Positions 1-64,000 of a DNA stretch of 64,000 nt are shown piece after piece. The notes under the pieces were generated by a model. The model saw only the letters and a list, made by a program, of their open reading frames with translations. It did not search any database and was not told the DNA's origin. The stretch comes from a virus. Its lineage: Duplodnaviria; Caudoviricetes. The position numbers and the translations under genes are program-made. How positions within the stretch are numbered: position 1 is the first letter of the stretch; the number at the start of each line of letters is the position of its first letter. The stretch covers positions 14,689-78,688 of IMG/VR virus record IMGVR_UViG_3300031853_000021; one strand, given 5' to 3'.

Positions 1-896
1 TCCTTTTTAAGGACTTCCGGTGCGACTTTCCCCAGGTATCCGACGATCGCGGTCAGCATGTCGCCAGGGCTTTCCATGTAGAAGTCGACGATATCCTGGA
101 CATCCGACCATCTTTCCGCCAGCTTCTCTCTGCGTGTGTCCCCGCTGCCGTAGATGTCCAGCAGAACCTTGACCGCCAGCTGCTTGTCTGACTGATCCGG
201 GAACGTCTTCTTTGGTGCCGCTGCCTTCGCGTCTCCTCTTGCGTATGCCTGCCACTGGTCCCTTGTCATGTATGCGATGTTCATGTCAAGGCCGTGCTGT
301 CTCGTGCATCTGTATCCCTTGATGGATCCAGAAGGGCTGTACTGATGGATGGCAATGTTCCTTCCCCATGCCCCGCAAGGCTTTCCGTCGGTCCACGGAT
401 TTCCCTGGTAGCCCGTGATGTCATAATCTGCATACTGCGCCATCCACAGGCCGCAGTGCTTCGCGACCGGCGACCAGTCGCGCCGGCGCGTCACGGATGC
501 CGAAGTGTACAGAAGCGGCCACACGCCTGTCTTGTCGTGGACGCGCTGCATGAACTTCGCGACCCATTCGACTTCCCTGGATGTATTGAACACCCAGTTT
601 TCGCCGCCGTAACGGTTGTGTTCCCAGTCCAGGAACAGCGCGCAGCCTCCGGCCCTGTGTCCGACGATCCGAAGGAAATAGTCCGCCTCTGCATTCGCGT
701 CGCCGCCTGAAGCGTAATGGTAGGCGCCGACCAGCTTCCCGGCTGCTACGGCCTGCGCGTAGTGCTTCGAAAAATACGGGTTTGTGTAGCCGGTGCCCTG
801 CGTAGCCTTCACGATCACGAAGTCCGCTTCGATCTTTGTGCAGTCCATTCCCGCCTGATAGCTGGCGATGTCTACGCCATTCATGACTTCTTTCAT
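1..896 (-). CDS. GH25 muramidase endolysin with Cpl-7-like C-terminal repeat (partial, runs off window start; absent from ORF track)
   Basis: Manual translation from ATG 896 (GGAGG RBS upstream): MKEVMNGVDIASYQ...VKATQGTGYTNP...GAYHYA...LFLDWE; C-terminal LAVKVLLDIYGSGDTRREKL; frame is still open at base 1. Confidence 0.85.
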   Translation of the reverse strand, partial: MKEVMNGVDIASYQAGMDCTKIEADFVIVKATQGTGYTNPYFSKHYAQAVAAGKLVGAYHYASGGDANAEADYFLRIVGHRAGGCALFLDWEHNRYGGENWVFNTSREVEWVAKFMQRVHDKTGVWPLLYTSASVTRRRDWSPVAKHCGLWMAQYADYDITGYQGNPWTDGKPCGAWGRNIAIHQYSPSGSIKGYRCTRQHGLDMNIAYMTRDQWQAYARGDAKAAAPKKTFPDQSDKQLAVKVLLDIYGSGDTRREKLAERWSDVQDIVDFYMESPGDMLTAIVGYLGKVAPEVLKK

Positions 897-921
897 TATA
901 AAAACCTCCGTCTTCTGATGT

Positions 922-2739
922 TCAAGCGATCGACGCGCCGCGCGGGATCATCGTCTTCACCTGCCTGAATGCCGCCTTTTCGCAGACGTGCACGGTCTTC
1001 TGGTATTTCTTGCCCGCCAGCATATAGGTGACGGTCTTTCCGACCATGTTCTTTTCACCCTTCGCCGTGATCACTCCGCCCGCGATCGTCAGCTCTGTGC
1101 GTCCGCATACGTCGCCGGGGAGCAGGTTTCCATATTTCTGATATGCTTTCTGTGCGGCTTTTGTCTTCGCGTCCACTCCGATCGTCCCGATCGGCCAGGA
1201 CTTCCATCCGGTGTGCAGGATCCAGTCGGGGCTGATGGCCTTGATAAAGCTTTCCGTGTCTCCTGTATATAATCCGTGGTGGCTGGTCTTGTAGACATCG
1301 ACATGCCCGACTTTTGCAGGGTCGAATTTAGATTCTTTTTTCCCGCAGTGGTGATCGCCGCATGTCAGCATCCGGATCCCGGCGACTTCGATCAGGGTAC
1401 ACAGGGACCGCATGTTTGTAGAATCCGTGCTGCTCCCTGTCTGCTGGAAGACGACCGTCCCATGAATCTTCCCGGTGTCGAATGTGCTGCCCTGCTTCAG
1501 GACGACAACTTCCGTCCCGTACTTCTTGCAGTCGGCCAGCAGGGTCTTGTACCTGTTTTTGTATTCGCCGGCGATGGTGCTTTCAGCAGGAACATAGCAC
1601 CGTTTTATCCGCTTCGCCTTTACCAGAGCGTTCGCGTTGGACGACATATGGTCGCTGTGAGGGTGGCTGATGTACAGGTCCACGCGGTCGCAGTCTTTGA
1701 TCTCTTCCTTGATCCTGTCCATGGCGCCGGTCTTGAATGCGTCCATAATGAGGGCGCTTTTTGCGTCGTCCTTTACGATCACAAGATCCCCCTGCAGGCC
1801 GTCAATTTCTTTTGTGCTCCGGTCCTTGTCCCTGAACAGAGAAATGATCCTGCCGGATACTGACGTGCCTGTGGCCGCGGCAGGCTGCTGCAGTGCTTTG
1901 TTTACTTCCTTCTGCACTGCCGCGGGATCATAGCCGCAGAACTTAAGGAGCAGTTCCCGGATCGCGTTGGTCCCGAACTTGTCCTGAAGAACCAGCTGTG
2001 CGGCCTCCGCGTTCGTCCTTCCTTTCAGCGCGTAGATGTCGTCGATCTTATCCTGGACGGCAGTCGCCCAATTTCCGAGGCGCTTTCTCCTGTATTTTCC
2101 TTTTCCTGCATGGTTGGCGATCACATAGACGGCCAGGTCGAATACGGTCTTGTCGATATCATTCCACACCCGGTCGACTTCGTCCTGGATCTTTTCGGCG
2201 TTCTTCTTTCCGAACACCGACAGCTGCTTCATTCTCGTATCGCCCGAACTGTAGACGTTCAGAATACAGTCCGCGGCCGCGATTGCGATCTGCAGGTTTG
2301 TCATGTCGGGCATCGCCTTGTACTTCGGCCTGACGTATCCGATCACGGACCTGCCTTTGTAGCTGCGCCGTCCGCAGCCTCCGTTGTAGTTCCCGGCCAC
2401 GTCGATGTAGAAGCCGACATTTGCTTCTGTATGGTTTGGCTTTCCGCTGGATCCAAATACAAGGATATCGCCCGGAAGGATTCCATTAGTCCCGCCGTGC
2501 CAGATGCCCTTCTTCTGCGCGTTCTTTTTCAGCGTCCCGCTGATCTGCGCATATCCTCCGATCAGGTCGATCCCGCCGGCGCGATGCATGGCCGCCATCA
2601 AGGTTTCAGTGCACCATGCGTCTTTCATTGTGGCGTGATGCCCGAAGCCGTTCAGGTCTTTGATCACGTCTTCGTGTGCTGAATCGCTCCCGTCGTACTT
2701 TGTGAGTGCTTCCAAAAAATCCCATACTGTACACGCCAT
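922..2739 (-). CDS. Multidomain cell-wall hydrolase: CHAP-like domain + Cpl-7-like repeats + metallo-beta-lactamase-fold (ComEC/Pce-like) domain
   Basis: AWCTET and PNHTE (Cys/His), VIGYVRPKY; GYDPAAVQKEVN repeat; HPHSDH, GD and KTSHHG MBL motifs. Confidence 0.75.
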   Translation of the reverse strand: MACTVWDFLEALTKYDGSDSAHEDVIKDLNGFGHHATMKDAWCTETLMAAMHRAGGIDLIGGYAQISGTLKKNAQKKGIWHGGTNGILPGDILVFGSSGKPNHTEANVGFYIDVAGNYNGGCGRRSYKGRSVIGYVRPKYKAMPDMTNLQIAIAAADCILNVYSSGDTRMKQLSVFGKKNAEKIQDEVDRVWNDIDKTVFDLAVYVIANHAGKGKYRRKRLGNWATAVQDKIDDIYALKGRTNAEAAQLVLQDKFGTNAIRELLLKFCGYDPAAVQKEVNKALQQPAAATGTSVSGRIISLFRDKDRSTKEIDGLQGDLVIVKDDAKSALIMDAFKTGAMDRIKEEIKDCDRVDLYISHPHSDHMSSNANALVKAKRIKRCYVPAESTIAGEYKNRYKTLLADCKKYGTEVVVLKQGSTFDTGKIHGTVVFQQTGSSTDSTNMRSLCTLIEVAGIRMLTCGDHHCGKKESKFDPAKVGHVDVYKTSHHGLYTGDTESFIKAISPDWILHTGWKSWPIGTIGVDAKTKAAQKAYQKYGNLLPGDVCGRTELTIAGGVITAKGEKNMVGKTVTYMLAGKKYQKTVHVCEKAAFRQVKTMIPRGASIA

Positions 2740-2765
2740 CGTGTTCCCTCCGTCTGCCCTGCAGA

Positions 2766-3266
2766 TTAGTCAGCAATAAATTCCACGTGTTCCGGGCGGC
2801 CGCTCACATAGTAGCCACTTGCCGTCTTGTACATGACGCCTTCCGGCGTTGTGGCCTTCTGTGTCACCCTTCTTTCGTCGAATTTGGTGACGCCGCAGAC
2901 GGTGTCGGAAGAAAAAGACGGCGCCCTGTGCAGGCGAAGCTTTCCGTCGAACACGCGGCGAACCACGCCGGTCACGCTTTCTTCTTTGATCCCGTCCGGC
3001 TCCTGCTCCTGGACTTCCTGTTCCTCTGCAGGCTTTTCGTCGGGCGCCTCCTGCTGCTGGCCGCCTTCCTGCTCCTGTGCGGTTTCGCCGACTGCTGCCG
3101 TCTCTTCCTCCTGCTGTTCTCCCTTTGAATCCTCGACGGGTTCCGGGTAAATCTGAACAGCATCTTCGTCGTACACGCTCATGCCGTTCTTGTCCGCTGC
3201 CTTCTTTGCGCCGTCCAGTGTCTTGTATTCCTTCGCGCTTTCGAAGTCATAGCCTGTGTAGTACAT
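2766..3266 (-). CDS. Conserved lysis-module protein, putative non-catalytic cell-wall-binding protein
   Basis: Homologue at 40002-40457; KEYKTLDGAKKAAD motif, E/Q-rich linker, beta-rich C-terminus. Confidence 0.6.
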   Translation of the reverse strand: MYYTGYDFESAKEYKTLDGAKKAADKNGMSVYDEDAVQIYPEPVEDSKGEQQEEETAAVGETAQEQEGGQQQEAPDEKPAEEQEVQEQEPDGIKEESVTGVVRRVFDGKLRLHRAPSFSSDTVCGVTKFDERRVTQKATTPEGVMYKTASGYYVSGRPEHVEFIAD

Positions 3267-3298
3267 TCTTGTCCTCCTTCTTTAGTGGTGCCTGGCGG

Positions 3299-3550
3299 TC
3301 AGTTCGGCTCGTCGTACTCGCGGGCGCGGTCAGAATCTGACACGCCCTTCGTCGTCGGATCTACGACGACGCCCATGATCACCAGCACGGCGAACAGTGC
3401 CTCGATGATAGCGGTCAGCTGTGCATTGATTGTTTCGGTGTCGATCTGGAACCCGAACAGCGCCGCGACTGCCCTGATCAGTGTCAGGACCGCAGGGATG
3501 AATGCAAGCCAGAACCATTTATTTTTAATCCTTACCTTCCAGTTGATCAT
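3299..3550 (-). CDS. Phage holin (phiLC3-like)
   Basis: MINWKVRIKNKWFWLAFIP start, two hydrophobic segments, GVVVDPTTKGVSDS end. Confidence 0.85.
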   Translation of the reverse strand: MINWKVRIKNKWFWLAFIPAVLTLIRAVAALFGFQIDTETINAQLTAIIEALFAVLVIMGVVVDPTTKGVSDSDRAREYDEPN

Positions 3551-3572
3551 GATTCCTCCTGGTTTTTTTAAT

Positions 3573-3601
3573 ACGCGGAAGGCTTGCCCGGCCTCCCGCG
3601 T
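3573..3601 (-). promoter_or_regulatory. Stem-loop just upstream of the holin RBS
   Basis: ACGCGGAAGGC-7nt-GCCTCCCGCGT; the stem is conserved at 42236-42263. Confidence 0.4.
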
Positions 3602-3610
3602 CTGCCTCGT

Positions 3611-3940
3611 TTATACTGTTTTCTTTCCCGGCGCATCCGGCCGAATCTGCAGAAGTGATTCCATCCGGTCGACCCGCTTGTGCAAAGACTTCATGCTTTC
3701 TTCTGTCCTGATCGTCCGCTCGTTCACGCGCTCCATCTCCTCTTTGTGGGATTTGATGTCCTGCTTTACCTCGATCAGCGAATTCTGGATGATCTCCAGC
3801 TTTGTCAGGATTGCACTTTCCTGCTTTCCGACTTCTTCCGCTTCCTTGCGGTCGTCTTTCCCGGATACTTTATTCCCGTTGTAGATCGAAAACAAAAGCG
3901 CCAGCACAGAGATAACAACTGCGGCCCACTGTGGTGTCAT
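3611..3940 (-). CDS. Membrane-anchored coiled-coil lysis-module protein (XhlA-like)
   Basis: N-terminal hydrophobic helix, C-terminal SMKSLHKRVDRME; homologue at 42278-42607. Confidence 0.6.
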   Translation of the reverse strand: MTPQWAAVVISVLALLFSIYNGNKVSGKDDRKEAEEVGKQESAILTKLEIIQNSLIEVKQDIKSHKEEMERVNERTIRTEESMKSLHKRVDRMESLLQIRPDAPGKKTV

Positions 3941-3943
3941 TCT

Positions 3944-4195
3944 TCATGTCCTCCTGAGTTTGTGTTCTATTCTGTCCAGCTGCCTGTCCGCGTCTTCCCG
4001 CGCCCGGCGCAGGTCTTCCCGGATAGCTTCTTCCATTTTCGTCCGTTCGATCAGTTCCGCCTGTTTCCGGATGATCCGCGCCATCGTGTCTGTGACTTCG
4101 CACATCATGTCCACGACTTCCAGCAGTCCGCCGGAGCCGCCATCCCACGGCGGCGTGTCCCTTTCGCTCATGCTTTCCTGATCCTTTCCTGTCAC
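3944..4195 (-). CDS. Conserved hypothetical phage protein
   Basis: Homologue at 42612-42863 (PPWDGGSGGLLEVVDMMC). Confidence 0.7.
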   Translation of the reverse strand: MTGKDQESMSERDTPPWDGGSGGLLEVVDMMCEVTDTMARIIRKQAELIERTKMEEAIREDLRRAREDADRQLDRIEHKLRRT

Positions 4196-4332
4196 TCTTC
4201 CTCTTCGACGATCAGCTCTTCCATGCCGCTTTCGATCAGGATCTCGCGGACCTGGTCTTTAAGAAGGCGCGGAACCTGCGCGAATGTCTTCTTTCCCAGA
4301 ATGATCTTCTGTGCCCATAACATGGCCATCAT
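4192..4332 (-). CDS. Small CD1375/XkdX-like protein
   Basis: MMAMLWAQKIILGKKTFAQVPRLLKDQV, GGAGG RBS; homologue at 42860-42997. Confidence 0.7.
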   Translation of the reverse strand: MMAMLWAQKIILGKKTFAQVPRLLKDQVREILIESGMEELIVEEEE

Positions 4333-4379
4333 CGTGTCGACCTCCTTTCCATAGAATAATTGCATTAACGCCCGCCAGA

Positions 4380-4763
4380 TCATTCATACACCACTTCAGA
4401 CATTTCCATGATGCACTCTTCCAGCATGGCGATCTGCTCTTTCTGCTCGCTGACGATCTTCGTCAGCTGCGCCCGCGTCATCGCTTCTTCTTCGGGCGCT
4501 GGCGGATCCGGATCCGGATGCGTGTCGTCCATTCCGTACTGCCACCACTTCGCGAAGTCCTCTTCGATCTCCTGCGCCGTCGCGGCCTTGCCGTCAGGCA
4601 TGAAGAACTGTACTTCATCGAACCGGTACATCGTCCGATCCGGCTGATCCTCCTGTTTGTACGGCTGGATATTGTCCGCAAGACGGACGAATATCTTCCC
4701 GCCCGGCAGATGTTCCAGTGTCACCTTCTGCGGCTTCTCTGCCGCGTCGCTCTTGTAATACAT
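4380..4763 (-). CDS. Hypothetical protein, position typical of an XkdW-like/tail-fibre chaperone
   Basis: MYYKSDAAE start after AAAGGAG; 127 aa, near-identical homologue at 43057-43440; precedes the CD1375-like gene. Confidence 0.6.
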   Translation of the reverse strand: MYYKSDAAEKPQKVTLEHLPGGKIFVRLADNIQPYKQEDQPDRTMYRFDEVQFFMPDGKAATAQEIEEDFAKWWQYGMDDTHPDPDPPAPEEEAMTRAQLTKIVSEQKEQIAMLEECIMEMSEVVYE

Positions 4764-4782
4764 GCAGCCACTCCTTTCTTTT

Positions 4783-6006
4783 CTACTGGTCCAGCCGCTG
4801 ATAAAATGCATTTATTTCCCTGGCGGTCCGCATCAGGTCATCTATGTGATACTTTTCAATCAGGCCGTCTGAATCCGTTTGAATGACATAGCTGTTATAT
4901 GAGATAATCTTCCGCGCTCTATCTCGCCGCAGCGTGCCTGTTTCTGTCAGCTCCCTGTATCCTCTAATGAATTGTCTTCTTGCCCTCCGGAAGACGCGCC
5001 TGCGGATCGTGATGTGCGTCCTGCTTATCCTGTATCCCGCCATGTCCAGCATCGGAACGCCGCGCTGCGCTTTTCCCGGAAGGCTTCGCCGTCGCTTTTC
5101 TTCTTCGATTGTCAGGATCTTGCTGATTCCGGATGTCGTCTTCAGTTCAATCCCCATTTTCTCCCGGAAGTATTTATCCAGATGCTTCGTCGCCCGTTTC
5201 ATCCCTTTTATGGATCTGGACATCAGCGCGAAGTCATCCATGAAGGTGACGGTGCGGATCACGTACGGGATCTTCTTCCCGCGCCGCGTGGTTCCCTGTG
5301 CATACAGGTCGCGGATCGCGTAGGACATCGCGAAATTGAACAGCCAGGCATCGATGTACCCGCCGATGATCAGATGCCCGTCCGGCGCGATCCGTCCCAG
5401 ATATTCCAGCAGGACGATCGCGGCCTTCGCTTTCGGGATCTCCTTCTTCAGGATGTCCACGCAGACCTGATACTTCAGCGTCGCGTATGCGTGGACGACG
5501 TCCGTCTTCTGGATGTACCTGACGCCGACCGTCTCCTTCAGAAGGTATCTGTGCGCCTGATCCTTCAGCAGCGTCTGACCGCGTCCCGGAATGCTGGCGT
5601 GCTGCGTCGGCAGAAGCCGCGCGTTGATCAGCGGTTCGATCATCAGCTTTTCGATGTGTCCGATCAGCTGATGCAGGATGGACAACAGTGCGATGTCCCG
5701 TGTCTTCCCTGTCATGCCGTCCGGACGCTGGCGGATCGTCGGCGGCTCCATGTCGTCCGGTTCGATCCCGTATTCGACCAGATCTTCCACGACGCCGTAC
5801 AGCATCAGCCCGATCGAATGGATCGCTTCTTCCTTCACACGTCTGGATCCGGACAGATCGTCGATCAGGATTTCCGTCCTTCCGATTCCGGCGTACTTCT
5901 CGATGAATACCAGAATGTCGCGGTGCTTCCATTTGCTTTTGAAACATTCTTCGACTGCTTCTTCGCATAGCTTCAGGGACAGCTTCCTGTATCTCTTCGT
6001 GTGCAT
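4783..6006 (-). CDS. DGR reverse transcriptase, left copy (407 aa)
   Basis: RT motifs GKTRDI, QHASIPGRG, KTDV, IIGGYIDAW, TFMDDF, LDMAGY; adjacent to the TR/VR pair. Confidence 0.92.
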   Translation of the reverse strand: MHTKRYRKLSLKLCEEAVEECFKSKWKHRDILVFIEKYAGIGRTEILIDDLSGSRRVKEEAIHSIGLMLYGVVEDLVEYGIEPDDMEPPTIRQRPDGMTGKTRDIALLSILHQLIGHIEKLMIEPLINARLLPTQHASIPGRGQTLLKDQAHRYLLKETVGVRYIQKTDVVHAYATLKYQVCVDILKKEIPKAKAAIVLLEYLGRIAPDGHLIIGGYIDAWLFNFAMSYAIRDLYAQGTTRRGKKIPYVIRTVTFMDDFALMSRSIKGMKRATKHLDKYFREKMGIELKTTSGISKILTIEEEKRRRSLPGKAQRGVPMLDMAGYRISRTHITIRRRVFRRARRQFIRGYRELTETGTLRRDRARKIISYNSYVIQTDSDGLIEKYHIDDLMRTAREINAFYQRLDQ

Positions 6007-6197
6007 AATTCTTTATTTTGTGAAGCGGCGTTCGGTTGCGGTCTGACCTTAAAGCAGATCCGGCCTTGTTACTACTTGCCGCACGCGCAGCCCACAGCTG
6101 CGTGTTCCCCTTTCGAAGATTCCGGTTTTACTGATTTTTGCTTGCGCATGGATATGCAGACGCACATCAGCAGACTTTCGCCTGCCTTCATGAAAAT

Positions 6198-6341
6198 AAG
6201 TCGCGGACGGCTGTTCCAGTTCGCGTTACCGGGCGTGTTGTTGCCATTCTCGCACGCCAGCCCGGCATTCGCCCCGTTGTTCAAGTTCGCGAACCGCCAC
6301 GGGCAGCGAACCCCGGCGGAGCCGGTACCGTTGAAGGCCGA
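6198..6341 (-). ncRNA. DGR template repeat (TR), copy 1
   Basis: 144-bp match to 6443-6586; 11 AAC/AAT codons and 27 adenines on the sense strand; lies outside the target gene. Confidence 0.95.
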
Positions 6342-6379
6342 TCCCGCGCCTGCATACCCTGTTTGTTTATAGTTACATC

Positions 6380-6415
6380 AGGGGACTTCCCCCTCTGGAC
6401 GTCTTACGACGTCCA
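6380..6415 (-). promoter_or_regulatory. Tandem hairpins downstream of VR (DGR target-recognition element)
   Basis: TGGACGTC-GTAA-GACGTCCA (8-bp stem, 4-nt loop holding the TAA stop) followed by AGGGG-AAGT-CCCCT. Confidence 0.75.
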
Positions 6416-8113
6416 TTCACCCCGCTTTTTACCCGCTCCACAAAGCCGCGGACGGCTGCGCCAGCTCGCGTTACCGGGCGCGTTGTGGCCATACTCGCAC
6501 GCCAGCCCGGCAAGCGCCCCGCTGTCCAAGGACGCGAACCGCCACCGGCAGCGAACCCCGGCGGAGCCGGGACCGCTGAAGGCCGACTTGAAGTAGGTCG
6601 TCGCTGATCCGCCGACCTCTTCCGGGAACAGGACGCCCTTCTTTGTCTTCATGAAGGACTTCACATAGTTCCAGCCGGATTTCATTCCTTCGTACAGCAG
6701 GCCAGTGTCTTCGTAGTTCGATGTCACGGATCCCGCCAGATTCTGACTGTCGCGGCATTCGTAGATCGAATAATCCCAATCAGACACAGCGTTCGCCGTG
6801 ACGGTATAAAGCGGATCCAGGCCGACCGCATATGCGCCGTCCAGGACTTCCACGCCAGCCACACGAAGCGGCGACGTTCCATCCGTCAGCCCGTGCGGGC
6901 ATCCGTCCTTCCTTCCCGGAAGAAGTTCTGTCGCGCCTGAATGCCACGGCATCGTCGAAATGTATGTCGTCGCTGTCGTGGTGAATGCGCTTTCCGTCTC
7001 TATGCCGACCGCTGCCAGTTCGTCGCCGTCGATCGTGACGGTTTCGATGGAACTGATCTTGACCAGATCCAGAATGTTCCGCATGTGTGCCTGTCCTCTG
7101 TCCTTGTTCGTGGACGATCCCATGTCGCCGATTGACACGGTCGAACCGACGATCAGGTTCGCGGCCTGCGTCGTCGACAGGATCACGCGCTTCACATTTT
7201 CTTCTGCCTTCGCTACCTGGTACTGTCTGTCGTAGCTGATGCAGCCGTTCGCGATGTTGCTGTTTTCCAGATCGAAGTGCCGCAGCTGCCACATCCGCAG
7301 GATCCATCTTGTATCGCAGTCATTCCACAGTCCTTCATAGATCGTCATCTTCCGCGCCGCTGTGATGCCTGCGGTCGCGCTGGCGAAGTTGTACGGCCTG
7401 ATGCCTGCGCCGGATGTCAGTGCGCCGCTGCTGTTCAGTCCGCCGGGGAATGAAGGATGCCATGTCAGCGCCCGCTTCGTTCCGTCCGGTGCGACATCCC
7501 CGGCGTCCGGATAGAATCCCGCGCCTTTGGTCGTCCTGAAGCTGATGAAATTGAATGAACCGTCGTTCCATTCCTTGATCCACAATGCCAGCGCGAACGT
7601 CCAGACGGGCGCGTCTTCGCCTGTGATGTCGAAGCCGTCTTCGCCTTCGAAGTATGTGATGTTCATGGTTCCATCTTCCAGGGACATCGCATTCGCCCGG
7701 ATGTACCATGTCATCGGATCTTCGTCCGCCCAATCTTCGACGGCGGCATCGGATGCCGTGCACAGCTGCGCGGCGCTCTTTCCTTCCAGATCGTCCAGCG
7801 GCGTCATCGCCGTGTTTCCGGATACTGCTGCATCATAGCTTCGCAGCGTGTACGCCTTGCTGTTCCACGCCTGCGCCGCTGCTTTTGCGAATCTTTCAAG
7901 GATCTTATATTTGCTTGTCTCTCCTGCTGCCGCTGCGCGCGGATAGAATTCCCAGAAGACGCGCGTGGTGTTCGTTCCGTCCAGGACGCTTTTGCACGCC
8001 GCGTCAAGGACAGCCGCATCAGATGACCCGCCGTTCAGCGCGATCGATTCCAGCGCGGCGGCGATCCGTTCGTGCTGTGTCCACGAAGGGAAAATCAGAT
8101 CCATGTCTGCCAT
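6404..8113 (-). CDS. DGR target protein, putative receptor-binding tail protein with C-terminal CLec-fold variable region
   Basis: VR encodes SAFSGPGSAGVRCRWRFASLDSGALAGLACEYGHNAPGNASWRSRPRL at the C-terminus; follows baseplate genes. Confidence 0.88.
   Translation of the reverse strand: MADMDLIFPSWTQHERIAAALESIALNGGSSDAAVLDAACKSVLDGTNTTRVFWEFYPRAAAAGETSKYKILERFAKAAAQAWNSKAYTLRSYDAAVSGNTAMTPLDDLEGKSAAQLCTASDAAVEDWADEDPMTWYIRANAMSLEDGTMNITYFEGEDGFDITGEDAPVWTFALALWIKEWNDGSFNFISFRTTKGAGFYPDAGDVAPDGTKRALTWHPSFPGGLNSSGALTSGAGIRPYNFASATAGITAARKMTIYEGLWNDCDTRWILRMWQLRHFDLENSNIANGCISYDRQYQVAKAEENVKRVILSTTQAANLIVGSTVSIGDMGSSTNKDRGQAHMRNILDLVKISSIETVTIDGDELAAVGIETESAFTTTATTYISTMPWHSGATELLPGRKDGCPHGLTDGTSPLRVAGVEVLDGAYAVGLDPLYTVTANAVSDWDYSIYECRDSQNLAGSVTSNYEDTGLLYEGMKSGWNYVKSFMKTKKGVLFPEEVGGSATTYFKSAFSGPGSAGVRCRWRFASLDSGALAGLACEYGHNAPGNASWRSRPRLCGAGKKRGEWTS
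6443..6586 (-). repeat. DGR variable repeat (VR), copy 1
   Basis: 16 mismatches to TR, 15 at TR adenines. Confidence 0.95.
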
Positions 8114-8128
8114 TTTCTTGTTCCTCCT

Positions 8129-8935
8129 TTATGCTGTGATCTTTGTCAGTGACATGTGCGGGACGCCCCGCTGCGCGTAGATCGCATACGCATATTTCAC
8201 ATCGTTGTCGCTGTCGTAGATGTACGACGCTTCATTGATCTGGCTTGCGATCTCCACGGCTTCGTTCGCCTTATTCAGGACGATCGTCGTGTTCTCCTGC
8301 CGCGTGTTCTCCGCTGTGACGCGTCCGTTCTCTGCGGTCACGCGGGCGTTCTCTGCTTCGACGCGGGCGTTCTCTGCGGTTACGCGGGCGTTCTCTGCGG
8401 TCACGCGGGCGTTCTCCGCATTTGCGCGGCTTGTCTCTGCGCTGACGCGCCTGTTCTCTGCCGTCTTTCTGGCGTTCTCTGCGGTCACGCGGGCGGCTTC
8501 CGCTTCCGCGTATGCCTTCATGGTCGCGTCGAACAGTGACATTTCGTCGCCGGATATGATGGCGTCTTCATCCTTGACGCACGGTTCGATCTCGATTTCG
8601 AACGTGCAGGACGTGATGACTTCGGTCATGTCCCCGGACTTCACTTCGATTTCTGCCAGTGCTGTCCCCGCTGCCGCCAGCGTCTGCGACGTCAGTTCCA
8701 TCGTGACGACAGACCCGGAAAACGTGCACGGCGAATATGCCCGCTTCAGATCCGGCTTCTTGATGTAGGCCGTGACGTTCGATCCGGGCGGGATCTCATA
8801 TTCTTCGCCCTGATTCAGCAGCTGGATTTCGACGTACCGCGTCGCCCTGTCGTGCTGCTTCGCCGATACCTGATACTGCTTCGTAGATCCTGACATCTCG
8901 ATCTTCAGTCTTTTGATGACCCTGTTCAGGCTCAT
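8129..8935 (-). CDS. BppU-like baseplate upper protein with heptad coiled coil
   Basis: AKQHDRATRYVEIQL...YIKKPD...AGTALAEIEV; ARVTAEN heptads. Confidence 0.75.
   Translation of the reverse strand: MSLNRVIKRLKIEMSGSTKQYQVSAKQHDRATRYVEIQLLNQGEEYEIPPGSNVTAYIKKPDLKRAYSPCTFSGSVVTMELTSQTLAAAGTALAEIEVKSGDMTEVITSCTFEIEIEPCVKDEDAIISGDEMSLFDATMKAYAEAEAARVTAENARKTAENRRVSAETSRANAENARVTAENARVTAENARVEAENARVTAENGRVTAENTRQENTTIVLNKANEAVEIASQINEASYIYDSDNDVKYAYAIYAQRGVPHMSLTKITA
8306..8494. repeat. Nine degenerate 21-bp tandem repeats encoding (A/R)RVTAEN heptads
   Basis: GTTCTCTGCGGTCACGCGGGC units on the plus strand; same array at +38677. Confidence 0.9.
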
Positions 8936-8951
8936 GTCTGCATCCTCCTTT

Positions 8952-10460
8952 CTACAGTCCTAATTTTTCTATGATCTGCGCGATCGTGACTGTCTCCCCG
9001 TTCGGCTTCTCAAATTCGCACGTCCCCCGGAAGATCGCATTGAATGCGAAGTCCGCATAGTTTTCGCGCGTCGCTTTCGACCCGAAGGCCACGCCGCGCC
9101 CTCCATGCAGGAAGTGCATCAGATAGACCGCCGTCGACACGAAGTCGATCACCGTCACGGTGTTGAACTGGTCTTTCAGGACATACTTCACATCGTAGGA
9201 AAATTCCGTGTCCAGATCTCCGCCGCAGACTGCCGTCTTCCCTTCGCCCGGACTGATCGTCTTCGGTGTTCCGTATGTCCAGTTGCTTGTCAGCTTGTAG
9301 GCCACGGTCAGCGTCAGGCTGTTCTTCCCGTTGCACGTGCTGTATGTCGTGTCGGTCATCGCCAAAAAATAGACGCCTTCGTTCTCGATGGATCCGTCAG
9401 ATCCGCAGCGCATCGAATCGACCGACAGCGTCGGCGGATCATATTCGACGACCGTGATCCGGGCGGACTTCTCTGCCGTCCTGCCCCGCTGATCCTTGAC
9501 CGTCACCGTGATCGTCTTCACCCCGTAGTCTTCGAAGATCTTCGACGTCGGAAGTGACGTCGGCGTGCCCGTGTATGTCTTGTCGTCCACTTCCATCGCG
9601 ACAGATACGATCGCGGATCCGTATGACGGCGTCACGCTCACGGCGGACAGGCCGACGTTCGACTGTTCTTCCACGAACATGTTCCACGATGCCGGGACGC
9701 GCCCGGCCTTGTCTGCGACCGTGACCGAATTGATCACCGGCACGCAGTCGTCCGGAACTGTCACTTTGATCTGTTTCGTGATAGTCTGATATACCTGTGT
9801 CCCGAAGATGCTTTCGATCTTCAGTGTCATCCACCCGAACGTCGAATCCGGAAGTTCTTCGTTCCACAGCTTCGGGATCTTGTAGCTGTTCGTGATCCGC
9901 GTCGCCTTCGCAGCCAGTTTCTTCGTGTTGCTGTATGTCTTATTCTTTAGCGTCCACGTGAACCTGTATGTCGCATCCGTCGTCAGTTTAATCGATGCGG
10001 AACTGTCGCCGCTTTCTACGTTCAGCGGGACTGATTCGTTTCCCGTGATCTCGATGTCTGACGCGCCCGGATCCCATTCGTAATATGTCAGGCGTCCCAG
10101 ATCATAGAATGACCGAACGCATTCAGACGGATCCGAAACAGGATTCGCTCCGTACTTTATCGTGAAGAATGGTTTGTTGATTACCAGCTTTGTCCCGATG
10201 TTCAGCGTGGCCTTCTGGACATATGTGACCCCCAGCACAGTCTTCTTTGCTTTGATCGTCCATCTGTACTGTTTCCCGTCGATGATTGTTACTGTAGGGA
10301 AGTCATCCGGCCCTACTGCCAGCGCCCACATATCATCGGGGACGTTCAGCGCGATCGATGTGATCGTCGTTGTGTCGCCTGATACGCTCCCCGACGCTGT
10401 CGCCGCTGCCTGAAATACCGAATCGGCTGTGATCGGAACGCTGAATGTTTTATTTGCCAT
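8952..10460 (-). CDS. Minor tail structural protein (DUF859-like)
   Basis: Beta-rich; TVTVKDQRGR...ITVVEYDPPTL...RC motif; GGRGVAFG; lies between tail spike and BppU genes. Confidence 0.65.
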   Translation of the reverse strand: MANKTFSVPITADSVFQAAATASGSVSGDTTTITSIALNVPDDMWALAVGPDDFPTVTIIDGKQYRWTIKAKKTVLGVTYVQKATLNIGTKLVINKPFFTIKYGANPVSDPSECVRSFYDLGRLTYYEWDPGASDIEITGNESVPLNVESGDSSASIKLTTDATYRFTWTLKNKTYSNTKKLAAKATRITNSYKIPKLWNEELPDSTFGWMTLKIESIFGTQVYQTITKQIKVTVPDDCVPVINSVTVADKAGRVPASWNMFVEEQSNVGLSAVSVTPSYGSAIVSVAMEVDDKTYTGTPTSLPTSKIFEDYGVKTITVTVKDQRGRTAEKSARITVVEYDPPTLSVDSMRCGSDGSIENEGVYFLAMTDTTYSTCNGKNSLTLTVAYKLTSNWTYGTPKTISPGEGKTAVCGGDLDTEFSYDVKYVLKDQFNTVTVIDFVSTAVYLMHFLHGGRGVAFGSKATRENYADFAFNAIFRGTCEFEKPNGETVTIAQIIEKLGL

Positions 10461-12189
10461 CTGCTGCCACCTCCATCCGGAAGACGCCGCTGTCGTCGAT
10501 CAGCTGCTGATATACAGCCGGTCGTGCCGCTGCCTTCCTGATCTTCGTTTGCAGGCGCAGCGTGTTCGCCGTCGCCGGTTCTTCTTCCTGCGCTTCCCTC
10601 CATTTGACACCCATCCCGTACTGTGTGGATATGAAGTCGAAGTATCCGCCGTCCTCTGCCGCTCCGACAGACCATCGCCTGACAGCTTCGACGTTCAGGA
10701 TGTGCAGCTTGTCGTACTGGATGTATGCGACCGGCGATCCGTCCTGTCTGAATTCCAGCCTTGTGTTCGACAGCATCGTGGAAAACGGCATCACGCCGCC
10801 GTCCTGCTTCTTGCCGATTTCAAGGCCGTCGTCAGTGTAATGGAAGTATGTTTCGTTCTCCTGTTTGAACGATTCCAGATCTTCGCCCTGCGCTGTGACC
10901 GTCTCTTCCATCGACCGGATCGAAATGTTCAAGTCGATGGATGTCTGTTCGATCATGGTCTGATATTCGTTCGTCATCTGCTCCACGGTCTTGTTGTTGG
11001 CATCGTCCGCGTATAGCTTCGCGGCTTCCTCTGCCGCCGATGCCATATCCCGCGATTCTGTCCGGATCGCCTGGACGGATGTCGCGATCTTTTCTTCCGA
11101 AGATGTGATCGCCGCCTGGACTTCTTCGGTCGTCCAGTACCCGCCCCGCAGGATCCGCTTCGTCCTCGATTCAGACACGGACACGGCATCCGACAGTGTC
11201 TTTTCCTGCGTCTCCGTCTGGATCTGTTCGAACGTCTTCACGACGCTGGACAGTTCGCAAGTGTTCTTCTGCGGATCCTTCGGATATTCCGTCATCTTCA
11301 CGATCCGCTGCTTCGTCCGCGTGTTCTCCGTCTTCGATACGATCCACACTGTATCGCCGATGTCGTAATCCAGAAGGCCGTATTCTTCAGACTGTGCCGC
11401 AAGATCTGCGACGTCGGCAGTGTAGGCCGTGTACGGTCTGGACGCTGTTTCCAGCTTCGCCCGCGCGTCCTCGATCAGATTTTCCGTGATAGTGTACCGT
11501 TCATCTTTCCAGATCTTCGGCACGATCTTGTCTGTGTACTGATGATTGTCGATGTACGGCACGCCGATCATGATTTCCGGCGTGATGCCATCCTTGCCGA
11601 TCGGATAGATCCGCGTGTAGAAGTCGTACGTGTTCGACTTCACTGTCAGCTTCCGAAGGTTCAGCCCCTCCATGAAGTAGGCGCCGCGATCCGTTCCTAT
11701 GTGCTCATATAGATGGATCACCTTCCGGATGCTGTCTATGCTGCATTCGCACATGTACGTCTTCAGGACGTCCTGAAGGACATCCCACGCCGTGCACGTG
11801 TCTTCTATGTCGACCGTCCGGCGCTTTGTGATCGTGCACGTGCCGACCGTCCATCCGGTTCCCTCGAATGCGAATTCAAGGCAAGCGCGCGCCGTCTGTG
11901 TCTCCGATGCGAATCCATATGTGAATTCCTGCTGTTCCAGTTCCTCGATGTTCAGCTTCGCGACGTACCTGTTCTTCGTCGCCCCTGTCTCGATCTCCTT
12001 CAGGACGTATTCGTCTTCCTTCGTCCGGATGTAGTTTTCCGCTGCCAGTGCCGCGATCGCCGCGCCGTTCTTCGGATATGAAAACGACAGTTCCTTGTCC
12101 CCGGACGACAGCGTCTTTTCGATCTTCAGATCGTCCATCATGTCGATCGCCGCGATCCGCTTGTGCAGCGCGTCGTATATCTGGATCAT
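10450..12189 (-). CDS. Tail spike / prophage tail endopeptidase-family (Tal-like) protein
   Basis: FYTRIYPIGKDG, DIGDTV, follows Dit; homologue at 49076-50839. Confidence 0.75.
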   Translation of the reverse strand: MIQIYDALHKRIAAIDMMDDLKIEKTLSSGDKELSFSYPKNGAAIAALAAENYIRTKEDEYVLKEIETGATKNRYVAKLNIEELEQQEFTYGFASETQTARACLEFAFEGTGWTVGTCTITKRRTVDIEDTCTAWDVLQDVLKTYMCECSIDSIRKVIHLYEHIGTDRGAYFMEGLNLRKLTVKSNTYDFYTRIYPIGKDGITPEIMIGVPYIDNHQYTDKIVPKIWKDERYTITENLIEDARAKLETASRPYTAYTADVADLAAQSEEYGLLDYDIGDTVWIVSKTENTRTKQRIVKMTEYPKDPQKNTCELSSVVKTFEQIQTETQEKTLSDAVSVSESRTKRILRGGYWTTEEVQAAITSSEEKIATSVQAIRTESRDMASAAEEAAKLYADDANNKTVEQMTNEYQTMIEQTSIDLNISIRSMEETVTAQGEDLESFKQENETYFHYTDDGLEIGKKQDGGVMPFSTMLSNTRLEFRQDGSPVAYIQYDKLHILNVEAVRRWSVGAAEDGGYFDFISTQYGMGVKWREAQEEEPATANTLRLQTKIRKAAARPAVYQQLIDDSGVFRMEVAADGK

Positions 12190-12202
12190 CCCGCTGCCCT
12201 CC

Positions 12203-12901
12203 TTACATCCACATCGGCGTGTACGTCAGCATCACCTTCGCAGATCCGGATGAAAATGTCAGATCGTTTTCGCCCGCTGCCAGGCGTGGGAACTGCCAGA
12301 ACGACACCTGATCGAAGGCGTTCTTCCCGTCGATCGTTGCCTTCCCGCTCCTGCCGTCGATGATCAGCGTCTTCCCTGCTGCCAGCGTCTCGACGATGTA
12401 CGCTTCGTCGTTTAATGTGATCACGTAGTCCGTCAGCTGCTGCTTCGCCGTGACCGCCACAGCACACGGCGCGTCCTTGCTGCTTTCCACGAAGATCTGC
12501 CCGGACGTCTTCCCGTCGAATGTGATTTCCAGATCGTCATCGAAGAAATACCCGTCGATCGACAGTTCCAGAATCTTCTTCGACAGGTCCAGCGTCTTCG
12601 TCAGACTGTCGTCTGTCAGGTATGCTTTGTATTTGCCTTTGTATCCCTTGATCTCTTCCAGGACGGCAGACTGGCGGAACTGCATCATGAATCTTGATAC
12701 AGTCCGCTGAAGTTCTGCCCGGTTCCTTGCGCGGAAGTAGATCGTCAGCTTCAGCGTTCCCAGCGGGATGTCTGTTTCGTACTCCGTCGGAAGCAGCGCC
12801 CGCTGGATCATCTCCTTCTGGACGCTGATCTTCGGCGGCTGTTCCTCGACCGTCAGCAGCTTCGCGCCGTATTCCCTGACGTCCACGCCGTTTACGATCA
12901 T
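12203..12901 (-). CDS. Distal tail protein (Dit)
   Basis: Directly after TMP; C-terminal FPRLAAGENDLTF...YTPMWM. Confidence 0.75.
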   Translation of the reverse strand: MIVNGVDVREYGAKLLTVEEQPPKISVQKEMIQRALLPTEYETDIPLGTLKLTIYFRARNRAELQRTVSRFMMQFRQSAVLEEIKGYKGKYKAYLTDDSLTKTLDLSKKILELSIDGYFFDDDLEITFDGKTSGQIFVESSKDAPCAVAVTAKQQLTDYVITLNDEAYIVETLAAGKTLIIDGRSGKATIDGKNAFDQVSFWQFPRLAAGENDLTFSSGSAKVMLTYTPMWM

Positions 12902-12914
12902 GTTTCATCCCTCC

Positions 12915-15900
12915 TTATCTCTTCCGCTGTATTTTGTTTACGAATTCATTTTCGACGCGTGTGTATACTCTTTCCGCGACGACATCGCCGTCCATCGTGA
13001 CGTATACATACACGACCGTCCCGCCTGTCAGTGCATCCAGCTTCTTGTCCAGCATGTCGCCCAGGCGATCATAGAACGCTTTCAGCGGCAGGATCGCTTC
13101 CGCTCCCGCTTCGCCGCCTGCCAGCAGTGTGTTCCCGGATGCTCCGAATACTGTCGGGCGTGTCATGATACCGCCGGATTTATACCAGCTGATCCCGAAG
13201 TGCGGGACTGACGGCGGATTCAGACTGAAGTGTCCGGATATATACGGATGCGGCAGTGCCAGATGCGGCAGGCTCCAATGGAAGTTAAACTTCGACCGCA
13301 TGGCGCTGATCGCATTCGCCACGGCCTGCTTCGCCGCATTGATCGGTCTTTCGATCGCCGACTTGATGGCGTTCCATCCGGAAGACGCCGCGCCCTTCAT
13401 GCTGTTCCATGCCGACGACATCACGGACTTGATGCTGTTCATGACGGACTGGACTTTCGACTTCACCGCATTCACGGCGGACGTCACGCCTGACTTGATC
13501 GCATTCCATGCGGATGTCGTCGCGCTCTTCACTCCGTTCCACACGGACGTGATCGTGGTCTTTATCGCGTTGAAGATCGGCGTGACCGCTGTCTTGATCG
13601 CGTTCACTGCGGTCGTGACGGCTGTCTTGATCGCGTTCCAGACGGTCGATGTGGCTGTCTTGATCGCGTTCCAGACGGTCGACACCGTGGTCTTAATCGC
13701 GTTCATGACGGTCGTGATTACGGTCTTGATGCCGTTCCATACTGTGTCGATCACAGTTTTGATCGCCGTCATGACCGGCGTGATGATGTTGTCCTTCACG
13801 AAGTTCAGCGCCGTCGACACTGTGGTCTTGATCGCTTCCCATGCTGCCGTGATCGTCTCTTTGCAGTTCTCCCAGATGAACCGGAACGGAACCGTGATCA
13901 GCTGGAAGGCCGCGCTGATCAGTTCCACGATGAACATGATCGCGACCTGAATGACGCTTTTGATTCCTTCCCAGATCGTCGAAACTGTTTCCGCGACCGT
14001 CGTGAAGATCGTGCTGATCGTCGTCCAGACGGTCGTGCAGAATGTCGTGACGGTCGTGCTGATCGTTGTCCAGATCGTCGTGAAGAACGTGCTGATGCCG
14101 TTCCAGACGCCTTCGAAGAAGCCCTGCACGTTCGTCCACAGTTCTGTCCACGAAGTCCCGAACCATCCCAGGAAGACGTCTGCGACGCCCTGAAGCGCCG
14201 CCAGAACGCCGCTGAAGACGCCCTTGATGCCTTCCCAGACCGCGCCGAAGATCTCCTGCACGCCTGTCCACAGTTGTGTCCAGTTGCCGTTATATGCGCC
14301 GATGAACACGTCCAGCAGCCCCGTGATGACACCGAAGGCTGTTTCAAGTACCGTCGCTATGATTCCGAAGGCTGCTTCGAATACCGGCGCTAACAGGTTG
14401 CAGAAGCCGTCCCAGATGGCACTGATCGTCTGCGTGATCGACTGGAAGCTGATTCCCATCGCTGACAGCCTTTCCTGTATGCCGCCGACGAATTCCTGGA
14501 AGGCGCCTTTGATCCGCTCCCAGATCGCGATGACCGCGTTCCGGAAGTCTTCGTTCGTCCTCCACAGATGGATGAATGCCGCCACCAGCACGGCGATGAC
14601 GCCGATCACGATTCCGATCGGCGATGTCAGGAAGCTGAACGCCGACGACAGTCCGGTCTGTGCCTTCGCAAGTATCCCGGATGCGCCGCCCGCTTTCGTG
14701 TACCACTCGACCATGTTCCCGATCTGCGTGGACACCTGACCCGTGAATATGATCATTTTTCCCAGCGCGACCAGCAAAGGCCCTGCTGCCGCCACGACCA
14801 GGCCGATCCGGATGATCGCCTGCTTCTGTCCTTCGTCCATGTTGTTCAGCTTGTCCACGAAGTCCTGAATCTTGCCGACGACTTCGCGGATCTTCGGCAT
14901 CAGCAGTTCACCGAAGCTGATCGCCAGTTCTTCCAGCTGTGACTTCAGGATGGTCAGCTGTCCCTGTAGGTTGTCCTGCTGCACCTCTGCCATCTTTTCC
15001 GCCGCGCCGGATGCGCCGCCGATCTTCGCGCGCAGATTGTCGAATGCTTCCCCTGAATCCTGGATCAGGAAGTTCGCACCGCGCAGTGAAGCCGTGTCGA
15101 AGATCTGCCCCATGACGCTGTTGTAGTCCTCTTCGGACAGTTCGCCCAGCTTGCCCCGCAGATCTGTCAGAACGTCCTGAAGCGGCCTTGCCTTGCCCTC
15201 TGAATCGTAGGCGGACACACCCAGCGCATCCAGTGCGTCCTTCGCCGTCGATGTCGGCTGATACAGGTTCTTCAGGACACGCTGAAGCATGTTTCCGCCT
15301 TCAGCTGCGGATATATTGTGATTTCCCAGAATTCCCAGCGCTGTCGCTGTGTCTTCGAATGACTGGCCTGTGATGGATGCCTGGCCTGCTGCCTGTGCAA
15401 GTCCTGCGCCGAAGTCAGACACGGATCCCTTCGCACTGGATGCCGTGACCGCCAGAACGTCCGCGACCTTCGAAGCGTCTTCCGTCTTCATGCCGAAGCC
15501 GGACATGATGCCCGTCGCATAGTCTGCGGCCTGCGCGATGCCGATGTTGCCAGCCGCTGCCAGATTCAGCGTCGCAGGCAGCGCGGAATAGATGTCATCC
15601 GTGTCCATGCCTGCCATCGCAAGGATGTTGATCGCGTCCGCTGCTTCACTGGCGGAAAACTTTGTGTCCTTTCCCATCGTCCGCGCCAGCTTCGACAGCG
15701 CGTCCATCGTGTTGACCGTTTCGCCGTTCAGCTTCGACGTGGAATCCTTCGTCAGACCCATCGTCGCCTGAACCTGTGACATCGAAGCGTCGAAGTTCGC
15801 GGCAGTCTTCACTGCTGCCGTTCCCAGTCCGACCGTCGCCATAGACGCGGGCATGATCGCTTCGCCGACCTTCGTGATCGTTCCGCCGATCTTGTTCGCC

Positions 15901-16451
15901 TTCTCTGCGTAGGCATCGAACGGCGCCCGTGCCAGTTCCGCGTTCACGTTCCGCAGCTGTACTTCCAGTTCTGCCAGCTTCGCCTTTGAAGATGTGACCG
16001 CGCCTTCCTGCTTCGTGATCGCTGTTTCTGTCTTCTGGATGCTTCTTTCTGTGTTTCCCAGCTGTGACTGTAAATTTTCGTATTCTGCCTTCAGCTTCTT
16101 CGTCTGTTCAGAATCTTCGCCTGTGGCCTTCGCGCTTTCTTCGTACGCCTTCTTCGCCGCTTCGACCTTCGTCTTCAGCGTGTCGTGCGTCGATTTCTGC
16201 TGTTCCAGCGCCTGCTTCAGCTTTGCGTGCTGTGCTTCGTTCTTTTCGACGATGTCTTTCTGAAGTCCTACTTTGCCAGTCAGTTCTGTGACCTTCGCCC
16301 GAAGGCCGTCCTGTGCGGATCCGGACAGCTTCGCCTGTGCAGCCGCAAGACTGTATTCGGACGACAGCTTCTTCATCTCTGCGGAACACTGCCGCATGGA
16401 TGCCTGAAACTGCTGTGTTTCGGCCTGAATGTCTATTCTTACTGTTGCCAC
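12915..16451 (-). CDS. Tape measure protein (TP901 family), 1178 aa
   Basis: TP901 core (FDASMSQV, SASEAADA, DNLQGQLTILKS); 11-aa W/F-periodic repeats. Confidence 0.92.
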   Translation of the reverse strand: MATVRIDIQAETQQFQASMRQCSAEMKKLSSEYSLAAAQAKLSGSAQDGLRAKVTELTGKVGLQKDIVEKNEAQHAKLKQALEQQKSTHDTLKTKVEAAKKAYEESAKATGEDSEQTKKLKAEYENLQSQLGNTERSIQKTETAITKQEGAVTSSKAKLAELEVQLRNVNAELARAPFDAYAEKANKIGGTITKVGEAIMPASMATVGLGTAAVKTAANFDASMSQVQATMGLTKDSTSKLNGETVNTMDALSKLARTMGKDTKFSASEAADAINILAMAGMDTDDIYSALPATLNLAAAGNIGIAQAADYATGIMSGFGMKTEDASKVADVLAVTASSAKGSVSDFGAGLAQAAGQASITGQSFEDTATALGILGNHNISAAEGGNMLQRVLKNLYQPTSTAKDALDALGVSAYDSEGKARPLQDVLTDLRGKLGELSEEDYNSVMGQIFDTASLRGANFLIQDSGEAFDNLRAKIGGASGAAEKMAEVQQDNLQGQLTILKSQLEELAISFGELLMPKIREVVGKIQDFVDKLNNMDEGQKQAIIRIGLVVAAAGPLLVALGKMIIFTGQVSTQIGNMVEWYTKAGGASGILAKAQTGLSSAFSFLTSPIGIVIGVIAVLVAAFIHLWRTNEDFRNAVIAIWERIKGAFQEFVGGIQERLSAMGISFQSITQTISAIWDGFCNLLAPVFEAAFGIIATVLETAFGVITGLLDVFIGAYNGNWTQLWTGVQEIFGAVWEGIKGVFSGVLAALQGVADVFLGWFGTSWTELWTNVQGFFEGVWNGISTFFTTIWTTISTTVTTFCTTVWTTISTIFTTVAETVSTIWEGIKSVIQVAIMFIVELISAAFQLITVPFRFIWENCKETITAAWEAIKTTVSTALNFVKDNIITPVMTAIKTVIDTVWNGIKTVITTVMNAIKTTVSTVWNAIKTATSTVWNAIKTAVTTAVNAIKTAVTPIFNAIKTTITSVWNGVKSATTSAWNAIKSGVTSAVNAVKSKVQSVMNSIKSVMSSAWNSMKGAASSGWNAIKSAIERPINAAKQAVANAISAMRSKFNFHWSLPHLALPHPYISGHFSLNPPSVPHFGISWYKSGGIMTRPTVFGASGNTLLAGGEAGAEAILPLKAFYDRLGDMLDKKLDALTGGTVVYVYVTMDGDVVAERVYTRVENEFVNKIQRKR

Positions 16452-16469
16452 GCTGTCCCGCTCCTTCCC

Positions 16470-16994
16470 TTAGTTTTCTTTCAGTGTCCGGATCTCAAAT
16501 GCCACATAATCAAGCAGGCTCATGATGTCCGCTTCCATGCAGTCCTGATATGAATTCTTCATCAGCCGGATGCACAGCTTCACGACCCGGTCGACGTTCT
16601 CCCGGCAGATCTGCCAGAAGTTTCTTTCTTCCTGTGCTCCGTCGTCGTTGTATCCGTTTTCTTCGTCGTATTCGTCAAACGCTGATGCTTCCTTCTCGAC
16701 CGCTTCCGGATGCTCCGGATTCAGATCAAGGAACTTCTGCGTGATGACGTCCTGCATGACGAAGTGCACTTGCTTCGCCGCTGTCATGACGTCTTCTGCG
16801 TCCATCTTCCTGATCTGCGTCATCGGCACGCCGAAGATCTCCGACAGGATCCGCGCATTCGCTTCGACCGCGTCTTCGATCGATTCGGTGACGTTCTGTT
16901 CCATGATCTCCGTGTACCGCCTGTACTGTCGAACAGACACTGCCGCACAGATCCGTTCATCCTCTCCGTACGGCAGCGTCATTTCCGGCATCAC
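16470..16994 (-). CDS. Tail assembly chaperone, gpT-like segment (-1 frame)
   Basis: Between the gpG-like gene and TMP; in the -1 frame relative to the upstream ORF. Confidence 0.65.
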   Translation of the reverse strand: MMPEMTLPYGEDERICAAVSVRQYRRYTEIMEQNVTESIEDAVEANARILSEIFGVPMTQIRKMDAEDVMTAAKQVHFVMQDVITQKFLDLNPEHPEAVEKEASAFDEYDEENGYNDDGAQEERNFWQICRENVDRVVKLCIRLMKNSYQDCMEADIMSLLDYVAFEIRTLKEN

Positions 16995-17335
16995 TCGCCA
17001 CTTGTAAAATTTTTCTTGAACTTCTCCACCTTCGTGTCGACGTTCGCGGCGACGCTGACATCCATCATCGCGAATTCCATGATGATGTCTTCCGGCGACA
17101 GTTCGCTGATCAGTTCGTCGCGTGTGAACTGGTCGCCGTACATCTCCACGATCACGTCCATCATCTCGACGAACTGATTGTAGTTGTACAGCCGCTGCTG
17201 CTTCTCCGTCTCCATGATCTCGTCGCGCAGTTTGATATAGCGCATGTACGCCAGCGTCGTCATCTTCTGCGGCATCTGGTATTCCTTCCCGCCGATGATG
17301 ATCTTTCTTTTCTTCACTGTGTTGGTTGCTGCCAT
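16991..17335 (-). CDS. Tail assembly chaperone gpG-like
   Basis: Follows major tail gene; slippery site near its end; homologue at 55726-56067. Confidence 0.7.
   Translation of the reverse strand: MAATNTVKKRKIIIGGKEYQMPQKMTTLAYMRYIKLRDEIMETEKQQRLYNYNQFVEMMDVIVEMYGDQFTRDELISELSPEDIIMEFAMMDVSVAANVDTKVEKFKKNFTSGE
17006..17012 (-). other. -1 programmed frameshift heptamer A-AAT-TTT
   Basis: X-XXY-YYZ in correct phase; -1 frame open into the next ORF; conserved at 55741-55747. Confidence 0.75.
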
Positions 17336-17363
17336 TTTCGTCCCTCCTTAAAATGATCAGTTA

Positions 17364-17975
17364 TCAGTTGCCGGATGTCGGAAGTTCCTGTACGGATGCG
17401 AACCAGTTCGCGATCGCCGCTGCCGCGCTTGTATCCGCTTCCAGAAGGTTCCCTTCGTCGACCTCGACCTTGTAGTTTCCATCCATCTGGCGCTCGTAGA
17501 AGTTGCCCTTCAGCGTCGCCGTCTGTGTTTTGGGGCTGGCTCCTTCGGTTTCGTAGTTGTCTTCCATCCCCTGATCGAAGCGCCCGGCGTACATCCAGCA
17601 GAATTCGTATTTGCCGTTCAGCTTCTTCGCACGCCATCCGACCGCGACTTCCGGCGCCTTGTCGTTCTTGTTCTTCACAAGGTATCCGTTCTTGTACAGA
17701 TGACCGAAAACGCGGGACTTGTCCTGCGGCGCCAGCGCGTTCACTTCGAATTCAACTTCCGTTCCGGTGTACGTCATGTTGGTATCCTCGACGCTGTCGT
17801 CCGAATAGATCTTTTCGGATTCGAATTTGTCGCTGATCTTCCCGGTGATCGCGCGCGCCAGCTTTGTCGGTGTGTCGGTCGCGTACTCTGTTTCCGTGTT
17901 CTTCGTCACGTGTGCGACGTGGATGTCACGGAAGGACTTCGTTCTGCTTCTGACGATGGTCTGTGTGTCTGCCAT
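17364..17975 (-). CDS. Major tail protein (phi13 family)
   Basis: MADTQTIV start; YSDD, APEVAVGWRAKKLNGKYEFCWMYAG. Confidence 0.85.
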   Translation of the reverse strand: MADTQTIVRSRTKSFRDIHVAHVTKNTETEYATDTPTKLARAITGKISDKFESEKIYSDDSVEDTNMTYTGTEVEFEVNALAPQDKSRVFGHLYKNGYLVKNKNDKAPEVAVGWRAKKLNGKYEFCWMYAGRFDQGMEDNYETEGASPKTQTATLKGNFYERQMDGNYKVEVDEGNLLEADTSAAAAIANWFASVQELPTSGN

Positions 17976-17979
17976 TCTT

Positions 17980-18339
17980 TTATTCCTCCGTTTCTTCTTC
18001 GGCTTCCTCCTGATAGAAGAAGCGCATCGCATTCATGAAGACGCCCGTGTCCGGTTCCCCGGTGTCGTTCCCTTCCGTGAACTCGAACCCGTTCGCCTTC
18101 ATCAGTTTCTTCACCCGCTTCACCAGATCCTGCTGATCAGCTGTCGACCAGATATTGACCTGTATCGTCGCGGCTTCTACGTCGCAGTCATCATCGGAAT
18201 GCGCGGCGGCGTAGTCTCTTAATTTCCACAGCGTGATGTGCAGCTTCTTCAGTCTGGCATCGTACCATCCCTGCTGAACGGTGATCCCTTCGTCTGATAA
18301 AGGCTTCAGCGCATCCGCTGCCGTTTTGATGACGTCCAT
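17980..18339 (-). CDS. Tail terminator/completion protein
   Basis: Synteny; IQVNIWS, MKANGF motifs. Confidence 0.7.
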   Translation of the reverse strand: MDVIKTAADALKPLSDEGITVQQGWYDARLKKLHITLWKLRDYAAAHSDDDCDVEAATIQVNIWSTADQQDLVKRVKKLMKANGFEFTEGNDTGEPDTGVFMNAMRFFYQEEAEEETEE

Positions 18340-18343
18340 TCGT

Positions 18344-18775
18344 TCATCCTCCCAGCTTTTCGTTCAGCGCCCGCTGGAACTCTTCTTCCGCGATCTGGTT
18401 GTAGTCCGATTCTGATTCTTGCATCGTGTTTTCGATGAAGTCGCGTGCAGGCATCTTTGACGTGCCCCACTCCACGAACTTCATGTAGAACCAGTTCTGC
18501 GCATCGCCGTCCAGCTTCCACCCGACTTCGCCTTTCCGTGACGTGGCTTTCTTCGGGATGTTGTCAGCCGCATGTCCCGGCGGCCTGTACCCGTTCCGGC
18601 CTGACTTCGAATTGTCCGCTGATCGCGGCATATGCGCCTTCATTCGCGGTTCCGTGACGTCCGCGCTGCGCTGATAGATCCGTTTGTTCAAGGCGGCGAT
18701 CTCGCTGTCTGACGACAGTGTTTCCACCTGTGTCCGCAGGCGGTCGAAGCCCTCCATGTTGAACGTGATCTTCAT
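18344..18775 (-). CDS. HK97 gp10-like neck protein
   Basis: WFYMKFVEWGTSKMPARDF motif. Confidence 0.8.
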   Translation of the reverse strand: MKITFNMEGFDRLRTQVETLSSDSEIAALNKRIYQRSADVTEPRMKAHMPRSADNSKSGRNGYRPPGHAADNIPKKATSRKGEVGWKLDGDAQNWFYMKFVEWGTSKMPARDFIENTMQESESDYNQIAEEEFQRALNEKLGG

Positions 18776-18781
18776 CGCGCA

Positions 18782-19105
18782 TCAGTCCCTTCTGTTTGCT
18801 TTCAGCTGCACATACTGCCGTTCGTTCCTCCTGAAGTCCGACGCGAAGATGTCATACACTTCGCCTTCGAACTTGATGTAGTAGTCCTTCAGATGCTGCT
18901 GCATCGCTTTTATGGCTTTGCAGTACCGCACTTCGAAGATGATCGTGTTTTCCAGGCGGATGTCCAGCGCTCCGTACAGTTCGGATCCGTAAAGGTTCCC
19001 TATCTCGCACCATGCTTTATGATGCAGTGTCGGTTCTTCTTCCACGCGCCGCCCGGACACGATGCTGTAGTTCTTCCTGTAGATCTCGATCCGTGCCGCT
19101 GCCAT
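18782..19105 (-). CDS. Head closure (head-tail adaptor) protein
   Basis: Synteny; IFEVRY, YDIFA motifs. Confidence 0.7.
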   Translation of the reverse strand: MAAARIEIYRKNYSIVSGRRVEEEPTLHHKAWCEIGNLYGSELYGALDIRLENTIIFEVRYCKAIKAMQQHLKDYYIKFEGEVYDIFASDFRRNERQYVQLKANRRD

Positions 19106-19109
19106 CCCA

Positions 19110-19373
19110 TCACCTCAACATTTCCTTCAGCAGAAGGGATCTGACGGCGTACCGGATCTTCTCCGGCTGTGCCGTCGTGTTCCCTCTGTTGTCGTACATC
19201 TCCTTGATGTAGGCGCAGATCAGGATCTTCTGGCGGTTCGTGATGTTGTCCGGATCGAAGGAAGGAATCAGTTCCTTCATTTCGTCCAGCGTCGCGTTCA
19301 GCATCAGTTCGATCAGTTCATCGTCGTCGGTGTAGTCGACGCGGATGTACTGCTTCACTTCAGTCAGCGTCAT
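19110..19373 (-). CDS. Head-tail connector (gp6-like)
   Basis: LTEVKQYIRVDYTDDDELI...MYDNRG. Confidence 0.85.
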   Translation of the reverse strand: MTLTEVKQYIRVDYTDDDELIELMLNATLDEMKELIPSFDPDNITNRQKILICAYIKEMYDNRGNTTAQPEKIRYAVRSLLLKEMLR

Positions 19374-19414
19374 CTTTTCCCGCTCCTTTCTTCATGATCT
19401 GCATCCGGATCCGA

Positions 19415-20632
19415 TCAGCCGCCGATCGCTTCGGTGATCTCGCCCTTGATGACAGCAGCTTCGTCCACGGCCTGCACATCGAAGCGGTCGCGGACTTTGA
19501 TTCCGGTCAGATCCTTCGCCCACAGATCACCGGCTTCTGTAGAAAGTTCCACGGTGATCTTCTCGCGGTCGAACAGTGTCACGGCTTCCTTCAGATCGCC
19601 CATGTACAGCGGATACTTCGTATTGGATCCGGAAGTCACGGACTTCATGGTCTTGTTGCTGACGACATGGATCGGATACACGCCGAACAGAAGGCGCTTT
19701 GTCTTGTCGGTGACATCGGGCTGGATGATGTACTTCTTGTCTTCATCCTTCAGCTTGTCCAGATAGTTGAAGCCGTCCTGATTGGTCAGGACGATGGAAG
19801 ACGGCGCGATCGCTGCATCCAGCTTCACGTTGAAGACATCCTTCAGGTCGTCCACGCCGGTGATCGCCACGGCCTTCCCGGTCGTGATCTCGTTCAGCTT
19901 CGCAAGGATGGCGGCGTTTCTGGTCGCCCTGGACTTTCTGGCGATCCACTTGTTCAGGTATGCCAGGATGTTCGCAGCAGTGTCCTGAAGCAGTTCGCGT
20001 GTGGTCTTCAGGATGCCGCCCTTCTTTGCGACCTTGTATTTGATCTGCTTGAACTTCGGTGTATTCTGTTCGGTGAACGCTTCGCCTTCATCCACGTCAG
20101 GCCACGGTGTGCTGTCTGCGTCGATCTCGATCACGCGGGATCCGGACAGTGTGGTGACGTTCTCGACGTTGACGTACATTTCCAGATCGTTTTCAGTCCT
20201 ACGAAGTTCGCGGATGTCGGTCTGGATGTCCTGCGGCACAGTGAAGCCGCCGTCGGATTCGCCGTCCTCGTTCGGATCAGCTTCGGTCATGGCGTCCATG
20301 ATCTCCTGATCCTCTTTTGTCATCTGGCGCTTGCGCAGGCCGCACACGATACGGTTGACGAATGCGCGGGCGATGTCGGCCTTCGCGTACTTCTTCGCGC
20401 CCGCTGCCGCTCCGCCTTCGATTCCCTTCGCCTTGCCGCCCTTGACGGCGTCGTCGATGTCGTCGATCTCGTCTTCGTCCATCTCCATCATGATGTCGAA
20501 CTCCTGCTGCATCTCGCGCAGCTGATCCATCTTGTCCTTCATCTCCTGCGTCTTGCCCTGACCCTGAAGGCCGCGGATCGCGTTCTTCATGTCGTTGATC
20601 TTCTTCAGAAGTGCTCTTGCTTCTTTGCTCAT
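19415..20632 (-). CDS. Major capsid protein (HK97 fold)
   Basis: DGGFTVPQDIQT, TTRELLQD, LTNQDGFNYLDKLKD, YMGDLKEA. Confidence 0.9.
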   Translation of the reverse strand: MSKEARALLKKINDMKNAIRGLQGQGKTQEMKDKMDQLREMQQEFDIMMEMDEDEIDDIDDAVKGGKAKGIEGGAAAGAKKYAKADIARAFVNRIVCGLRKRQMTKEDQEIMDAMTEADPNEDGESDGGFTVPQDIQTDIRELRRTENDLEMYVNVENVTTLSGSRVIEIDADSTPWPDVDEGEAFTEQNTPKFKQIKYKVAKKGGILKTTRELLQDTAANILAYLNKWIARKSRATRNAAILAKLNEITTGKAVAITGVDDLKDVFNVKLDAAIAPSSIVLTNQDGFNYLDKLKDEDKKYIIQPDVTDKTKRLLFGVYPIHVVSNKTMKSVTSGSNTKYPLYMGDLKEAVTLFDREKITVELSTEAGDLWAKDLTGIKVRDRFDVQAVDEAAVIKGEITEAIGG

Positions 20633-20653
20633 GTGTTTAGATCCTCCTTTGAT

Positions 20654-21409
20654 TTAGATTCCCATCAGTTCCATTTCTGCGATCAGGTCAGCTTCTTCTT
20701 CAGCTTCCCTGTTCTCGACATCTTCCGGACGCTCTGTCCGGATGTTCTTCGGCGCGTTCTTCCAGCTGTCCATCATCCAGCTGACGCACGCAGCCATAGC
20801 AGGCCGTTCATCGATTTCGATGTCGAAGACTTCCTGCGCGTCCGTTGCAGACATCCATGTTTCCGCGTTGATCTTTTCGGTGATGTCAGATTCTGACACG
20901 CCTTCCTTCGCGTGCTGCATGTAGATGTCCGTGATGCTCTGCTGGCACTTGTCCAGTTCCGCGATCAGTGCTGTCAGATCGTCCGCGTTTCCGTAGGCTA
21001 AGACTGACGGCTTGTGAATCATGATCTGCGCGCCCGTAGACATCACGATTTCGTCGCAGGCCATCAGGATCACCGATGCGATCGATGCCGCCAGTCCGTC
21101 GACGACGCCCTTGATGTGCCCCGTATGACGGGACAGGATGCTGTGGATCGCGATTCCTGCGAACACGTCACCGCCGCCCGAATTGATGTAGACGGTCAGA
21201 TCTGCGTTCTGATCGATCTGGTTCATGAAGTCCGCGATGTCCTGCGGGCATGTGTCGTCCGCGCTCCATACATCCCATGAAGACGACACGATGTCGCCGT
21301 AGATGTACAGTTCCGCACCCGCTGCCGCGTTCCTGATCTCCATGTACCCCGTGTTCTCGATCTTCTTAGTCTTCGGATTCTTCCGCGTGAATCGGTATTT
21401 GTTCACCAT
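20654..21409 (-). CDS. ClpP-like prohead maturation protease
   Basis: INSGGGDVFAG, DGLAASIASVI, MIHKP, ETWM. Confidence 0.9.
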   Translation of the reverse strand: MVNKYRFTRKNPKTKKIENTGYMEIRNAAAGAELYIYGDIVSSSWDVWSADDTCPQDIADFMNQIDQNADLTVYINSGGGDVFAGIAIHSILSRHTGHIKGVVDGLAASIASVILMACDEIVMSTGAQIMIHKPSVLAYGNADDLTALIAELDKCQQSITDIYMQHAKEGVSESDITEKINAETWMSATDAQEVFDIEIDERPAMAACVSWMMDSWKNAPKNIRTERPEDVENREAEEEADLIAEMELMGI

Positions 21410-22838
21410 CGTCTTTCCCTCCTTCCTGCTTTATTTTCTGTTCCGGATCTGTTTCGGCTGTGTCTTCCGGATCCGCGCCGCCCGGCTGTCCTGCTGATGG
21501 AACAGTCCCGCCTTCCTGCGCTGCATTATGCACAGGCCGCTGCCGCGTCTGCTGTGCGTTCTGCTGTGGTTGGTTCTGCGCGTACTGGATGCCGACGTCT
21601 GCCAGCGGAACGAAGTTTCCGTTCACGATCAGCTGGTCGCCGCCCTCTGCATCCTGAAGATCCAGCTTCCGACGGCATTCGTTCGGCTTCTTGATGCCGT
21701 TCTGGATCGCCTGCGCCATGATCTTTATCTGTGTTTCGCTGTCCGTCCGCAGGATCGCTTTTTCGTTCAGCTTGTAGTATTTGCCTTCTTCGTAGCGTTC
21801 CACGTCCGTCAGCAGTTTCCAGTTGACTTCTTCTTCGTACTGCTTCAGCACGAACAGCATCGTGTCCACGTAGAAGGACAGCTGCTGCATTTCTGAATTG
21901 CTGTAGCTGCTCTTTTCGTAGTCGTTGATCTGGTTCGGTTTGATGCCGAATGCAGCCGCGATCTGAAGCGCCGAATATTTCTTCAGTTCGATGAACTGAC
22001 TGTCTGACAGTTTGATGTCCAGCGGCGTCAGCTTCATCCCCTGCGGGATCGGCAGGATCCGCCCGGTGTTCTTCGTCCCGGCTCCGTATGTCTCGAATGC
22101 CTGGATCAGCTTCCGCTTCGCTTCCTCGTTCAGGTCACCGGTGTATTCCAGCGTCGCCTTCGCGGTCAGGCCGTTCGCGTATAGATTGTTCAGGAAGTCC
22201 TGCGATGCCGCTGCGCCTTCGACGGTCTGCCGCAGGATCTCCTGCACCGGAAGTCCTGTGATGCCGTCAAGGGAATGCGAAGTCTTGAAGTGAAGGACTT
22301 CGTCGGTTCCGAAGACGTACTGCTGCCCGCTGTACTTATCGCTGTACACGTACCAGATCTTCCCGGCTCCGCCGAAGTATCCGGCATCGTCGACGACGAT
22401 CTGCACGCAGTTCGACGGCATGACCCACAGATCCAGCACCTTGTATTCGCCGCCGTATCGCTTCCTGCTGAACTTAGATCTGACGTACACGTAGGCGTTC
22501 CCGAAGTGATTCCTGTTCATCTCGACCGCATTCCAGAAGGCTGTCGGCGTCATGAACGGATTCGGCCTGTATTTCAGCAGCTTCGCCACGTCATTCAGTT
22601 CCGGTTCGGCGATGCCGTTCGCTGTCTTCTGGTAGTATTTCCACGGAAGTTTCGCGACGGTTTCCGACATCATCTTCAGACACGTGAAGTATGTGACTTC
22701 CGACAGTGCGCCGTTCCGGTTCTTCTTCTTGATTCCCAGCCATTCAAGGAAGGATTCTTCCGCCATGTCCGGCGATTCGATCGTCTGGTTCAGGAATGTC
22801 TTCTTGAACCAGTTCCTGATCTTCTGCCACCATTTCAA
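21366..22838 (-). CDS. Portal protein (HK97 family)
   Basis: RPNPFMT, EVLHFK, DGITGL, IAAAFGIKP. Confidence 0.92.
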   Translation of the reverse strand: MKWWQKIRNWFKKTFLNQTIESPDMAEESFLEWLGIKKKNRNGALSEVTYFTCLKMMSETVAKLPWKYYQKTANGIAEPELNDVAKLLKYRPNPFMTPTAFWNAVEMNRNHFGNAYVYVRSKFSRKRYGGEYKVLDLWVMPSNCVQIVVDDAGYFGGAGKIWYVYSDKYSGQQYVFGTDEVLHFKTSHSLDGITGLPVQEILRQTVEGAAASQDFLNNLYANGLTAKATLEYTGDLNEEAKRKLIQAFETYGAGTKNTGRILPIPQGMKLTPLDIKLSDSQFIELKKYSALQIAAAFGIKPNQINDYEKSSYSNSEMQQLSFYVDTMLFVLKQYEEEVNWKLLTDVERYEEGKYYKLNEKAILRTDSETQIKIMAQAIQNGIKKPNECRRKLDLQDAEGGDQLIVNGNFVPLADVGIQYAQNQPQQNAQQTRQRPVHNAAQEGGTVPSAGQPGGADPEDTAETDPEQKIKQEGGKDDGEQIPIHAEESED

Positions 22839-22844
22839 TCTTCA

Positions 22845-24587
22845 TCACCCCCTTTCCGTTTTTCTTGCTCTGCTTGATTCGTACATCTTCAGCCACATTT
22901 CCACACTTTCATTCACATCCGGCTTCACTTCTCCCTTCATCGCCATCGTCCAGGCGTCGATGATCGCGTCGACCGGATCGATCCTTTCCGTCTGGTATTC
23001 CTTGTCGATCTTGATTTCCCCGAAGCTGTTCGAAACTGTCTTCGCGTTCGCGATCGACCACGTCGTCATCTCGTTCCCGTCGTGCTCGACGTTTCCGGAT
23101 TCGATTTCAAGCCGGAAGTCCACTGTCGCATCGTTCAGCGCCTTCGCCGACTGCGTGATCGCCACGCTGTCGTATCCCAGCGCATCCAGATCCGTCAGGA
23201 ATGCGGACGCGTTGTGCGGATCGTAGCAAATGAACTGAACGTCCAGATTCAGCGCCTTCACGACTGTCTGAAGGTACGACAGGATGTACTTGTAGTCGGT
23301 CTTCACGCCGCCCATCGTCTCCGTGACGGTGATCAGTCCCTGCTGGATCCATAGATCATACGGCACGCGATCCGTGCGGATGTGTTCTTCCACGCGGCGC
23401 TTCGGGATGAAGCTGTGCACGTGGACGTAATACTTCCGGACGCCGTCCCTGATCGATGTGAACACGAACGCGATCGACGTCAGGTCGCCGCCGGATGACA
23501 GGTCAAGGCCGACATAGCATTTCTGCCCCTTCAGGTTCTGGATCGTTTTGTCCGTCTTCCCGGCCTTCCACAGTTCGATGTCCTTGATGTAGACGTCGTT
23601 CGTCCACTGGATCCACATGTTCAGCTGCTTGACGATGAAGTCACGAAGCGAAGATCCGCCCATCTCCTTCGCCGTCTCTGCGATCGGAACCATGTTTTCC
23701 AGCGCTTCCGGATCATATTCCAGAATCGGATTCGCCTTGATCCAGTTCTTCGGCGTCCACATGTCGTCGCCTTCATCCATCTGCGCGATGTAGATGAACT
23801 GCGAATCGTTCTTCGTGACGCCCTTCAGCACCTTCGCGCAGTATTCATACAGCGCGAAGCACGGCGACTTCAGGTCGAAGCCCGCTGTGGTGATGACGCT
23901 GATCAGCGCTGACTTCATCTTCTTGATGCCGCCTTCCAGCAGCTTGTACATCTGGTCGTCTTTGTGGGCGTGGTATTCGTCCACGATTCCCAGATACGGA
24001 CGGAAGCCGTCGATCGACTTCGTGTCGCCCGACAGCGCCTTGATCTTGCTGTATGTGTTCCGGCAGTCGATTGTTGAATTGTGTTCGTGTATGTCGAAGC
24101 ACTCTTCCAGATCCTGATCTGATCTGATGAACTTCACGATCTCATTGAAGACGATCAGCGCCTGATCCTTCTTTGTCGCCGTGCAATAGATCTGCCCGTA
24201 TCTGTAGCGGTCGAAATTGCCGTAGTATGCCGCCAGAATGCCGTTCAGGAAGGATTTACCGTTCTGACGTCCCAGTTGCACGTATGACGTTCTGAAGCGC
24301 CTGTGACTGCCTGCTTTCGTTCTCCATCCGTTCAGTGATCCCAGAATGAAGCACTGGAACGGATACGCCTGCACCTGATCCTGTTCTTCGCCTTCCGCGA
24401 TCGTCAGTGTCTCCGCGAAGTCGATGATCCTTTCGGCCTGTTCGACGTCGAAGTAGTACCTGTACGGCGCGGCCTTCGATGCTTCCAGATCTTCCATGTG
24501 GCGCTTGCAGGCCAGCTTCACCATTTCCCCGGCTGTTATCTTTCCCGCAAGGACGTCCGCAGCGTACTGTGTTGTCCTGTCCTGCAT
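22845..24587 (-). CDS. terL: Terminase large subunit
   Basis: GRQNGKS Walker A, IVDEYH Walker B, GLDLS, RIDPVDA. Confidence 0.95.
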   Translation of the reverse strand: MQDRTTQYAADVLAGKITAGEMVKLACKRHMEDLEASKAAPYRYYFDVEQAERIIDFAETLTIAEGEEQDQVQAYPFQCFILGSLNGWRTKAGSHRRFRTSYVQLGRQNGKSFLNGILAAYYGNFDRYRYGQIYCTATKKDQALIVFNEIVKFIRSDQDLEECFDIHEHNSTIDCRNTYSKIKALSGDTKSIDGFRPYLGIVDEYHAHKDDQMYKLLEGGIKKMKSALISVITTAGFDLKSPCFALYEYCAKVLKGVTKNDSQFIYIAQMDEGDDMWTPKNWIKANPILEYDPEALENMVPIAETAKEMGGSSLRDFIVKQLNMWIQWTNDVYIKDIELWKAGKTDKTIQNLKGQKCYVGLDLSSGGDLTSIAFVFTSIRDGVRKYYVHVHSFIPKRRVEEHIRTDRVPYDLWIQQGLITVTETMGGVKTDYKYILSYLQTVVKALNLDVQFICYDPHNASAFLTDLDALGYDSVAITQSAKALNDATVDFRLEIESGNVEHDGNEMTTWSIANAKTVSNSFGEIKIDKEYQTERIDPVDAIIDAWTMAMKGEVKPDVNESVEMWLKMYESSRARKTERG

Positions 24588-24605
24588 TACTGCGCCCCGT
24601 CCGCA

Positions 24606-25130
24606 TTATGCGAACTTGTCAAATTTGTTTCCCTTCGGCGCTTCCGGCGCTTTCGGAACGATCAGTCTGCATCTGGAAGACACGGTCAGCCCGAAGTCCG
24701 CCGCGCCTTGCCTGCACTGTCTGAAGTACCTGTCCTGCATGATCGCCAGACGCTCGACCTGGCTGTTCACCACTTTGATCGTCTGATAGATCGGACGCCC
24801 GTCTTCGTCCTTCTCCTTCGTCTCGATCGGCATGTCCACCATCAGCGGCAGCTGTGCGATCTGCTGCGTGATCTCTTTGTACTTCTCCTGTGCGATGACC
24901 AATCGTGCCAGCGCGTCCACGTCCAGATTCGAAATCAGGTCGATCGCGCGCAGCTCCTTCACCGTCTTCCGGAAGGCTTTCTTCTGCGTCGGCGTCAGGT
25001 ATGACGGCGCCGTGACCTTGTCGGCGGGCGCTTTCACTTCCGTCCGCTGCCTTTCCGCGATCTCTGCTTTCGTCAGATGTTTCTTTCCCTTCGCCTGAAT
25101 CAGCGAAATCGGCTGTCGTTGTCCTGACAT
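24606..25130 (-). CDS. terS: Terminase small subunit (P27 family)
   Basis: HLTKAEI, APSYLT, FGLTVSSR; directly upstream of terL. Confidence 0.88.
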   Translation of the reverse strand: MSGQRQPISLIQAKGKKHLTKAEIAERQRTEVKAPADKVTAPSYLTPTQKKAFRKTVKELRAIDLISNLDVDALARLVIAQEKYKEITQQIAQLPLMVDMPIETKEKDEDGRPIYQTIKVVNSQVERLAIMQDRYFRQCRQGAADFGLTVSSRCRLIVPKAPEAPKGNKFDKFA

Positions 25131-25212
25131 TTCGACCTCCTTTCCCGCTGCATTCCTTGCGGATATGTGTCAGATTATGACCACATCAGCCCGCAGGCCG
25201 TGTATTTTGGTT

Positions 25213-25235
25213 TTTTCGTGGGGAGTTTTCTCCAC
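25213..25235. other. Conserved motif in putative cos/packaging region
   Basis: 22 of 23 bases identical to 63971-63993, while the surrounding intergenic DNA is only partly conserved; between HNH and terS. Confidence 0.5.
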
Positions 25236-25253
25236 AGAATAGGATGGGCGCGA

Positions 25254-25721
25254 CTAATAGGGATTGCTGAAAACTTTTTCGATCCCCCCATGCCCTTCCC
25301 AATACGTCCGGAGAATGTCCCGCAGCTGTGCCTGCGTCTCTTTTTTTGTGGCTTCGTCCTTGTCATACAGTGCGGATATGATCCCGTGATTCTGATTCGA
25401 TAACGGGAACAGATTCGTCGGATCCAGCCGTCTGTTCCAGTCCTCTTCGACCTCCACGATGTGATGCACCATGTCAGCCGTCGCGATCTTCTTCTGGACA
25501 TAGAAGGCGTACAGATCCAGCCCGTCGTACTTGCTGATCACGAACGCCCGAAGGCCGCGCCATTCCTTGCTTATGTAGAACTGCGCCGTCTTCTTGTTCC
25601 GCCTGTACAGGTTGTATTCCATATGCCGCGACATCTGCCTGCTGCTGCCTGCTTCGCAGTCCGGGCATCTCTGGATCCCCTGCGGGATCAGTGCGCCGCA
25701 TCTGCATTTATGCCACAGCAT
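25254..25721 (-). CDS. Packaging-associated HNH endonuclease
   Basis: CRCG/CPDC zinc motif, MVHHIVEV...DPTNLFPLSNQNH; upstream of terS. Confidence 0.85.
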   Translation of the reverse strand: MLWHKCRCGALIPQGIQRCPDCEAGSSRQMSRHMEYNLYRRNKKTAQFYISKEWRGLRAFVISKYDGLDLYAFYVQKKIATADMVHHIVEVEEDWNRRLDPTNLFPLSNQNHGIISALYDKDEATKKETQAQLRDILRTYWEGHGGIEKVFSNPY

Positions 25722-25810
25722 TCTTTCACCTTCTTTCCTGAACACGAACACGCCGCTGCCACCCTTCCGGATGACAGTGCGTGCCGCTGTGGATGGACGA
25801 AAATGGCATA

Positions 25811-25845
25811 GAAAAAAGCAGCTGCGAATTCGTCCGCAGCTGCTT
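25811..25845 (-). terminator. Intrinsic terminator
   Basis: AAGCAGCTGCG/CGCAGCTGCTT 11-bp stem followed by a U-run on the minus strand. Confidence 0.8.
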
Positions 25846-25870
25846 CCCTCTTGCAACTTTCCACGCTACC

Positions 25871-25910
25871 ATTTTACTTCGTCCGTCCCACCATTAAAAC
25901 CCCAGCTTTT
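25871..25910 (-). promoter_or_regulatory. Candidate late promoter (-10 TAAAAT, weak -35, TGGGG direct repeats upstream)
   Basis: Minus strand TTGGGGAAAAGCTGGGG...TAAAAT downstream of the regulator gene. Confidence 0.4.
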
Positions 25911-25937
25911 CCCCAACATTTTGACCGGGAATTATTT

Positions 25938-25953
25938 CGTTTCATGTGAAACG
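25938..25953. promoter_or_regulatory. parS: parS-like 16-bp palindrome
   Basis: CGTTTCATGTGAAACG; core differs by 1 nt from GTTTCACGTGAAAC; intergenic; parAB about 2.6 kb away. Confidence 0.7.
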
Positions 25954-25964
25954 GTTTTAATCCT

Positions 25965-26528
25965 TCACCACTTTTCGATGCCTTCGATCCCGAACAGCTT
26001 CACCGACATCTTCCTGATCAGTTCCTTTGACCAGCGCGACGGCGTGTTCTTTCCGCAGTTCTGGATCTCTGCCACTTCTTCGAATGATTTCCCGTCGATA
26101 TAGTGCAGCCGGAAGGCTTCGTACTTGTACAGCATCCGGTTGTCTTCATACTCCTGCCGCAGTTCCTCCATCGCTCTGTCGATGTTCGCGATCATCATCG
26201 CCGTCTTCAGCTTTGTCCGCCGCACGCTTTCAAGGTGCGTGTTCTCCTGCATCAGTGATTCGAATTCTGTCGCGTCCATCTCTTCGACTTCGGATATAGC
26301 ATTCTCGACATGCCTTCGCATCTCGATGTACTGTTCCATCAGGATCCGCGTATTATACAGGATCCTGTTCCGCTGGATCTTCCTTTCGGCTTCCATCGTG
26401 TCCTGCACGATCTTCCGGATCTCCACTTCTTTGTCTTCCTGCTGCATTCGGTCATCACTCCCCGTTTGTATAGTTTCGTTCTTCCGTCCCTCTGCCGCTG
26501 CCGTCAGGCGGCTTTGATCTTCTTCCAT
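25965..26528 (-). CDS. Late transcriptional regulator (sigma-70 region 4-like HTH; ArpU/RinA-like position)
   Basis: FRLHYIDGKSFEEVAEIQNCGKNTPSRW; last early gene before the packaging genes; true start may be about 26447. Confidence 0.7.
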   Translation of the reverse strand: MEEDQSRLTAAAEGRKNETIQTGSDDRMQQEDKEVEIRKIVQDTMEAERKIQRNRILYNTRILMEQYIEMRRHVENAISEVEEMDATEFESLMQENTHLESVRRTKLKTAMMIANIDRAMEELRQEYEDNRMLYKYEAFRLHYIDGKSFEEVAEIQNCGKNTPSRWSKELIRKMSVKLFGIEGIEKW

Positions 26529-27249
26529 ATCTGCGGCGCGGCCTTCTTACCATCGGCAGGCCGTGCATCCGCCTGTAGTTGTTCGATGCTTTCGCCCTGG
26601 CTTCGTAGTATCTGCGCCATGCCCTGATTTCTGCCTTGCGCTTCTCGCTTGTCATCAGCGTTTCGCGCGCCTGCTGCACGATCCTGTCCAGATCTTCCGC
26701 CATGTCCTTCACGATGTCGCCCAGCCGGTCGAACGCTTCGCCCAAGCGCCGCGCCAGATCCTGCATCATTTCGTTCGCGGCCTTCGCCGCTTCGACGTAT
26801 GCGTCCCGCAGATGAAGCGCAGCCTTCACTTCGTTCGCGGCTTCCAGCGGCGTCTTCTCCTTCATCTTCGCATATTCTTCGATGCGACTTTTGATCAGAT
26901 CCGGATCTGCGCCTGTCATGTCTGCGATCTGGCTGATCCGCTCTTCGTATTCGATCAGTTCGCGGATCTGCTTCATGGTAGCTTCCGGAAGTGTCTGGAT
27001 CTCTGCCGGAAGTTCTTTTTCGCCCTCTTCCTGCCGCCCTGTGTCCTCTGTGACGGCCTTTTCTGCTTCCTGTGATGAAATACCCGCCTGCACGCTTTCG
27101 CCGCTCTGTGCGCCGTTCTGTGCGTCGTCCTGCTGCTGTTTTTCGCTTTCCTGCTCCTGCTCCCGCTGCCGGATGCCGAAGAATCGCGCCGCTGCCGTCC
27201 TGATCGCCTTCCAGATCTTCATGTCATCACCTTCTTTCATCCTGATCAC
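26455..27249 (-). CDS. Hypothetical coiled-coil protein
   Basis: Long ORF in the early operon; C-terminal SNNYRRMHGLPM. Confidence 0.65.
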   Translation of the reverse strand: MIRMKEGDDMKIWKAIRTAAARFFGIRQREQEQESEKQQQDDAQNGAQSGESVQAGISSQEAEKAVTEDTGRQEEGEKELPAEIQTLPEATMKQIRELIEYEERISQIADMTGADPDLIKSRIEEYAKMKEKTPLEAANEVKAALHLRDAYVEAAKAANEMMQDLARRLGEAFDRLGDIVKDMAEDLDRIVQQARETLMTSEKRKAEIRAWRRYYEARAKASNNYRRMHGLPMVRRPRRRYGRRSKPPDGSGRGTEERNYTNGE

Positions 27250-27710
27250 GAAAAAGGCAGTTCTTCATCGATCCCGTCGGGAATGTTCATGAATCCGTCC
27301 ACATCTGTCTGCATTTCCTGCTGTCGCGGCTCATGCCCGGCGCTGTGACCGTCTGCCGCTGCCTGCTGGTTCCCGCTGCCGTCCTGCGACTTGCTTTCTG
27401 CGAACTCGATGTCTTCACAGATCACGTCTGTCGTGTATACCTTCGCCCCGTCGCGGTTCGTGTAGGATCCCGTCTGAAGGCGTCCTGTGATGACGACCTT
27501 CGTTCCCTTCTTCAGGTACTTTTCGCAGAATTCGGCGCTTTTGCCGAAGGCCGTGCACGAAGGGAAGTCTGCGGCCTGCTGCCCGTCCTGCCTTCTCTGC
27601 CTTCTGTCGACCGCCAGTGTAAAACGGGCGATACACATCTGATCCTGTTCCTGTGTCCACCTGATTTCGGGATCGCGCGTCAGGCGCCCCATCAAAATGA
27701 CCTTGTTCAT
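27246..27710 (-). CDS. ssb: Single-stranded DNA-binding protein
   Basis: MNKVILMGRLTRDPE, acidic tail DEELPFS. Confidence 0.95.
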   Translation of the reverse strand: MNKVILMGRLTRDPEIRWTQEQDQMCIARFTLAVDRRQRRQDGQQAADFPSCTAFGKSAEFCEKYLKKGTKVVITGRLQTGSYTNRDGAKVYTTDVICEDIEFAESKSQDGSGNQQAAADGHSAGHEPRQQEMQTDVDGFMNIPDGIDEELPFS

Positions 27711-27742
27711 GTTCTTTCCGTCTCCTTCCTGCTTGATCCCGC

Positions 27743-27889
27743 TTATTCGTAGTCGCTGTTCCAGGACGCCCACACAAGGATCAAATATAATCCCATCATG
27801 ACCGTCATGATCGCCATGACCGTCAGCCCGACGATCGACGCGATGATGATCAGCGCATATTTAATGATTGTCAGAATTGTCAGTGCCAT
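27743..27889 (-). CDS. Small hydrophobic (membrane) protein, 48 aa, absent from ORF track
   Basis: MALTILTIIKYALIIIASIVGLTVMAIM...; GAGGAA upstream of the ATG. Confidence 0.5.
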   Translation of the reverse strand: MALTILTIIKYALIIIASIVGLTVMAIMTVMMGLYLILVWASWNSDYE

Positions 27890-28244
27890 TTCCGCATTCC
27901 TCCCTGTACCGTTCCTTCAGTTCCTGCGATCTGCGCAGCATCTTGTCCTTCAGGTTCTCTTCCTTCCGGATGAAGTGCTGGATCGTGCCCGGCCTGCTGC
28001 CGATCTGCCTGTGCAGGCGAATCTGTGCCTGTATCTGCCTTCGCTTCTGGATGTCCAGCCGCATCTGTCTGTCGTACACGCCGACGGTGTAGTGCTTCCC
28101 GCAGTTTTTGCATTCAAAATACTGTTCTGTGACGTCATAACCGTTTCTGTCCTTTGCGATCTGCCGCGTCCACAGTTCGACGTCCGTCTGCTGTCCGCAG
28201 CTGTCGCAGATTACACGGTCATCCGTCAGTGTCATCCCTTCCAT
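27861..28244 (-). CDS. Zinc-ribbon hypothetical protein
   Basis: CDSCG and CKNCG motifs. Confidence 0.65.
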   Translation of the reverse strand: MEGMTLTDDRVICDSCGQQTDVELWTRQIAKDRNGYDVTEQYFECKNCGKHYTVGVYDRQMRLDIQKRRQIQAQIRLHRQIGSRPGTIQHFIRKEENLKDKMLRRSQELKERYREECGNGTDNSDNH

Positions 28245-28599
28245 GCTCTTTCCCTCCTTTCCTGAACACGCTGTAATCTCCGAATGCGTCATACGGCAGT
28301 TCCTGCCGATCGAATCCGGATTCCGGCGGCGGCTTTTCCTCGCCGTCGCCTTCTTCCATGTGTTCGTCTTCGCGCGGATCCTCGACAGGAACGCCGATCA
28401 GATGCGCCATCATTGACGCGATCGCCACGTCGAAGTGTCTTTCGACCTGTGCATAGTGTTCATCCGGCATCGTCTCCCACAGCATCGTCTGAATGTTCCG
28501 GATGCCGTGCAGTGCTTCCTGAAGGCTGTCGCCGTTCAGCAGATTCTTCACGCTGTATGATTTCTTTATCGGTTCCACGAACTTTTCTTTGCTTGCCAT
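28219..28599 (-). CDS. Hypothetical protein
   Basis: ORF coupled to parB. Confidence 0.55.
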   Translation of the reverse strand: MASKEKFVEPIKKSYSVKNLLNGDSLQEALHGIRNIQTMLWETMPDEHYAQVERHFDVAIASMMAHLIGVPVEDPREDEHMEEGDGEEKPPPESGFDRQELPYDAFGDYSVFRKGGKEHGRDDTDG

Positions 28600-30272
28600 C
28601 AGTCTTCGTCCTCCAGATCAATCAGTCCCAGCGATTCCGCGTCGTAGATGTCCATGACGCCGATCACGGCGTATCCTTCCCGGATCCCGCTTGACGTGTT
28701 TTCGTCGTCCACGCACGTCACGACGGCCTTCATCCTGTCGCCTGTGGCCTTTCCGTCCTTCATCGCAAGGATCATCAGCCTGTCGCCCTCTCTGTAGCCC
28801 TGCGCGTCCTTCAGGACGATCATGTACTGGATCTGCTGCGTCTCGATCGCGTGATACATGTCAGCAGACACCCGGATGTATCTTTGCGACCTGTCGTCCT
28901 GCTCCCGCTGCCCGTCCTGGCCTTCCTGCATCGCTTCCAGCTTCTTCTTCGTCTCTCTGTCGATCCTGTCCTGCTCTTCGCTGTATCGCTCTTCGTCAGT
29001 CTTCCGTGCTTCCCGGCGGTCGACGAAGCTGTCGCACTTCATGACGTTCGTCTGCTTCTTCATGCAGGCTTCATAATTGTCGCAGGCGTAGCAGATGCTT
29101 TCCTTCGCTTCCGGATGCGCGTCCACTTCCTTCATCGGCGTGAACAGTCCCGCTTCGATCACCTTGTTCACGAATGCCGTCCAGCTGATCATCTTCCGCT
29201 GCACGAATCGTCCTTCGATCTTCACTTTCAGTTTGATCCCATTCGGCGAACAGTTAATGAACGACACCGGATCCGTGTTCGCGCTGAATTCGTTGTAAGA
29301 TCTGCCGAAGTATTCCTTCAGCTGTTCGATCAGGCCGTCCTTCGTTGTCTGGTCTGTGATCTTCAGCCTTGTCCCTCTGCCCGTCACGTCCTGCCATGCC
29401 GCGAAGATCTCTTCGTCCGCAGGATCCTGATCGTGTGCGAAGCGATCCGCTTCCTGCTGATCCGCGTCATCCTCTTCTTCGAAGTCTTCCGGATAGTTCA
29501 TCTGCCCCGGAATCTCTTCCTGTTCTTCAGCCGCTGCCGCTGCCGCTTTCGCTTCCTTGACGTCTTTCCATGTCAGGCTTCCCGTCTCCTTGTAGCGTTC
29601 CAGCATGTCCCGCTGCCGCTCTTCGTCCATCCCGCTGATCTCATAGGCCGCGCTGAACGTCAGACGGCCTTCTTTCAGTTCCTGTGTGAATTCCGGGATC
29701 AGTCGGTTGTTGATGCTCTCGATCTGCGCGATCTTCGTCCCGGTCATGTTCATGATGGACGCGATCACGTCCCGCAGCCTTCCGGAATCCAGCTTGTAGC
29801 CCTGAAGCGTCAGTCCGTTGTCCTTCATGTACTGAAGCGCGGCCTTCAGCTGCTTTTCCTCTTCCAGAACGTCCATCACGGTCTTGTCGCGGTATGCGTT
29901 CGCCATGATCAGCTGCACCGTCTCTTCGTGTTCCTCTGCCGGATTCTTGATCTGGCACGTGGCGACTTCGAATTCCTTGTATCCCAGATTGCACAGCATC
30001 GTCAGCGCCCGCCAGCGCCTTTCGCCTGCGATGATCCTGTATTCGCCCTTCTCGCACGGTGCATATGTGACCGTCATGTTTTCCAGCAGGCCGCACGTCA
30101 GGATGTCCTGCGCCAGCTTCTCGATGTCGGTCATGCTGTAGAAGTTCTTTTCGTTGCTGTACATCTTCCGGATGCTGATGTCCCGCGTCCGGAACCTTGC
30201 TGTCGGCTTATCGTCGACCGCCGCCTTGCTGTTCTTGTTCAGTGCGTCCAGCACGCTCCATCCTGCCGCCAT
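28599..30272 (-). CDS. parB: ParB-family protein with C-terminal Cys cluster and ASCH/DUF3850-like domain
   Basis: YRIIAGERRWRA arginine patch; central HTH region; C-terminal GYREGDRLMI...GIREGYAVIGV. Confidence 0.85.
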   Translation of the reverse strand: MAAGWSVLDALNKNSKAAVDDKPTARFRTRDISIRKMYSNEKNFYSMTDIEKLAQDILTCGLLENMTVTYAPCEKGEYRIIAGERRWRALTMLCNLGYKEFEVATCQIKNPAEEHEETVQLIMANAYRDKTVMDVLEEEKQLKAALQYMKDNGLTLQGYKLDSGRLRDVIASIMNMTGTKIAQIESINNRLIPEFTQELKEGRLTFSAAYEISGMDEERQRDMLERYKETGSLTWKDVKEAKAAAAAAEEQEEIPGQMNYPEDFEEEDDADQQEADRFAHDQDPADEEIFAAWQDVTGRGTRLKITDQTTKDGLIEQLKEYFGRSYNEFSANTDPVSFINCSPNGIKLKVKIEGRFVQRKMISWTAFVNKVIEAGLFTPMKEVDAHPEAKESICYACDNYEACMKKQTNVMKCDSFVDRREARKTDEERYSEEQDRIDRETKKKLEAMQEGQDGQREQDDRSQRYIRVSADMYHAIETQQIQYMIVLKDAQGYREGDRLMILAMKDGKATGDRMKAVVTCVDDENTSSGIREGYAVIGVMDIYDAESLGLIDLEDED

Positions 30273-30551
30273 TTATTCGCCCTCCTTCTTCGGTTCCTGC
30301 CCTCTCTGCCGCATCTCTTCCGCGAAGTACCTGTCATACGCTTCGAACAGTGCGAACGTCGCCGCGAACAGGACTTCCGGCCTGTCCGTCCCGTTGTGGA
30401 ACGTGACGGAATTGTCGGGATTCGCTTCGATCAGGATCCCTTCGTTCACTTCGTGCTGTGTCCCGTCTCCGTACTTCACGATGAAGTCCGTCTTCGACAG
30501 CTTCAGGACATCCTTCGCATTCAGTCTGATCACATTGTCTTCCTGCTGCAT
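30273..30551 (-). CDS. Hypothetical protein
   Basis: In operon between parA and parB. Confidence 0.6.
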   Translation of the reverse strand: MQQEDNVIRLNAKDVLKLSKTDFIVKYGDGTQHEVNEGILIEANPDNSVTFHNGTDRPEVLFAATFALFEAYDRYFAEEMRQRGQEPKKEGE

Positions 30552-30811
30552 TTCTTTTCCTCCTTCCGGGCGCCAGTCAGCGCCCTGTAGATCTCTTTAT
30601 ATTCCTGTTCGTCGTTCCAGATCCTGCTGTCCAGCGTGTCCAGGCGTTTCGTCAGTCTGGTCACGATCTTCGGCGGCAGTTCGTATCCGTTCCGGACGAC
30701 GATCGACATGATTTCGTATTCACTCTTCAGCGTCAGTTCCGACAGGATCTTGATCTGCGTCATCTTGTTGTCTGCCCTGCGGTATGATCCGCAGATCTCT
30801 TTTTCAGTCAT
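30530..30811 (-). CDS. Hypothetical protein
   Basis: MTEKEICGSYRRAD...QIKILSEL; in operon. Confidence 0.6.
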   Translation of the reverse strand: MTEKEICGSYRRADNKMTQIKILSELTLKSEYEIMSIVVRNGYELPPKIVTRLTKRLDTLDSRIWNDEQEYKEIYRALTGARKEEKKCSRKTM

Positions 30812-31601
30812 ATGCCGCGCCGCCTTCCATGTCTTCGATCAGTTCCTGCGTCACGGCCTGATAGTCCTTCGTCACGATGCAGCCTTTTGAAAACTTCGGC
30901 AGCGGCAGGCGCGCGACCGTTGCCTTCTCCGCCTCGATCGACCGTCTGACGGATGTTCTGAAGCAGTCATACCCGGATACGGTCTTCAGCCATTCTTCGA
31001 CCTGAAGCGATGTCTGATTCTTCTGGCGCATGGTCATCAGCACCTTCGTCCGGATCCCGGCATTCAGGCGCCGAAGATCTTCGATCTGCTCGATCGTGTT
31101 TCCGATGCCCTCGATCTCGAATCCTCCGACCTTCGCCGGGATGATCACCAGATCCGACGCGATCAGGACGTTCGTCACGGTCATGTCCATCAGCAGGCCG
31201 CAGTCCACGATGCAATAGTCGTATGCCCCGTTCACTTCCAGCATCGCCGCCGTGAACCTGGCGATCTGGTCGTCCCTCTCCTTCAGCAGCAGATTCATGT
31301 TCGTCCGCATCAGGTATCCGTTCGCCGGGATGATGTCAATGTGTTCGTACGGTGTCGTCCTGATCAGATCCGCCGTGCTGTATGATCCGCCCGTGCTTCT
31401 GTGTCTTTCCAGCAGTTCCGGCATCCCTGCGCCTTCCGGATCGAAGCTGTCGTACAGCATGGACAGGTTCCCCTGCTGATCCGCGTCGACGCACAGGACG
31501 CGCCGCTGCCTTTCCTCTCCCAGAATGTACGCGATCGATGCCGCCGTCATGGTCTTCCCGATCCCGCCTTTCTGGTTCATTACTGATATGATCTTCATCA
31601 T
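30804..31601 (-). CDS. parA: ParA/Soj ATPase
   Basis: NQKGGIGKT deviant Walker A, VDADQQGN, IVDCG. Confidence 0.92.
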   Translation of the reverse strand: MMKIISVMNQKGGIGKTMTAASIAYILGEERQRRVLCVDADQQGNLSMLYDSFDPEGAGMPELLERHRSTGGSYSTADLIRTTPYEHIDIIPANGYLMRTNMNLLLKERDDQIARFTAAMLEVNGAYDYCIVDCGLLMDMTVTNVLIASDLVIIPAKVGGFEIEGIGNTIEQIEDLRRLNAGIRTKVLMTMRQKNQTSLQVEEWLKTVSGYDCFRTSVRRSIEAEKATVARLPLPKFSKGCIVTKDYQAVTQELIEDMEGGAAYD

Positions 31602-31621
31602 GGTGCGTGTGCCCTCCTTCG

Positions 31622-31930
31622 TTATCCTGCGAATATGTCGTAGTACAGCCGCATCTGTAGATCGCTGAAGCTGTACATCGGCGTCATGTCCGGATCCATT
31701 GGCGGCATCAGGCCGCGCTTCTTGTAGTCCTTGTGCGTGATCTCCGGCGTCGCCCTGAAGTCGATGACGTTCCTTTCCAGATCCTGCTGCCGGATCCGCG
31801 CTTTCCCCGTGTCCTGCTTGATTGATGCCGCCCATCCGTCGAAGATCAGCACCTTTTCTTCTCCTTCCTTCCGGAAGATCCGGACGCGATCCGGATTGTG
31901 CAGCACTTCCGTGAACTCTTTCACTGTCAT
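31622..31930 (-). CDS. Hypothetical protein
   Basis: MTVKEFTEVL start after GAAGGAA. Confidence 0.6.
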   Translation of the reverse strand: MTVKEFTEVLHNPDRVRIFRKEGEEKVLIFDGWAASIKQDTGKARIRQQDLERNVIDFRATPEITHKDYKKRGLMPPMDPDMTPMYSFSDLQMRLYYDIFAG

Positions 31931-32382
31931 AATTCCTTCACCTTCCCTTCCTTCACGATCGACAGGTTCGGCACGCGCGGGATGTTTTCGCCCAGTCCCG
32001 TGTTGATCGGTTTCAGTTTCAGATAGTCTTCCAGCACTTTCACCGCCGCTTCCGCTCCGTAGCACACGACGCAGTAGTTGCCGCGTGCCGCTGCCGCTCT
32101 CATGAATTCCTTCTGTGTGTCCTGTATCCTCCCGCTGCCGTACTTCATTTCGATGTACAGCCCGCAGAATCCCGCCTTCGGTACCGGCAGATGAAGATCC
32201 GGCACGCCTGCCTTCACTCCCATCTGCTTCAGTTTCACGGCTTCGGCCTTGTTCCTGCTGCCGCCGTTCGGCACGTGGTGCAGAAGTTCCAGTTCCGGAT
32301 ACCTCTGCATGTTCCACTGTGCCCAGCTGATCACCGCGATCTGTTCCGTATCCTCTGACCGCAGTGCATACTTCAGATTCAT
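31927..32382 (-). CDS. VRR-NUC domain nuclease
   Basis: HVPNGGSR, GVKAGVPDL, YIEMK. Confidence 0.9.
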   Translation of the reverse strand: MNLKYALRSEDTEQIAVISWAQWNMQRYPELELLHHVPNGGSRNKAEAVKLKQMGVKAGVPDLHLPVPKAGFCGLYIEMKYGSGRIQDTQKEFMRAAAARGNYCVVCYGAEAAVKVLEDYLKLKPINTGLGENIPRVPNLSIVKEGKVKEL

Positions 32383-33275
32383 TCCTTGTTCCTCTCTTCC
32401 CACTGCTTCCGCGCCGCTGCCGTCTCTGCCTTCAGTTCTGCCGCGCGCTGCATGATTTCTTCGTTGTATGGATAGTCGTGAATACCACGGCACCACATGT
32501 TTTCGCGTGCGCCTTGCAGGCCGTAGTTGTAGGCCGTCAGCATGTCGGCGACGTTCCCCGTCACTTCATACAGTTCCGCCAGATAGCTGACGCCGACGCG
32601 GATGTTCATGTATGGATTCATCAGATCCGTGCATCGCTCTTTCCGCATCCTGTCCCGATGCCATCTTTCATTGATCTGCATCAGCCCGACCGATTCCCCG
32701 GAATCTCCGATCGCGTCCCACACGCAGCCGCTTTCCTTCTCGATCAGCGCGAAGACTGTTTCATAATCCACGCCCGCATCCCGGCAGACGATGTATGTGT
32801 AGATCTGCGCGATGACCGGGAATTCGCCCCCAGCCTGCTTCGCCGCTGTCGATATGTCGTGATAGTAGAACCCTTCGATGTTGTCCCAGTCCTGTGACAT
32901 CCGGTTCCACGGGTATCCGTAGGATCCGTAGATCTTGCAGCCGTACTTCGCCATCTGGTTCGCGTCGACCTCTTCAGGCGTCATGATCTCCACCGGCTGC
33001 GTCTCTGCTTCCTGGCTTTCTTCCGGTTCCGGTGCTGCTTCCACGACGGACACGTCCTTCGGCTCTCTGAATACTGTGCACGCGATCGCCATCACTCCCT
33101 TCACCAGACCGAACGCGATCAGGACGAAGACTGCCAGCGCCGCCACGATCAGCGCGATCTGCTTCGCTTTCCGGATGATCCGCCTGCGCTGCCGTCTTCT
33201 TCTCGCTTCCTCTGCCTTGCCGTGCGGGATCCTCCGCCCCGTCCTCCTGCTCTGTTCTTCCGTCCTGTGTTCCAT
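32379..33275 (-). CDS. Membrane-anchored lytic transglycosylase (SLT domain)
   Basis: Basic N-terminus + TM helix; ALIEKES, GLMQI, NIRVGVSYL, AYNYG. Confidence 0.85.
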   Translation of the reverse strand: MEHRTEEQSRRTGRRIPHGKAEEARRRRQRRRIIRKAKQIALIVAALAVFVLIAFGLVKGVMAIACTVFREPKDVSVVEAAPEPEESQEAETQPVEIMTPEEVDANQMAKYGCKIYGSYGYPWNRMSQDWDNIEGFYYHDISTAAKQAGGEFPVIAQIYTYIVCRDAGVDYETVFALIEKESGCVWDAIGDSGESVGLMQINERWHRDRMRKERCTDLMNPYMNIRVGVSYLAELYEVTGNVADMLTAYNYGLQGARENMWCRGIHDYPYNEEIMQRAAELKAETAAARKQWEERNKE

Positions 33276-34165
33276 TTCCCTGTCCTTTCCGGCTGTCTGT
33301 GCAGCCTTGCGTTGATGTAGAATCTGCCGTTCACGTCGTTGTATCTGACTTCGGCCTTCGCGAATGTGTATCCCTGCTGTCCGTACCAGTGCGTCATCTT
33401 GTCCCGGATGCAGCTGCTGTCCGCTGCCATTTCCCGGACGTCCTTCGCCTTGAACTTGTAGTGATTCACCTTTTCTTCCGGCTTCTTCAGTCCCTTCGAC
33501 GGTGTCCACTTCTTCTGCGACTTCTTCTTCTTCTCCTTCGTGATGTACTTCGCCATCCCCGTCAGGCCGTCTTCATCCTTGTCCAGGCGCCGCACCTGAT
33601 TCCGTCTTCCCTTTATCCACAGTTCTTCCACAGTGTCCATGTCGATGTCCCCATCCATGACAATATGATGGTGGAACCTTCCTTCCTGCGTTCCCTCTGT
33701 GGTGTAGACATACCTGGCATTCTTCAGGCCGCGCTTCTTCCTCTGGTAGTTCAAGCGCCTGATGTAGTTCTGCATGTTCTTCAGTGCTTCTTCCATCGTG
33801 GCGGGCATGTCTGCGTCCGTGTAGGTGAACGTCGCCCAGATGTCCCTGTCCCCGAAGTTCGCGTTGATCACTCTTTCGCACTGCTTCCTGCTGTTCTTCT
33901 CGTTCAGGTTCCACTGTGCTTTCCGGTGTTTCTCCTTCTGTGCAGCTGTCGGCGGGATCTCTGCCTGCTGCCCTCTGACGAACTCCGGATAGATCTCCAC
34001 TTCCAGCTGATCGCCTGCCCGGATCTCCTTCGTGGCGTACACTGTCGCCTTCCTGCTGCCCTGAAGGATCCTTTGCACCTGATCTTCTTCCAGATCTTCC
34101 AGTGCTTTGTTATAGGCCGCTTCATAGTCGTATTCGATGACGGCCTTCTTCCTTCTCTTTCTCAT
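33149..34165 (-). CDS. HUH-type rolling-circle replication initiator (Rep)
   Basis: WATFTY (motif 1), RFHHHIVM (HUH), AKYITKE (YxxK). Confidence 0.75.
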   Translation of the reverse strand: MRKRRKKAVIEYDYEAAYNKALEDLEEDQVQRILQGSRKATVYATKEIRAGDQLEVEIYPEFVRGQQAEIPPTAAQKEKHRKAQWNLNEKNSRKQCERVINANFGDRDIWATFTYTDADMPATMEEALKNMQNYIRRLNYQRKKRGLKNARYVYTTEGTQEGRFHHHIVMDGDIDMDTVEELWIKGRRNQVRRLDKDEDGLTGMAKYITKEKKKKSQKKWTPSKGLKKPEEKVNHYKFKAKDVREMAADSSCIRDKMTHWYGQQGYTFAKAEVRYNDVNGRFYINARLHRQPERTGKWNTGRKNRAGGRGGGSRTARQRKREEDGSAGGSSGKRSRSR

Positions 34166-34214
34166 GGTGCGGATGCCCTTCCCCTCTCTCTGATCCCTTG
34201 TATATATGGATTCG

Positions 34215-34240
34215 TTGACTTGTTAGTATCCATTACAAGG
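34215..34240. other. Candidate Rep nick site/origin
   Basis: CTTGT-TAGTATCCATT-ACAAG mini inverted repeat 50-75 bp upstream of rep; CTTG|TTA resembles the CTTG|ATA nick context. Confidence 0.3.
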
Positions 34241-34274
34241 ACGCTTCCGGACTGCCGTCCGTCCCGCGTTTTCA

Positions 34275-34303
34275 TTGACTTTTCGGGCATTTTCCGCTAT
34301 CAT
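34275..34303 (+). promoter_or_regulatory. Sigma-A-type promoter antisense to the early operon
   Basis: TTGACT-17bp-TATCAT. Confidence 0.7.
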
Positions 34304-34309
34304 GAATGT

Positions 34310-34398
34310 GGTGCGTGAAGCGGCTTCCGGATGCCCGGAAGAAGCCCAACATGAAGCCTTCAGGATGCCTTGTCCGCTTCCTGAAGGCTTTTCCTTTT
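34310..34398 (+). ncRNA. Candidate countertranscript (about 90 nt) in the rep leader
   Basis: Promoter, then hairpin CTTCCGG/CCGGAAG, then 12-bp stem AAGCCTTCAGGA/TCCTGAAGGCTT followed by TTCCTTTT. Confidence 0.55.
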
Positions 34399-34531
34399 AC
34401 CCTGCTTTCTTCTCCTGCTGGATAGATCTGACGGCCTTCAGCTTCACCTGTGCTTCTCCGCGCTGCGTGATGATCAGTGCGATCGCTCTGAATGCCTTCA
34501 TCGGATCCGGTGCGTCTCTTCTCTCTTTCAT
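34397..34531 (-). CDS. Small hypothetical protein (44 aa), absent from ORF track
   Basis: MKERRDAPDPMKAFRAIALIITQRGEAQVKLK...; GGAGCGGGAAGG upstream. Confidence 0.5.
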   Translation of the reverse strand: MKERRDAPDPMKAFRAIALIITQRGEAQVKLKAVRSIQQEKKAG

Positions 34532-34549
34532 CCTTCCCGCTCCTTTCCG

Positions 34550-34759
34550 TCAATAGTCGTCTTCGATCTGTTCGTCGGCGTCCGTGTAGTATTCGCCGTC
34601 GTATCCCTTCGCCATAACCTTCTGATAGCATTCCCAGCAGACCCGCCGGAACGTGATCCCGTGACAGTCATGTGTGAACAGCATGTCGCTTCGCGGCCTG
34701 ATCCTGTTGCATACCGGGCACAGCCGCATGTCTTCATAGCTTTCCGTCATCTTTGCCAC
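34550..34759 (-). CDS. Small zinc-finger protein
   Basis: CPVC...HDCH...CWEC. Confidence 0.7.
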   Translation of the reverse strand: MAKMTESYEDMRLCPVCNRIRPRSDMLFTHDCHGITFRRVCWECYQKVMAKGYDGEYYTDADEQIEDDY

Positions 34760-35249
34760 CCTCTCCTTCTGCCACTTCCATCAGTTCGTTCTTCACGACT
34801 TGCAGGATCCCGTCGATGAAATCTTCGTGCCTGCTGTGATCCAGCAGTTTGTCGTGGATGTCCTTGTAGATCGGCTTCATCGCCGTCAGCAGAATGTAGA
34901 ACTGTACCACGCCGCCCAGCTGCGCGTTGTCCTTGATCTGCGGTTCGTTCGTCCCCTCCGGAATGTCGATCAGCATCTGGATGTGGTTCTTCTCTATGAA
35001 GTCGTCCATGATCTCCCCGAAGGTATCGATGTTAAGTTCTGCCATTTCGTCCCGTTCCTTTCCTTTGATCTCGATCCATATTCCTTTCACGCCGTCCATC
35101 TCATAGATGAATTCCGTCTCGTACCCCCCCCGACACAGATCTTCATGCACCTGTACGGCGTCGTCTGTATCGCGGCACTTGATCGTGTCGCCCGGCATCA
35201 GTTCGGCCTGCTTATGTGGCTGATTGCAGCCCTGGCTGTAGCATGACAT
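34734..35249 (-). CDS. Hypothetical protein
   Basis: GGAGG RBS; in operon. Confidence 0.55.
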   Translation of the reverse strand: MSCYSQGCNQPHKQAELMPGDTIKCRDTDDAVQVHEDLCRGGYETEFIYEMDGVKGIWIEIKGKERDEMAELNIDTFGEIMDDFIEKNHIQMLIDIPEGTNEPQIKDNAQLGGVVQFYILLTAMKPIYKDIHDKLLDHSRHEDFIDGILQVVKNELMEVAEGEGGKDDGKL

Positions 35250-35475
35250 TGTCGCGCCCTCCTTCCTTCTCTGCGATCAGGCTGTCCTGTATCATTCCGA
35301 TCTGCGCTTCCAGATCGACCTTTGCCTTGTCCAGCAGCACCACGGCCTTGATGACATCCGGTTCCGCCCACGCGATCCCGGACATGGCCTTCTTCGCGGC
35401 ATCGATTGCCGCTGCCTTTCTTGTCGTCCGCTCCGCTGCGATCACCAGATCTTCGAATGTGGTCGCCTTCTTCAT
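35212..35475 (-). CDS. Hypothetical protein
   Basis: In operon; helical. Confidence 0.55.
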   Translation of the reverse strand: MKKATTFEDLVIAAERTTRKAAAIDAAKKAMSGIAWAEPDVIKAVVLLDKAKVDLEAQIGMIQDSLIAEKEGGRDNVMLQPGLQSAT

Positions 35476-35780
35476 GACGCTTCACCGCCTTCCGGACTGA
35501 TCTGGATGTCCAGCGTGTCCACTTCCGGATTCCGCTGCACCTTCACGCCCTTCGCTTCCAGCGCCTGCGTCCATGCTTCTTTCACTTCCGGATCACAGTG
35601 TTCCATCGCATCCGCCCACGAAGGGAAGCGCCCGTGCTGGTCGTAGAACTTGTATTGATACGTCAGGCTGTCCCGGTTGTGCGGCATCCGCGGATCGTGC
35701 TTCACGGCGCACATCGGACAGGTTCCTTCCGGCGTGCGTCCCAGCATCATGATCCCGTGCTTTTCCTGTAAGAATCCCAT
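35472..35780 (-). CDS. Hypothetical protein with Cys/His motif
   Basis: CPMCAVKH...PH...YQYKFY...WADAMEHC. Confidence 0.65.
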   Translation of the reverse strand: MGFLQEKHGIMMLGRTPEGTCPMCAVKHDPRMPHNRDSLTYQYKFYDQHGRFPSWADAMEHCDPEVKEAWTQALEAKGVKVQRNPEVDTLDIQISPEGGEAS

Positions 35781-35794
35781 GCGTCCCGCTCCCT

Positions 35795-36250
35795 TCATTC
35801 GATTTCATACGTCGTCCGGACGACTTCGTTTTCGATGATGTACATGATGTTCGTGATGCTCTGATCTTCGTTTTCATCCGTATGATCCAGAATGTCGACC
35901 GCCACGATGTAGATTTCTTCCGGCGTCGGTTCCTTCTGTTTCACATAGTTCAGCATCTTCGTGTATGCCCGCGTGTCGCCGCGCGTGTAGAAGTTGTGAT
36001 TGATGCACATGTGCATGATGTCTTCCATGTCCCACCGTCTGATCACTTTGATCTTCGGTGCTTCCGTCGTTCTCTTTGTGTAGATAGCCATTTCTTCGTC
36101 CACTCCTTTGAATAGCTGCCCTGTAAATCCGCCGCCCTTGTACACCGTGCAGACCAGCTTCCCGTCCTCGATGTGGAATCTGAACGCCGGGATCCTGATC
36201 TGCGGGATCTGTATCTTCGGGATCGGCGGGATCGTGGGCTGTCTGATCAT
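35795..36250 (-). CDS. Hypothetical protein with Ile-Pro-rich N-terminus
   Basis: PTIPPIPKIQIPQIRIP; start overlaps the upstream stop codon. Confidence 0.55.
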   Translation of the reverse strand: MIRQPTIPPIPKIQIPQIRIPAFRFHIEDGKLVCTVYKGGGFTGQLFKGVDEEMAIYTKRTTEAPKIKVIRRWDMEDIMHMCINHNFYTRGDTRAYTKMLNYVKQKEPTPEEIYIVAVDILDHTDENEDQSITNIMYIIENEVVRTTYEIE

Positions 36251-36480
36251 ATGCCTGCGACCTCTCCGACGATGTCGCTGATGTTGTCCAGGTCGTCCGC
36301 TGCGTTTTCCAGATCTCCGATGAATCCTTCCATCTCTTCGCCGCGTTCAGATCCCTGAAGCGATTCCGGCATATTGTCGAAGGCTTCCTGTTCTTCTTCC
36401 TTGACCTCTTCGATGATCTCTTTCGCGGATGCGATCATGTCGACCGCTTCCGCCAGTCTCTTCCGCCTTGCTGCATTCAT
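36247..36480 (-). CDS. Hypothetical acidic protein
   Basis: MNAARRKRL...EEEQEAFDNMPESLQGSERG; AAAGGAGG RBS. Confidence 0.65.
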   Translation of the reverse strand: MNAARRKRLAEAVDMIASAKEIIEEVKEEEQEAFDNMPESLQGSERGEEMEGFIGDLENAADDLDNISDIVGEVAGI

Positions 36481-36493
36481 GCCCGTCCCTCCT

Positions 36494-36871
36494 TTAGAAC
36501 ACGTCGTCTTCCATGATCGCGACATCCCAGATCACGATGTCTTCATATGCGCCCGTCTGAAGCATCGGCTTCGTGATGTTCAGCTGCGCCATCTTCAGCG
36601 CCTGGTCGATCGTGTCTGCCGCGATCGTTGCTTCTGCTTCCTGCACGCTTCCGTTTCTGTACAGCATCGAATAGCTGATCTTCCAGTGCTTCGTGTTCAG
36701 GCTGTCCGCCAGTGCCTGCGCTTCTTCATCCGTTTCGAAGAAGCCCGGCTTGTACTCTCTGTTCCCTGCGTGATCCGGTTCCGTGACATCCAGCTGTCTG
36801 TAGACCTGAATCAGCTTTTCGCCGCCTGCGTAGTTATGTGATACTTTCCATTTGCCTTTCATTTCGTCCAT
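36494..36871 (-). CDS. Hypothetical protein
   Basis: AAAGGA RBS; in operon. Confidence 0.55.
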   Translation of the reverse strand: MDEMKGKWKVSHNYAGGEKLIQVYRQLDVTEPDHAGNREYKPGFFETDEEAQALADSLNTKHWKISYSMLYRNGSVQEAEATIAADTIDQALKMAQLNITKPMLQTGAYEDIVIWDVAIMEDDVF

Positions 36872-36920
36872 CCTTTCATGATTCAGCCTGCGCCGCTGCC
36901 GACGCAGGCCGTGTCGATCG

Positions 36921-37082
36921 TCATGCAGTCTTCACTTTTAGCTGATCGCGCATGATCTGCATTCCGATCATGATTCCTTTGACTTCTCTTTTCTCTTCTG
37001 CGGTCAGTCTCTTCAGCAGTTCCACGAACTCCTTCACATCGGCCTGCTGGTTCTCGACTTCCCTGTTCTTTTCTGCTGTCAT
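36921..37082 (-). CDS. Small early protein (53 aa), absent from ORF track
   Basis: MTAEKNREVENQQADVKEFVELLKRLTAEEKREVKGIMIGM...; AAAGGAG RBS. Confidence 0.6.
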   Translation of the reverse strand: MTAEKNREVENQQADVKEFVELLKRLTAEEKREVKGIMIGMQIMRDQLKVKTA

Positions 37083-37099
37083 CTCCTTCACTCCTTTCT

Positions 37100-37372
37100 T
37101 TAGATCGTTGCGATGATCATCACCAGCAGCATCACGATCGCCAATCCCATGACGATGTGTTCCATCACTGTCAGGCTGTCCGATTCCATGATGTCGTCAT
37201 CGTCATCGATCAGCATGTTCGCCGCTTCGTTGATCTCTTCTGTTACGACCGCGATTTCTTCCGGCGTCAGCTGCATGGATTCAAACACGATCGCGCATCT
37301 GTTCTTCGCAGTGTCGATCCGGTCGCGGTCTGTCATCGGCTGCGGCTCCTGCCGCGCTTCCAGAACTGTCAT
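37100..37372 (-). CDS. First early gene: acidic protein with C-terminal TM helix
   Basis: AAAGGAAGG RBS; DDDDD run; hydrophobic C-terminus. Confidence 0.55.
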   Translation of the reverse strand: MTVLEARQEPQPMTDRDRIDTAKNRCAIVFESMQLTPEEIAVVTEEINEAANMLIDDDDDIMESDSLTVMEHIVMGLAIVMLLVMIIATI

Positions 37373-37411
37373 CTGATCACCTTCCTTTCCTTTCCTGAAT
37401 CGAATTTTCAT

Positions 37412-37488
37412 TTGATCCTGTCAATATAATACTTGATTGAATCAAGTTTGTCAACCACTTCAGCATATAAAACTTGACTGAATCAATT
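37412..37488. promoter_or_regulatory. Three operator-like TTGA-N5-TCAA sites
   Basis: 37412-37424; perfect 17-bp palindrome ACTTGATTGAATCAAGT at 37431-37447; 37472-37488. Confidence 0.75.
37426..37454 (-). promoter_or_regulatory. Early (lytic) promoter
   Basis: TTGACA-17bp-TATTAT; the perfect operator covers the spacer. Confidence 0.8.
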
Positions 37489-37502
37489 TTTTAATGTAGG
37501 AT
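37474..37502 (+). promoter_or_regulatory. Repressor promoter
   Basis: TTGACT-17bp-TAGGAT; an operator overlaps the -35. Confidence 0.6.
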
Positions 37503-37527
37503 ATAATTCAGGAAGGAGGAACGGCGC

Positions 37528-38007
37528 ATGAACAGCAGATTAAAAGACATTCGGAAGGCTCTTCGCCTTACGCAAAAAGAATTCGCTGCACGATTAGGAA
37601 TCACCGACAGCGGGATTTCCAGACTTGAAAAAGGACAGAACCAGCTGACGGATCAGCTGATCCGCGCGATCTGCCGCGAATACAAAGTGAACTATGAATA
37701 TCTGAAGAACGGCATCGGCGAAATGTTTTCGGATGTGCCGCAGACAGTCGTCGATGAACTGTGTGAACAGTACGATCTGGATGACTTCGATCGGATCATG
37801 CTTCAGGAATATCTGAAGATGGACGAAGCGTCCCGGAATGTTCTGAAGACTTACATCCGGAAGATCTGCGGGCAGATCTCCGAAGCCGAAGACACGCAGG
37901 CGAAGATCGACGCTGAAGTCGAAGCGTACCGGCAGGAACTGGAACTTGAAGCAAGTCAGGCGGAAAAATCATCAGCTTCCGACACGCCTGCCGAAAATAT
38001 GGCATAA
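37528..38007 (+). CDS. XRE-family HTH phage repressor (CI-like)
   Basis: RLKDIRKALRLTQKEFAARLGITDSGISRLEKG; divergent from early operon; AGGAGG RBS. Confidence 0.9.
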   Translation: MNSRLKDIRKALRLTQKEFAARLGITDSGISRLEKGQNQLTDQLIRAICREYKVNYEYLKNGIGEMFSDVPQTVVDELCEQYDLDDFDRIMLQEYLKMDEASRNVLKTYIRKICGQISEAEDTQAKIDAEVEAYRQELELEASQAEKSSASDTPAENMA

Positions 38008-38033
38008 AAATAAGCCCGTCAAGATGACGGGCT
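38005..38033 (-). terminator. Hairpin with U-tract on the minus strand
   Basis: AGCCCGTCA-AGA-TGACGGGCT preceded by AAAAATA on the plus strand. Confidence 0.55.
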
Positions 38034-38039
38034 GGAAGG

Positions 38040-38378
38040 ATGGACACTATGGCATTATTTGAAAGTAAAGAAAGCAAAGAAGAAAAGAAAGCGCGGAAGA
38101 TCGCCGAAGCTGAACAGAAGCAGGCCGAAAAAGACTTCGCACTTCTTCAGAAGTACGGCCTTACAGGTCTTCAGGATCCTGAAGACATCCAGTCCGTGCG
38201 GAACATTGTCAGCGAACTGCGCGGAACCGGCCTGATGGAATTAGGCATCACGTTCGGCGGCGGCAACGACCGCGACATCCAGAAGAATCAGCTGTACTAC
38301 CAGCGCGCGATCCTTGAACAGAACTTCATCATCATTCGTCAGCTTGACAGGATTTCGAAGCTGCTGTCCGATCGCTGA
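38040..38378 (+). CDS. Lysogeny-module hypothetical protein
   Basis: Between repressor and integrase, co-oriented. Confidence 0.7.
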   Translation: MDTMALFESKESKEEKKARKIAEAEQKQAEKDFALLQKYGLTGLQDPEDIQSVRNIVSELRGTGLMELGITFGGGNDRDIQKNQLYYQRAILEQNFIIIRQLDRISKLLSDR

Positions 38379-38387
38379 TCGTAAAGC

Positions 38388-38470
38388 AAAAATAAAAGGA
38401 TCAGCTGTTCCCGCAGCTGATCCCCTGATTTCCCTATCCGCACCGCTTCGTGGTAGAAATAGGCTTCGCA
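38388..38470 (-). ncRNA. Candidate antisense sRNA (about 80 nt) upstream of integrase
   Basis: Extended -10 TG-A-TAGAAT at 38477-38485; first hairpin; terminator GGATCAGCTG/CAGCTGATCC + TTTTATTTTT. Confidence 0.5.
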
Positions 38471-38533
38471 CCTCTCATTCTATCACGGAACCGTGCGACT
38501 GCATAGGTTTCTTTTTTATACTCTTTTTTAGGA

Positions 38534-39940
38534 ATGGAAGGTGATCTGATGTATATGACACAGTCAGCCCCGGAACTGTACGGCGTCCGCGTCGTCAAAT
38601 ACATCCGGTGCAGCCACGACGATCAGGTTCTTCACGGCGACACGCTGGAAGCGCAGAACGAAATACTGGACGACTTCATCGCCCGGAATCACTGCGTCCT
38701 GATCGACACGTTCATCGACGAAGCACTGACCGCCCGGAAGAAATACACGAACCGGAAGGAATTCGTCCGGCTCCTTGACGGCGTCCGGCGGCATGACTTC
38801 GACGTGATCCTGTTCACGAAGCTGGATCGCTGGTTCAGGAATATCGGCGACTATCACAAAATACAGGAAGTTCTGGAAGCGAACGGCGTCCAATGGAAGG
38901 CCGTGACGGAATCGTACGACACGACCACGACGAACGGCAGGCTGCACATCAACATTCGTCTGTCCGTGGCACAGGATGAATGTGATCGTGACAGCGACCG
39001 CATCAAGGACGTGTTCGCGTTCAAGCTGAAGAACAAGTCCTTCGTGACCGGATCCGTCCCGCGCGGTCTGATGCTCGACGCCGAAAAACATGTCGTCCCC
39101 GATCCGGAATGGAAGCAGTTCGCGCTGGATGCCTTCGACATGCTGGAAGTGACCGGATCCGTCCGGAAGTCCCTTTTCGCTCTACAGGAACGGTACAGCT
39201 GCATCTATTCGTACAGCAGCTTCATCCGGATGCTGAAGAATCCGCTGTACAAGGGAATGTATCGTGACGATCCGCAGTTCTGCGATCCTCTGATAGATCC
39301 GGATCGCTTCGACCACATCCAGACGCTGATCAAGAAAAACGTGCGCCAGCGCCGAAGCGGAACGCAGTTCATCTTCAGCGGTCTTTTGACCTGTGACGTC
39401 TGCGGTCGCTCTATCGCAGGATATACGACAGGCCGTCGCCGGAAGGATGGATCCATTACCCGGAAGCCGCGGTACAGATGCACAGCGTGGAACATGAACC
39501 ACAGCTGCACGAATAACAAGTCGTGGATGGAAGAAGTCCTTGAAGATCGCGTCCTGGCTCTTGTTCGCCCGTCCCTCTCCGCATACATCGCGGACTATGA
39601 TGTGGAAGACGGCGGCGGTCGCGGCAGGAATCCGGCAGCTGATGCCGCCCGGATCCGGACGAAGCTGAAGAAGCTGTACGACCTGTTCATGGACGATCTG
39701 ATCGACCGCGATCTGTACAAGTCCGAATACGATCAGCTGAATGCGCAGCTTCAGGAAGCGCTGACTGCTGCCGATCATCCCCGGAAGGACGTCAGCGAAC
39801 TGAAGAAGTTCCTGTCGCAGCCGTGGGAAGATGTGTACAAGGACTTTTCCGTGCAAGAAAAAAATGCGTTCTGGAAGTCCTTCGTGGACACCATGCGCAT
39901 TCGTGAAGACGGCAGCATCGCCGACATTATTTTTTTATGA
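38534..39940 (+). CDS. Large serine recombinase (integrase)
   Basis: YIRCS catalytic motif, TKLDRWFRN, recombinase domain, zinc ribbon CDVCG...YRC...C, coiled coil. Confidence 0.93.
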   Translation: MEGDLMYMTQSAPELYGVRVVKYIRCSHDDQVLHGDTLEAQNEILDDFIARNHCVLIDTFIDEALTARKKYTNRKEFVRLLDGVRRHDFDVILFTKLDRWFRNIGDYHKIQEVLEANGVQWKAVTESYDTTTTNGRLHINIRLSVAQDECDRDSDRIKDVFAFKLKNKSFVTGSVPRGLMLDAEKHVVPDPEWKQFALDAFDMLEVTGSVRKSLFALQERYSCIYSYSSFIRMLKNPLYKGMYRDDPQFCDPLIDPDRFDHIQTLIKKNVRQRRSGTQFIFSGLLTCDVCGRSIAGYTTGRRRKDGSITRKPRYRCTAWNMNHSCTNNKSWMEEVLEDRVLALVRPSLSAYIADYDVEDGGGRGRNPAADAARIRTKLKKLYDLFMDDLIDRDLYKSEYDQLNAQLQEALTAADHPRKDVSELKKFLSQPWEDVYKDFSVQEKNAFWKSFVDTMRIREDGSIADIIFL

Positions 39941-39944
39941 TAAT

Positions 39945-39994
39945 GATGCACCTAATTCAGCGTTGCCCGAAGGTGACGCCGAATTAGGTACATC
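39945..39994. other. 50-bp imperfect palindrome: attP-like site and/or terminator
   Basis: 23-bp arms (4 transition mismatches) around CGAA, 4 bp after the integrase stop; followed by T6. Confidence 0.55.
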
Positions 39995-40001
39995 TTTTTT
40001 C

Positions 40002-40457
40002 TTATTCCGGGATGAACTCCACGTCGCCCGGCCTGCCGCTGACGAAATATCCGTCCGCTGTCTGGTACAGGACGCCGTCCGGCGTTGTGAACTTCTTCAC
40101 AGCCTTCTTCACATCGAAGGCCGTCACGCCGCAGATCGCGCTGTCATCGAAGGAAGGTTCGCGGCGCAGACGCAGCTTCCCGTCGAATACGCGGCGGATC
40201 GTTCCCTTCACGTCCTCTTCCTTCACTTCGGCCTGCTCCTGCTGCTGGTCGCCCTCCTGCTCCTGCACGGCTTCGTCTGCCGCTTCCGCCTGCTCCTCCT
40301 GCTGCTGATCCTCTTCCGGATCCGCGACAGGCTCCGGATAGATCTGCGCAGCATCTTCATCATACACGTTCAGGCCGTTCTTGTCTGCTGCCTTCTTCGC
40401 GCCTTCCAGCGTCTTGTATTCCTTCGCACTCTCGAAGTCTGTTCCTGCATAATACAT
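40002..40457 (-). CDS. Conserved lysis-module protein, putative non-catalytic cell-wall-binding protein
   Basis: Homologue of 2766-3266. Confidence 0.6.
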   Translation of the reverse strand: MYYAGTDFESAKEYKTLEGAKKAADKNGLNVYDEDAAQIYPEPVADPEEDQQQEEQAEAADEAVQEQEGDQQQEQAEVKEEDVKGTIRRVFDGKLRLRREPSFDDSAICGVTAFDVKKAVKKFTTPDGVLYQTADGYFVSGRPGDVEFIPE

Positions 40458-40485
40458 TCGATCATCTCCTTCCCGTTCTTCCTGA

Positions 40486-41943
40486 TCATACCTTCTTCAG
40501 GTATGCGGAAGAACTGAATCCTGTATATGTCACGCCATTCAGTTCGAACTGAATGTACAGCCACTTCACGCCGTTCGCCGTGCTGTAGTATCCATAGCAG
40601 TGAACCTTCGTTCCGGCAGGCATACAGCACAGCGCCTTCTTGTTTGTTCCGGCATCGTTTCGACAGTACAGATCCGCCGTCGCTGTATATGCCCCGGGCA
40701 GTCTGGCGTCCTTCCCGCGCGCGTAACACGTGGATGTGACTTCCTTCTTTCCGGATGTCTGCTTCGCCGGTTCCTGCTTCTTCGCGGTCGTGCCGTTCAG
40801 GATCTCGTTCACCCTCTTCTGCACTGCTGCCGGATCGTAGCCCTTCGCCTTCAGGTTCGCCACTCTGTCGGATCCGTTGCCCCACAGTCCAGTGATGACT
40901 TCGCGGGCGATCGTGTCGACGCTCTTTCCGGCCTTGCGCTGATCGCTTTCCGCCTTCACTGTGTTGTCTGTATAGTGCGGCGTGATGAATCCGCGGATGA
41001 ATCTTCCGTTGATGCTGACCGTGCGCTTCTTCACGCTGTCGGAATAGTTTCCTTCAGTGACGACGAAGTACCCGGCGGATCTGTTCACATAGGTCACTGT
41101 GCCGATGTGATCCGGCGCGCCGTGGTTGTCTCCTGATCCGGAATCCTCCCAGTCGTACAGAACAGCGTCGCCGATGTTCGGAACGTAGTCGTCCGCTTCC
41201 TGCCAGCATCCCATCTTCTTCGCTTCTTCGATGATGTAATAGCAGCTGATTTCGACGGGCATCACTGCCGTGTATCCCAGCTTCTTCGCGATCGCCGACC
41301 ATGTAGCCGCGCACCACGGCCACGAATACAGCATCTTTGTCCCGCGCGGGAACGGTTCTTTGCTATTGTAAATGTCGATGATCACCTTGAAGGATCCGTC
41401 CGATTCCTTCAGGCCGACCCATGCTTCCGCCTGATCAGCGACTTTCTGTCTTGAATATCCCACTTTGACATCTTCCTTTCCTGCGTTTTTGTCGTACTGC
41501 GTCAGGTTGTACTGCCTGACCAGCTTCATCAGATTGTCGACGTACGTGCTGGATGTCGCATAGCCGTCGGCCTTGATGTTTTCCAGGTACTGCTGCGGAT
41601 CCGTGACGCCGCGCAGATTCCTGTATCTGTCCAGCTGAATGAATTCGAAGTATCCGCGCACGCCCTCTTCCATGCTGTCATACACGCGGAAGTTGTCGCG
41701 GATCTGCGTGTGCACGCCCGGCGTGTACTCTTCGCTGGTCTTCATGTTCACCGGCTTCCCTGTCCACCTTGTTCCGCACTTCAGTCCGAAATAGTTATGA
41801 TACAGGGAAGCAAGTTTCGATTCGCCCCATCCGGATTCAAGGATCGCCTGCGCGATGATCGGCGAATGCACCATGATCCCGTACACGTAGGCGTACTTCT
41901 CGACATATCCCGCGATCCGCTCGATGAACTCTGTCTTCTTCAT
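40486..41943 (-). CDS. Endolysin: GH73 glucosaminidase + CHAP + Cpl-7 + SH3-like domain
   Basis: AQAILESGWG...NYFGLK...GYAT; WCAATWS...DHIG...EGN; IAREVITGLWGNG; C-terminal YCRNDAG...WLYI. Confidence 0.88.
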   Translation of the reverse strand: MKKTEFIERIAGYVEKYAYVYGIMVHSPIIAQAILESGWGESKLASLYHNYFGLKCGTRWTGKPVNMKTSEEYTPGVHTQIRDNFRVYDSMEEGVRGYFEFIQLDRYRNLRGVTDPQQYLENIKADGYATSSTYVDNLMKLVRQYNLTQYDKNAGKEDVKVGYSRQKVADQAEAWVGLKESDGSFKVIIDIYNSKEPFPRGTKMLYSWPWCAATWSAIAKKLGYTAVMPVEISCYYIIEEAKKMGCWQEADDYVPNIGDAVLYDWEDSGSGDNHGAPDHIGTVTYVNRSAGYFVVTEGNYSDSVKKRTVSINGRFIRGFITPHYTDNTVKAESDQRKAGKSVDTIAREVITGLWGNGSDRVANLKAKGYDPAAVQKRVNEILNGTTAKKQEPAKQTSGKKEVTSTCYARGKDARLPGAYTATADLYCRNDAGTNKKALCCMPAGTKVHCYGYYSTANGVKWLYIQFELNGVTYTGFSSSAYLKKV

Positions 41944-41961
41944 GCCTGCTTCCCTCCTTCC

Positions 41962-42213
41962 TTAGTTCGGTTCGTCGTAAAGCATCGCCCGGTCAGAATC
42001 TGACACGCCCTTCGTTGTGGGATCCACGGTCACGCCCAGGATGACCAGCACAGCGAAGACTGCTTCGACGATCTGGATCAGCTGCGTGCCGACCGCTTCC
42101 GTCTCGATCTGGAAGCCGAACAGCGCCGCCACAGCTTTGATCAGCGTCAGAACGGCGGGGATGATCGCCAGCCAGAACACTTTATTCTTGATTCTCACTT
42201 TCCAGTTGATCAT
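41962..42213 (-). CDS. Phage holin (phiLC3-like)
   Basis: Homologue of 3299-3550. Confidence 0.85.
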   Translation of the reverse strand: MINWKVRIKNKVFWLAIIPAVLTLIKAVAALFGFQIETEAVGTQLIQIVEAVFAVLVILGVTVDPTTKGVSDSDRAMLYDEPN

Positions 42214-42277
42214 GTTGTTTTCTCCTTCCTGGCATACGGAAGGACGCCTTCACGCCCTTCCGCGCTCGATTCTTTGT

Positions 42278-42607
42278 TTAGTGTGTTTCGTGTGTCACCG
42301 CATCCGGCGACAGCTGAAGAAGTGCTTCCATCCTGTCCACACGTTTGTGCAGGGATTTCAGGCTTTCTTCGTTCCTGATAGTCCGTTCGTTCATCTTCTC
42401 CATTTCAAGTTTCTGCGACTTGATGTCCTGCTTCACTTCCAGCAGTGTGTTCTGAACGACTTCCAGTTTCATCATGACGGCGGATTCCTGCTTTCCTGCT
42501 TCCTCCGCATCCTTGCGATCCGTTTTCCCGTTCGCGCGGATTCCGCTGTAGATCGAAAATGCAAGCGCCAGAACAGAAAGTAGAACCGTAGCCCACTGTG
42601 GTGTCAT
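42278..42607 (-). CDS. Membrane-anchored coiled-coil lysis-module protein (XhlA-like)
   Basis: Homologue of 3611-3940. Confidence 0.6.
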   Translation of the reverse strand: MTPQWATVLLSVLALAFSIYSGIRANGKTDRKDAEEAGKQESAVMMKLEVVQNTLLEVKQDIKSQKLEMEKMNERTIRNEESLKSLHKRVDRMEALLQLSPDAVTHETH

Positions 42608-42611
42608 TCCG

Positions 42612-42863
42612 TCATAACCTCCTTAGTTTGTATTCTATTCTGTCCAGCTGCCTGTCCGCGTCCTCCCGCGCTGCGCGCAGTTCTTCCCGGACAGCTTCTT
42701 CCATTTTCGTCCGCTCTATCATTTCAGCCTGTTTCCGGATGATCTGCGCCATCGTCTCCGTGACTGTGCACATCATGTCGACGACTTCCAGCAGGCCGCC
42801 GGATCCACCTTCCCACGGTGGCGCGTCCCTCGCTTCGTTCATGCGTCCCCGTCCTTTCTTCAC
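42612..42863 (-). CDS. Conserved hypothetical phage protein
   Basis: Homologue of 3944-4195. Confidence 0.7.
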   Translation of the reverse strand: MKKGRGRMNEARDAPPWEGGSGGLLEVVDMMCTVTETMAQIIRKQAEMIERTKMEEAVREELRAAREDADRQLDRIEYKLRRL

Positions 42864-42997
42864 TCTTCATCAATGATCAGTTCTTCCATTCCGCTTTCGA
42901 TCAGGATTTCTTTGACCTGGTCTTTCAGCAGACGCGGAACCTGTGCATAGGTCTTCTTTCCCAGAATGATCTTCTGTGCCCACAGCATAGCCATCAT
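42860..42997 (-). CDS. Small CD1375/XkdX-like protein
   Basis: MMAMLWAQKIILGKKTYAQVP. Confidence 0.7.
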   Translation of the reverse strand: MMAMLWAQKIILGKKTYAQVPRLLKDQVKEILIESGMEELIIDEE

Positions 42998-43056
42998 CGT
43001 GTCGCCCTCCTTTCCGTAAAGTATTTGCAATAACGCCCGCCGGATGATCTCCCCGA

Positions 43057-43440
43057 TCATTCGTATACCACTTCCGACATCTCCAAGATGCAATCTTCCA
43101 TCATGGCGATCTGCTCTTTCTGTTCGCTGACGATCTTCGTCAGCTGCGCCCGTGTCATCGCTTCTTCTTCAGGCGCTGGCGGATCCGGATCCGGATGTAC
43201 ATCATCCACCCCGTACTGCCACCATGTCGCGAAGTCCTCTTCGATCTCCTGCGCCGTCGCGGCCTTGCCGTCCGGCATGAAGAACTGGACTTCGTCAAAA
43301 CGGTACATCGTCCGATCCGGCTGATCCTCCTGTTTGTACGGCTGGATATTGTCCGCAAGACGGACGAAGATCTTCCCGCCCGGCAGATGTTCCAGCGTCA
43401 CCTTCTGCGGCATCTCTGCCGCGTCGCTCTTGTAATACAT
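43057..43440 (-). CDS. Hypothetical protein, XkdW-like/tail-fibre chaperone position
   Basis: Homologue of 4380-4763. Confidence 0.6.
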   Translation of the reverse strand: MYYKSDAAEMPQKVTLEHLPGGKIFVRLADNIQPYKQEDQPDRTMYRFDEVQFFMPDGKAATAQEIEEDFATWWQYGVDDVHPDPDPPAPEEEAMTRAQLTKIVSEQKEQIAMMEDCILEMSEVVYE

Positions 43441-44683
43441 GCAGCCACTCCTTTCTTTTCTGCTGATCCAGCCGCTGATAGAGTCCCTGAACCTGTTCAG
43501 CCATCTTGATCAGTTCTTCCACGTGGTACTTTTCCTTCAGCCCGTGCGCGTCGGTCTGCTGCACGTAGCTGTTGTACGATATGATTTTCTGTGCACGATC
43601 CCGCCGCAGTGTTCCCGTTTTCTTCAGCTCTCTGTATCCTCTGATCAGCTGCCTTCGTGCCCTCCGGAAGACGCGCCTGCGGATCGTGATGTGCGTCCTG
43701 CTGATCCTGTATCCCGCCATGTCCAGCATCGGGACGCCACGCTGCGCTTTTCCCGGAAGGCTCCGTCGTCGCTTCTCTTCTTCGATCGTCAGTATCTTAC
43801 TGATTCCGGATGTCGTCTTCAGTTCGATTCCCATTTCCTTCCGGAAGTATTTGTCCAGGCGCTTCGTCGCCCGCTTCAGTCCTTTGACGGATCCAGACAT
43901 CAGCGCGAAGTCGTCCATGAAGGTGACGACGCGGATCACGTACGGGATCTTCTTCCCGCGCCGTGTGGTTCCCTGTGCGTACAGGTCGCGGATCGCGTAG
44001 GACATCGCGAAATTGAACAGCCAGGCGTCGATGTACCCGCCGATGATCAGATGCCCGTCCGGTGCGATCCGTCCCAGATATTCCAGCAGGGCGATCGCGG
44101 CCTTCGCCTTCGGGATCTCCTTCTTCAGGATGTCCACGCAGACCTGATACTTCAGCGTCGCGTATGCGTGGACGACGTCCGTCTTCTGGATGTACCTGAC
44201 GCCGACCGTCTCCTTCAGAAGGTATCTGTGCGCCTGATCCTTCAGCAGCGTCTGACCGCGTCCCGGAATGCTGGCGTGCTGCGTCGGCAGAAGCCGCGCG
44301 TTGATCAGCGGTTCGATCATCAGCTTTTCGATGTGTCCGATCAGCTGATGCAGGATGGACAACAGTGCGATGTCCCGTGTCTTCCCTGTCATGCCGTCCG
44401 GACGCTGGCGGATCGTCGGCGGCTCCATGTCGTCCGGTTCGATCCCGTATTCGACCAGATCTTCCACGACGCCGTACAGCATCAGCCCGATCGAATGGAT
44501 CGCTTCTTCCTTCACACGTCTGGATCCGGACAGATCGTCGATCAGGATTTCCGTCCTTCCGATTCCGGCGTACTTCTCGATGAATACCAGAATGTCGCGG
44601 TGCTTCCATTTGCTTTTGAAACATTCTTCGACTGCTTCTTCGCATAGCTTCAGGGACAGCTTCCTGTATCTCTTCGTGTGCAT
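43295..44683 (-). CDS. DGR reverse transcriptase, right copy (462 aa, 55-aa read-through extension)
   Basis: Same motifs as the left copy; TAG replaced by CAG at 43460-43462. Confidence 0.88.
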   Translation of the reverse strand: MHTKRYRKLSLKLCEEAVEECFKSKWKHRDILVFIEKYAGIGRTEILIDDLSGSRRVKEEAIHSIGLMLYGVVEDLVEYGIEPDDMEPPTIRQRPDGMTGKTRDIALLSILHQLIGHIEKLMIEPLINARLLPTQHASIPGRGQTLLKDQAHRYLLKETVGVRYIQKTDVVHAYATLKYQVCVDILKKEIPKAKAAIALLEYLGRIAPDGHLIIGGYIDAWLFNFAMSYAIRDLYAQGTTRRGKKIPYVIRVVTFMDDFALMSGSVKGLKRATKRLDKYFRKEMGIELKTTSGISKILTIEEEKRRRSLPGKAQRGVPMLDMAGYRISRTHITIRRRVFRRARRQLIRGYRELKKTGTLRRDRAQKIISYNSYVQQTDAHGLKEKYHVEELIKMAEQVQGLYQRLDQQKRKEWLHVLQERRGRDAAEGDAGTSAGREDLRPSCGQYPAVQTGGSAGSDDVPF

Positions 44684-44874
44684 AATTCTTTATTTTGTGA
44701 AGCGGCGTTCGGTTGCGGTCTGACCTTAAAGCAGATCCGGCCTTGTTACTACTTGCCGCACGCGCAGCCCACAGCTGCGTGTTCCCCTTTCGAAGATTCC
44801 GGTTTTACTGATTTTTGCTTGCGCATGGATATGCAGACGCACATCAGCAGACTTTCGCCTGCCTTCATGAAAAT

Positions 44875-45018
44875 AAGTCGCGGACGGCTGTTCCAGTTCG
44901 CGTTACCGGGCGTGTTGTTGCCATTCTCGCACGCCAGCCCGGCATTCGCCCCGTTGTTCAAGTTCGCGAACCGCCACGGGCAGCGAACCCCGGCGGAGCC
45001 GGTACCGTTGAAGGCCGA
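44875..45018 (-). ncRNA. DGR template repeat, copy 2
   Basis: Identical to 6198-6341 by base-wise comparison. Confidence 0.95.
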
Positions 45019-45056
45019 TCCCGCGCCTGCATACCCTGTTTGTTTATAGTTACATC

Positions 45057-45092
45057 AGGGGACTTCCCCCTCTGGACGTCTTACGACGTCCA
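45057..45092 (-). promoter_or_regulatory. Tandem hairpins downstream of VR, copy 2
   Basis: Identical to 6380-6415. Confidence 0.75.
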
Positions 45093-46790
45093 TTCACCCC
45101 GCTTTTTACCCGCTCCACAAAGCCGCGGACGGCTGCGCCAGCTCGCGTTACCGGGCGCGTTGTGGCCATACTCGCACGCCAGCCCGGCAAGCGCCCCGCT
45201 GTCCAAGGACGCGAACCGCCACCGGCAGCGAACCCCGGCGGAGCCGGGACCGCTGAAGGCCGACTTGAAGTAGGTCGTCGCTGATCCGCCGACCTCTTCC
45301 GGGAACAGGACGCCCTTCTTTGTCTTCATGAAGGACTTCACATAGTTCCAGCCGGATTTCATTCCTTCGTACAGCAGGCCAGTGTCTTCGTAGTTCGATG
45401 TCACGGATCCCGCCAGATTCTGACTGTCGCGGCATTCGTAGATCGAATAATCCCAATCAGACACAGCGTTCGCCGTGACGGTATAAAGCGGATCCAGGCC
45501 GACCGCATATGCGCCGTCCAGGACTTCCACGCCAGCCACACGAAGCGGCGACGTTCCATCCGTCAGCCCGTGCGGGCATCCGTCCTTCCTTCCCGGAAGA
45601 AGTTCTGTCGCGCCTGAATGCCACGGCATCGTCGAAATGTATGTCGTCGCTGTCGTGGTGAATGCGCTTTCCGTCTCTATGCCGACCGCTGCCAGTTCGT
45701 CGCCGTCGATCGTGACGGTTTCGATGGAACTGATCTTGACCAGATCCAGAATGTTCCGCATGTGTGCCTGTCCTCTGTCCTTGTTCGTGGACGATCCCAT
45801 GTCGCCGATTGACACGGTCGAACCGACGATCAGGTTCGCGGCCTGCGTCGTCGACAGGATCACGCGCTTCACATTTTCTTCTGCCTTCGCTACCTGGTAC
45901 TGTCTGTCGTAGCTGATGCAGCCGTTCGCGATGTTGCTGTTTTCCAGATCGAAGTGCCGCAGCTGCCACATCCGCAGGATCCATCTTGTATCGCAGTCAT
46001 TCCACAGTCCTTCATAGATCGTCATCTTCCGCGCCGCTGTGATGCCTGCGGTCGCGCTGGCGAAGTTGTACGGCCTGATGCCTGCGCCGGATGTCAGTGC
46101 GCCGCTGCTGTTCAGTCCGCCGGGGAATGAAGGATGCCATGTCAGCGCCCGCTTCGTTCCGTCCGGTGCGACATCCCCGGCGTCCGGATAGAATCCCGCG
46201 CCTTTGGTCGTCCTGAAGCTGATGAAATTGAATGAACCGTCGTTCCATTCCTTGATCCACAATGCCAGCGCGAACGTCCAGACGGGCGCGTCTTCGCCTG
46301 TGATGTCGAAGCCGTCTTCGCCTTCGAAGTATGTGATGTTCATGGTTCCATCTTCCAGGGACATCGCATTCGCCCGGATGTACCATGTCATCGGATCTTC
46401 GTCCGCCCAATCTTCGACGGCGGCATCGGATGCCGTGCACAGCTGCGCGGCGCTCTTTCCTTCCAGATCGTCCAGCGGCGTCATCGCCGTGTTTCCGGAT
46501 ACTGCTGCATCATAGCTTCGCAGCGTGTACGCCTTGCTGTTCCACGCCTGCGCCGCTGCTTTTGCGAATCTTTCAAGGATCTTATATTTGCTTGTCTCTC
46601 CTGCTGCCGCTGCGCGCGGATAGAATTCCCAGAAGACGCGCGTGGTGTTCGTTCCGTCCAGGACGCTTTTGCACGCCGCGTCAAGGACAGCCGCATCAGA
46701 TGACCCGCCGTTCAGCGCGATCGATTCCAGCGCGGCGGCGATCCGTTCGTGCTGTGTCCACGAAGGGAAAATCAGATCCATGTCTGCCAT
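45081..46790 (-). CDS. DGR target protein, copy 2 (identical 569 aa)
   Basis: Translation identical to 6404-8113. Confidence 0.88.
   Translation of the reverse strand: MADMDLIFPSWTQHERIAAALESIALNGGSSDAAVLDAACKSVLDGTNTTRVFWEFYPRAAAAGETSKYKILERFAKAAAQAWNSKAYTLRSYDAAVSGNTAMTPLDDLEGKSAAQLCTASDAAVEDWADEDPMTWYIRANAMSLEDGTMNITYFEGEDGFDITGEDAPVWTFALALWIKEWNDGSFNFISFRTTKGAGFYPDAGDVAPDGTKRALTWHPSFPGGLNSSGALTSGAGIRPYNFASATAGITAARKMTIYEGLWNDCDTRWILRMWQLRHFDLENSNIANGCISYDRQYQVAKAEENVKRVILSTTQAANLIVGSTVSIGDMGSSTNKDRGQAHMRNILDLVKISSIETVTIDGDELAAVGIETESAFTTTATTYISTMPWHSGATELLPGRKDGCPHGLTDGTSPLRVAGVEVLDGAYAVGLDPLYTVTANAVSDWDYSIYECRDSQNLAGSVTSNYEDTGLLYEGMKSGWNYVKSFMKTKKGVLFPEEVGGSATTYFKSAFSGPGSAGVRCRWRFASLDSGALAGLACEYGHNAPGNASWRSRPRLCGAGKKRGEWTS
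45120..45263 (-). repeat. DGR variable repeat, copy 2
   Basis: Identical to 6443-6586. Confidence 0.95.
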
Positions 46791-46805
46791 TTTCTTGTTC
46801 CTCCT

Positions 46806-47612
46806 TTATGCTGTGATCTTTGTCAGTGACATGTGCGGGACGCCCCGCTGCGCGTAGATCGCATACGCATATTTCACATCGTTGTCGCTGTCGTAGATGT
46901 ACGACGCTTCATTGATCTGGCTTGCGATCTCCACGGCTTCGTTCGCCTTATTCAGGACGATCGTCGTGTTCTCCTGCCGCGTGTTCTCCGCTGTGACGCG
47001 TCCGTTCTCTGCGGTCACGCGGGCGTTCTCTGCTTCGACGCGGGCGTTCTCTGCGGTTACGCGGGCGTTCTCTGCGGTCACGCGGGCGTTCTCCGCATTT
47101 GCGCGGCTTGTCTCTGCGCTGACGCGCCTGTTCTCTGCCGTCTTTCTGGCGTTCTCTGCGGTCACGCGGGCGGCTTCCGCTTCCGCGTATGCCTTCATGG
47201 TCGCGTCGAACAGTGACATTTCGTCGCCGGATATGATGGCGTCTTCATCCTTGACGCACGGTTCGATCTCGATTTCGAACGTGCAGGACGTGATGACTTC
47301 GGTCATGTCCCCGGACTTCACTTCGATTTCTGCCAGTGCTGTCCCCGCTGCCGCCAGCGTCTGCGATGCCAGTTCCATCGTGACGACGGAACCCTCAAAC
47401 GTACACGGAGAATATGCGCGTGTCAGGTCCGGCTTTTTGATGTAGGCCGTGACGTTTGATCCCGCCGGGATCTCGTAGGCCGCGCCGTTGTCCAACAGTT
47501 CCACTTCGACGTACCTGGTCGCCCTGTCGTGCTGTTTTGCTGATACCTGGTACTGTTTTGTGGATCCGGACATTTCTATCTTCAGGCGTTTGATCACTCT
47601 GTTCAGGCTCAT
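46806..47612 (-). CDS. BppU-like baseplate upper protein
   Basis: First 82 aa diverged from the left copy, remainder identical. Confidence 0.75.
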   Translation of the reverse strand: MSLNRVIKRLKIEMSGSTKQYQVSAKQHDRATRYVEVELLDNGAAYEIPAGSNVTAYIKKPDLTRAYSPCTFEGSVVTMELASQTLAAAGTALAEIEVKSGDMTEVITSCTFEIEIEPCVKDEDAIISGDEMSLFDATMKAYAEAEAARVTAENARKTAENRRVSAETSRANAENARVTAENARVTAENARVEAENARVTAENGRVTAENTRQENTTIVLNKANEAVEIASQINEASYIYDSDNDVKYAYAIYAQRGVPHMSLTKITA

Positions 47613-47628
47613 GTCTGCACCCTCCTTT

Positions 47629-49107
47629 CTACAGTCCTAACTTTTCTATGATCTGCGCGATCGTGACAGTCTCCCCGTTCGGTTTCTCAAATTCACACGT
47701 TCCCCGGAAGATCGCATTGAACGCGAAGTCGGCATAGTTTTCCATCGTCGCCTTTGATCCGAAGGCCACGCCGCGCCCTCCATGCAGGAAGTGCATCAGG
47801 TAGACAGCTGTGGAAACATAGTCGATCACTGTGACCGTGTTGAATGCATCCTTCAGGATGTATTGCACGTCATAGCTGAATTCTGTGTCCAGGTCCCCGC
47901 CGCAGACTGTCGTCTGACCTTCGCCCGGCGTCACCGACTTCGGCGTCCTGTAGCTCCGTTCGCTTGTCAGCTTGTAGGCGATTGTCAGCGTCGGGACGTT
48001 CTTCCCATTGCACCCGTTCCACGTCGAATCTGTCATGGCCAGAAAATAGACGCCTTCGTTCTCGATGGATCCATCAGATCCGCAGCGCATCGAATCGACC
48101 GACAGCGTCGGCGGGCTGTACTCGACGACCGTGATCTTTGCCGTCTTCTCTGCGGTCCGCCCTCTGCCGTCTGTGACTGTGACTGTGATGTCCACGATGC
48201 CGTAATCTTTGAATGTCCCGGATGCCGGAAGGCTGTCTGTCGTGCCTGCGTATTCCCTTCCTCCAACTTCCATCACTACAGACTTGATCGCTGATCCGTA
48301 CGAGATCGACACATCCATGGCGGTCAATGCGACGTTCGACTGGTCCTGCACGAACATTTTCCAGGCTGCCGGCACGCGGCCGCGTTTGTCTGCGACAGTG
48401 ATCGAATTGATCACCGGCACGCAGTCATCCGGCACGCTGGCGTATATGTAGGCCGTCATGGACTGATAGACATGTGTCCCGAATATGCTTTCTACCTTCA
48501 GGTAAAAGGTCGCCGACAGTGCCTTCGTGATCTGGTCGTTCCATTCCTTCGGCACCGTGTAACTCGTTTCGATCCTCGTTTTCCCTGCCTGGATTGTTTT
48601 CAGGATGCTGTGCTCTCTGTTTCCCAGTGACCACGTGAATCTATATGTCGCATCTGCCGACAGCTCAATGCCTGTCCCGTTTTCGATATTGATCGGAACC
48701 TTCTGCTTTCCGTCTATCTCAATGTCTGACGCTTCCGGGTCATACATCCACCCTCTTTCCAGCTTTCCCAGATCATAGAAAGAATAGGTGCCTGTCTTGC
48801 CCCCGCACTCTATCGTGAAAAAAGGCTTATTAATGACCAGGAAGTTCTGCCCGATGTTTAACTTTGCCTTCTTCACGTATTTGTCCCCGAACGCTTCGGC
48901 CGTCTCCTGGATGGTCCATCTGTACACCTTGCCGTCGATCGTTGCCGTCTTCGGAAATGCACTGGGCGACGGCGAAGCCATCCACGACCCATTATTCAGC
49001 TCTACCCATGTAATCTTTGTTGTGTCTCCGTTTACGGTGCCGTACACTCCGCACGCTGACGCCATGAAGCCGTCGTTAATCGGGAATGTGAATATACTGG
49101 ATGCCAC
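47629..49107 (-). CDS. Minor tail structural protein (DUF859-like)
   Basis: Homologue of 8952-10460 with a diverged N-terminus. Confidence 0.65.
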   Translation of the reverse strand: MASSIFTFPINDGFMASACGVYGTVNGDTTKITWVELNNGSWMASPSPSAFPKTATIDGKVYRWTIQETAEAFGDKYVKKAKLNIGQNFLVINKPFFTIECGGKTGTYSFYDLGKLERGWMYDPEASDIEIDGKQKVPINIENGTGIELSADATYRFTWSLGNREHSILKTIQAGKTRIETSYTVPKEWNDQITKALSATFYLKVESIFGTHVYQSMTAYIYASVPDDCVPVINSITVADKRGRVPAAWKMFVQDQSNVALTAMDVSISYGSAIKSVVMEVGGREYAGTTDSLPASGTFKDYGIVDITVTVTDGRGRTAEKTAKITVVEYSPPTLSVDSMRCGSDGSIENEGVYFLAMTDSTWNGCNGKNVPTLTIAYKLTSERSYRTPKSVTPGEGQTTVCGGDLDTEFSYDVQYILKDAFNTVTVIDYVSTAVYLMHFLHGGRGVAFGSKATMENYADFAFNAIFRGTCEFEKPNGETVTIAQIIEKLGL

Positions 49108-50839
49108 CTTCTCCCTCCATTCTGAAAACGCCCTCGGCGTCGATCAGCTGACTGTATCGGACAGGCCGGCGCGCCTTCCTGACCGGTGTCGACAGCAGCA
49201 TCGCGGTCGCCTGCACAATGTCGGATCCGGATCCGGTTTCCTCCTGCGCTTCTCTCCATTTGACGCCCATGCCGTACTGCGTAGAAATGAAATCAAAATA
49301 GCCGCCGTCCTCTGCGGCTCCTACTGACCAGCGCCTGACAGCTTCGACATTCAGTATGTGCAGCTTGTCGTACTGAATGTATGCGACCGCTCTTCCGTCC
49401 TGGCGAAATTCCAGGCGCTTGTTCGACAGCATGGTCGAAAAAGGCATGGTGCCGCCCTCTTCTTTTTTGCCGATCTCCAGTCCTTCGTCTGTGTAATGGA
49501 AGTATGTCTCCTGCTCTTTTCGGTATGTTTCCAGGTCTTCGCCCTGTGCTGTGACGGCTTCTTCCATGGACCTGATTGATATGTTCAGATCCGTCGATGT
49601 CTGCTCGATCTGCGTCCGGTATTCATTTGTCAGCTGCTCGATCTTTCTTTCCGCCGTGTCCGCGAACTCCCTGGTGCTCGCCTTTGTATCCTCGGCCAGC
49701 TCCCGCGACTCCGTCCGGATCGCCTGGACCGATGTCGCGATCTTTTCCTCTGACGATGTGATCGCGGCCTGGACTTGCTCTGTCGTCCAGTAACCGCCCT
49801 GCAGGATCCTTTTTGTCCTGCTCTCTGATACAGAGACAGCGTCCGAAAGGGTCTTCTCCTGCGTCTCCGCCTGGATCTGTTCGAACGTCTTCACGGTGCT
49901 GGACAGCTCGCACGTGTTAGCCTCCGGCTTTTGCGGGTACTCTGTCAGCTTTACGATCCGCTGCTTTGTGCGCGTGTTCTCTGTCTTTGAAACGATCCAC
50001 ACCGTATCGCCAATGTCGTAATCCAGGAGACTGTATTCCGCGCTTTGTGCGGCCAGATCCGCGACGTCTGCAGTGTATGCTGTGTATGGCTTTGACGCCG
50101 TTTCCAGCTTTGCCGTCGCGTCTTCGATCAGGTTCTCTGTGACCGTATACCGTTCATCTTTCCATACCCGCGGGATGACCTTCTCCGTATACTGATGATT
50201 GTCTATATAGGGGACGCCGATCAGGATTTCCGGCGTGATGCCGTCTTTGCCGACCGGATAGATCCGCGTGTAAAAATCATATGTGTTTGACTTCACGGAC
50301 AGCCGGCGCAGGTTCAGGCCCTCCATGAAGTAGGCGCCGCGGTCGACCCCGATCCGTTCATACAGGTGCACGGCCTTGCCGATGCTGTCGATCCTGCATT
50401 CGCACATGTATGTCTTCAGGACATCCTGCAGGACGTCCCACGCCGTGCACGTGTCCTCGATGTCTATGGTGCGGCGCTTCGTGATCGTGCAGGTGCCGAC
50501 CGTCCAGCCGGTCCCTTCGAATGCGAATTCCAGACAGGCGCGCGCCGTCTGCGTCCTCGATTCGAATCCATAGGCGAATTCTGCCGCCTCCAACTCCTCG
50601 ATGTTCAGCTTTGCGACATAGTTGTTTTTCTTTTCTCCTGTCTCGATCTCCTTCAGGACATATTCGTCTTCTGTCGTGCGGATGTAGTTTTCCGCGATCA
50701 GTGCCTCGATATTGGTCCCGGTCTTCGGATAGCTGAAGGACAGTTCTTTGTCCCCGGAAGATAGAGTTTTTTCAATCTTTGGGCTGTCCGGCTCGATTGT
50801 CGCGATCCTCTTGTGTGTCGCGTCATATACCTGGATCAT
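49076..50839 (-). CDS. Tail spike / Tal-like protein
   Basis: Homologue of 10450-12189. Confidence 0.75.
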   Translation of the reverse strand: MIQVYDATHKRIATIEPDSPKIEKTLSSGDKELSFSYPKTGTNIEALIAENYIRTTEDEYVLKEIETGEKKNNYVAKLNIEELEAAEFAYGFESRTQTARACLEFAFEGTGWTVGTCTITKRRTIDIEDTCTAWDVLQDVLKTYMCECRIDSIGKAVHLYERIGVDRGAYFMEGLNLRRLSVKSNTYDFYTRIYPVGKDGITPEILIGVPYIDNHQYTEKVIPRVWKDERYTVTENLIEDATAKLETASKPYTAYTADVADLAAQSAEYSLLDYDIGDTVWIVSKTENTRTKQRIVKLTEYPQKPEANTCELSSTVKTFEQIQAETQEKTLSDAVSVSESRTKRILQGGYWTTEQVQAAITSSEEKIATSVQAIRTESRELAEDTKASTREFADTAERKIEQLTNEYRTQIEQTSTDLNISIRSMEEAVTAQGEDLETYRKEQETYFHYTDEGLEIGKKEEGGTMPFSTMLSNKRLEFRQDGRAVAYIQYDKLHILNVEAVRRWSVGAAEDGGYFDFISTQYGMGVKWREAQEETGSGSDIVQATAMLLSTPVRKARRPVRYSQLIDAEGVFRMEGEGGIQYIHIPD

Positions 50840-50851
50840 CTGGCGCCCTCC

Positions 50852-51550
50852 TTATAACCACATCGGTGTGTATGTGATCTTTACCTTTGCGGACGGATCT
50901 GAAAATGTCAGGACGTTTTCTCCTGCCGCCAGCCGTGGGAACTGCCAGAAGCTGACCCTGTCGAATGCGTTCTGTCCCGCGGCCGTCACTTTCCCCTGGC
51001 GTCCGTCGATCGTGATCGTCTCGCCCTCTGCCATGGCGTCCACTGTGTAGGCCTCGCCGTTCAGACTCAGGGTGTATCCCGTCAGCTCCCGGGCGGCCGT
51101 GATCTCCATGGTGCAGGGTGTGCCCCTGCTGCTTTCCATGTAGATCTTCCCGGATGCCTGTCCATCGAATTCTATCGTCAGGTCGTCGTCGAAAAAATAT
51201 CCGTCTATTGACAGCTCCAGGACCTTCTTTGACAGGTTCAGCGTCTTATTCAGCGCGCTGTCTGTCAGGTATGCCTTGTATTTCCCTTTGTATCCTTTGA
51301 TTTCTTCCAGCACTGCAGACTGGCGGAACTGCAGCATGAACCGCGACACGGTGCGCTGAAGTTCCGCCCTGTTCTTTGCCCGGAAGTAGATCGTCAGCTT
51401 CAGGGTCCCCAGCGGGATGTCGGTCTGGTACTCTGTCGGCAGCAGCGCGCGCGGGATCATCTCCTTCTGGACGTTGATCTTTGGCGGCTGTTCCTCCACC
51501 GTCAGGAGCTTCGCCCCGTATTCCCTGACATCCACGCCGTTCACGATCAT
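50852..51550 (-). CDS. Distal tail protein (Dit)
   Basis: Homologue of 12203-12901. Confidence 0.75.
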   Translation of the reverse strand: MIVNGVDVREYGAKLLTVEEQPPKINVQKEMIPRALLPTEYQTDIPLGTLKLTIYFRAKNRAELQRTVSRFMLQFRQSAVLEEIKGYKGKYKAYLTDSALNKTLNLSKKVLELSIDGYFFDDDLTIEFDGQASGKIYMESSRGTPCTMEITAARELTGYTLSLNGEAYTVDAMAEGETITIDGRQGKVTAAGQNAFDRVSFWQFPRLAAGENVLTFSDPSAKVKITYTPMWL

Positions 51551-51562
51551 GTCAAAACCTCC

Positions 51563-54500
51563 TTACCTCTTGCGCTGGATCCTGTTTACGAACTCGTTTT
51601 CTACTCGTGTGTATACTCTTTCGGCTACTACGTCGCCGTCCATGGTGACGTATACATACACGACAGTGCCGCCTGTCAGCGCGTCCAGTTTCTTGTCCAG
51701 CATGTCGCCCAGGCGGTCATAGAACTGTTTCAGCGGCAGGATCGCTTCCGCGCCTGCTTCGCCTCCTGCCAGGATCCTGTTTCCGATCGCTCCGAATGCT
51801 GTCGGCTGCGTCATGATACCGCCGTTTTTATACCAACTGATGGAGAAATGCGGGACCGACGGCGGGTTCAGGCTGAAATGGCCGGACACGTGAGGGTGCG
51901 GCAGCTTCAGGTGCGGCAGGGACCAATGGAAGTTAAACTTCGACCGCATGGCGCTGATCGCATTGGACACTGCATTCTTTGCAGCATTGATCGGCGTCGT
52001 GATGGCTGTCTTGATGGCGTTCCATCCGGATGACGTCTTCGACTTCATGGCGTTCCATGCGGAAGACATTGCCGACTTGATGGCATTCATCACTGACGTC
52101 ACTGTCGATTTAACTGCATTGATTGCCGACCTTACTGCAGACTTAATGGCATTCCACGCGGAAGACGTCGCGCTCTTTGCGCTGTTCCATGTGTTTGATA
52201 TCGTCGTCTTGATGGCGTTGAAGATCGGCGCCACCGCCGTCTTGATGGCGTTCACTGCCGTCGTGACAGCCGACTTGATGGCGTTCCAGATGGTCGACGT
52301 CGCCGTCTTGATGGCGTTCCATGCCGTGGACACCGCCGTCTTGATGGCGTTCACTGCCGTCGTGACAGCCGACTTGATGGCGTTCCAGATGGTCGACGTC
52401 GCCGTCTTGATGGCGTTCCATGCCGTGGACACCACAGACTTGACCGCATTCATCGCCGTCGTGATGGCGGTCTTGATGGCGTTCCACACGGTTTCGATCA
52501 CGGCCTTGATGGCGTTCATGACCGGGGTGATGATGTTGTCTTTCAGGGCGTTGACGGCAGTCTGCACGGTCGTCTTGATCGTCTCCCAGACCGCCGTGAT
52601 CGTGTCCTTGCAGTTCTCCCATATGAAGCGGAAGGGGACCGTGATCAGCTGGAAGGCCGCCCTGATGACTTCCACGATGAACATGATCGCGACCTGAACT
52701 ACGTTTTTGATTGTCTCCCAGACCGTCGACACGGTGCCTTTCACGGCGTTGAAGATCTCGCTGACTGTTGTGCTGACCGCCGTGCAGAAGGTCGTCACGG
52801 TCGTGCTGATCGCCGTCCAGATCTCCGTGAAGAACGTACTGATGCCGTTCCAGATACCTTCGAAGAACGTCTGCGCGGTCGTCCACACTGCTGTCCAGCT
52901 TGTCCCGAACCAGCCCAGGAAGACGTCTGCGACGCCCTGCATGGCCGTCAGGATATTGCTGAATATCCCGCTTATGCCGTTCCAGTAGGCCCCGAATATT
53001 TCCTGCACGCCTGTCCAGGCCTGCGACCAGTTGCCGTTAAACAGGCCGATGAATACATCCAGCAGGCCTGTGATCACGCCGAAAACTGTCTGCAGTACCG
53101 TCGCCACATTTGCAAATGCGCCTTCAATCACCGGCGCCAGCAGGTTACAGAATCCGTTCCATATCGTGCTGATGGCCTGCGTCACGGACTGGAATGTGAT
53201 CCCCATGGCCGCCAGCCTTTCGGATATGCCGGCGACGAACTCCTGGAAGGATGTCTTTATCTGTGTCCAGATCTGGATCACCGCGTTCCGGAAGTCCTCG
53301 TTATTTCTCCACAGTGTGATGATCACGGCCACCAGCCCGGCGATGGCGGCGACCGCTATCCCGACCGGTCCGGTCATGACCGTGAAGGCGGAGCTTAGCG
53401 CCGTCTGTGCGGATGTCAGGATGCCGGAAGCCCCGCCGGCCTTGACGTACCATTCGACCACGTTTCCGATCGCCTTCGATACCTGTCCGCTGAAGCTGAT
53501 TGTCTTTCCCAGGGCGACCAGGAGCGGGCCGGCAGCCGCCACGAACAGGCCGATGCTGATGATGTTCTGCTTCGTCCCTTCGTCCATGTTGTTCAGCTTG
53601 TCGACAAAGTCCTGGATCTTTCCGACGATGTCCCGGATCCGCGGCATCAGCAGTTCGCCGAAGCTGATCGCAAGTTCTTCCAGCTGTGATTTCAGAATGG
53701 TCAGCTGACCCTGCAGGTTGTCCTGCTGGACCTCTGCCATCCTTTCAGCCGCGCCCGACGCGCCGCCGATCTTCGCGCGAAGGTTGTCGAATGCCTCTCC
53801 AGAATCATTGATCAGGTACTGCGCGCCGCGCAGGGATGCCGTGTCGAAGATCTTGCCCATGACGGAGTTGTAATCTTCTTCAGACAGGTCGCCCAGTTTT
53901 CCGTGCAGATCCTGCAGGACGTCCTGGAGCGGCCTTGCCTTGCCCTGCGAATCGTAGGCGGATACGCCCAGCTGATCCAGCGCTGTCTTTGCTGCCGATG
54001 TCGGCTGATACAGATTTTTCAGGACGCGCTGCAGCATGTTGCCGCCCTCTGCCGCGGCGACGTTATGATTTCCCAGGATCCCCAGGGCCGTTGCTGTATC
54101 TTCGAACGACTGCCCTGTTATGGATGCCTGGCCGGCAGCCTGCGCAAGACCTGCGCCGAACTGGTCGACGGAACCCTTGGCGTTTGAAGCTGTGACGGCC
54201 AGAACGTCTGCCACCCTCGAAGCGTCCTGCGTCTTCATGCCGAAGCCGGACATGATGCCCGTCGCATAGTCTGCAGCCTGCGCGATCCCCATGTTTCCCG
54301 CGGCGGCCAGGTTCAGCGTCGCAGGAAGCGCGGAATAAATGTCTTCCGTGTCCATGCCGGCCATGGCCAGGATGTTGATCGCGTCCGCCGCCTCGCTGGC
54401 GGAATACTTCGTGTCCTTTCCCATGGTTCGCGCCAGCTTCGACAGCGCGTCCATGGTGTTGACCGTCTCGCCGTTCAGCTTAGAGGTCGATTCTGATGTC

Positions 54501-55198
54501 AGGCCCATAGTCGCCTGGACCTGCGACATGGATGTGTCGAAGTTGGCCGCTGTCTTCACGGCGGCCGCGCCCAGCCCGACCGTCGCCATGGATGCTGGCA
54601 TGATCGCTTCGCCGACCTTTGTGATCGTCCCGCCGATCTTGCCCGCCTTCTCTGCGTAGGCATCGAATGGCGCGCGGGCCATCTCTGCGTTCATGTTGCG
54701 GAGCTGGACTTCCAGTTCCGCCAGCTTCGCCTTTGAGTTTGTGACGGCGGCTTCCTGTTTCGTGATCGCTGTCTCGGTCTTCTGGATGCTGCGTTCGGTG
54801 TTTCCCAGCTCCGACTTCAGCTTTTCATATTCCGCTTTCAGCTTCTTGGTCTGTTCAGAATCTTCGCCGGTTGCCTTCGCGCTTTCTTCATATGCCTTTT
54901 TGGCTGCTTCGACCTTGGTCTTCAGCTGGTCATGTGTCGTCTTCTGCTGTTCCAGGGCCTGCTTCAGCTTCTGGTGCTGCGTTTCATTCTTCTGGACGAT
55001 GTCCTTCTGCAGGGATACCTTTCCCGTCAGCTCTGTGACCTTCGCCCGCAGAATGTCGTGCGCGGACCCGTTCAGCTTCGCCTGCGCAGCCGCAAGGCTG
55101 TATTCAGACGACAGCTGCTTCATTTCTGCGGAACACTGGCGCATAGCCGCCTGAAACTGCTGTGTTTCGGCCTGTATATTAATCTTTACATCTGCCAT
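51563..55198 (-). CDS. Tape measure protein, 1211 aa
   Basis: Homologue of 12915-16451 plus 33 aa. Confidence 0.92.
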   Translation of the reverse strand: MADVKINIQAETQQFQAAMRQCSAEMKQLSSEYSLAAAQAKLNGSAHDILRAKVTELTGKVSLQKDIVQKNETQHQKLKQALEQQKTTHDQLKTKVEAAKKAYEESAKATGEDSEQTKKLKAEYEKLKSELGNTERSIQKTETAITKQEAAVTNSKAKLAELEVQLRNMNAEMARAPFDAYAEKAGKIGGTITKVGEAIMPASMATVGLGAAAVKTAANFDTSMSQVQATMGLTSESTSKLNGETVNTMDALSKLARTMGKDTKYSASEAADAINILAMAGMDTEDIYSALPATLNLAAAGNMGIAQAADYATGIMSGFGMKTQDASRVADVLAVTASNAKGSVDQFGAGLAQAAGQASITGQSFEDTATALGILGNHNVAAAEGGNMLQRVLKNLYQPTSAAKTALDQLGVSAYDSQGKARPLQDVLQDLHGKLGDLSEEDYNSVMGKIFDTASLRGAQYLINDSGEAFDNLRAKIGGASGAAERMAEVQQDNLQGQLTILKSQLEELAISFGELLMPRIRDIVGKIQDFVDKLNNMDEGTKQNIISIGLFVAAAGPLLVALGKTISFSGQVSKAIGNVVEWYVKAGGASGILTSAQTALSSAFTVMTGPVGIAVAAIAGLVAVIITLWRNNEDFRNAVIQIWTQIKTSFQEFVAGISERLAAMGITFQSVTQAISTIWNGFCNLLAPVIEGAFANVATVLQTVFGVITGLLDVFIGLFNGNWSQAWTGVQEIFGAYWNGISGIFSNILTAMQGVADVFLGWFGTSWTAVWTTAQTFFEGIWNGISTFFTEIWTAISTTVTTFCTAVSTTVSEIFNAVKGTVSTVWETIKNVVQVAIMFIVEVIRAAFQLITVPFRFIWENCKDTITAVWETIKTTVQTAVNALKDNIITPVMNAIKAVIETVWNAIKTAITTAMNAVKSVVSTAWNAIKTATSTIWNAIKSAVTTAVNAIKTAVSTAWNAIKTATSTIWNAIKSAVTTAVNAIKTAVAPIFNAIKTTISNTWNSAKSATSSAWNAIKSAVRSAINAVKSTVTSVMNAIKSAMSSAWNAMKSKTSSGWNAIKTAITTPINAAKNAVSNAISAMRSKFNFHWSLPHLKLPHPHVSGHFSLNPPSVPHFSISWYKNGGIMTQPTAFGAIGNRILAGGEAGAEAILPLKQFYDRLGDMLDKKLDALTGGTVVYVYVTMDGDVVAERVYTRVENEFVNRIQRKR
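52232..52433. repeat. Perfect 99-bp tandem duplication in TMP
   Basis: 52232-52330 = 52331-52429, plus 4 nt. Confidence 0.9.
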
Positions 55199-55216
55199 GC
55201 TGTTCCGCTCCTTCCC

Positions 55217-55726
55217 TTAGTTTTCCTTCAGTGTCTTGATCTCAAAAGCCACATAATCAAGCAGGCTCATAATGTCGGATTCCATGCACTCCTGATATGA
55301 TGATTTCATCAGCCTGATGCACAGCTTGACGACCCTGTCGACGTTCTCCCGGCACACCCGCCAGAAGTTCCTTTCTTCCTGATCGTCGTCGTTGTATCCG
55401 TTCTCTTCGTCGTATTCGTCGAAGGCTGACTTCTCCTTCTCTACCAGCTCCGGGCGCTCCGGGTTCAGGTCCAGAAACTTCTGCGTGATCACGTCCTGCA
55501 TCAGGAAATGGATCTCTTTCGCGGCTGTCAGGACATCTTCCGCGTCCATCTCCCGGATCCGGCCCATCGGCATGTCGAAGACCTGCGACAGGATCCGCAT
55601 GTTTGCGTCGACGGCGTCCTCGATCGTCCCGTCTTCGTTGCGCTCCATGATCTCCGTATATTTCCGGTACATCTTTACAGACACTGCCGTGCAGGTCTGT
55701 CCGCACGGCAGTTCTAATTCCGGCAT
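55217..55726 (-). CDS. Tail assembly chaperone gpT-like segment
   Basis: Homologue of 16470-16994. Confidence 0.65.
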   Translation of the reverse strand: MPELELPCGQTCTAVSVKMYRKYTEIMERNEDGTIEDAVDANMRILSQVFDMPMGRIREMDAEDVLTAAKEIHFLMQDVITQKFLDLNPERPELVEKEKSAFDEYDEENGYNDDDQEERNFWRVCRENVDRVVKLCIRLMKSSYQECMESDIMSLLDYVAFEIKTLKEN

Positions 55727-56067
55727 TATTCGCCATCTGTAAAATTTTCTTTGAACTTCTCCACTTTCACGTCAACCTTCTGCGCGACGCTGACGTCCAT
55801 CATGGCGAATTCCATGATGATGTCTTCCGGCTGCATGCCGCTGATCAGGTCTTCTCTGGTGAACTGCGTCCCGTACAGCTCCACGATCACGTCCATCATC
55901 TCGATGAACTGGTCGTATGTGTAAAGCCTGCGGCTTTCCTCTGTCTGCATGATCTCGTCGCGCAGTTTGATGTAATGCATATATGCCAGGGTCGTCATTT
56001 TCTGCGGCATGGTGTATTCCGTGCCGTTGATGATGATTGTCCTTTTCTTGGGTGTGTTAGCTGCCAT
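55726..56067 (-). CDS. Tail assembly chaperone gpG-like
   Basis: Homologue of 16991-17335. Confidence 0.7.
   Translation of the reverse strand: MAANTPKKRTIIINGTEYTMPQKMTTLAYMHYIKLRDEIMQTEESRRLYTYDQFIEMMDVIVELYGTQFTREDLISGMQPEDIIMEFAMMDVSVAQKVDVKVEKFKENFTDGE
55741..55747 (-). other. -1 frameshift heptamer A-AAT-TTT
   Basis: Conserved with 17006-17012; -1 frame open. Confidence 0.75.
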
Positions 56068-56106
56068 TTTCGTCCCTCCTGTTACCTGTCTTTACTCCCG
56101 GCGTCG

Positions 56107-56721
56107 TCAGCCCGCTGTCTCCGCGGGCGGCTCCTGTACGCTGGCAAACCAGTTCCTGATCGCTGCGGCCGCAGCTGTGTCAGCTACCACAAGGTTCGAT
56201 TCGTCGACCTCCACCTTGTAGTTGCCGTCGGACTGGCGCTCGTAGAAGTTGCCCTTCAGGGTTGCGGTCTGTGTATTTGTTTTTGCGCCCTCGGTTTCAT
56301 AGTTGTCTTCAAACCCCTGGTCGAAGTGGCCGGCATACAACCAACAGAACTCATACTTGCCGTTCAGCTTTTTGGCGCGCCATCCCAGGGCGACTTCGGG
56401 CGCGATGTCGCCCTTGTTCTTTACCAGATAGCCGTTTTTGTACAGATGCCCGAAGATGCGGTTCTTGTCCTGCGGGGCCAGGCTGTTGACCTCCAGTTCT
56501 ACTTCCGTGCCGGTGTATTGCATATTGGTGTCTTCGACGCTGTCGTCCGAATAAATCTTTTCGGATTCGAACTTGTCGGAAATCTTTCCGGTGATCGCGC
56601 GCGCCAGCTTGGTCGGGGTGTCTGTCGCGTACTCGGTCTCTGTGTTCTTGGTCACTTTCGCGACATGGATGTCACGGAAGGACTTTGTTCTGCTTCTGAC
56701 GATGGTCTGTGTGTCTGCCAT
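56107..56721 (-). CDS. Major tail protein
   Basis: Homologue of 17364-17975. Confidence 0.85.
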   Translation of the reverse strand: MADTQTIVRSRTKSFRDIHVAKVTKNTETEYATDTPTKLARAITGKISDKFESEKIYSDDSVEDTNMQYTGTEVELEVNSLAPQDKNRIFGHLYKNGYLVKNKGDIAPEVALGWRAKKLNGKYEFCWLYAGHFDQGFEDNYETEGAKTNTQTATLKGNFYERQSDGNYKVEVDESNLVVADTAAAAAIRNWFASVQEPPAETAG

Positions 56722-56725
56722 TCTT

Positions 56726-57085
56726 TCATTCCTCCGTTTCTTCTTCGGCTTCCTCCTGGTAGAAGAAGCGCATCGCATTCATGAAGACGCCCGTGTCCGG
56801 TTCTGCCGTGTCGTTGCCTTCTGTGTACAAAAAGCCGGCCGCCTTCATCAGTTTCTTCACCCGCTTCACAAGATCCTGCTGGTCGGCTGTCGACCAGATG
56901 TTGACCTGTATGGTCGCGGCTTCTACGTCGCAGTCATCGTCAGAATGCGCGGCGGCGTAGTCTCTCAGCTTCCACAGGGTGATGTGCAGCTGTTTCAGGG
57001 CGGCGTCATACCATCCCTGCTGTACGATGATCCCTTCGTCCTCGATCGGCTTCAGGGCGGCCGCTGCCGCTTTGATCACGTCCAT
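56726..57085 (-). CDS. Tail terminator/completion protein
   Basis: Homologue of 17980-18339. Confidence 0.7.
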   Translation of the reverse strand: MDVIKAAAAALKPIEDEGIIVQQGWYDAALKQLHITLWKLRDYAAAHSDDDCDVEAATIQVNIWSTADQQDLVKRVKKLMKAAGFLYTEGNDTAEPDTGVFMNAMRFFYQEEAEEETEE

Positions 57086-57089
57086 GGTC

Positions 57090-57521
57090 TTACCCTCCCA
57101 GTTTCTCATTCAGTGCCCGCTGGAACTCTTCGTCCGCGATCCTGATGTAATCCGGTTCGGATTCCTGCATGGTGTTTTCCAGGAAGTCGCGGGCGGGCAT
57201 CTTGGATGTGCCCCACTCCACAAACTTCATGTAAAACCAGTTTTCGGCGTCGCCGTTCAGCTTCCAGCCGACTTCGCCCTTCCTGGACGTCGCCTTCTTC
57301 GGGATGTTGTCGGCGGCATGCCCCGGCGGCCTGTAGCCGTTCCGGCCTGATTTCGAATTGTCCGCTGACCGCGGCATGTGCGACTTCATCCTCGGTTCCG
57401 TAACGTCTGCGCTTCGCTGATAGATCCGTTTGTTCAGCGCATTCATTTCCGCGTCCGACGACAGTGCTTCCACCTGCAGCCGCACGCGGTCAAATTCCTG
57501 CATTTCGAATTTGATCTTCAC
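57090..57521 (-). CDS. HK97 gp10-like neck protein
   Basis: Homologue of 18344-18775. Confidence 0.8.
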   Translation of the reverse strand: MKIKFEMQEFDRVRLQVEALSSDAEMNALNKRIYQRSADVTEPRMKSHMPRSADNSKSGRNGYRPPGHAADNIPKKATSRKGEVGWKLNGDAENWFYMKFVEWGTSKMPARDFLENTMQESEPDYIRIADEEFQRALNEKLGG

Positions 57522-57525
57522 CGCG

Positions 57526-57852
57526 TCAGTCCCTTCTGTTCGCTTTCAGCTGGATGAACTGCATCTCGTTTCTGTAGAAGTCTGTCGCGTACACGTCATA
57601 GATTTCGCCCTCATAGACGATATAAAAATCCTTCAGGTGCTGGCGCAGCTCCTTGATCGCTTTGCAGTATCTGACTTCAAAGACGGCTGTATTTTCCAGG
57701 CGCACGTCCAGGGCGCCATACAGTTCCCTGCCATACAGGCTGCTGATCTTCGCCCACGTCCTGTGATGCAGTTCCGGTTCACCGTCCTTTCTGCGGCCGG
57801 CTACGATGCTGTAATGCTTTTTATAGATCTCGATCCGTGCAAACGACGCCAT
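57526..57852 (-). CDS. Head closure protein
   Basis: Homologue of 18782-19105. Confidence 0.7.
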   Translation of the reverse strand: MASFARIEIYKKHYSIVAGRRKDGEPELHHRTWAKISSLYGRELYGALDVRLENTAVFEVRYCKAIKELRQHLKDFYIVYEGEIYDVYATDFYRNEMQFIQLKANRRD

Positions 57853-57856
57853 CCCA

Positions 57857-58126
57857 TCACCTCAACATTTCCTTCAGCAGCAGGGACCGGACGGCATAGC
57901 GGATTTTGTCCGGCTGTGCCGTCGTGTTCCCTCTGCCGTCATACATTTCTTTGATGTATGCGAAGATCAGGATCTTCTGGCGGCTCGTGATGTGCTCCGG
58001 GTCGAATGTCGGGATCAGCTCCTGCATTTCGTCCAGCGTTGCCTTCATCATCAGTTCGATCAGTTCATCGTCGTCTGTGTAATCGACGCGGATGTACTGC
58101 TTCACTTCTTTCAGTGTCAGGTCCAT
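57857..58126 (-). CDS. Head-tail connector (gp6-like)
   Basis: Homologue of 19110-19373. Confidence 0.85.
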   Translation of the reverse strand: MDLTLKEVKQYIRVDYTDDDELIELMMKATLDEMQELIPTFDPEHITSRQKILIFAYIKEMYDGRGNTTAQPDKIRYAVRSLLLKEMLR

Positions 58127-58170
58127 CTTGAACCGCCCCTTTCTTTCTGATCAGTTTCCGGATCTGTGGA

Positions 58171-59388
58171 TCAGCCGCCGATGTTCTCGGTGATCTCGCC
58201 CTTGATCACGGCCTTGTCATCGACCGACTGAACATCGAAGCGGTCGCGGACCTTGATTCCGGTCAGGTCTTTCGCCCACAGGTCGCCCGCTTCCGTGGAC
58301 AGCTCCACGGTGATCTTCTCGCGGTCGAACAGGGTGATCGCTTCCTTCAGGTCGCCCATGAACAGCGGATACTTTGAAGTGGATCCGGACTTGACGGATG
58401 CCAGTGTCTTGTTGCTGACAACATGGACGGGATAGACGCCGAACAGAAGGCGCTTTGTCTTGTCAGTGACATCGGGCTGGATGATGTAATCCTTCTTTTC
58501 ATCCTTGAGCTTGTCCAGGTAGTTGAAGCCGTCCTGGTTGGTCAGGATGATGGAAGTCGGTGCGATCGCCGCGTCAAGCTGCACATTGAAGACGTCCTTC
58601 AGGTCGTCCACATCGCTGATCGCTACGGCCTTTCCTGCGGTGATCTCGTTCAGCTTGTTCAGGATTGCGGCATTCCTGGTCGCCCTGGACTTGCGGGCGA
58701 TCCACTTGTTCAGGTATGCCAGGATGTTCGCCGCGGTGTCCTGAAGCAGTTCGCGGGTGGTCTTCAGGATGCCGCCCTTCTTTGCGACCTTATACTTGAT
58801 CTGTTTGAACTTCGGTGTCTCCTGTTCGGTGAACGCTTCACCTTCGTCCACGTCGGGCCAGGGTGTGCTGTCGGCGTCGATCTCGATCACGCGGGAACCG
58901 GACAGCGTGGTGACGTTCTCGACGTTGACGTACATCTCCAGATCGTTTTCTGCGCGGCGCAGTTCCCGGATGTCTGTCTGGATGTCCTGCGGTACGGTGA
59001 AGCCGCCGTCGGATTCGCCGTCCTCGTTGGGATCCGCTTCGGTCATCATGTCCATGATGGCCTGGTCCTCTTCGGGCAGTTCACGGCGGCGAAGGCCGCA
59101 CACGATGCGGTTGACGAACGCGCGGGCGATTGCCTGCTTTGTGGGCTTTTTGTCTGCGCCGGTCTTCGCGCTGTCTACAGGCTTCGCGCTTCCGGCTGTC
59201 ACTTCGTCCTTGATGCCGGCGGCGTCTTCGTCCTCCATCTCCATCAGGATGTCGAATTCGGACTGCATTTCACGCAGCTGGTCCATCTTGTCTTTCATCT
59301 CCTGCGTCTTGCCCTGCCCCTGCAGACCACGGATCGCGTTCTTCATGTCGTTGATCCTTTTCAGCAGTGCTCTTGCCTCTTTGCTCAT
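58171..59388 (-). CDS. Major capsid protein (HK97 fold)
   Basis: Homologue of 19415-20632. Confidence 0.9.
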   Translation of the reverse strand: MSKEARALLKRINDMKNAIRGLQGQGKTQEMKDKMDQLREMQSEFDILMEMEDEDAAGIKDEVTAGSAKPVDSAKTGADKKPTKQAIARAFVNRIVCGLRRRELPEEDQAIMDMMTEADPNEDGESDGGFTVPQDIQTDIRELRRAENDLEMYVNVENVTTLSGSRVIEIDADSTPWPDVDEGEAFTEQETPKFKQIKYKVAKKGGILKTTRELLQDTAANILAYLNKWIARKSRATRNAAILNKLNEITAGKAVAISDVDDLKDVFNVQLDAAIAPTSIILTNQDGFNYLDKLKDEKKDYIIQPDVTDKTKRLLFGVYPVHVVSNKTLASVKSGSTSKYPLFMGDLKEAITLFDREKITVELSTEAGDLWAKDLTGIKVRDRFDVQSVDDKAVIKGEITENIGG

Positions 59389-59415
59389 TGTTTAAGATCC
59401 TCCTTTTTTGGTTTT

Positions 59416-60171
59416 TTAGATTCCCATCAGTTCCATTTCTGCGATCAGGTCGGCTTCCTCCTGTGCTTCCCTGGCCTCGACATCTTCCGGGCGCTCTGTA
59501 CGGATGCTCTTCGGCGCGTTCTTCCAGCTGTTCATCATCCAGCTGACGCACGCGGCCATGGCCGGCCGGTCGTCGATCTCGATGTCGAAGACCTCCTGCG
59601 CCTCCTCTGCAGACATCCATGTCTCTGCATTGATCTTTTCGGCGATGTCAGATTCTGACACGCCTTCCTTGACGCGCTGCATGTAGATGTCTGTGATGCT
59701 CTGCTGACACTTGTCCAGTTCAGTGATCAGCGCTGTCAGGTCGTCCGCGTTTCCGTAGGCGAATACTGACGGCTTGTGGATCATGATCTGCGCGCCCGTA
59801 GACATCACGATCTCGTCGCAGGCCATCAGGATTACCGACGCGATGGATGCCGCCAGCCCGTCGACGACGCCCTTGATGTGCCCCGTATGGCGGGACAGGA
59901 TGCTGTGGATCGCGATCCCGGCGAACACGTCGCCGCCGCCTGAATTGATGTAGACGGTCAGGTCCGCGTTCTGATCGATCTGGTTCATGAAGTCCGCGAT
60001 GTCCTGCGGGCAGACGTCCTCGACGCTCCATGCGTCCCATGAGGACGACACGATATCGCCGTAGATGTACAGCTCCGGGCCGGATGCTGCGTTCTTGATC
60101 TCCATGTAACCCGCGTTCTCGACCTTCTTAGTCTTCGGATTCTTCCGCGTGAACCGGTACTTGTTCACCAT
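59416..60171 (-). CDS. ClpP-like prohead protease
   Basis: Homologue of 20654-21409; start at MVNKYRF. Confidence 0.9.
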   Translation of the reverse strand: MVNKYRFTRKNPKTKKVENAGYMEIKNAASGPELYIYGDIVSSSWDAWSVEDVCPQDIADFMNQIDQNADLTVYINSGGGDVFAGIAIHSILSRHTGHIKGVVDGLAASIASVILMACDEIVMSTGAQIMIHKPSVFAYGNADDLTALITELDKCQQSITDIYMQRVKEGVSESDIAEKINAETWMSAEEAQEVFDIEIDDRPAMAACVSWMMNSWKNAPKSIRTERPEDVEAREAQEEADLIAEMELMGI

Positions 60172-61597
60172 CGTCGTTCCCTCCTTCCTGCGCTTCTTCC
60201 GGATCCGTTTCGGCTGTATCCTCCGGATCGGTTCCGGCCGGCGTGCCCGGTGCTGGCGCGTGCACGTCTTCCGGCCCTGCATTGTCCGCAGAGCGCGTTC
60301 TCTGCGGCTGTGCTGCCTGCTGCGGCTGATTCTGCGCGTACTGTATGCCGACGTCTTTCAGCGGCAGGAAGCTTCCGTTTACGATCAGCTGGTCGCCGCC
60401 CTCTGAATCTTTGAGGTCAAGTTTCCGCCTGCACTCGTTCGGCTTTTCGATGCCGTTCTGGATCGCCTGCGCCATGATCTCCATCTGCGTCTTCGAATCT
60501 GTCCGCAGAATCGCCTTTTCGTTCAGCTTGTAATACTTGCCTTCGTCATAGCGTTCCGTGTCCGTCAGCAGTTTCCAGTTGACCTCTTCTTCGTACTGCT
60601 TCAGGACGAACAGCATCGTGTCCACGTAGAAGGACAGCTGCTGCATTTCGCTGTTTGCATAGCTGCTCTTTTCGTAGTCGTTGATCTGGTTCGGCTTAAT
60701 GCCGAACGCGGCCGCGATCTGCAGTGCTGAATATTTTTTCAGCTCGATGAACTGGCTGTCCGACAGTTTGATATCCAGCGGTGTCAGCTTCATCCCCTGC
60801 GGGATCGGCAGGATCCGGCCGGTGTTCTTCGTGCCGGCTCCGTATGTCTCGAAGGCCTGGATCAGTTTCCGCTTTGCGTCCTCGTTCAGGTCGCCGGTGT
60901 ACTCCAGTGTCGCCTTCGCGGTCAGGCCGTTGGCATACAGGTTGTTCAGGAAGTCCTGCGATGCCGCGGCCCCGTCGACCGTCTGGCGAAGGATCTCCTG
61001 CACGGGCAGGCCTGTGATCCCGTCAAGGCTGTGCGACGTCTTGAAATGCAGGACTTCATCAGTCCCGAATACATACTGCTGGCCGCTGTATTTGTCGCTG
61101 TACACGTACCAGATCTTCCCGGCCCCGCCGAAGTATCCGGCGTCGTCGACGACGATCTGCACGCAGTTCGACGGCATGACCCACAGATCCAGCACTTTGT
61201 ATTCGCCGCCGTAGCGCTTCCTGCTGAACTTAGATCTGACGTACACGTAGGCGTTCCCGAAGTGGTTCCTGTTCATCTCGACCGCATTCCAGAAGGCTGT
61301 CGGCGTCATGAATGGGTTGGGCCTGTACTTCAGGAGCCTGCCGACATCGTTCAGCGGCGGTTCGTCGATCCCGTCCGGCGTGCGCTGGTAGTATTTCCAC
61401 GGCAGCTTCGCCACCGTCTCGGACATCATCTTCAGGCAGGTGAAGTAAGTAACTTCTGACAGTACGCCGTTTTTGTTTTTTCTCTTGATCCCCAGCCACT
61501 CCAGAAAGGATTCCTCCTTCATGTCCGGCGATTCTTCAATCGTCTGGTTCAGGAATGTCTTCCGGAACCAGTTCGTGACCCTCTGCCACCATTTCAA
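60128..61597 (-). CDS. Portal protein (HK97 family)
   Basis: Homologue of 21366-22838. Confidence 0.92.
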   Translation of the reverse strand: MKWWQRVTNWFRKTFLNQTIEESPDMKEESFLEWLGIKRKNKNGVLSEVTYFTCLKMMSETVAKLPWKYYQRTPDGIDEPPLNDVGRLLKYRPNPFMTPTAFWNAVEMNRNHFGNAYVYVRSKFSRKRYGGEYKVLDLWVMPSNCVQIVVDDAGYFGGAGKIWYVYSDKYSGQQYVFGTDEVLHFKTSHSLDGITGLPVQEILRQTVDGAAASQDFLNNLYANGLTAKATLEYTGDLNEDAKRKLIQAFETYGAGTKNTGRILPIPQGMKLTPLDIKLSDSQFIELKKYSALQIAAAFGIKPNQINDYEKSSYANSEMQQLSFYVDTMLFVLKQYEEEVNWKLLTDTERYDEGKYYKLNEKAILRTDSKTQMEIMAQAIQNGIEKPNECRRKLDLKDSEGGDQLIVNGSFLPLKDVGIQYAQNQPQQAAQPQRTRSADNAGPEDVHAPAPGTPAGTDPEDTAETDPEEAQEGGNDDGEQVPVHAEESED

Positions 61598-61603
61598 CTT
61601 TCA

Positions 61604-63343
61604 TCACCTCCTTTCTGCTTTCTTCGCTCTGCTTTTCTCATACATCTGCAGCCACATTTCCACGGATTCATTCACATCCGGTTTCACTTCTCCCTTCATG
61701 GCCATCGTCCATGCGTCGATGATGGCGTCGATTGGGTCGATCCGCTCCGTCTGGTATTCCTTGTCGATCTTGATCTCGCCGAAACTGTTCGACACCGTCT
61801 TCGCGTTGGCTATCGACCAGGCAAGCATTTCATTCCCGTCATGCTCGACGTTCCCGGATTCGACTTCCAGACGGAAGTCTACCGTCGCGTCGTTCAGCGC
61901 TTTGGCCGACTGCGTGATGGCCACGCTGTCGTATCCCAGGGCGTCCAGATCTGACAGGAAGGCGCTGGCGTTGTGCGGGTCGTAGCAGACGAACTGCACG
62001 TCCAGATCCAGCGCTTTCGCGACCGTCTGCAGGTATGCCAGGATATACTTGTAATCCGTTTTTACGCCGCCCATGGTCTCCGTGACTGTGATCAGTCCCT
62101 GTCGGATCCAGATGTCGTACGGCACGCGGTCTGTTTTTATGTGCTCCTCGACCCGGCGCTTCGGGATGAAACTGTGGGCATGAATGTAATATTTCCGCAC
62201 GCCTTCCCGCACCGACGGGAACACGAACGCGATCGACGTCAGGTCGCCGCCGGAAGACAGGTCCAGACCGACATAACACTTCTGGCCCCGCAGGCTTTCC
62301 AGCGTCTTCGCTGTTTTTCCCGCTTTCCACAGCTCCATGTCCCGGATGTAGACATCGTTCGTCCACTGGATCCACATGTTCAGCTGCTTGACGATGAAGT
62401 CGCGCAGGGACGACCCGCCCATTTCCTTCGCGGTCTCTGCGATCGGGACCATGTTTTCCAGGGCTTCGTCGTCATATTCCAGGATCGGGTTCGCCTTGAT
62501 CCAGTTTTTCGGCGTCCACATGTCGTCGCCTTCGTCCATCTGTGCGATATAGACGAACTGCGAATCGTTGTGGGCGATCCCCTTCATCAGCTTCACGCAG
62601 TATTCATAAAGCGCGTAGCACGGGGATTTCAGGTCGAAGCCTGCAGTCGTGATCACGCTGATCAGCGCCGACTTCATCTTCTTGATGCCGCCTTCCAGCA
62701 GCTTGTACATCTGGTCGTCTTTGTGGGCGTGGTATTCGTCCACGATTCCCAGGTATGGCCGGAAGCCGTCGATTGATTTCGTATCGCCGGACAGTGCCCT
62801 GATCTTGCTGTATGTCCTGCAGCAGTCGATCGTGGAGTTGTACTCGTGGATGTCGAAGCACTCTTCCAGATCCGGATCGGACCGGATGAACTTCACGATC
62901 TCGTTGAAAACAATCAGCGCCTGGTCCTTCTTTGTGGCCGTGCAGTAGATCTGGCCGTATTTGTATTTCTCAAAATTGCCGTAATAGGCCGCCAGGATGC
63001 CGTTCAGGAAGGACTTGCCGTTCTGCCTTCCCAGCTGGATGTATGATGTCCTGAACCTTCTGGCGCCTGTGGCCTTCTTGCGCCATCCGTTCAGCGATCC
63101 CAGGATGAAGCACTGAAACGGGTACGCCTCGACCTGCGTCTGCTCTTCGCCCTCTGCGATCGTCAGCGTTTCCGCGAAGTCGATGATCCGTTCCGCCTGT
63201 GCTACGTCAAAATAAAACTGATACGGCGCGGCCTCTGCCGCTGCCATGTCGTCTATATGCCGCTGGCACGCCAGCTTTACCAGCTCCCCGGCGTTTATCT
63301 TTCCCGCAAGGACGTCCAGGGCGTACTGTGTTGTCCTGTCCAT
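61604..63343 (-). CDS. terL: Terminase large subunit
   Basis: GRQNGKS, IVDEYH. Confidence 0.95.
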   Translation of the reverse strand: MDRTTQYALDVLAGKINAGELVKLACQRHIDDMAAAEAAPYQFYFDVAQAERIIDFAETLTIAEGEEQTQVEAYPFQCFILGSLNGWRKKATGARRFRTSYIQLGRQNGKSFLNGILAAYYGNFEKYKYGQIYCTATKKDQALIVFNEIVKFIRSDPDLEECFDIHEYNSTIDCCRTYSKIRALSGDTKSIDGFRPYLGIVDEYHAHKDDQMYKLLEGGIKKMKSALISVITTAGFDLKSPCYALYEYCVKLMKGIAHNDSQFVYIAQMDEGDDMWTPKNWIKANPILEYDDEALENMVPIAETAKEMGGSSLRDFIVKQLNMWIQWTNDVYIRDMELWKAGKTAKTLESLRGQKCYVGLDLSSGGDLTSIAFVFPSVREGVRKYYIHAHSFIPKRRVEEHIKTDRVPYDIWIRQGLITVTETMGGVKTDYKYILAYLQTVAKALDLDVQFVCYDPHNASAFLSDLDALGYDSVAITQSAKALNDATVDFRLEVESGNVEHDGNEMLAWSIANAKTVSNSFGEIKIDKEYQTERIDPIDAIIDAWTMAMKGEVKPDVNESVEMWLQMYEKSRAKKAERR

Positions 63344-63364
63344 GGATGCCCCGCCTTCCCTGCC

Positions 63365-63889
63365 TTATGCGAATTTGTCGAACTTGTTCTGCTTCGGTGC
63401 TTCCTTCGCCTTCGGGACGATCAGTCTGCACCTGGATGATACTGTCAGGCCGAAGTCCGCCGCGCCTTGCCTGCACTGTCTGAAGTACCTGTCCTGCATG
63501 ATCGCCAGACGCTCGACCTGGCTGTTCACGCCCTGCACCGTCTTCATGATCGGGTTCCCCGCTTCGTCCTTGTCCTTGGTCTCGACTTCGATCTCGATCA
63601 TCAGCGGCAGCTGTGCGATCTGCTCCGTGATCTCTCTGTATTTCTCCTGCGCGATCACCAGGCGCGCTAACGCGTCGACGTCCAGGTTGGAGATCAGGTC
63701 AATCGCCCGCAGCTCCTTCACCGTCTTCCGGAAGGCCTTTTTCTGCGACGGCGTCAGGTATGCCGGCGCCGTGACTTTGTCTGCAGGCGCCCTGACTTCT
63801 GTCCGCTGGCGCTCTTCGATCTCGGCCTTCGTCAGGTGTTTCTTTCCCTTCGCAACGACCAGCGCGATCGGTTGCCTTTGTCCAGACAT
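63365..63889 (-). CDS. terS: Terminase small subunit (P27 family)
   Basis: Homologue of 24606-25130. Confidence 0.88.
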   Translation of the reverse strand: MSGQRQPIALVVAKGKKHLTKAEIEERQRTEVRAPADKVTAPAYLTPSQKKAFRKTVKELRAIDLISNLDVDALARLVIAQEKYREITEQIAQLPLMIEIEVETKDKDEAGNPIMKTVQGVNSQVERLAIMQDRYFRQCRQGAADFGLTVSSRCRLIVPKAKEAPKQNKFDKFA

Positions 63890-63970
63890 GCCGGTCTCCT
63901 TTCCGCTGCATTCACTGCAGAAATGTGTCAGATTCTGACCACATGCCCCTTCCGGCCCTATAATCTGGCG

Positions 63971-63993
63971 TTTTCGTGGGGATTTTTCTCCAC
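63971..63993. other. Conserved motif in putative cos region of the second phage
   Basis: 22 of 23 bases identical to 25213-25235. Confidence 0.5.
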
Positions 63994-64000
63994 GGATGAG

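Follow-up and report, generated by a model that had tools for sequence, protein, structure and literature searches.

The window, by which we mean the whole 64,000-nt stretch of viral DNA analysed here, carries a cassette whose genes all lie on the minus strand, in the order target (containing VR), TR, spacer and reverse transcriptase (RT). Its features are as follows.

4380..4763, minus strand: gene of a small acidic protein of 127 aa and pI 4.4, whose RBS lies within the 3' end of the RT gene; conserved beside this family of diversity-generating retroelements (DGRs)
4783..6006, minus strand: RT copy A (407 aa); motif 4 reads IIGGYIDAW and the catalytic motif FMDD; stop codon TAG at 4783-4785
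6007..6197, minus strand: TR-RT spacer, a candidate conserved structured RNA and counterpart of the BPP-1 Sp region
6198..6341, minus strand: TR, with 27 A and 11 AAY codons; same sequence in six sister contigs
6380..6394, minus strand: hairpin 2 (AGGGG...CCCCT), also kept in relatives; no T-run follows
6396..6415, minus strand: hairpin 1 after VR, with an 8-bp stem and a GTAA loop that holds the TAA stop of the target
6404..8113, minus strand: target gene, an ORF of 569 aa in the tail/baseplate module
6415..6430, minus strand: VR-specific conserved block AAAAAGCGGGGTGAAT, with GGGGTGAAT invariant in 15 loci
6443..6456, minus strand: VR 3' end, IMH-like, with a run of G and C only (GCCGTCCGCGGC) followed by TT; the TR copy has A where VRs have G
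6443..6586, minus strand: VR, codons 510-557 of the 569-codon target, in frame; it varies at TR-adenine codons in sister phages

The initial annotation had read this region as a DGR on the strength of a 144-nt alignment of TR (6198-6341) with VR (6443-6586). A repeat search recovered the same pair, 89% identical and separated by 101 nt, and a base-by-base count on the sense (minus) strand returned the same 16 mismatches, 15 of them at TR adenines, which become G in 7 cases, C in 5 and T in 3, whereas with 27 A in 144 positions at least 15 of 16 would fall on adenines by chance with p 1.6e-10. The sole remaining mismatch, a C-to-G change at index 40, replaces Pro by Arg, the Pro being kept in other sampled members of the target's cluster. 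Our recount likewise gave 27 A and 11 AAY codons in TR, with 26 of the adenines at codon position 1 or 2, and the 3' flanks had been quoted correctly (CTT followed by TGTGGAGCG in VR and by ATTTTCATG in TR). As for the theoretical ceiling derived from 27 adenines, the count holds but the last A (index 140, within the G/C-only run) is G in the window VR and in five scorable related VRs; it therefore looks like a fixed IMH/IMH*-type difference, and 26 mutable adenines remain. At the protein level this gives a ceiling of about 2.2e15 variants, with no stop codon reachable.

The target gene follows genes for Dit, Tal, DUF859-like and BppU_N-like proteins (Pfam on the neighbours) and its product matches phrog_17147 and phrog_5302, "tail protein", so that the C-terminus of a tail-module protein is indeed the site of VR, as had been proposed; no Pfam or NCBIfam family matched the target. 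Because PDB searches with either the target or the RT as a single sequence gave nothing usable, fold comparisons were needed, and both structure models were confident. For the target (AF2 pLDDT 94.8), the structural check suggested at the outset matched a C-type-lectin/FGE-type fold: the best structural match is TaqVP of the Thermus aquaticus DGR (5vf4; Z 21.0, rmsd 3.2 A, 267 residues, model residues 137-560; Foldseek prob 1.00), followed by PvdO (Z 9.4) and Mtd (1yu0/1yu2/1yu3, Z 8.9-9.2). Identity to TaqVP is only 15%, and the target differs from it in three ways: a beta-barrel domain is inserted at ~293-390, the N-terminal part is helical, and the context is that of a phage baseplate. Among 12 sampled members of its 90% cluster (394 members), 66% of pairwise differences fall within the 48-residue VR, and 14 of the 15 codons whose first or second position is an adenine in TR are variable, with as many as 9 residues at one site (Fisher p 4.5e-16).

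The record contains a second, related phage in which the cassette occurs again, within a 3,258-bp block of 100% identity and with an intact RT beside the same TR and VR, 38.7 kb from copy A.

43057..43440, minus strand: copy B of the small acidic protein gene; 94% identity with copy A
43295..44683, minus strand: RT copy B, 462 aa, intact
44875..45018, minus strand: TR copy B, identical to TR A
45081..46790, minus strand: target copy B; its VR B (45120-45263) has the same sequence as VR A

Since VR A equals VR B within this block, the record gives no sign of recent diversification; and since the two phages sharing the identical cassette are otherwise 76-82% identical, the receptor-binding/DGR module evidently moves between phages as one unit.

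RT copy A matches phrog_1423, and its RVT_1 score of 27.8 bits lies under the Pfam cut-off; a profile search of the PDB reached bRT only at E 0.34. The structure model of RT copy B (AF2 pLDDT 86.8, residues 428-462 predicted disordered), in contrast, superimposes on bRT (8ub7_A) with Z 28.7 and rmsd 2.7 over 320 of 328 residues (Foldseek E 1.8e-14), 5.7 Z above the best non-DGR RT (Z 23.0). Judged by this predicted fold, an RT of DGR type adjoins the repeats, with weak support at the sequence level. A group II intron RT/maturase, structurally second to bRT, was considered and rejected (TIGR04416 at 23.5 bits vs a cut-off of 300; no Rfam intron in 4000-9000).

The usual motif 4, (I/L/V)GxxxSQ, reads IIGGYIDAW here, retaining the I-G; D219, A220 and W221 are invariant in a 12-sequence RT alignment, and in one of 25 sequences D219 and A220 are nearly invariant and W221 invariant. 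The SQ signature is the usual diagnostic rather than a functional definition. A relative (G218) whose RT is 29% identical has IGSFLSQW at the aligned site and its own adenine-specific TR/VR, from which we infer that this RT clade derives from SQ-bearing DGR RTs. Detection relying on Pfam RVT_1 or the SQ signature would tend to miss the clade, of which one 90% cluster of the target alone holds 8,019 members.

Around the repeats, the VR-specific block (6415..6430) doubles as coding sequence for the conserved KKRGEW tail of the target. Hairpin 1 gave a DNA fold z of -4.6, and 7 of its 8 pairs are preserved through double changes across 15 loci. VR thus ends in a candidate directional cue followed downstream by a hairpin, and from its sequence the G/C-rich end is a putative IMH. 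The TR-RT spacer contains conserved blocks, with compensatory changes in 14 of 19 predicted pairs (12 loci); an Rfam search of 4000-9000 found no match, and the single-sequence RNA fold of TR plus spacer was no better than shuffles (z -1.0). For the structure of the spacer, the comparative fold alone was informative.

Might the repeat be nothing but an ordinary duplication or gene-conversion tract, its adenine bias due to chance or composition? Beyond the bare existence of a repeat nothing speaks for this, and natural variation speaks against it at every level. Of 19 RT-seeded genome loci for which upstream sequence exists, 18 repeat the target-TR-RT layout and the pattern, with RT identity as low as 39%, and in these 18 related loci 280 of 289 mismatches fall on TR adenines. 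Six sister viral contigs, which are near-identical phages from other samples, carry a TR identical to that of the window; in five of them VR departs from TR by 11-17 differences each, every VR being different and 74 of 74 differences lying at adenines (the sixth, with a 3-nt VR shift, was left unscored). VR is thus variable and TR constant among close relatives, and the variation across sister phages is confined to adenines, with no even spread over non-adenine positions. Together with the p-value of the window pair and the DGR-type RT next to it, these counts refute ordinary duplication, to which we attach practically no probability, and the DGR lineage is demonstrably active in nature.

Whether copy A itself takes part in this activity is a separate matter. 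It could be a frozen relic, with the RT inactivated by a nonsense codon, VR simply inherited and only the relatives active: at codon 408 of RT A, TAG stands in place of the CAG of copy B, a site at which the aligned homologs too have Q and read on, which places the stop 55 codons ahead of that of copy B and counts against our reading; VR A equals VR B; the lone non-adenine mismatch suggests ordinary mutation after the last retrohoming; and relatives of the L138 group have lost TR and RT precisely while retaining VR and the hairpins. Yet the whole bRT-equivalent core (model residues 1-392) survives in the 407-aa RT A, the tail missing from it includes the predicted disordered residues 428-462, natural RTs of the family can be as short as 416-422 aa (352 aa in G218), and the intact RT B, with the same TR, spacer and VR flanks, could act in trans. 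We therefore consider a relic decidedly improbable, and copy A presumably active. Recoding of TAG to Q was rejected as well, because TAG serves as a normal stop in other parts of the window (e.g. at the end of the intact gene 8952..10460) and recoding is not needed; long ORFs are unfragmented and copy B has CAG at the site.

What the cassette lacks is a recognisable Avd. PF05635 gave no match at E <= 1 over the whole 78.7-kb record and was detected in control genomes, although Avd is poorly conserved and a very divergent copy could escape. To our knowledge Avd is essential in the only well-studied DGR system, a fact that counts against our reading. Since no Avd is encoded, the RT (~80-130 aa longer than bRT, pI 9.8) probably works either with no partner but the RNA or with some factor that was not recognised. 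Among small ORFs just one is unassigned, that of the small acidic protein (4763..4380), which has no family in Pfam or NCBIfam and might be a non-Avd accessory factor required for retrohoming. All 16 RT-seeded loci for which sequence exists contain it, and it travels with the cassette; in L012 and L028 its gene occupies the classical avd position between target and TR; its profile, run against 399 Clostridia genomes, gave four matches that all adjoin an RT, in one case an RT of canonical type (IGNYTSQ) accompanied by a target whose N-terminus is unrelated; in loci seeded by its C-terminal domain an RT lies just upstream in 64 of 65 testable viral loci, including other RT lineages; and CH1 of Wu et al. 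is likewise small and acidic, and a candidate accessory of DGRs that lack Avd (PMC5758913). On the other hand, in at least three lineages of target-seeded viral loci (L138-142 with L145, L131, L177) the small gene lies directly 3' of the target homolog without RT or TR, with the caveat for L177 that only ~1.1 kb is available beyond the small gene, so that an RT could lie further on. In L138, compared with its close relative L137, TR and RT are cleanly gone while VR, the IMH-like end and the hairpins are kept. In L101 the small protein stands alongside an Avd-like ORF (PF05635, E 9e-4, below the cut-off). Moreover, these proteins are acidic (pI 4.0-4.8), unlike the nucleic-acid-binding Avd, and those of their neighbours by ESM Atlas features that belong to a named family are small proteins of phages (YomQ_N, DUF2977; scores <0.9, a lead only). 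Three complex predictions of RT B with the small protein disagreed (0.65, 0.01, 0.28). Because the small gene stays with the target where TR and RT are absent, we downgraded it as an Avd replacement: that it is required for retrohoming is unlikely, and it more probably belongs with the target than with the RT.

Taken together, every core element looked for was found (adenine-specific TR/VR, C-type-lectin/FGE-type target, bRT-like RT fold, IMH-like end, hairpin and VR hypervariation), which bears out the original DGR interpretation, and we are highly confident that this is a DGR, carried by a temperate phage of siphovirus-like type that infects gut or rumen Clostridia. The kind of element is already well known, here without the Avd helper gene and with an unusual RT motif. 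The earlier label "BPP-1-type" holds for the adenine-specific TR-to-VR pattern and fails for the architecture (avd-TR-RT; Architecture B of Wu et al.), avd being absent and the RT lacking SQ.

The bRT enzyme has motif 4 IGNLTSQ and catalytic YMDD. The window system shares with the BPP-1 DGR (mtd-avd-TR-brt) an adenine-specific TR-to-VR transfer, a receptor-binding phage gene of C-type-lectin fold that carries VR at its 3' end (Z ~9 to Mtd), an RT whose fold is closest to bRT, an IMH-like G/C-rich end where a fixed difference separates TR from VR, and a TR-RT spacer that is structured. It also has a hairpin with a 4-nt loop after VR, and Guo et al. are said to have described, in 2011, a hairpin downstream of VR in the BPP-1 DGR. 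Unlike BPP-1, it has no avd and only ~100 nt between VR and TR; its RT is of a longer type (407-464 aa vs 328 aa), has motif 4 IGGY(I/L)DAW and FMDD, and is not significantly similar to bRT in sequence; and the 3' flanks of TR and VR are unrelated, where BPP-1 has a near-identical IMH/IMH*. A TR-RT core without a recognised accessory gene was reported for 29% of 372 DGRs by Wu et al. (2018), who propose Avd-independent retrohoming (PMC5758913), and the window DGR resembles their Architecture A1 (target, TR-RT) and "Lineage 3" in this respect, although Lineage 3A is from Bacteroides and the present family from Clostridia. It also resembles clades 1, 4 and 6 of Roux et al. (2021), phage DGRs of gut Firmicutes and Bacteroidetes with tail targets of C-Lec fold and constant activity in metagenomes (PMC8144416), the likeness resting on being phage-encoded with a C-Lec tail-protein target. 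Because DGRs are common in gut phages, the element itself is unsurprising; its value lies in a clean natural example, with TR invariant across samples and VRs differing only at adenines.

In operation, the cassette, inside which no minus-strand promoter or terminator was found, would most likely be transcribed together with the late tail operon. The RT would copy TR and the structured spacer RNA into cDNA, with random nucleotides going opposite template adenines, as the mismatch pattern suggests, and the cDNA would replace VR up to the G/C-rich IMH-like boundary; by analogy with BPP-1, the VR-only conserved block and the GNRA-type hairpin may mark VR as recipient. As a result, 15 codons (11 AAY) would be rewritten on the C-type-lectin-fold tip of the target, which would occupy the receptor-binding position of the baseplate module. 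Gene position and fold thus point to tropism switching, the diversity presumably serving to track changing host surface receptors.

For the RT clade as a whole (IGGY[IL]DAW, FMDD, longer N- and C-terminus, no Avd), we tentatively raise the possibility, on balance a doubtful one, that it performs adenine-specific mutagenic retrohoming with no helper protein at all, or that the small acidic neighbour serves it as an accessory of a new kind; if true, it would represent a minimal Avd-independent DGR in which the SQ dipeptide is dispensable for adenine mutagenesis. The clade is abundant in Clostridia phages. As 69%-identical relatives are carried by cultured Lachnospiraceae, namely Hominifimenecus microfluidus CLA-AA-H215 and Fusicatenibacter faecihominis CLA-AA-H277, both Avd-independent retrohoming and the role of the non-SQ motif are testable at the bench.

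Two copies of a 144-nt direct repeat, 89% identical, were recovered by a repeat search of the window at 6198-6341 and 6443-6586, and on the sense (minus) strand they form the template repeat (TR, the downstream copy) and the variable repeat (VR, the upstream copy) of a diversity-generating retroelement (DGR). Fifteen of the 16 mismatches fall on TR adenines, which are replaced by G (7), C (5) or T (3), and the remaining one is a C-to-G change; given that A occupies 27 of the 144 TR positions, the probability of at least 15 of 16 mismatches at A is 1.6e-10. Of these 27 adenines, 26 stand at codon position 1 or 2, and the TR contains 11 AAY codons. The VR lies in frame as codons 510-557 of a 569-codon ORF in the tail module (8113..6404, minus strand). 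The repeat search and a base-by-base count on the sense strand thus bore out the counts, coordinates and flanking strings of the initial annotation, and its VR is indeed at the C-terminal end of a tail protein. The lone non-adenine mismatch changes Pro to Arg and is peculiar to this record, Pro being retained in the other sampled cluster members. The cassette and its neighbours are as follows.

12901..12203, minus strand: Dit-like gene, tail module
12189..10450, minus strand: Tal/Prophage_tail gene, tail module
10460..8952, minus strand: DUF859-like gene, tail module
8935..8129, minus strand: BppU_N-like gene, tail module, just before the target
8113..6404, minus strand: target (variable protein with the VR), cassette
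6341..6198, minus strand: TR, cassette
between TR and RT, minus strand: TR-RT spacer of 191 nt, cassette
6006..4783, minus strand: reverse transcriptase of this cassette (RT A)
4763..4380, minus strand: small acidic protein, 127 aa, downstream of RT A
past the small acidic protein, minus strand: holin-like and endolysin genes, downstream of the cassette

In this layout the target occupies the slot of the receptor-binding protein after BppU in siphovirus baseplate modules. The VR-TR gap is only 101 nt, which leaves no space there for a gene of the DGR accessory protein Avd, and the Avd family (PF05635) had no match in the whole 78.7-kb record, while control genomes were positive. Since no promoter-like or terminator-like site was found on the minus strand within the cassette, co-transcription with the tail operon is the simplest reading. 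Eight tandem 21-nt (7-codon) units at 8301-8519 in the BppU_N-like gene probably encode a heptad coiled-coil stalk.

The initial annotation had proposed AlphaFold as a check for a C-type-lectin fold in the target, and that fold was matched. In an AlphaFold2 model built from 70 diverse homologs (mean pLDDT 94.8), every significant Foldseek match in the PDB was a chain of the DGR variable protein TaqVP from Thermus aquaticus (E 1.5e-6, prob 1.00), and VIA-align gave Z 21.0 for it (rmsd 3.2, 267 residues, model 137-560), 9.4 for the FGE-fold protein PvdO and 8.9-9.2 for three variants of Mtd, the Bordetella phage BPP-1 variable protein. These matches identify the target, at the level of its predicted structure, as a C-type-lectin/FGE-fold variable protein carrying the VR at its C-terminal end, like known DGR targets.

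Relatives bear evidence of activity in nature. Among 12 sampled members of the target's 90% cluster (394 members), the VR (48 residues, 8% of the length) holds 66% of the pairwise differences; of the 15 codons whose first or second base is an adenine in the TR, 14 vary, with up to nine different residues, against 5/33 other VR codons and 25/521 columns outside the VR (Fisher p 4.5e-16 for the adenine-codon excess). A second target cluster (8,019 members, 72% identical) has a like pattern. Across its full 144 nt the TR of the window recurs unchanged in six IMG/VR contigs that come from other samples; five of these can be aligned without a shift, and in each of the five the VR differs from the TR at 11-17 positions, all 74 differences being at adenines, and no two VRs are alike. 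The sixth (L108) carries a 3-nt in-frame indel in VR versus TR (VR-TR offset 242 instead of 245). At one adenine, TR index 140 in the otherwise G/C-only run GCCGTCCGCG(A/G)C, all scorable VRs have G; it is therefore a fixed IMH/IMH*-type difference, which would mark the 3' limit of transfer. Accordingly, 26 mutable adenines are left, from which about 2.2e15 different proteins can arise, and no combination creates a stop codon.

The 78,688-bp record consists of a tandem pair of related phage genomes, each about 39 kb long (1-11577 of the record aligns with 39919-52745 at 65-76% identity, and 17989-39926 with 56652-78684 at 83-85%), and a second DGR cassette occupies window 43295-46790. The two phages share a 3,258-bp block of 100% identity (window 5432-8689 = 44109-47366), with flanks 82% and 76% identical, which covers RT codons 1-191, the spacer, TR, VR, the entire target and a portion of the BppU-like gene. 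Either the receptor-binding/DGR module was exchanged recently, or the assembly ran through a repeat common to both genomes. Because both VRs lie inside this block, their identity is uninformative on activity. RT A ends at a TAG (4783-4785) where the intact RT of the second cassette (RT B, 43295..44683) reads CAG; beyond it the frame is free of stops for 54 further codons, which overlap the next gene, whose ribosome-binding site AAAGGAG lies just past the TAG. Recoding was ruled out, TAG being an ordinary stop elsewhere in the window, so the TAG is a nonsense change. The missing part, half of the last helix plus a tail predicted to be disordered, is outside the region (1-392) aligned with bRT, the BPP-1 DGR RT (PDB 8ub7), and natural RTs of the family are as short as 416-422 aa; RT A probably still works, and, whether or not it does, both VRs could be served by RT B. 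In the lysis module, a 605-aa protein (922-2739) combines a CW_7 cell-wall-binding repeat with weak metallo-beta-lactamase-fold matches; the corresponding 485-aa protein of the second phage (40486-41943) is for the most part unrelated in sequence, with no blastn match between them.

Judged by its sequence the RT is remote: it scored 27.8 bits against RVT_1, below the cut-off, and 23.5 bits against a group II maturase model (cut-off 300); a single-sequence search of the PDB returned nothing usable, and a profile search returned bRT only, at E 0.34. The predicted structure of RT B (pLDDT 86.8), used for the fold comparison, is nearest to bRT, both by Foldseek (E 1.8e-14, TM 0.80 normalised to bRT) and by VIA (Z 28.7, rmsd 2.7, 320/328 bRT residues, model residues 1-392); the best non-DGR RT was G2L4 (Z 23.0), with group II intron RTs at about 21.5. 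The catalytic box is FMDD and motif 4 reads IIGGYIDAW, whereas DGR RTs usually have (I/L/V)GxxxSQ. D219, A220 and W221 are invariant in a 12-sequence family alignment; among 25 sequences W221 is still invariant and D219/A220 nearly so. A distant relative (29% identical; genome G218) has IGSFLSQW at the aligned site and its own adenine-specific TR/VR; the present clade is therefore derived from SQ-bearing DGR RTs, by replacement of SQ with DA.

Gut and rumen metagenomes contain many homologs of the RT (359 matches), and further ones are encoded in the genomes of Clostridia, among them Lachnospiraceae, Oscillospiraceae and two cultured isolates whose RTs are 69% identical. Of the 19 genome loci that include sequence upstream of the RT, 18 have a TR about 190-290 nt before the RT start, and the VR precedes the TR by about 90-215 nt in 16 of these 18 (about 580 nt in L012 and L028); over the 18 loci, 280/289 TR/VR mismatches are at TR adenines. 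Downstream of the VR, GGGGTGAAT is invariant and is followed by a hairpin that has a GNRA-like loop and a stem that differs among loci yet stays paired (7/8 pairs with double compensatory changes). The TR-RT spacer shows conserved blocks and helices, with compensatory changes in 14/19 predicted pairs, and matched no Rfam family; the pattern would fit a candidate structured template RNA, presumably like the BPP-1 TR-Sp RNA (entry titles of PDB 8ub7).

The element is thus a standard DGR in mechanism and parts. The TR/VR pattern, target fold, RT fold and relatives all support the initial interpretation as a DGR, but its label "BPP-1-type" does not hold, there being no avd. In architecture it belongs with the Avd-less TR-RT cassettes, 29% of DGRs in the count of Wu et al. 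(PMC5758913), and in ecology with the gut-phage DGRs targeting tail proteins with C-Lec folds (Roux et al., PMC8144416). It departs from the standard in having DA for SQ, a longer RT and no recognised accessory gene.

Small acidic proteins (100-150 aa, pI 4.0-4.8, two C-terminal types) sit beside the DGR RTs of several Clostridia-phage lineages (window 4380-4763 and 43057-43440; also loci L012, L028, L035, L036, L048 and L101) and match no Pfam family. Such a protein could be a retrohoming accessory factor: it is present in 16/16 RT-seeded loci with sequence, following the RT except in two, where its gene sits between target and TR; its profile had four matches in 399 Clostridia genomes, each next to an RT, which in one case is canonical (IGNYTSQ) and is accompanied by a different target N-terminus; and viral loci seeded by its C-terminal domain have an RT just upstream in 64 of 65 testable cases, from other RT lineages. 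Against this, among the viral loci seeded by the target, at least three lineages have the small acidic gene directly behind the target homolog, with neither RT nor TR (L177 being a weaker case, with little sequence past the gene), and L138 lacks exactly the TR-RT segment of its close relative L137 while keeping the VR, the IMH-like end and both hairpins. The gene therefore travels with the target and not with the RT; a role in retrohoming seems unlikely to us, and we favour, with some confidence, a partner of the variable tail protein.

One of the other DGR lineages seeded by the C-terminal domain (L101 and L102) has, between target and TR, a 116-aa Avd-like ORF (L101 2808-3158; PF05635 at E 9e-4, which is below the cut-off) and also keeps the small acidic protein behind its RT. 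L138-L142, L145, L131 and L177 each have a target homolog, a VR-like end, an IMH-like block and the two hairpins but lack TR and RT, and seem to be natural variants that have lost the DGR. At L040 (3954-5321) target-like sequence continues within a single ORF into the C-terminal two-thirds of the small acidic protein, as would result from a deletion that took the target end, TR, RT and the beginning of the small gene.

Follow-up and report, generated by a model that had tools for sequence, protein, structure and literature searches.

The locus analyzed here raises the question of whether a DGR-type reverse transcriptase (RT) in which the Ser-Gln (SQ) of motif 4 is replaced by Asp-Ala (DA) can carry out adenine-specific mutagenesis. 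It lies in a window of 64,000 nt (the whole stretch of DNA that was analyzed), which is part of a 78,688-nt (78.7-kb) IMG/VR virus record, and the carrier is a temperate siphovirus-like phage. A previous sequence-only reading of the window had described an RT with non-canonical signature motifs next to a repeat pair with adenine-specific differences; this observation was confirmed, while the interpretation attached to it is partly supported. Based on the sequence comparisons described below, the locus is very probably a functional, Avd-less phage DGR with an RT of the DA lineage and a host among the gut or rumen Clostridia.

Organization of the DGR locus

The following features, all on the minus strand, were assigned in the window:

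6404..8113 (-): target gene, 569-aa tail protein (phrog_17147; weaker match to tail phrog_5302)
6443..6586 (-): VR1, variable repeat of 144 nt at the 3' end of the target gene (TR/VR alignment)
6397..6414 (-): hairpin GGACGTC-GTAA-GACGTCC, 28 nt downstream of VR1 (sequence read directly)
6198..6341 (-): TR1, template repeat of 144 nt, base-identical in seven independent IMG/VR contigs
6007..6197 (-): TR-RT spacer, conserved structured RNA (17-locus comparison)
4783..6006 (-): RT1, DGR-type RT of 407 aa, ending at a TAG where RT2 has CAG
5347-5352 (-): D219-A220 within motif 4 (IIGGYIDAW) of RT1 (translation)
5233-5244 (-): catalytic FMDD of RT1, residues 255-258 (translation)
4380..4763 (-): small acidic ORF, 127 aa, pI ~4.3, with its own AAGGAG ribosome-binding site; candidate accessory gene
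45081..46790 (-): second target gene, same sequence as at 6404..8113 (sequence comparison)
45120..45263 (-): VR2, identical to VR1 (repeat comparison)
44875..45018 (-): TR2, identical to TR1 (repeat comparison)
43295..44683 (-): RT2, 462 aa, with DA at 44024-44029 and FMDD at 43910-43921
43057..43440 (-): small acidic ORF copy 2, 127 aa, pI 4.26 (ORF translation)

In each unit, the target gene with its VR is followed on the minus strand by the hairpin, the TR, a spacer of ~190 nt, the RT and the acidic ORF, and the cassette is placed between tail(-fibre) genes and a lysis cassette. VR1 lies inside the 3' end of the target ORF, 37 nt before the stop of ORF 6404-8113, whose product showed no match in a Pfam search. 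TR1 is intergenic and non-coding and is located 192 nt upstream of the RT1 start. The hairpin after VR1 consists of a 7-bp GC-rich stem and a GNRA-type GTAA loop that contains the TAA stop of the target gene. An IMH/IMH*-type difference was found 4 nt from the repeat end, where a fixed A in the TR is opposed to a G in all VRs. RT1 and RT2 are the only RT genes in the whole 78.7-kb record. Furthermore, seven to eight tandem 21-nt repeats (CGCGGGCGTTCTCTGCGGTCA-like) were observed at 8301-8489 and 46978-47196; they sit in a 268-aa gene upstream of the target and would correspond to a 7-residue repeat in a tail-fibre-like protein.

The record contains two related units of ~38.7 kb each, with 3301-25235 of the window matching 41964-63993 at 80-91% identity. 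Within them, a 3.2-kb block (5479-8678 vs 44156-47355) that reaches from the 5' part of the RT across TR, VR and target gene into the gene upstream is 100% identical, and 10-30% of positions differ in its flanks. Motif 4 falls just outside of this block, where the copies show 3 differences per 100 nt, and FMDD falls in the diverged part with 12 differences per 100 nt. Because of the identical block, RT1 and RT2 do not represent independent evidence, and the identity of VR1 and VR2 means that any diversification must predate the sharing of the cassette or the assembly of the contig. The identical cassette reflects either a recent exchange between co-resident phages or an assembly chaining two strains. 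It is a serious possibility that the record combines two variant strains of a single phage of ~38.7 kb, which the assembler linked via the shared identical sequence: the record measures 2.03 unit lengths, and the units are diverged throughout except for the identical block, which includes the fast-evolving VR. The same picture would, however, result from related prophages in tandem or polylysogenic arrangement that recently underwent gene conversion.

The two RT copies differ at their 3' ends, where the TAG of RT1 (4783-4785(-)) corresponds to a CAG in RT2 (43460-43462(-)) and the frame stays open for 55 further codons. The acidic ORF overlaps, in another frame, the RT 3' end that encodes these extra 55 residues of RT2, and several members of the RT family stop at the end point of RT1. 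As residues 429-462 of RT2 are predicted to be disordered, the tail may be dispensable read-through.

Signature motifs of the reverse transcriptase

Translation of 5233-5376(-), a span that had been given correctly to within one base, yields HLIIGGYIDAWLFNFAMSYAIRDLYAQGTTRRGKKIPYVIRTVTFMDD. Residues 211-225 read HLIIGGYIDAWLFNF in both RT1 and RT2 and are followed by the catalytic motif at residues 255-258, so that FMDD and IGGYIDAW are indeed present in the two (non-independent) copies.

While phmmer with the single RT sequence found no match in the PDB, and 8ub7 was recovered by the family profile alone, the profile built from 23 family members matches the BPP-1 RT (8ub7_A) with an E-value of 1.4e-12, the next PDB match being at 0.025. 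In this alignment, IIGGYlDAwLFN is placed on IPIGSLTSQLFAN of 8ub7 and KxR on KPR of bRT; I214-G215 therefore correspond to I181-G182, D219-A220 to S186-Q187 and R103 to R74 of bRT. The alignment bears out the claim that the aliphatic residue before the Gly is retained and that SQ has become DA. Hence, the I-G of the DGR signature (I/L/V)GxxxSQ is kept and its SQ is replaced. The AlphaFold model of the RT (pLDDT 90.6) has its best structural match in 8ub7 as well (E 1.9e-14, TM 0.77 by target), and D219-A220 are predicted to lie within the first turn of the helix after Ile-Gly. A match to PHROG 1423 'reverse transcriptase' (E 6e-31) was also obtained.

Among the 23 family sequences (36-50% identity), L212, I213, I214, G215, G216 and Y217 are invariant, as are K101, R103 and both catalytic Asp residues, and D219, A220, W221, L222 and F223 are conserved to at least 90%. 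Extending the alignment down to 25% identity revealed a smooth series from IGGYLDA over IGGYLST/SS/SA to IGSYLSQ.

The catalytic YxDD motif is present as FMDD. This variant had been listed among the non-canonical features, a view that we do not share: Phe replaces Tyr in 14% of DGR RTs (Schillinger et al., PMC3521204), and FMDD, YMDD and YADD alternate within the RT family, where alignment and tree indicate that Y and F have switched repeatedly. FMDD was consequently rejected as a special feature. For motif 4, published exceptions comprise SP, SH, NQ, PA, AQ and VQ in 15/155 elements (PMC3521204), and DA is not among them. Given these ~10% of exceptions, the SQ signature is a diagnostic aid rather than a strict requirement. 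A full-text literature search for GGYLDAW, GGYIDAW or GxxxDA returned nothing relevant, and the supplementary RT sets of Schillinger 2012 do not contain the motif.

Phylogenetic position and distribution of the DA lineage

In an exhaustive protein search, 482 representative proteins were retrieved with E-values up to 0.001. Among the full-length members of this set, all relatives down to ~37% identity share IIGGY(L/I)(D/E)(A/S), and a small group at ~30% identity has ST, SS or SC in motif 4. The remaining relatives carry SQ or S with another residue (SA, SK, SM, SC, SL); in general, the last residue of motif 4 is thus under loose constraint in phage DGR RTs.

A tree of 91 RTs, all of the DGR type, placed 21 DA, one DS and one EA sequence on one long branch (SH-aLRT 100), which is sister to the small ST/SS/SC group; both are located inside the SQ-type RTs. 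With this nesting and with 8ub7 as the best PDB match in both sequence and fold, the RT is a member of the DGR RTs, and the proposal of a divergent DGR RT lineage holds. The RT is thus part of a monophyletic group within the DGR RTs that retains the Ile-Gly of motif 4 and the fingers Arg and has Asp/Glu-Ala, occasionally with Ser in the second position, instead of Ser-Gln. Judged from the aligned sequences, the exchange of Ser for an acidic residue (Asp/Glu) is the clade's own mark.

More than 350 protein clusters of Clostridia phages from gut and rumen fall into the D/E-x clade, and a single cluster at 90% identity contains 4,688 member sequences. Screening of 185,579 species genomes yielded 21 loci, all of them in Clostridia. 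The hosts include two Lachnospiraceae isolates, Hominifimenecus microfluidus CLA-AA-H215 and Fusicatenibacter faecihominis CLA-AA-H277, as well as Oscillospiraceae and further MAGs from human, rumen, deer and rabbit. In one related genome copy (L122, G276:C132:1-2541), the DGR RT is split into two overlapping ORFs by an apparent frameshift, and the acidic ORF is intact.

Adenine-specific variation and activity of the element

The TR and VR of the window differ at 16 of 144 nt; 15 of these differences are located at TR adenines, and the remaining one is a C>G exchange. To place this pair in a wider context, 80 IMG/VR loci and further loci from metagenome assemblies were each searched for an RT-proximal imperfect repeat. 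With the RT-proximal copy taken as TR, 95% (771/810) of the mismatches in 54 distinct D/E-x loci fall on TR adenines, leaving a non-adenine share of 5% across the clade. The adenine-specific pattern reported for the window is therefore a property of the clade. It is seen with each catalytic motif found in the D/E-x loci (FMDD 510/526, YMDD 134/146, YADD 127/138). The SQ-type RTs around the clade have TR/VR pairs of their own; the same treatment of SQ and S-x neighbours gave 87% (186/215) of mismatches at adenine in 13 loci.

Seven IMG/VR contigs from different rumen metagenomes encode RTs that are 93-98% identical to that of the window and share a base-identical TR. In the six contigs that could be aligned without gaps, the VRs all differ from each other and from that of the window, and they do so only at TR adenines. 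Such turnover of VRs on an unchanged TR in closely related elements indicates that mutagenic homing is ongoing. Since VR differences are filtered by selection, they constitute indirect proof of specificity.

It could be objected that the RT is inactive or irrelevant and that the VR owes its pattern to an ancestor or to a different RT acting in trans. The identity of VR1 and VR2 and the TAG of RT1, premature relative to RT2, would be compatible with this view. However, the record holds no other RT, the catalytic and dNTP-pocket residues are all invariant across a clade diverged to 36% identity, each of the 54 clade loci has its own adenine-specific TR/VR pair beside the RT, and the VRs differ among near-identical elements with a common TR. 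We consider this objection largely refuted and such an origin of the VR extremely improbable. The lack of another RT in the record, together with the clade-wide TR/VR data, argues strongly that enzymes of exactly this RT type carry out adenine mutagenesis, and we infer that this very RT performs it here, rather than a relative acting in trans.

Implications of the loss of Ser-Gln

In the proposed mechanism, the TR RNA would be copied to cDNA by the RT with misincorporation opposite adenines, and the mutated cDNA would then replace the VR, whereby the tip of the tail protein would be rewritten. In the DA lineage, Asp or Glu in the first turn of the helix could take over the structural, helix-start role of the motif 4 Ser.

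In the cryo-EM structure, the base of the incoming nucleotide is contacted by R74, I181 and Q187 of bRT (bioRxiv 10.1101/2023.10.23.563531). The exchanges R74A and I181N lower adenine misincorporation, while Q187P leaves its frequency unchanged and shifts the bias toward dA misincorporation (PMC7826257). Both residues with a demonstrated effect have counterparts in the present RT, R103 for R74 and I214 for I181. The DA clade is the natural counterpart of this mutational work, as it retains specificity with Ala in place of the Gln and Asp/Glu in place of the Ser. As the lineage keeps adenine-restricted variation, SQ is a lineage marker of most DGR RTs and no requirement for adenine mutagenesis. 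The 54 loci are natural, clade-wide evidence that mutagenesis can be directed to adenines without the Ser-Gln dipeptide, which has long served as the DGR signature, and the invariant Ile-Gly and fingers Arg narrow down where the determinant of selective infidelity can lie. The expectation that these motifs would be informative on the residues underlying infidelity at adenines is supported to this extent; because adenine misincorporation was already unchanged in Q187P, the dispensability of SQ is extended by our data and is not a new finding. The DGR of the DA lineage is accordingly a variant of a known system, and it extends current knowledge without overturning it. The two cultured carriers make the biochemistry testable.

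The exchange to DA might not be neutral, in that loss of the base-contacting Gln could alter which wrong nucleotide is placed opposite adenine, or how often. The substitution spectra differ between the D/E-x loci (A>G 378, A>T 231, A>C 162) and their SQ/S-x neighbours (84, 77 and 25; chi-square p 0.004), and the contact of Q187 with the incoming base and the altered bias of Q187P would fit such an effect. However, the loci are phylogenetically non-independent, selection acts on the VRs via different target proteins, the group used for comparison comprises no more than 13 loci, and the adenine share of the D/E-x loci at least equals that of the neighbours. We therefore regard an effect of this kind as unlikely, and the apparent A>G enrichment relative to the SQ neighbours is only a lead.

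Comparison with known DGRs and candidate accessory components

The element resembles the BPP-1 DGR (mtd-avd-TR-brt; 8ub7-8ubf) in its tail-protein target, the 3' position of the VR, the TR beside the RT and the adenine-specific differences. Both systems further share a GC-rich hairpin with a 4-nt loop after the VR, a structured RNA after the TR, and an RT with the fingers Arg, the motif 4 Ile-Gly and xMDD, the BPP-1 RT being the best match in sequence and structure. The element departs from BPP-1 in having DA and F where the BPP-1 RT has SQ and Y, in the length of the RT, which exceeds that of BPP-1 by ~80-130 aa and carries an additional helical region at the N terminus, in a small acidic gene that is coupled to the 3' end of the RT gene, and in the lack of Avd throughout the record. 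Another phage DGR RT with a non-SQ motif 4 is known from the epsilon crAss-like phage crAssE-Sib (PMC11054128); there, SQ is changed to SP in a Bacteroidota phage and the Ser is kept, whereas here the Ser is replaced by Asp/Glu across a large clade.

A search of the 78.7-kb record for Avd (PF05635) found none, with a positive result for the control genome. This absence fits the known Avd-less architecture: Avd is not a defining component, and 29% of 372 DGRs belong to Architecture A (TR-RT), which has no accessory gene (Wu et al. 2018, PMC5758913). With its target-TR-RT order, the present element is similar to such DGRs of Architecture A, Lineage 3 (PMC5758913).

The 127-aa acidic ORF showed no family match in Pfam, NCBIfam and PHROG profile searches. 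An HMM of this protein detected a homologue in 85 of the 88 fetched loci, including SQ-type neighbour loci, and the three exceptions are contigs ending at the RT. The homologues have a length of 96-146 aa and a pI of 4.05-4.93. The ORF is translationally coupled to the RT: in six independently looked-up protein clusters, its start lies 4 nt ahead of the RT stop irrespective of the genes that come next. In one locus (L065) it is located between VR and TR, the usual position of avd. In an RT-independent sample of 401 genomes, the single new strong match to the acidic protein lies directly downstream of a DGR-type RT; likewise, each of five carrier genomes contains a single match, again directly downstream of a DGR-type RT. 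The predicted structure (pLDDT 90.3) combines helices with a sheet of four strands, and a Foldseek search against the PDB found no fold relative (best E 0.32). An Avd-like four-helix bundle, considered as an alternative fold, was rejected on the basis of this model.

These data point to the acidic protein as a candidate accessory component of phage DGRs that lack Avd, in which it may serve as a cofactor of the RT. It may be related to CH1 (pI 4.7), a small acidic protein that is likewise confined to avd-less cassettes (Wu et al. 2018, PMC5758913), an analogy drawn from size class and charge; CH1, however, measures 160-169 aa and belongs to the Bacteroides-type Lineage 3a, while the proteins found here are shorter and originate from Clostridia phages.

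The spacer between TR and RT would provide a further component. Across 17 diverse loci, its hairpin shows double changes in 9/13 pairs; for a single pair, double compensatory changes occur in up to 10/17 sequences. A long-range GCGGC/GCCGC helix was identified as well, together with the conserved blocks AAAATC, GCAAGTAGTAAC, TTTAAGG and AACCGAA. An Rfam search of the TR/spacer region gave no match. It is tempting to speculate that the D/E-A clade and its ST/SQ sisters form an Avd-independent DGR machine with a remodelled dNTP pocket, an N-terminal helical extension, the coupled acidic protein and the spacer RNA. We rate this proposal as rather doubtful at present; if true, it would constitute a second ribonucleoprotein solution to adenine mutagenesis.

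Visibility to annotation pipelines and DGR catalogues

The sequence-only reading had also predicted that motif-based screens could miss this RT. Standard annotation does miss it: Pfam RVT_1 scores 27.8 and 24.4 bits for the two RTs, below the gathering cut-off of 29.6, and most close relatives of the RT have no precomputed Pfam match. NCBIfam offers only a group II match of 23.5 bits against a cut-off of 300, and a clade member in GenBank (MBR3236829.1) is named 'hypothetical protein'. A comparable case has been described for myDGR, which missed the GxxxSP RT until the motif was edited in silico (Babkin et al., PMC11054128).

The prediction very probably does not extend to the catalogue of Roux et al. 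2021, in which custom HMMs were applied after an initial Pfam round, for which metagenome matches had to reach 30 bits or more (PMC8144416). This catalogue lists an RT-OTU (Meta_3300021256_Ga0223826_1000104711) with 16 members from rumen, assigned to a Firmicutes virus and to the phage structural target PC_00002 (PMC8144416). Five of the six metagenomes that yielded the 93%-identical loci L001-L006 also supplied its members. Given these shared metagenomes and the custom HMMs, the catalogue very probably already contains this RT group, a match that was made by metagenome and not by RT sequence. RT motifs are not discussed in the paper itself, where the word 'motif' has 0 occurrences (PMC8144416).

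Our analysis thereby flags an abundant gut and rumen lineage that scores below the Pfam threshold and appears as 'hypothetical protein' in general annotation. Given the sub-threshold Pfam scores and the changed motif, the number of DGRs in phages of Clostridia may be underestimated by pipelines that take Pfam or the motif as their starting point.

Follow-up and report, generated by a model that had tools for sequence, protein, structure and literature searches.

The DNA analysed here (the window) is a stretch of 64,000 nt from a 78,688-nt metagenome contig in IMG/VR (IMGVR_UViG_3300031853_000021, positions 14,689 to 78,688), which is classed as linear and not as a provirus, contains no host DNA and is scored '100% complete' in the database. 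The window contains a tail-protein cassette with a DGR twice, and the two copies are identical to the base. An earlier note on this DNA took the identity as the result of a very recent swap or gene conversion of the whole host-range module between co-resident phages. The question raised by this locus is whether the two copies record such an exchange or were made identical when the contig was assembled.

An exact repeat containing a tail-protein DGR

Direct sequence comparison confirmed that positions 5432-8689 and 44109-47366 of the window (referred to as R, copy 1 and copy 2) are the same string of 3258 nt with 0 mismatches, and that the exact run ends precisely at these positions. Of the exact matches between the two laps that make up the record (described below), the second-longest measures 83 nt, so the length of R is far beyond chance. 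R consists of codons 83-268 of a BppU-like gene, the whole DGR target gene with its VR, the TR and codons 1-191 of the reverse transcriptase (RT) gene. Its edges were calculated to lie at RT codon 192 ((6006-5432)/3) and BppU-like codon 82 ((8935-8689)/3), which agrees with the breakpoints proposed earlier. The identity had also been said to break abruptly. At the BppU edge this holds, as mismatches immediately outside the repeat number 16-25 per 100 nt. At the RT edge it does not: divergence there is only 2-10 per 100 nt across ~1 kb. The RT proteins of the two copies are 93% identical and the BppU-like proteins 96%.

The target gene (6404-8113, minus strand; twin at 45081-46790) is located downstream of Dit, Tal, DUF859 and BppU and encodes a tail protein of 569 aa with the VR at its C-terminus. 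The protein matches phrog_17147 (E 3e-132) and phrog_5302 'tail protein' (E 2e-14), and matched no Pfam family and, in a PDB sequence search, no solved structure. An AF2 model from a 21-sequence alignment reached a pLDDT of 40, too low to be of use, and an Atlas search with the C-terminal part gave a weak FGE-sulfatase match (score 0.90; 14% of the cluster members carry FGE-sulfatase). Among GenBank phages the target matched just unannotated 'Bacteriophage sp.' entries from human stool, at no more than 72% identity.

The VR (6443-6586; twin 45120-45263) and the TR (6198-6341; twin 44875-45018), both on the minus strand, differ at 16 positions in the record, 15 of which are TR adenines. Over seven cassettes, 105 of the 107 VR-versus-TR mismatches fall on TR adenines (the TR holds 27 adenines). 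The TR shows 0 differences among the seven related cassettes, and the VRs of relatives differ pairwise at 10-21 sites, even where the rest of R differs by 1-7; L007 and L008, for example, have one differing site outside the VR and ten inside it. Among close relatives the VR thus varies while the TR is fixed, as in ongoing diversification. The VR ends 37 nt ahead of the stop codon; a GC-rich, IMH-like end and a hairpin come next. Two small hairpins can be read from the sequence just 3' of the VR/IMH (6381-6414, minus strand); the first has a 7-bp stem and a GTAA loop (6414-6397) and overlaps the stop codon of the target, and the second has a GGGG/CCCC stem. The adenine-specific mismatches together with the VR variation among relatives indicate that the DGR is real and active on the tail protein.

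The RT gene starts ~190 nt past the TR. Copy 1 (407 aa; 4783-6006, minus strand) joins the N-terminal half from R to an L_A-type C-terminal half, and copy 2 (462 aa; 43295-44683, minus strand) joins the same half to an L_B-type C-terminal half. The RT matches phrog_1423 RT (E 6e-31); its RVT_1 match (E 2.5e-6, 27.8 bits) is under the 29.6 cut-off, and a sequence search of the PDB gave no match. The canonical DGR-RT motifs ((I/L/V)GxxxSQ and YxDD) are absent from both copies, which read LIIGGYIDAW and FMDD. There is no Avd-sized ORF between target and RT, and no family matches the 143-aa ORF that follows the RT; not all DGRs have an Avd. Judged by its clear adenine-specific pattern, the element appears to work like a DGR with a divergent RT. 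The BppU-like protein (268 aa; copy 1 at 8129-8935, minus strand; copy 2 at 46806-47612) has a BppU_N match (E 4e-7), and the gene of copy 1 contains 21-nt heptad repeats at 8243-8545.

Two phage genomes in one record

The record consists of two collinear laps (record positions 1-39926 and 39919-78684) of a ~39-kb temperate cos siphophage, which are 65-85% identical to each other and have some unrelated modules. A cos phage needs the same 12-mer at both ends. The ends of the record overlap by 12 nt (X, TCCACGGATGAG; 63989-64000, plus strand, at the record's end and identical to its first 12 nt), and the middle junction holds a variant with three mismatches (Y, TCCACAGAATAG; 25231-25242, plus strand). 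Because only a genome running from X to X and a second one with a single Y have the same 12-mer at both ends, these two, beta and alpha, were taken as the unit genomes; the adjacencies in the record parse into unit genomes in this way only. Alpha is a circle of 38,677 nt, made up of R and the 35,419 nt lying between its copies, and one full lap of it covers 8690-47366. This lap passes through A-type tail and head genes, cos Y (~100 nt upstream of terS, 24606-25130), B-type early genes, a serine integrase (38534-39940, plus strand), B-type lysis genes and R. The linear beta genome (~40.0 kb) has a cos at either end and consists of the first 20,119 nt of the record, a cassette and the last 16,634 nt. 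Taking the laps themselves as genomes ('A', record positions 1-39918, and 'B', the rest) was rejected, as each would need differing cos 12-mers at its ends; the contigs described below (G001, G002 and those in ENA) contradict it as well.

Contigs from other samples support this division. Three contigs from three samples terminate exactly at the last base of the 12-mer, which shows these to be physical cos ends; G003/L045 ends exactly at the last base of the alpha 12-mer, and L044, from another sample, ends at the same base as the beta 12-mer. G001, a complete genome from another sample (39,110 nt with a 112-nt terminal repeat), is collinear with alpha (96-97% identity) and covers the site where the laps of the record meet, there at 99%. 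In G002/L051 the end sequence of the record continues across X into its start sequence. The contig therefore splits into unit genomes that exist independently, alpha as G001 and as a circle in ENA, and beta through this closure and its own contigs. Alpha-type flanks occur in G003 and L003 and beta-type flanks in L004; in other samples ~97% identical cassettes are found on both backbone types without clustering by backbone. In sample 3300021256 the cassettes of the two backbones differ at 26 of 504 nt.

The record was further compared with an independent assembly (ERZ27256883/SRR9036418; the contigs of a sister assembly are named k141_*). This assembly appears to represent the same sample as the record, given the exact identity of hypervariable proteins and contig arithmetic that is exact to the base; a literature search for SRR9036418 returned nothing. 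In this assembly alpha is a circle of 38,818 nt (38,677 + 141) that ends at RT codon 191, the R boundary (window 5432-5434). The BppU-like protein of copy 1 and the target protein are found exactly on this contig, and R copy 1 is the native cassette of alpha. The exact protein of RT copy 2 adjoins the exact target protein on a Logan SRR9036418 contig; RT copy 2 is the RT of alpha. The exact protein of RT copy 1 is on record nowhere else, which is uninformative because the L_A contig in ENA begins within the RT gene.

Beta is found on separate contigs. One of 28,551 nt carries the exact E_A ParB-like protein and the B-type genes from terS through Tal (587 aa, exact), followed by DUF859 (492 aa), BppU (268 aa) and 260 target codons; in length it agrees with the record to the base after allowing for a 99-nt TMP repeat unit. 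It runs ~1,356 nt into R, apart from the alpha contig. The L_A contig of beta (9,729 nt) starts exactly 141 nt inside the RT end of R. The 78-kb contig is absent from this assembly, whose contigs break at R with 141-nt overlaps; the RT-side boundary of the earlier note is thus borne out as a genuine fork. In a compacted de Bruijn graph a shared stretch of 1.36 kb would be printed just once. As this stretch is printed on a separate beta contig, the cassette of beta should differ from that of alpha there, a conclusion drawn from graph logic and one negative exact-protein look-up: the copy-2 BppU-like protein was found exactly in no other assembly, copy 1 being present in ENA. When beta's own BppU was sought in a 197-member protein cluster, none of the 40 members read was on the 28,551-nt contig; a member from other samples (P0009) has the B-type N-terminus and seven aa differences in the part corresponding to R.

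By contig-end arithmetic, a single node common to alpha and beta at k=141 can be no larger than 5432-7473 (~2,042 nt), which covers the 3' half of the target with the VR, the TR and the 5' half of the RT. At k-mer resolution the two phages therefore share at most ~2.04 kb, and the remainder of copy 2 is probably alpha sequence in a beta context. Copy 2 (44109-47366), printed amid B-type tail genes, is probably not the true sequence of beta, at least in its BppU/target-5' part (~45893-47366). The 3258-nt identity is a property of one assembled record: the independent assembly, which we infer to be of the same sample, reproduces neither the duplication nor the identity. This closely approaches the consensus collapse that the earlier note had itself considered. 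Its two diverged phages with a shared cassette hold as two complete temperate genomes and a DGR core, but not as carriers of the same 3258 nt.

Probable double printing of one assembly-graph stretch

We consider it likely (probability about 0.8) that the identical copies are one stretch of the assembly graph that was written twice into a contig threading two related rumen phages. A short-read metagenome assembly of a rumen-type sample would have threaded two co-occurring, related temperate cos siphophages as one path, the graph joining alpha and beta within the DGR/tail-protein cassette. The path would lead from beta into the node, make one turn of the alpha loop, pass the node again and continue into the rest of beta, so that the node sequence of alpha would be printed twice and the slightly differing cassette of beta overwritten by consensus. 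A single R node passed twice makes the copies identical by construction, VR included, and the presence of only one exact match >83 nt between the laps points to a single shared node and a simple loop. The identity of the assembler, the loop traversal and the bulge projection are suggested by the outcome and by the contrast with the k141 assembly. In IMG/VR, contigs of >2x the expected length have been reported as assembly artefacts (CheckV; PMC8116208), and metaSPAdes masks rare-strain bulges onto a consensus backbone (PMC5411777).

It is improbable that a very recent module swap or gene conversion gave both phages, alpha and beta, an identical cassette of 3258 nt with its VR. The exact identity within the record and the genuine fork at the RT-side boundary speak for it, and the ~97% identical cassettes on both backbones imply that exchange between backbones occurs. 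Against this, the independent beta contig runs ~1,356 nt into R apart from alpha, the copy-2 BppU protein is not reproduced, and the two backbones of sample 3300021256 carry clearly differing cassettes. VR turnover is moreover faster than one substitution per 3 kb; with VRs differing at 10-21 sites in relatives, two independently maintained identical VRs would be unexpected. In a contig that traverses one graph node twice, identity is uninformative. The identical VR, offered earlier as a sign of recency, carries no information since the copies are not reproduced independently, and the exact identity is most likely not evidence of a very recent gene swap.

Still less probable is a real 78.7-kb molecule formed by a single homologous crossover between the cassettes that inserted circular alpha into beta (Campbell-type, not integrase-mediated). 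One such crossover yields exactly the S1-R-S2-R-S3 topology, but between non-identical cassettes it would leave hybrid copies instead of identical ones. The contig ends are cos ends, and a molecule of twice the length with an internal cos cannot be a packaged form; in the independent assembly alpha is closed into a circle and beta lies on contigs of its own, and short reads cannot support linkage over 2-3 kb. Two related prophages in tandem at one att site of a chromosome (polylysogeny), homogenized by gene conversion, are hardly conceivable. Each lap does have genes for a large serine recombinase and a cI-like repressor, and Lachnospiraceae genomes contain relatives with 72% identity as prophages. 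The contig, however, is free of host DNA and not classed as a provirus by IMG/VR; its laps join at the cos site upstream of terS, whereas the integrases are in mid-lap, each ~13 kb away; and the 12-mers at the junction and ends do not fit an att duplication. The phages therefore cannot be called co-resident prophages or a tandem pair in one molecule.

The linkage printed across R is crossed relative to the natural alpha and beta genomes. What remains real is at most ~2 kb (the VR half of the target, the TR and the N-terminal half of the RT) that is alike enough to merge at k=141. In this nearly identical shared block part of the earlier recombination proposal survives, as ordinary modular mosaicism between co-occurring related phages. 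It is unlikely that two rumen phages circulating together, with a backbone divergence of 15-35%, have this core in common to the last base, VR included. If they did, homologous recombination would have exchanged it very recently, breaking within the RT gene, and DGR cores would move between backbones in a community faster than a DGR rewrites its own VR. Action in trans, with either TR/RT serving both VRs, would be possible in principle, because the TR is invariant in all relatives.

The record is a caution that a '100% complete' database virus genome can be two phages spliced via a shared cassette, with crossed linkage and the cassette of one phage overwritten by that of the other. Without phased reads, such contigs are no safe basis for conclusions on recent transfer, on VR identity or on a DGR acting in trans. 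The remaining biology is real but expected: an active tail-protein DGR, a divergent RT and a core shared among mosaic backbones.

Comparison with known systems

Like the multi-genome IMG/VR contigs described with CheckV (PMC8116208), the record comes from a metagenome assembly, is scored '100% complete' and has about twice the genome length of its relatives (78.7 kb versus 38.7-40.0 kb). In those cases the same genome is repeated and caught by k-mer frequency, whereas the laps of this record are different phages with only 3.26 kb duplicated, so that the concatenation would go unnoticed in the usual k-mer test. G002, a 49.5-kb IMG/VR contig belonging to the same phage group, shows a defect of this kind as well. 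As in metaSPAdes-type strain masking (PMC5411777), a rare variant would be projected onto the consensus of the abundant strain and a repeat edge used twice in one path; here, in contrast to that work, the mechanism is deduced from the outcome and the contrasting k141 assembly.

Modular mosaicism of temperate siphophages is matched in that the tail-tip/host-range segment is far more similar than the backbones and one cassette type occurs on different backbones in different samples. The shared block differs from tail-tip/RBP modules exchanged by homologous recombination in ending inside genes (the RT and probably the target) instead of at gene borders, and assembly obscures how far it truly extends and how identical it is. 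Compared with the DGR of Bordetella phage BPP-1 (Mtd-TR-Brt) and the tail-fibre DGRs of gut phages, no Avd-like gene was found here, the RT falls below the Pfam RVT_1 cut-off and has FMDD and IGGYIDAW in place of the YxDD and (I/L/V)GxxxSQ usual in DGR RTs, and the target is without a Pfam family or solved structure. In all other respects compared the element resembles these DGRs: an RT alongside a TR, a tail protein whose C-terminus contains the VR, adenine-specific mismatches, a GC-rich end and hairpin 3' of the VR, and a location in the tail module of a temperate phage.

Layout of the record and its duplicated block

The window covers bases 14689-78688 of a 78,688-nt record, which IMG/VR classes as linear and not as a provirus, and no host DNA was found in it. 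Self-comparison showed that it consists of exactly two collinear laps, record positions 1-39926 matching 39919-78684. Both laps are complete temperate siphophages. Among the genes of each are a DGR and lysis genes, those for a large serine recombinase, Rep, a cI-like repressor and ParA/ParB-like proteins, as well as terS, terL, portal, capsid, TMP, Dit, Tal, DUF859 and BppU. The tape-measure genes contain 33/99-nt tandem repeats (window 51973-52569 and 13325-13822). The first 12 nt (record 1-12) and the last 12 nt (window 63989-64000) of the record have the sequence TCCACGGATGAG (X) in common, and a version with three mismatches to X, TCCACAGAATAG (Y), is found at the middle lap junction (window 25231-25242). 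The 12-mer site is located approximately 100 nt upstream of terS. In three different samples contigs stop precisely at its final base, including L044 on X and G003/L045 on Y from two other samples, and other contigs read through the site. These exact ends indicate that the 12-mer marks a physical cos end captured in metagenome assemblies.

The earlier note had described two stretches of the window as identical, and as sequence this was borne out: 3258 nt are the same in window 5432-8689 and 44109-47366, with the exact run stopping precisely there. Apart from this run, no exact match between the two homologous halves exceeds 83 nt. The repeated block (R) contains, all on the minus strand, codons 83-268 of a BppU_N-domain protein, a 569-aa tail protein matching phrog_5302 and phrog_17147, the TR and codons 1-191 of the RT. 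On the BppU side of R the divergence is immediate (16-25 mismatches per 100 nt), and on the RT side it is mild (2-10 per 100 nt over approximately 1 kb). The two BppU-like proteins are 96% identical and the two RT copies 93%. Tandem repeats of 21 nt in the BppU-like gene encode AENARVT-like heptads (window 8243-8545 and 46920-47222). In other samples, several beta-type contigs reach approximately 450-570 nt into the cassette and stop at this repeat array or slightly beyond it.

Two phage genomes in one record

In record coordinates, the record reads S1(1-20119)-R-S2(23378-58796)-R-S3(62055-78688). The sole adjacencies present are S1-R, R-S2, S2-R and R-S3, plus S3-S1 via X, and the only possible unit genomes are therefore alpha, which is R + S2 (38,677 nt, Y once), and beta, which is S1 + R + S3 (approximately 40.0 kb, X at both ends). 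Parsing the laps as printed was rejected, as one genome would then carry two different cos sequences. Contig G001 from another sample, 39,110 nt long with a terminal repeat of 112 nt, matches alpha collinearly at 96-97% and spans the middle junction of the record at 99%. The cassette has alpha-type flanks in G003 and L003 and beta-type flanks in L004, and contig G002 runs from the last base of the record via X into its first base. These independent contigs agree with the alpha/beta parse. G002 (IMGVR_UViG_3300021256_000142, loci L033-L035; 49,462 nt, approximately 1.25 laps, scored 100% complete) is itself another chimeric path. It begins within an A-type tail, runs through the cassette, the A-type lysis-side and early genes (L_A/E_A) and cos to B-type head and tail genes, and breaks off after 504 nt of a further cassette copy; its two partial copies differ at 26 of 504 nt. 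ParB_N/DUF3850 proteins are encoded by both phages and a ParA-type ATPase by alpha too (window 28599-31835; record 2993-4744); these partition-like genes accompany large serine recombinases and Rep (REP_ORF2-G2P) in these integrative phages.

In exact-protein look-ups, the record's hypervariable 569-aa tail protein, which is the target of the DGR, was found only in the same two places as its L_A lysin, its E_A ParB-like protein and the B-type Tal, namely the assemblies ENA ERZ27256883 and Logan SRR9036418; contigs in a sister ENA assembly are named k141_*. A 38,818-nt ERZ27256883 contig has A-type tail genes together with BppU copy 1, an identical tail protein and an RT truncated after codon 191. 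As 38,818 = 38,677 + 141, it is the alpha circle cut at the RT-side boundary of R. A 28,551-nt contig starts at approximately record 10,672, passes through E_A, cos X and the B-type head and tail genes, and ends with a 268-aa BppU followed by 260 codons of the tail protein. The record predicts 28,650 nt, and the 99-nt gap equals one TMP repeat unit: the B-type TMP has 1211 aa in the record and 1178 aa in the ENA assembly, one 99-nt unit fewer, showing that repeat number depends on the assembly. A 9,729-nt contig with the L_A lysis genes and integrase has its first base exactly 141 nt inside R, and at its other end it shares 141 nt with the beginning of the 28,551-nt contig. Because the arithmetic agrees to the single base, ERZ27256883, evidently from the same sample as the record, holds the same two phages. 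The fork at the RT-side boundary of R is thus real, and beta is contiguous as S1...cos...S3, which confirms for this sample itself that the alpha/beta parse is right.

The DGR

The TR lies at window 6341->6198 and the VR at 6586->6443, both on the minus strand, with a hairpin (7-bp stem, GTAA loop) 3' of the VR. In the record, TR and VR differ at 16 positions, 15 of which are TR adenines; the single other difference is a VR G at 6546 against a TR C at 6301. Across seven related cassettes from different metagenomes the TR is unchanged, and TR adenines account for 105 of the 107 mismatches between VR and TR. Pairwise, the VRs of these relatives differ at 10-21 sites, even in pairs whose remaining 3.1 kb differs at just 1-7 sites; L007 and L008 show 10 differences inside the VR and one outside. 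L007 also has a 3-nt deletion within its VR. DGR RTs usually carry the motifs YxDD and (I/L/V)GxxxSQ. At these motif positions both RT copies (window 4783-6006 and 43295-44683) have FMDD and LIIGGYIDAW, and their RVT_1 score is slightly below the Pfam gathering cut-off; the RT is divergent. The C-terminus of copy 2 is extended by 55 aa. Gene and profile annotation of the phages revealed no Avd. The mismatch pattern nevertheless clearly points to adenine-specific mutagenesis, and the DGR is real and active.

Origin of the identity and exchange of the cassette

In ERZ27256883 the alpha contig includes the whole of R, while beta covers approximately 1,356 nt of R on a contig of its own. A 1.36-kb stretch is not printed twice by a compacted k=141 graph, and the alpha and beta cassettes therefore differ; they must do so at least once per 141 nt across approximately the first 1.2 kb. 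Consistent with this, the copy-2 BppU protein (B-type N-terminus, R C-terminus) gave no record anywhere in the exact-protein look-up, though the 28,551-nt contig has a 268-aa BppU, and BppU copy 1 was found in ENA. Alpha and beta can share at most approximately 2,042 nt (window 5432-7473), and even within this stretch the assembler would have merged bubbles, a differing VR among them.

The base-identical duplicated cassette is thus most likely an assembly product, its topology due to the assembly path and not to a biological insertion. We infer that at high k alpha and beta would have no node in common except R, given the next-longest match of 83 nt. Beta, linear and ending blindly at cos, would then meet an alpha loop on R, and a single traversal of the loop would give the path S1-R-S2-R-S3. 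In metaSPAdes, bulges from rare strains are explicitly masked onto the consensus of the abundant strain (PMC5411777), and such masking would overwrite the slightly different cassette of beta with that of alpha. The CheckV authors already describe contigs of over twice the expected length in IMG/VR as assembly artefacts (PMC8116208); this record would escape the CheckV k-mer test because its laps have diverged.

The earlier note had read the identity as a very recent swap of the module between co-resident phages, with even the VR identical. A near-identical DGR core is indeed common to two diverged phages in one community, but neither the recent swap nor co-residence is supported, and VR identity is not supported either. 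Cassettes of the R type, approximately 97% identical between samples, occur on both backbone types and do not cluster by backbone, and exchange of the module is therefore real. No cultured relative was found in a GenBank phage search; homologues of the tail protein with 72% identity are present in Lachnospiraceae prophages (Fusicatenibacter, Hominifimenecus), and the scaffold-name prefix STEW19 of one relative suggests a rumen data set. The DGR is real, and so is the fact that the two phages share part of it, but neither is remarkable, and the exchange of the cassette between backbones is ordinary phage mosaicism.

Follow-up and report, generated by a model that had tools for sequence, protein, structure and literature searches.

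Composition of the record

The window analysed here is a stretch of 64,000 nt from IMGVR_UViG_3300031853_000021 (record positions 14,689 to 78,688), and all coordinates are positions in this window. It contains two copies of a DGR cassette, S, each followed by a structural and packaging module, and two different lysis regions (Table 1). The source record is a single virus contig of 78,688 bp, two units long, rated by IMG/VR as 100% complete and 'linear'. The units lie head to tail: X, counted from repeat start to repeat start (5432-44108), has 38,677 bp, and Y, the rest of the contig, has 39,999 bp (about 40.0 kb) between its probable cos ends. No host DNA was found anywhere in the 78,688 bp. 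A first-pass annotation had taken the window for a prophage region; in fact it is 64 kb of one virus contig without host DNA.

Table 1. Features of the window, with strand and the basis of assignment
Feature	Position	Strand	Remarks
End of the Y loop	1..5431	-	Lysis genes, small ORFs, 3' 0.65 kb of RT ('a1'); Pfam
GH25 lysin	3-896	-	Y lysis region; Pfam
CW_7 + metallo-beta-lactamase-fold (MBL) protein	922-2739	-	Y lysis region; Pfam
166-aa holin-region ORF	2766-3266	-	Y lysis region
DGR RT gene, copy 1	4783-6006	-	5' half in S; 3' 0.65 kb ('a1') outside
Cassette S, copy 1	5432..8689	-	Exact identity to 44109-47366; Pfam RVT_1, BppU_N; PHROGs
TR	6198-6341	-	S copy 1
DGR target tail protein	6404-8113	-	phrog_17147 and phrog_5302 (pair given for cassette S)
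VR	6443-6586	-	S copy 1
BppU-like baseplate protein gene	8129-8935	-	C-terminal two thirds within S; Pfam BppU_N
X structural/packaging module (struct-L)	8690..25230	-	Tail/baseplate genes (DUF859 protein, Prophage_tail) to TerS; Pfam, PHROGs
Tape measure	12915-16451	-	struct-L; Pfam, PHROGs
Major head	19415-20632	-	struct-L; Pfam, PHROGs
Portal	21366-22838	-	struct-L; Pfam, PHROGs
TerL	22845-24587	-	struct-L; Pfam, PHROGs
TerS	24606-25130	-	struct-L; Pfam, PHROGs
Probable cos site of X	25231..25242	.	TCCACAGAATAG; homologous to the 12-nt terminal repeat of the whole contig
X early/replication genes	25243 to 37411	-	Pfam; 25243..39940 colinear with G002 at 97%
HTH repressor	37528-38007	+	Pfam
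Large serine recombinase (int-L)	38534-39940	+	Pfam
Palindrome of X	39942-39997	.	22-nt arms, 86% complementary, 12-nt spacer
X lysis region and RT 3' end ('a2')	40002..44108	-	Also small ORFs; Pfam, alignment
151-aa holin-region ORF	40002-40457	-	X lysis region
GH73 + CW_7 lysin	40486-41943	-	X lysis region; Pfam
RT ORF, copy 2	43295-44683	-	462 aa
Cassette S, copy 2	44109..47366	-	Identical to copy 1, VR included
Y structural/packaging module (struct-R)	47367..64000	-	Extends as far as the right end of the contig, a probable cos end

According to Pfam and PHROGs, the unit 5432-44108 carries one of each module, as the first-pass annotation had claimed. Its structural module struct-L is 96-99% identical to contigs G002, G003 and G004, and only 66-86% identical (83-85% in another comparison) to struct-R, the counterpart in Y; struct-R is 95-97% identical to contigs G001 and G005. 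The integrase, palindrome and lysis genes of X adjoin in the order noted before (38534-39940, 39942-39997, 40002-41943). The palindrome separates the convergent integrase and lysis genes of X and may be a terminator, an attP or both; a simple terminator and promoter scan of this junction called nothing, the 22-nt arms being present all the same. The a2 region is 97-100% identical to G002, G004, L003 and L007. On the Y side, the first 5431 nt of the window are contiguous with the Y integrase located upstream of the window (L001) and are 96-99% identical to G001 and L014.

For most of their length X and Y diverge by about 15-35%; the identity of their early genes is patchy (65-76%). The contig carries two unrelated serine integrases, 21% identical, each adjoining its own lysis genes, and thus the attP-side junctions are intact. 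The lysins also differ, GH73 in X and GH25/MBL in Y. X and Y are best read as distinct temperate siphophages, probably cos-type and probably both with a Clostridia-type host, that co-occurred in one metagenome. The record strings their genomes, which differ but are related and come from gut or rumen, together via a common 3.26-kb stretch.

The first 12 nt of the whole contig are the same as the last 12 nt (TCCACGGATGAG). This terminal repeat is probably a cos-type packaging site. The X-type contig G003 starts exactly at the base of the X 12-nt site that is homologous to the last base of the record, and the Y-type contig G005 starts at the base homologous to the same last base. Three independent contigs thus end at one base, about 100 bp upstream of TerS. 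Contig G001 reads through this junction in Y, where the 12 nt occur once. Taken together, the common end base and this read-through suggest that the ends are the real cos-like terminus of a genome of roughly 40 kb, and not of one of 79 kb.

The shared DGR cassette

The two copies of S form an exact direct repeat (5432-8689 and 44109-47366; 3,258 bp, 100% identity, period 38,677 bp). The next-longest exact word common to both copies has 83 bp. These data confirm the earlier observation of a direct repeat at the DGR cassette, and also the claim that the join sits there and not at an integrase site. The RT gene extends beyond the repeat in both copies; in copy 2, CAG stands in place of the stop TAG, so that the ORF reaches 462 aa. 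The other edge of S falls within the BppU-like gene, and one exchange boundary lies inside the BppU N-terminal domain.

As read from its sequence, the cassette is a DGR: it has an RT gene and an adenine-directed TR/VR pair, and the target gene carries the VR at its 3' end. Mismatches between TR and VR fall on TR adenines in 15 cases out of 16. The match of the RT to Pfam RVT_1 (E=2.5e-6, 27.8 bits) is under the Pfam cut-off of 29.6 bits. In all six other samples compared (6/6), the VR differs at 15-24 of 144 positions from the VR of both copies considered here; TR adenines account for 14-22 of these 15-24 differences, and the TR itself does not vary. The DGR is visibly active between samples. 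Within this contig the two VR copies are identical, as would be expected, given the diversity between samples, if one graph edge had been written twice.

Collapse of variant paths by the assembler was considered as the sole cause of the perfect identity of S and rejected, since isolated SNPs 17-48 nt apart were kept up to the left edge. It follows that dense differences were not collapsed, but within S sparse ones might have been lost. X and Y are therefore best described as near-identical within S, 100% identity being not proven.

The cassette resembles the DGRs of the Bordetella phage BPP-1 type, by which a tail receptor-binding protein is diversified: it combines an RT and a TR with a tail-protein gene whose 3' end carries the VR. 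The adenine-specific changes from TR to VR, with the VR varying between samples at TR-A positions, are a further point of similarity. It differs in that the interval from the target gene to the TR showed no recognisable Avd-like ORF, in its host, which is probably a member of Clostridia, and in that the cassette together with a part of BppU is common to two otherwise diverged phages. A PDB sequence search with the DGR target protein gave no match. Among bacterial genome contigs, the target protein found only distant prophages with 71-72% amino-acid identity, in Fusicatenibacter, Hominifimenecus and 'Eubacteriaceae bacterium' genomes; we consider this as a host hint only. A search of the bacterial genome contigs with the MBL lysis protein of Y found nothing.

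Module linkage in related contigs

The closest relative of X is IMGVR_UViG_3300021426_000036 (G002) from another metagenome. It has 39,110 bp (38,998 bp in the unit comparison), a 112-bp DTR, 100% completeness by CheckV and one copy of S, and it covers 97.0% of X at 97.3% identity. This complete monomer supports the earlier reading of the 38,677-bp unit as an entire phage genome. Taken together, the phage contigs G002 and G001 cover 97% of X and Y. The INPHARED search produced one distant fragment only (MT835925, 74% identity), hence there is no cultured relative there. The scan of metagenome contigs yielded only a contig already known from IMG/VR.

SNP typing was applied to contigs spanning S with a length of at most one unit. 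Only two arrangements were observed, those of X and Y. G002, G003 and G004 clearly combine struct-L with a2, and L012 has struct-L with a weaker a2 call (9:4). L008 is of the Y type, with struct-R (46:1) and a1 (27:5) in short flanks, and it is the sole contig behind the Y monomer across S. Both pairings proposed by the first-pass annotation are thus found: the right lysis and RT 3' region with its GH73 lysin goes with the left structural genes in G002, G003 and G004, which come from three other metagenomes, and the left one goes with the right structural genes in L008, within its short flanks only. Every close relative of the GH73 lysin is of the X type, and the close relatives of the MBL protein are all found beside Y sequence. 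Among the contigs seen, none has int-L next to the GH25/MBL lysis genes or the Y integrase next to the GH73 lysin.

The linkage of a1, S and struct-L was found only in two contigs longer than one unit, the source record and G001. The latter (49,462 bp) consists of the struct-L tail, S, the entire Y loop and 504 bp of S again. Seven contigs (G001, G005, L008, L012, L014, L003, L007) end at, just inside or just beyond the edges of S, or in the VR.

The same pairing had initially been derived from a small sample of synonymous codons. The quoted codon strings are indeed present (43826, 5149, 22734, 61490); as evidence for pairing they are not significant. GAA/GAG use does differ between the left and right structural sets (0.74 vs 0.56, Fisher p=7e-8). 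The RT 3' and lysis flanks a1 and a2 show no difference in any of the three codon pairs (GAA 0.69 vs 0.71; p>0.19 throughout), and being alike, they cannot be paired with the head genes by such a sample. Codon usage, suggested earlier as a check, had no power to assign the flanks.

Origin of the join

The contig is two units long with S as an exact repeat, an X monomer exists elsewhere, and the ends are cos-like. These observations suggest that X was threaded into Y at a graph edge: the long-range join of X and Y was probably made by the metagenome assembler and not by recombination in a cell. S would be a single assembly-graph edge common to both phages. Y would run through this edge as a linear path ending in cos tips, X would form a loop leaving and re-entering it, and the assembler would have written Y-left, S, the X loop, S and Y-right. 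The cassette itself may have come to be common to X and Y through ordinary homologous exchange when such relatives infected the same cell. The first-pass annotation had given an assembler join as its fallback, and this is the reading we favour. Its main model, Campbell integration of X into a prophage Y, is not supported, as the Y integrase still adjoins its own lysis genes, host DNA is absent, and the contig ends appear to be of the cos type.

The same model without the prophage deserves separate attention. X and Y, circular or concatemeric, could have recombined in S in a co-infected or doubly lysogenic cell, producing a heterodimer or heteroconcatemer. The layout is exactly what a single crossover in S would leave, with two direct copies around a complete unit, and S is by far the longest identical substrate, with at most 83 bp elsewhere. 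X-type and Y-type contigs occur in several metagenomes, G001 holds both types, and the linkage from X through S to Y is seen in two independent samples (the source record and G001), a result that would likewise be obtained if mixed infections often gave rise to real heteroconcatemers or recombinants. However, if the record was built from short reads, the contig itself lends this model no support, as short-read assemblers cannot phase 3.26 kb; long reads spanning 3.3 kb, if they were used, would give the join real support. Furthermore, the contig ends are probably the cos ends of a genome of roughly 40 kb, and a 78.7-kb cos-to-cos molecule of twice the unit length with an intact internal cos (25231-25242) could presumably not be packaged. 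The VR copies are identical though the DGR is active across samples, and the swapped linkage occurs in no contig of one unit length or less. We consider a real cointegrate improbable. An equally doubtful reading is that the DGR and receptor-binding module is a recurrent crossover hotspot which reshuffles head/tail and lysis/integration arms between the two lineages in nature. If true, the linkage in G001 would be the second sighting of X/Y recombination in the DGR cassette.

Two further arrangements involve the integrase/lysis junctions. The true monomers might be the units cut at these junctions, one consisting of the GH25/MBL lysis region, a1, S, struct-L, the early genes of X and int-L, and the other composed likewise, which would make G002, G003 and G004 the recombinants. 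G001 indeed has struct-L, S, a1 and the GH25/MBL lysis region, like the source contig; however, it exceeds one unit and runs on into the full struct-R set, and thus is not such a monomer. The integrase and lysis combinations that these units require are the ones never observed in the contigs seen, and there is no mechanism for joining two different attP regions, so that this possibility is very unlikely. Still less credible is a tandem dilysogen, in which related prophages were integrated side by side by their integrases and gene conversion later homogenised the cassette. It would account for head-to-tail units with an integrase at the end of each. It is contradicted by the absence of host flanks, with 97% of both units covered by phage contigs, and by record ends at a cos-like site and not at att sites. 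A common att site is also not expected for recombinases that are only 21% identical. Finally, the junction of int-L and the GH73 lysin is present in the complete DTR genome G002, read as circular, and hence is a normal attP-side junction and not an attR/attL hybrid.

An assembler join has precedents. One study discusses IMG/VR contigs that hold repeated genomes at about twice the expected length, and regards them as 'probably artifacts of metagenomic assembly' (PMC8116208). The record resembles these CheckV-type concatenations in its length (78.7 kb, compared with 39.0 kb for the complete relative), in its head-to-tail units, in the absence of host DNA and in the existence of the monomer in the same database: X is found alone as the complete DTR contig G002, and the Y-type junction is found in L008, with short flanks. 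The difference is that the units are two different phages joined via one 3.26-kb edge, and not copies. Since only about 4% of the record is exactly duplicated, a k-mer-frequency check would barely flag it. Unitigs common to mosaic phage variants have been described (PMC10104058). As in the Phables components of that study, there are two variants with one module-sized common unitig and unique unitigs elsewhere, and contigs of other samples break at the module edges. In contrast to them, the assembler wrote here one path through both variants without a break, and one variant behaves as linear, with cos tips, and the other as a loop. With Campbell-type cointegrates of plasmids or phages, formed at shared IS elements or homologous segments, the record has in common a complete circular unit between direct repeats. 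However, the recipient Y is not an integrated prophage, a cointegrate molecule is hypothetical here, and the record ends are packaging-type ends of a single-length genome. On balance, it is likely that the two-phage join is not a real genomic feature but a known type of IMG/VR assembly artefact.

A record that is rated complete in a public collection, yet consists of two genomes, misleads on genome size, gene content, host prediction and 'polylysogeny'. The underlying biology is ordinary but useful: the same DGR-diversified receptor-binding module resides on two phages with different integrases and lysins. X and Y show cleanly, in a natural setting, how a host-range module moves from one phage backbone to another, and they form a defined pair for testing recombination at the DGR cassette.

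Two phage units in one record

Compared with itself, the window shows a near-tandem duplication whose period is about 38.7 kb. Positions 5432-8689 equal 44109-47366 base for base (3,258 bp, offset 38,677), although these two copies of the shared cassette, S, are to be taken as near-identical, since the assembler could have merged sparse SNPs within S. It did not merge dense differences, as isolated SNPs are kept right up to the left edge of S. Identity between the two copies changes sharply at the right edge of S, beyond which it falls to 75-85%. On the left side it declines by degrees, from 97-98% to about 90%, until homology is lost left of approximately position 4400. Over the structural genes as a whole the copies are 83-85% identical, and no exact word longer than 83 bp is common to both copies outside S.

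The record is one virus contig of 78,688 bp, of which the window forms the last 64 kb. It consists of exactly two genome units: Y, of 39,999 bp from one probable cos end to the other (one copy of a 12-nt terminal sequence removed), and X, of 38,677 bp, located inside Y between the two S copies. The first-pass annotation described X (5432-44108) as a whole phage with exactly one of each module. Gene calls by Pfam and PHROGs match this content, and the second copy starts after the GH73 lysin.

Features of X and Y (window positions; L001, the 14.7 kb upstream of the window)
Feature	Position	Strand	Remark
GH25 lysin	3-896		
CW_7 + metallo-beta-lactamase (MBL)-fold protein	922-2739		
DGR reverse transcriptase (RT)	4783-6006		
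TR	6198-6341		
VR	6443-6586		
DGR target tail protein	6404-8113		
BppU-like protein	8129-8935		
Siphovirus tail/head/terminase set	up to 25130		
Early genes	up to ~37411		
Repressor	37528-38007		
Large serine recombinase (X)	38534-39940	+	468 aa
Palindrome	39942-39997		immediately after X recombinase
GH73 + CW_7 lysin	40486-41943		
Large serine recombinase (Y)	L001:12175-13848	+	557 aa
Palindrome	L001 13851-13891		immediately after Y recombinase
GH114-like gene	L001:13930-14679	-	

The Y-type early genes in L001 show patchy similarity (65-76% identity) to the early genes of the left copy. The large serine recombinases of X and Y are only 21% identical, despite the similarity of the structural genes. 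The Y recombinase directly adjoins the GH114-like gene and the GH25 lysin. The lysis end of Y is unusually rich, with these two genes and the CW_7/MBL-fold protein, whereas in X the corresponding position is occupied by one GH73 + CW_7 lysin alone. In the Y-type copy the RT gene stops at TAG (4783-4785). This codon is CAG in the X-type copy (43460-43462) and in all six of the relatives examined (G001, a 49,462-bp contig, and five contigs of X type), which lengthens the RT frame from 407 to 462-463 aa, so that it overlaps the next gene. The tape-measure genes contain 33-nt tandem repeats (13325-13822; 51973-52569) whose copy number differs between X and Y, and the BppU-like gene contains 21-nt (heptad) repeats (8243-8545 and 46920-47222).

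Module linkage and genome ends in related contigs

Related IMG/VR contigs were collected with five queries (RT, the MBL protein, the GH73 lysin and, from each copy, the tail protein immediately to the right of S), and their type was determined by comparison with both copies, using sliding identity and SNPs. X exists as a phage in its own right. The complete genome G002 (IMGVR_UViG_3300021426_000036; 39,110 bp, 112-bp direct terminal repeat, CheckV 100%) contains S once and is colinear with X: left-copy early genes, integrase, GH73 lysin, the RT-3' flank beside it, S and left-copy structural genes. Its coverage is 97.0% for X (identity 97.3%), as against 11% for Y. At two places in the X early region (34548-35267 and 35808-36254) it carries unrelated sequence; these differences look like small module swaps.

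The left structural genes occur together with the right-hand RT-3' region also in G003 and G004, the latter with the GH73 lysin, and in L012, where the RT-3' call is weaker (9:4). The 4,029-bp contig L008, which spans S with short flanks, has the Y-type linkage, with right structural alleles (46:1) and alleles of the RT-3' flank beside the GH25/MBL genes (27:5). Thus the earlier inference that each lysis/RT-3' region belongs with the structural genes of the opposite copy is correct, but not on its codon grounds. The codon strings quoted for it do exist. However, in counts over all ORFs the RT-3'/lysis flanks do not differ in GAA/GAG, GGA/GGG or ATC/ATT usage (all p>0.19), and the structural sets differ for GAA/GAG only.

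The first 12 nt of the record (TCCACGGATGAG) equal its last 12 nt (G000:C1:1-12 and 78677-78688). The two ends match neighbouring positions of the other copy at window 25231-25242, which lies some 100 bp upstream of TerS; the 12 nt read TCCACAGAATAG in X and TCCACGGATGAG in Y. The X-type contig G003 (21.4 kb) and the Y-type contig G005 (17.1 kb), from two other metagenomes, terminate at the homologous base, so that three independent metagenome contigs end at the same base. G001 crosses the Y junction with a single 12-nt copy. Judged from the sequence, this site is probably a physical genome end of the cos type, overlapping by 12 nt.

Origin of the join

No host DNA was found anywhere on the 78,688-bp contig. 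Integrase-mediated tandem lysogeny is excluded, as there are no host flanks and the two integrases are unrelated; moreover, the junction between the X integrase and the GH73 lysin is the same as in G002. Campbell insertion of X into a prophage Y, as initially proposed, is excluded because Y is not integrated.

The join at S could have been made by homologous recombination in a cell or by the assembler. A genuine heteroconcatemer of X and Y, or a population of recombinants, is unlikely. In its favour, the linkage of the GH25/MBL-side RT-3' flank through S to the left structural genes recurs in G001, and only there outside this record. G001, which is longer than one unit, contains 8.9 kb of left structural genes, S, the entire Y loop with the full right structural set, and then 504 bp of S, where it stops; its two S right-hand ends differ by 4.7%. 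However, the swapped linkage is absent from every compared contig of unit length or less, and the record has the fixed ends of a single-unit genome, common to two contigs of unit length or shorter (G003 and G005). Packaging from cos sites has general size limits, and for this reason a molecule of 78.7 kb running from cos to cos, twice the unit length and with a further intact cos inside it, would be unpackageable. The VR copies within the contig are also identical although VR varies between samples, as would follow from a single graph edge being output twice.

The first-pass alternative, joining of X and Y at the cassette by the assembler, is favoured by four points: the ends, the VR identity, contig breaks and precedent. 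In other samples contigs end at or near the S edges, and two of them, L003 and L007, break in or beside VR. IMG/VR contigs of about twice the expected length with repeated genomes have been called 'probably artifacts of metagenomic assembly' (PMC8116208), and module-sized unitigs common to mosaic phage variants occur in assembly graphs (PMC10104058). In the implied graph, Y would run linearly between cos tips, X would loop off the shared edge S, and the sole walk using every edge would be the observed contig. Most probably, the biological insertion of X is not real, and the main worth of the record is as a database caution.

The shared host-range module

In S, the C-terminal portion of BppU is combined with the DGR target, TR and the 5' half of RT. 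On the right the module ends sharply at 8689, within the N-terminal domain of BppU (residues 12-142). VR is located at the 3' end of the DGR target gene; TR and VR mismatch at 16 sites, of which 15 are TR adenines. In all six other samples compared (L002, L004, L005, L006, L008, L012) VR has 15-24 differences from ours over 144 positions, 14-22 of them at TR adenines, with TR invariant. Evidently, the DGR is active in natural populations.

The only genomic relatives of the DGR target (71-72% amino-acid identity) are prophages in the bacterial genome contigs L027, L028 and L029, from Fusicatenibacter faecihominis, Hominifimenecus microfluidus and a record titled 'Eubacteriaceae bacterium'. This similarity suggests gut Clostridia as the likely host group. 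X and Y are co-occurring temperate siphophages with different integration and lysis modules and one common host-range module. Their heads and tails are only about 84% identical, and the sharing of S is ordinary phage mosaicism, here on a DGR cassette.
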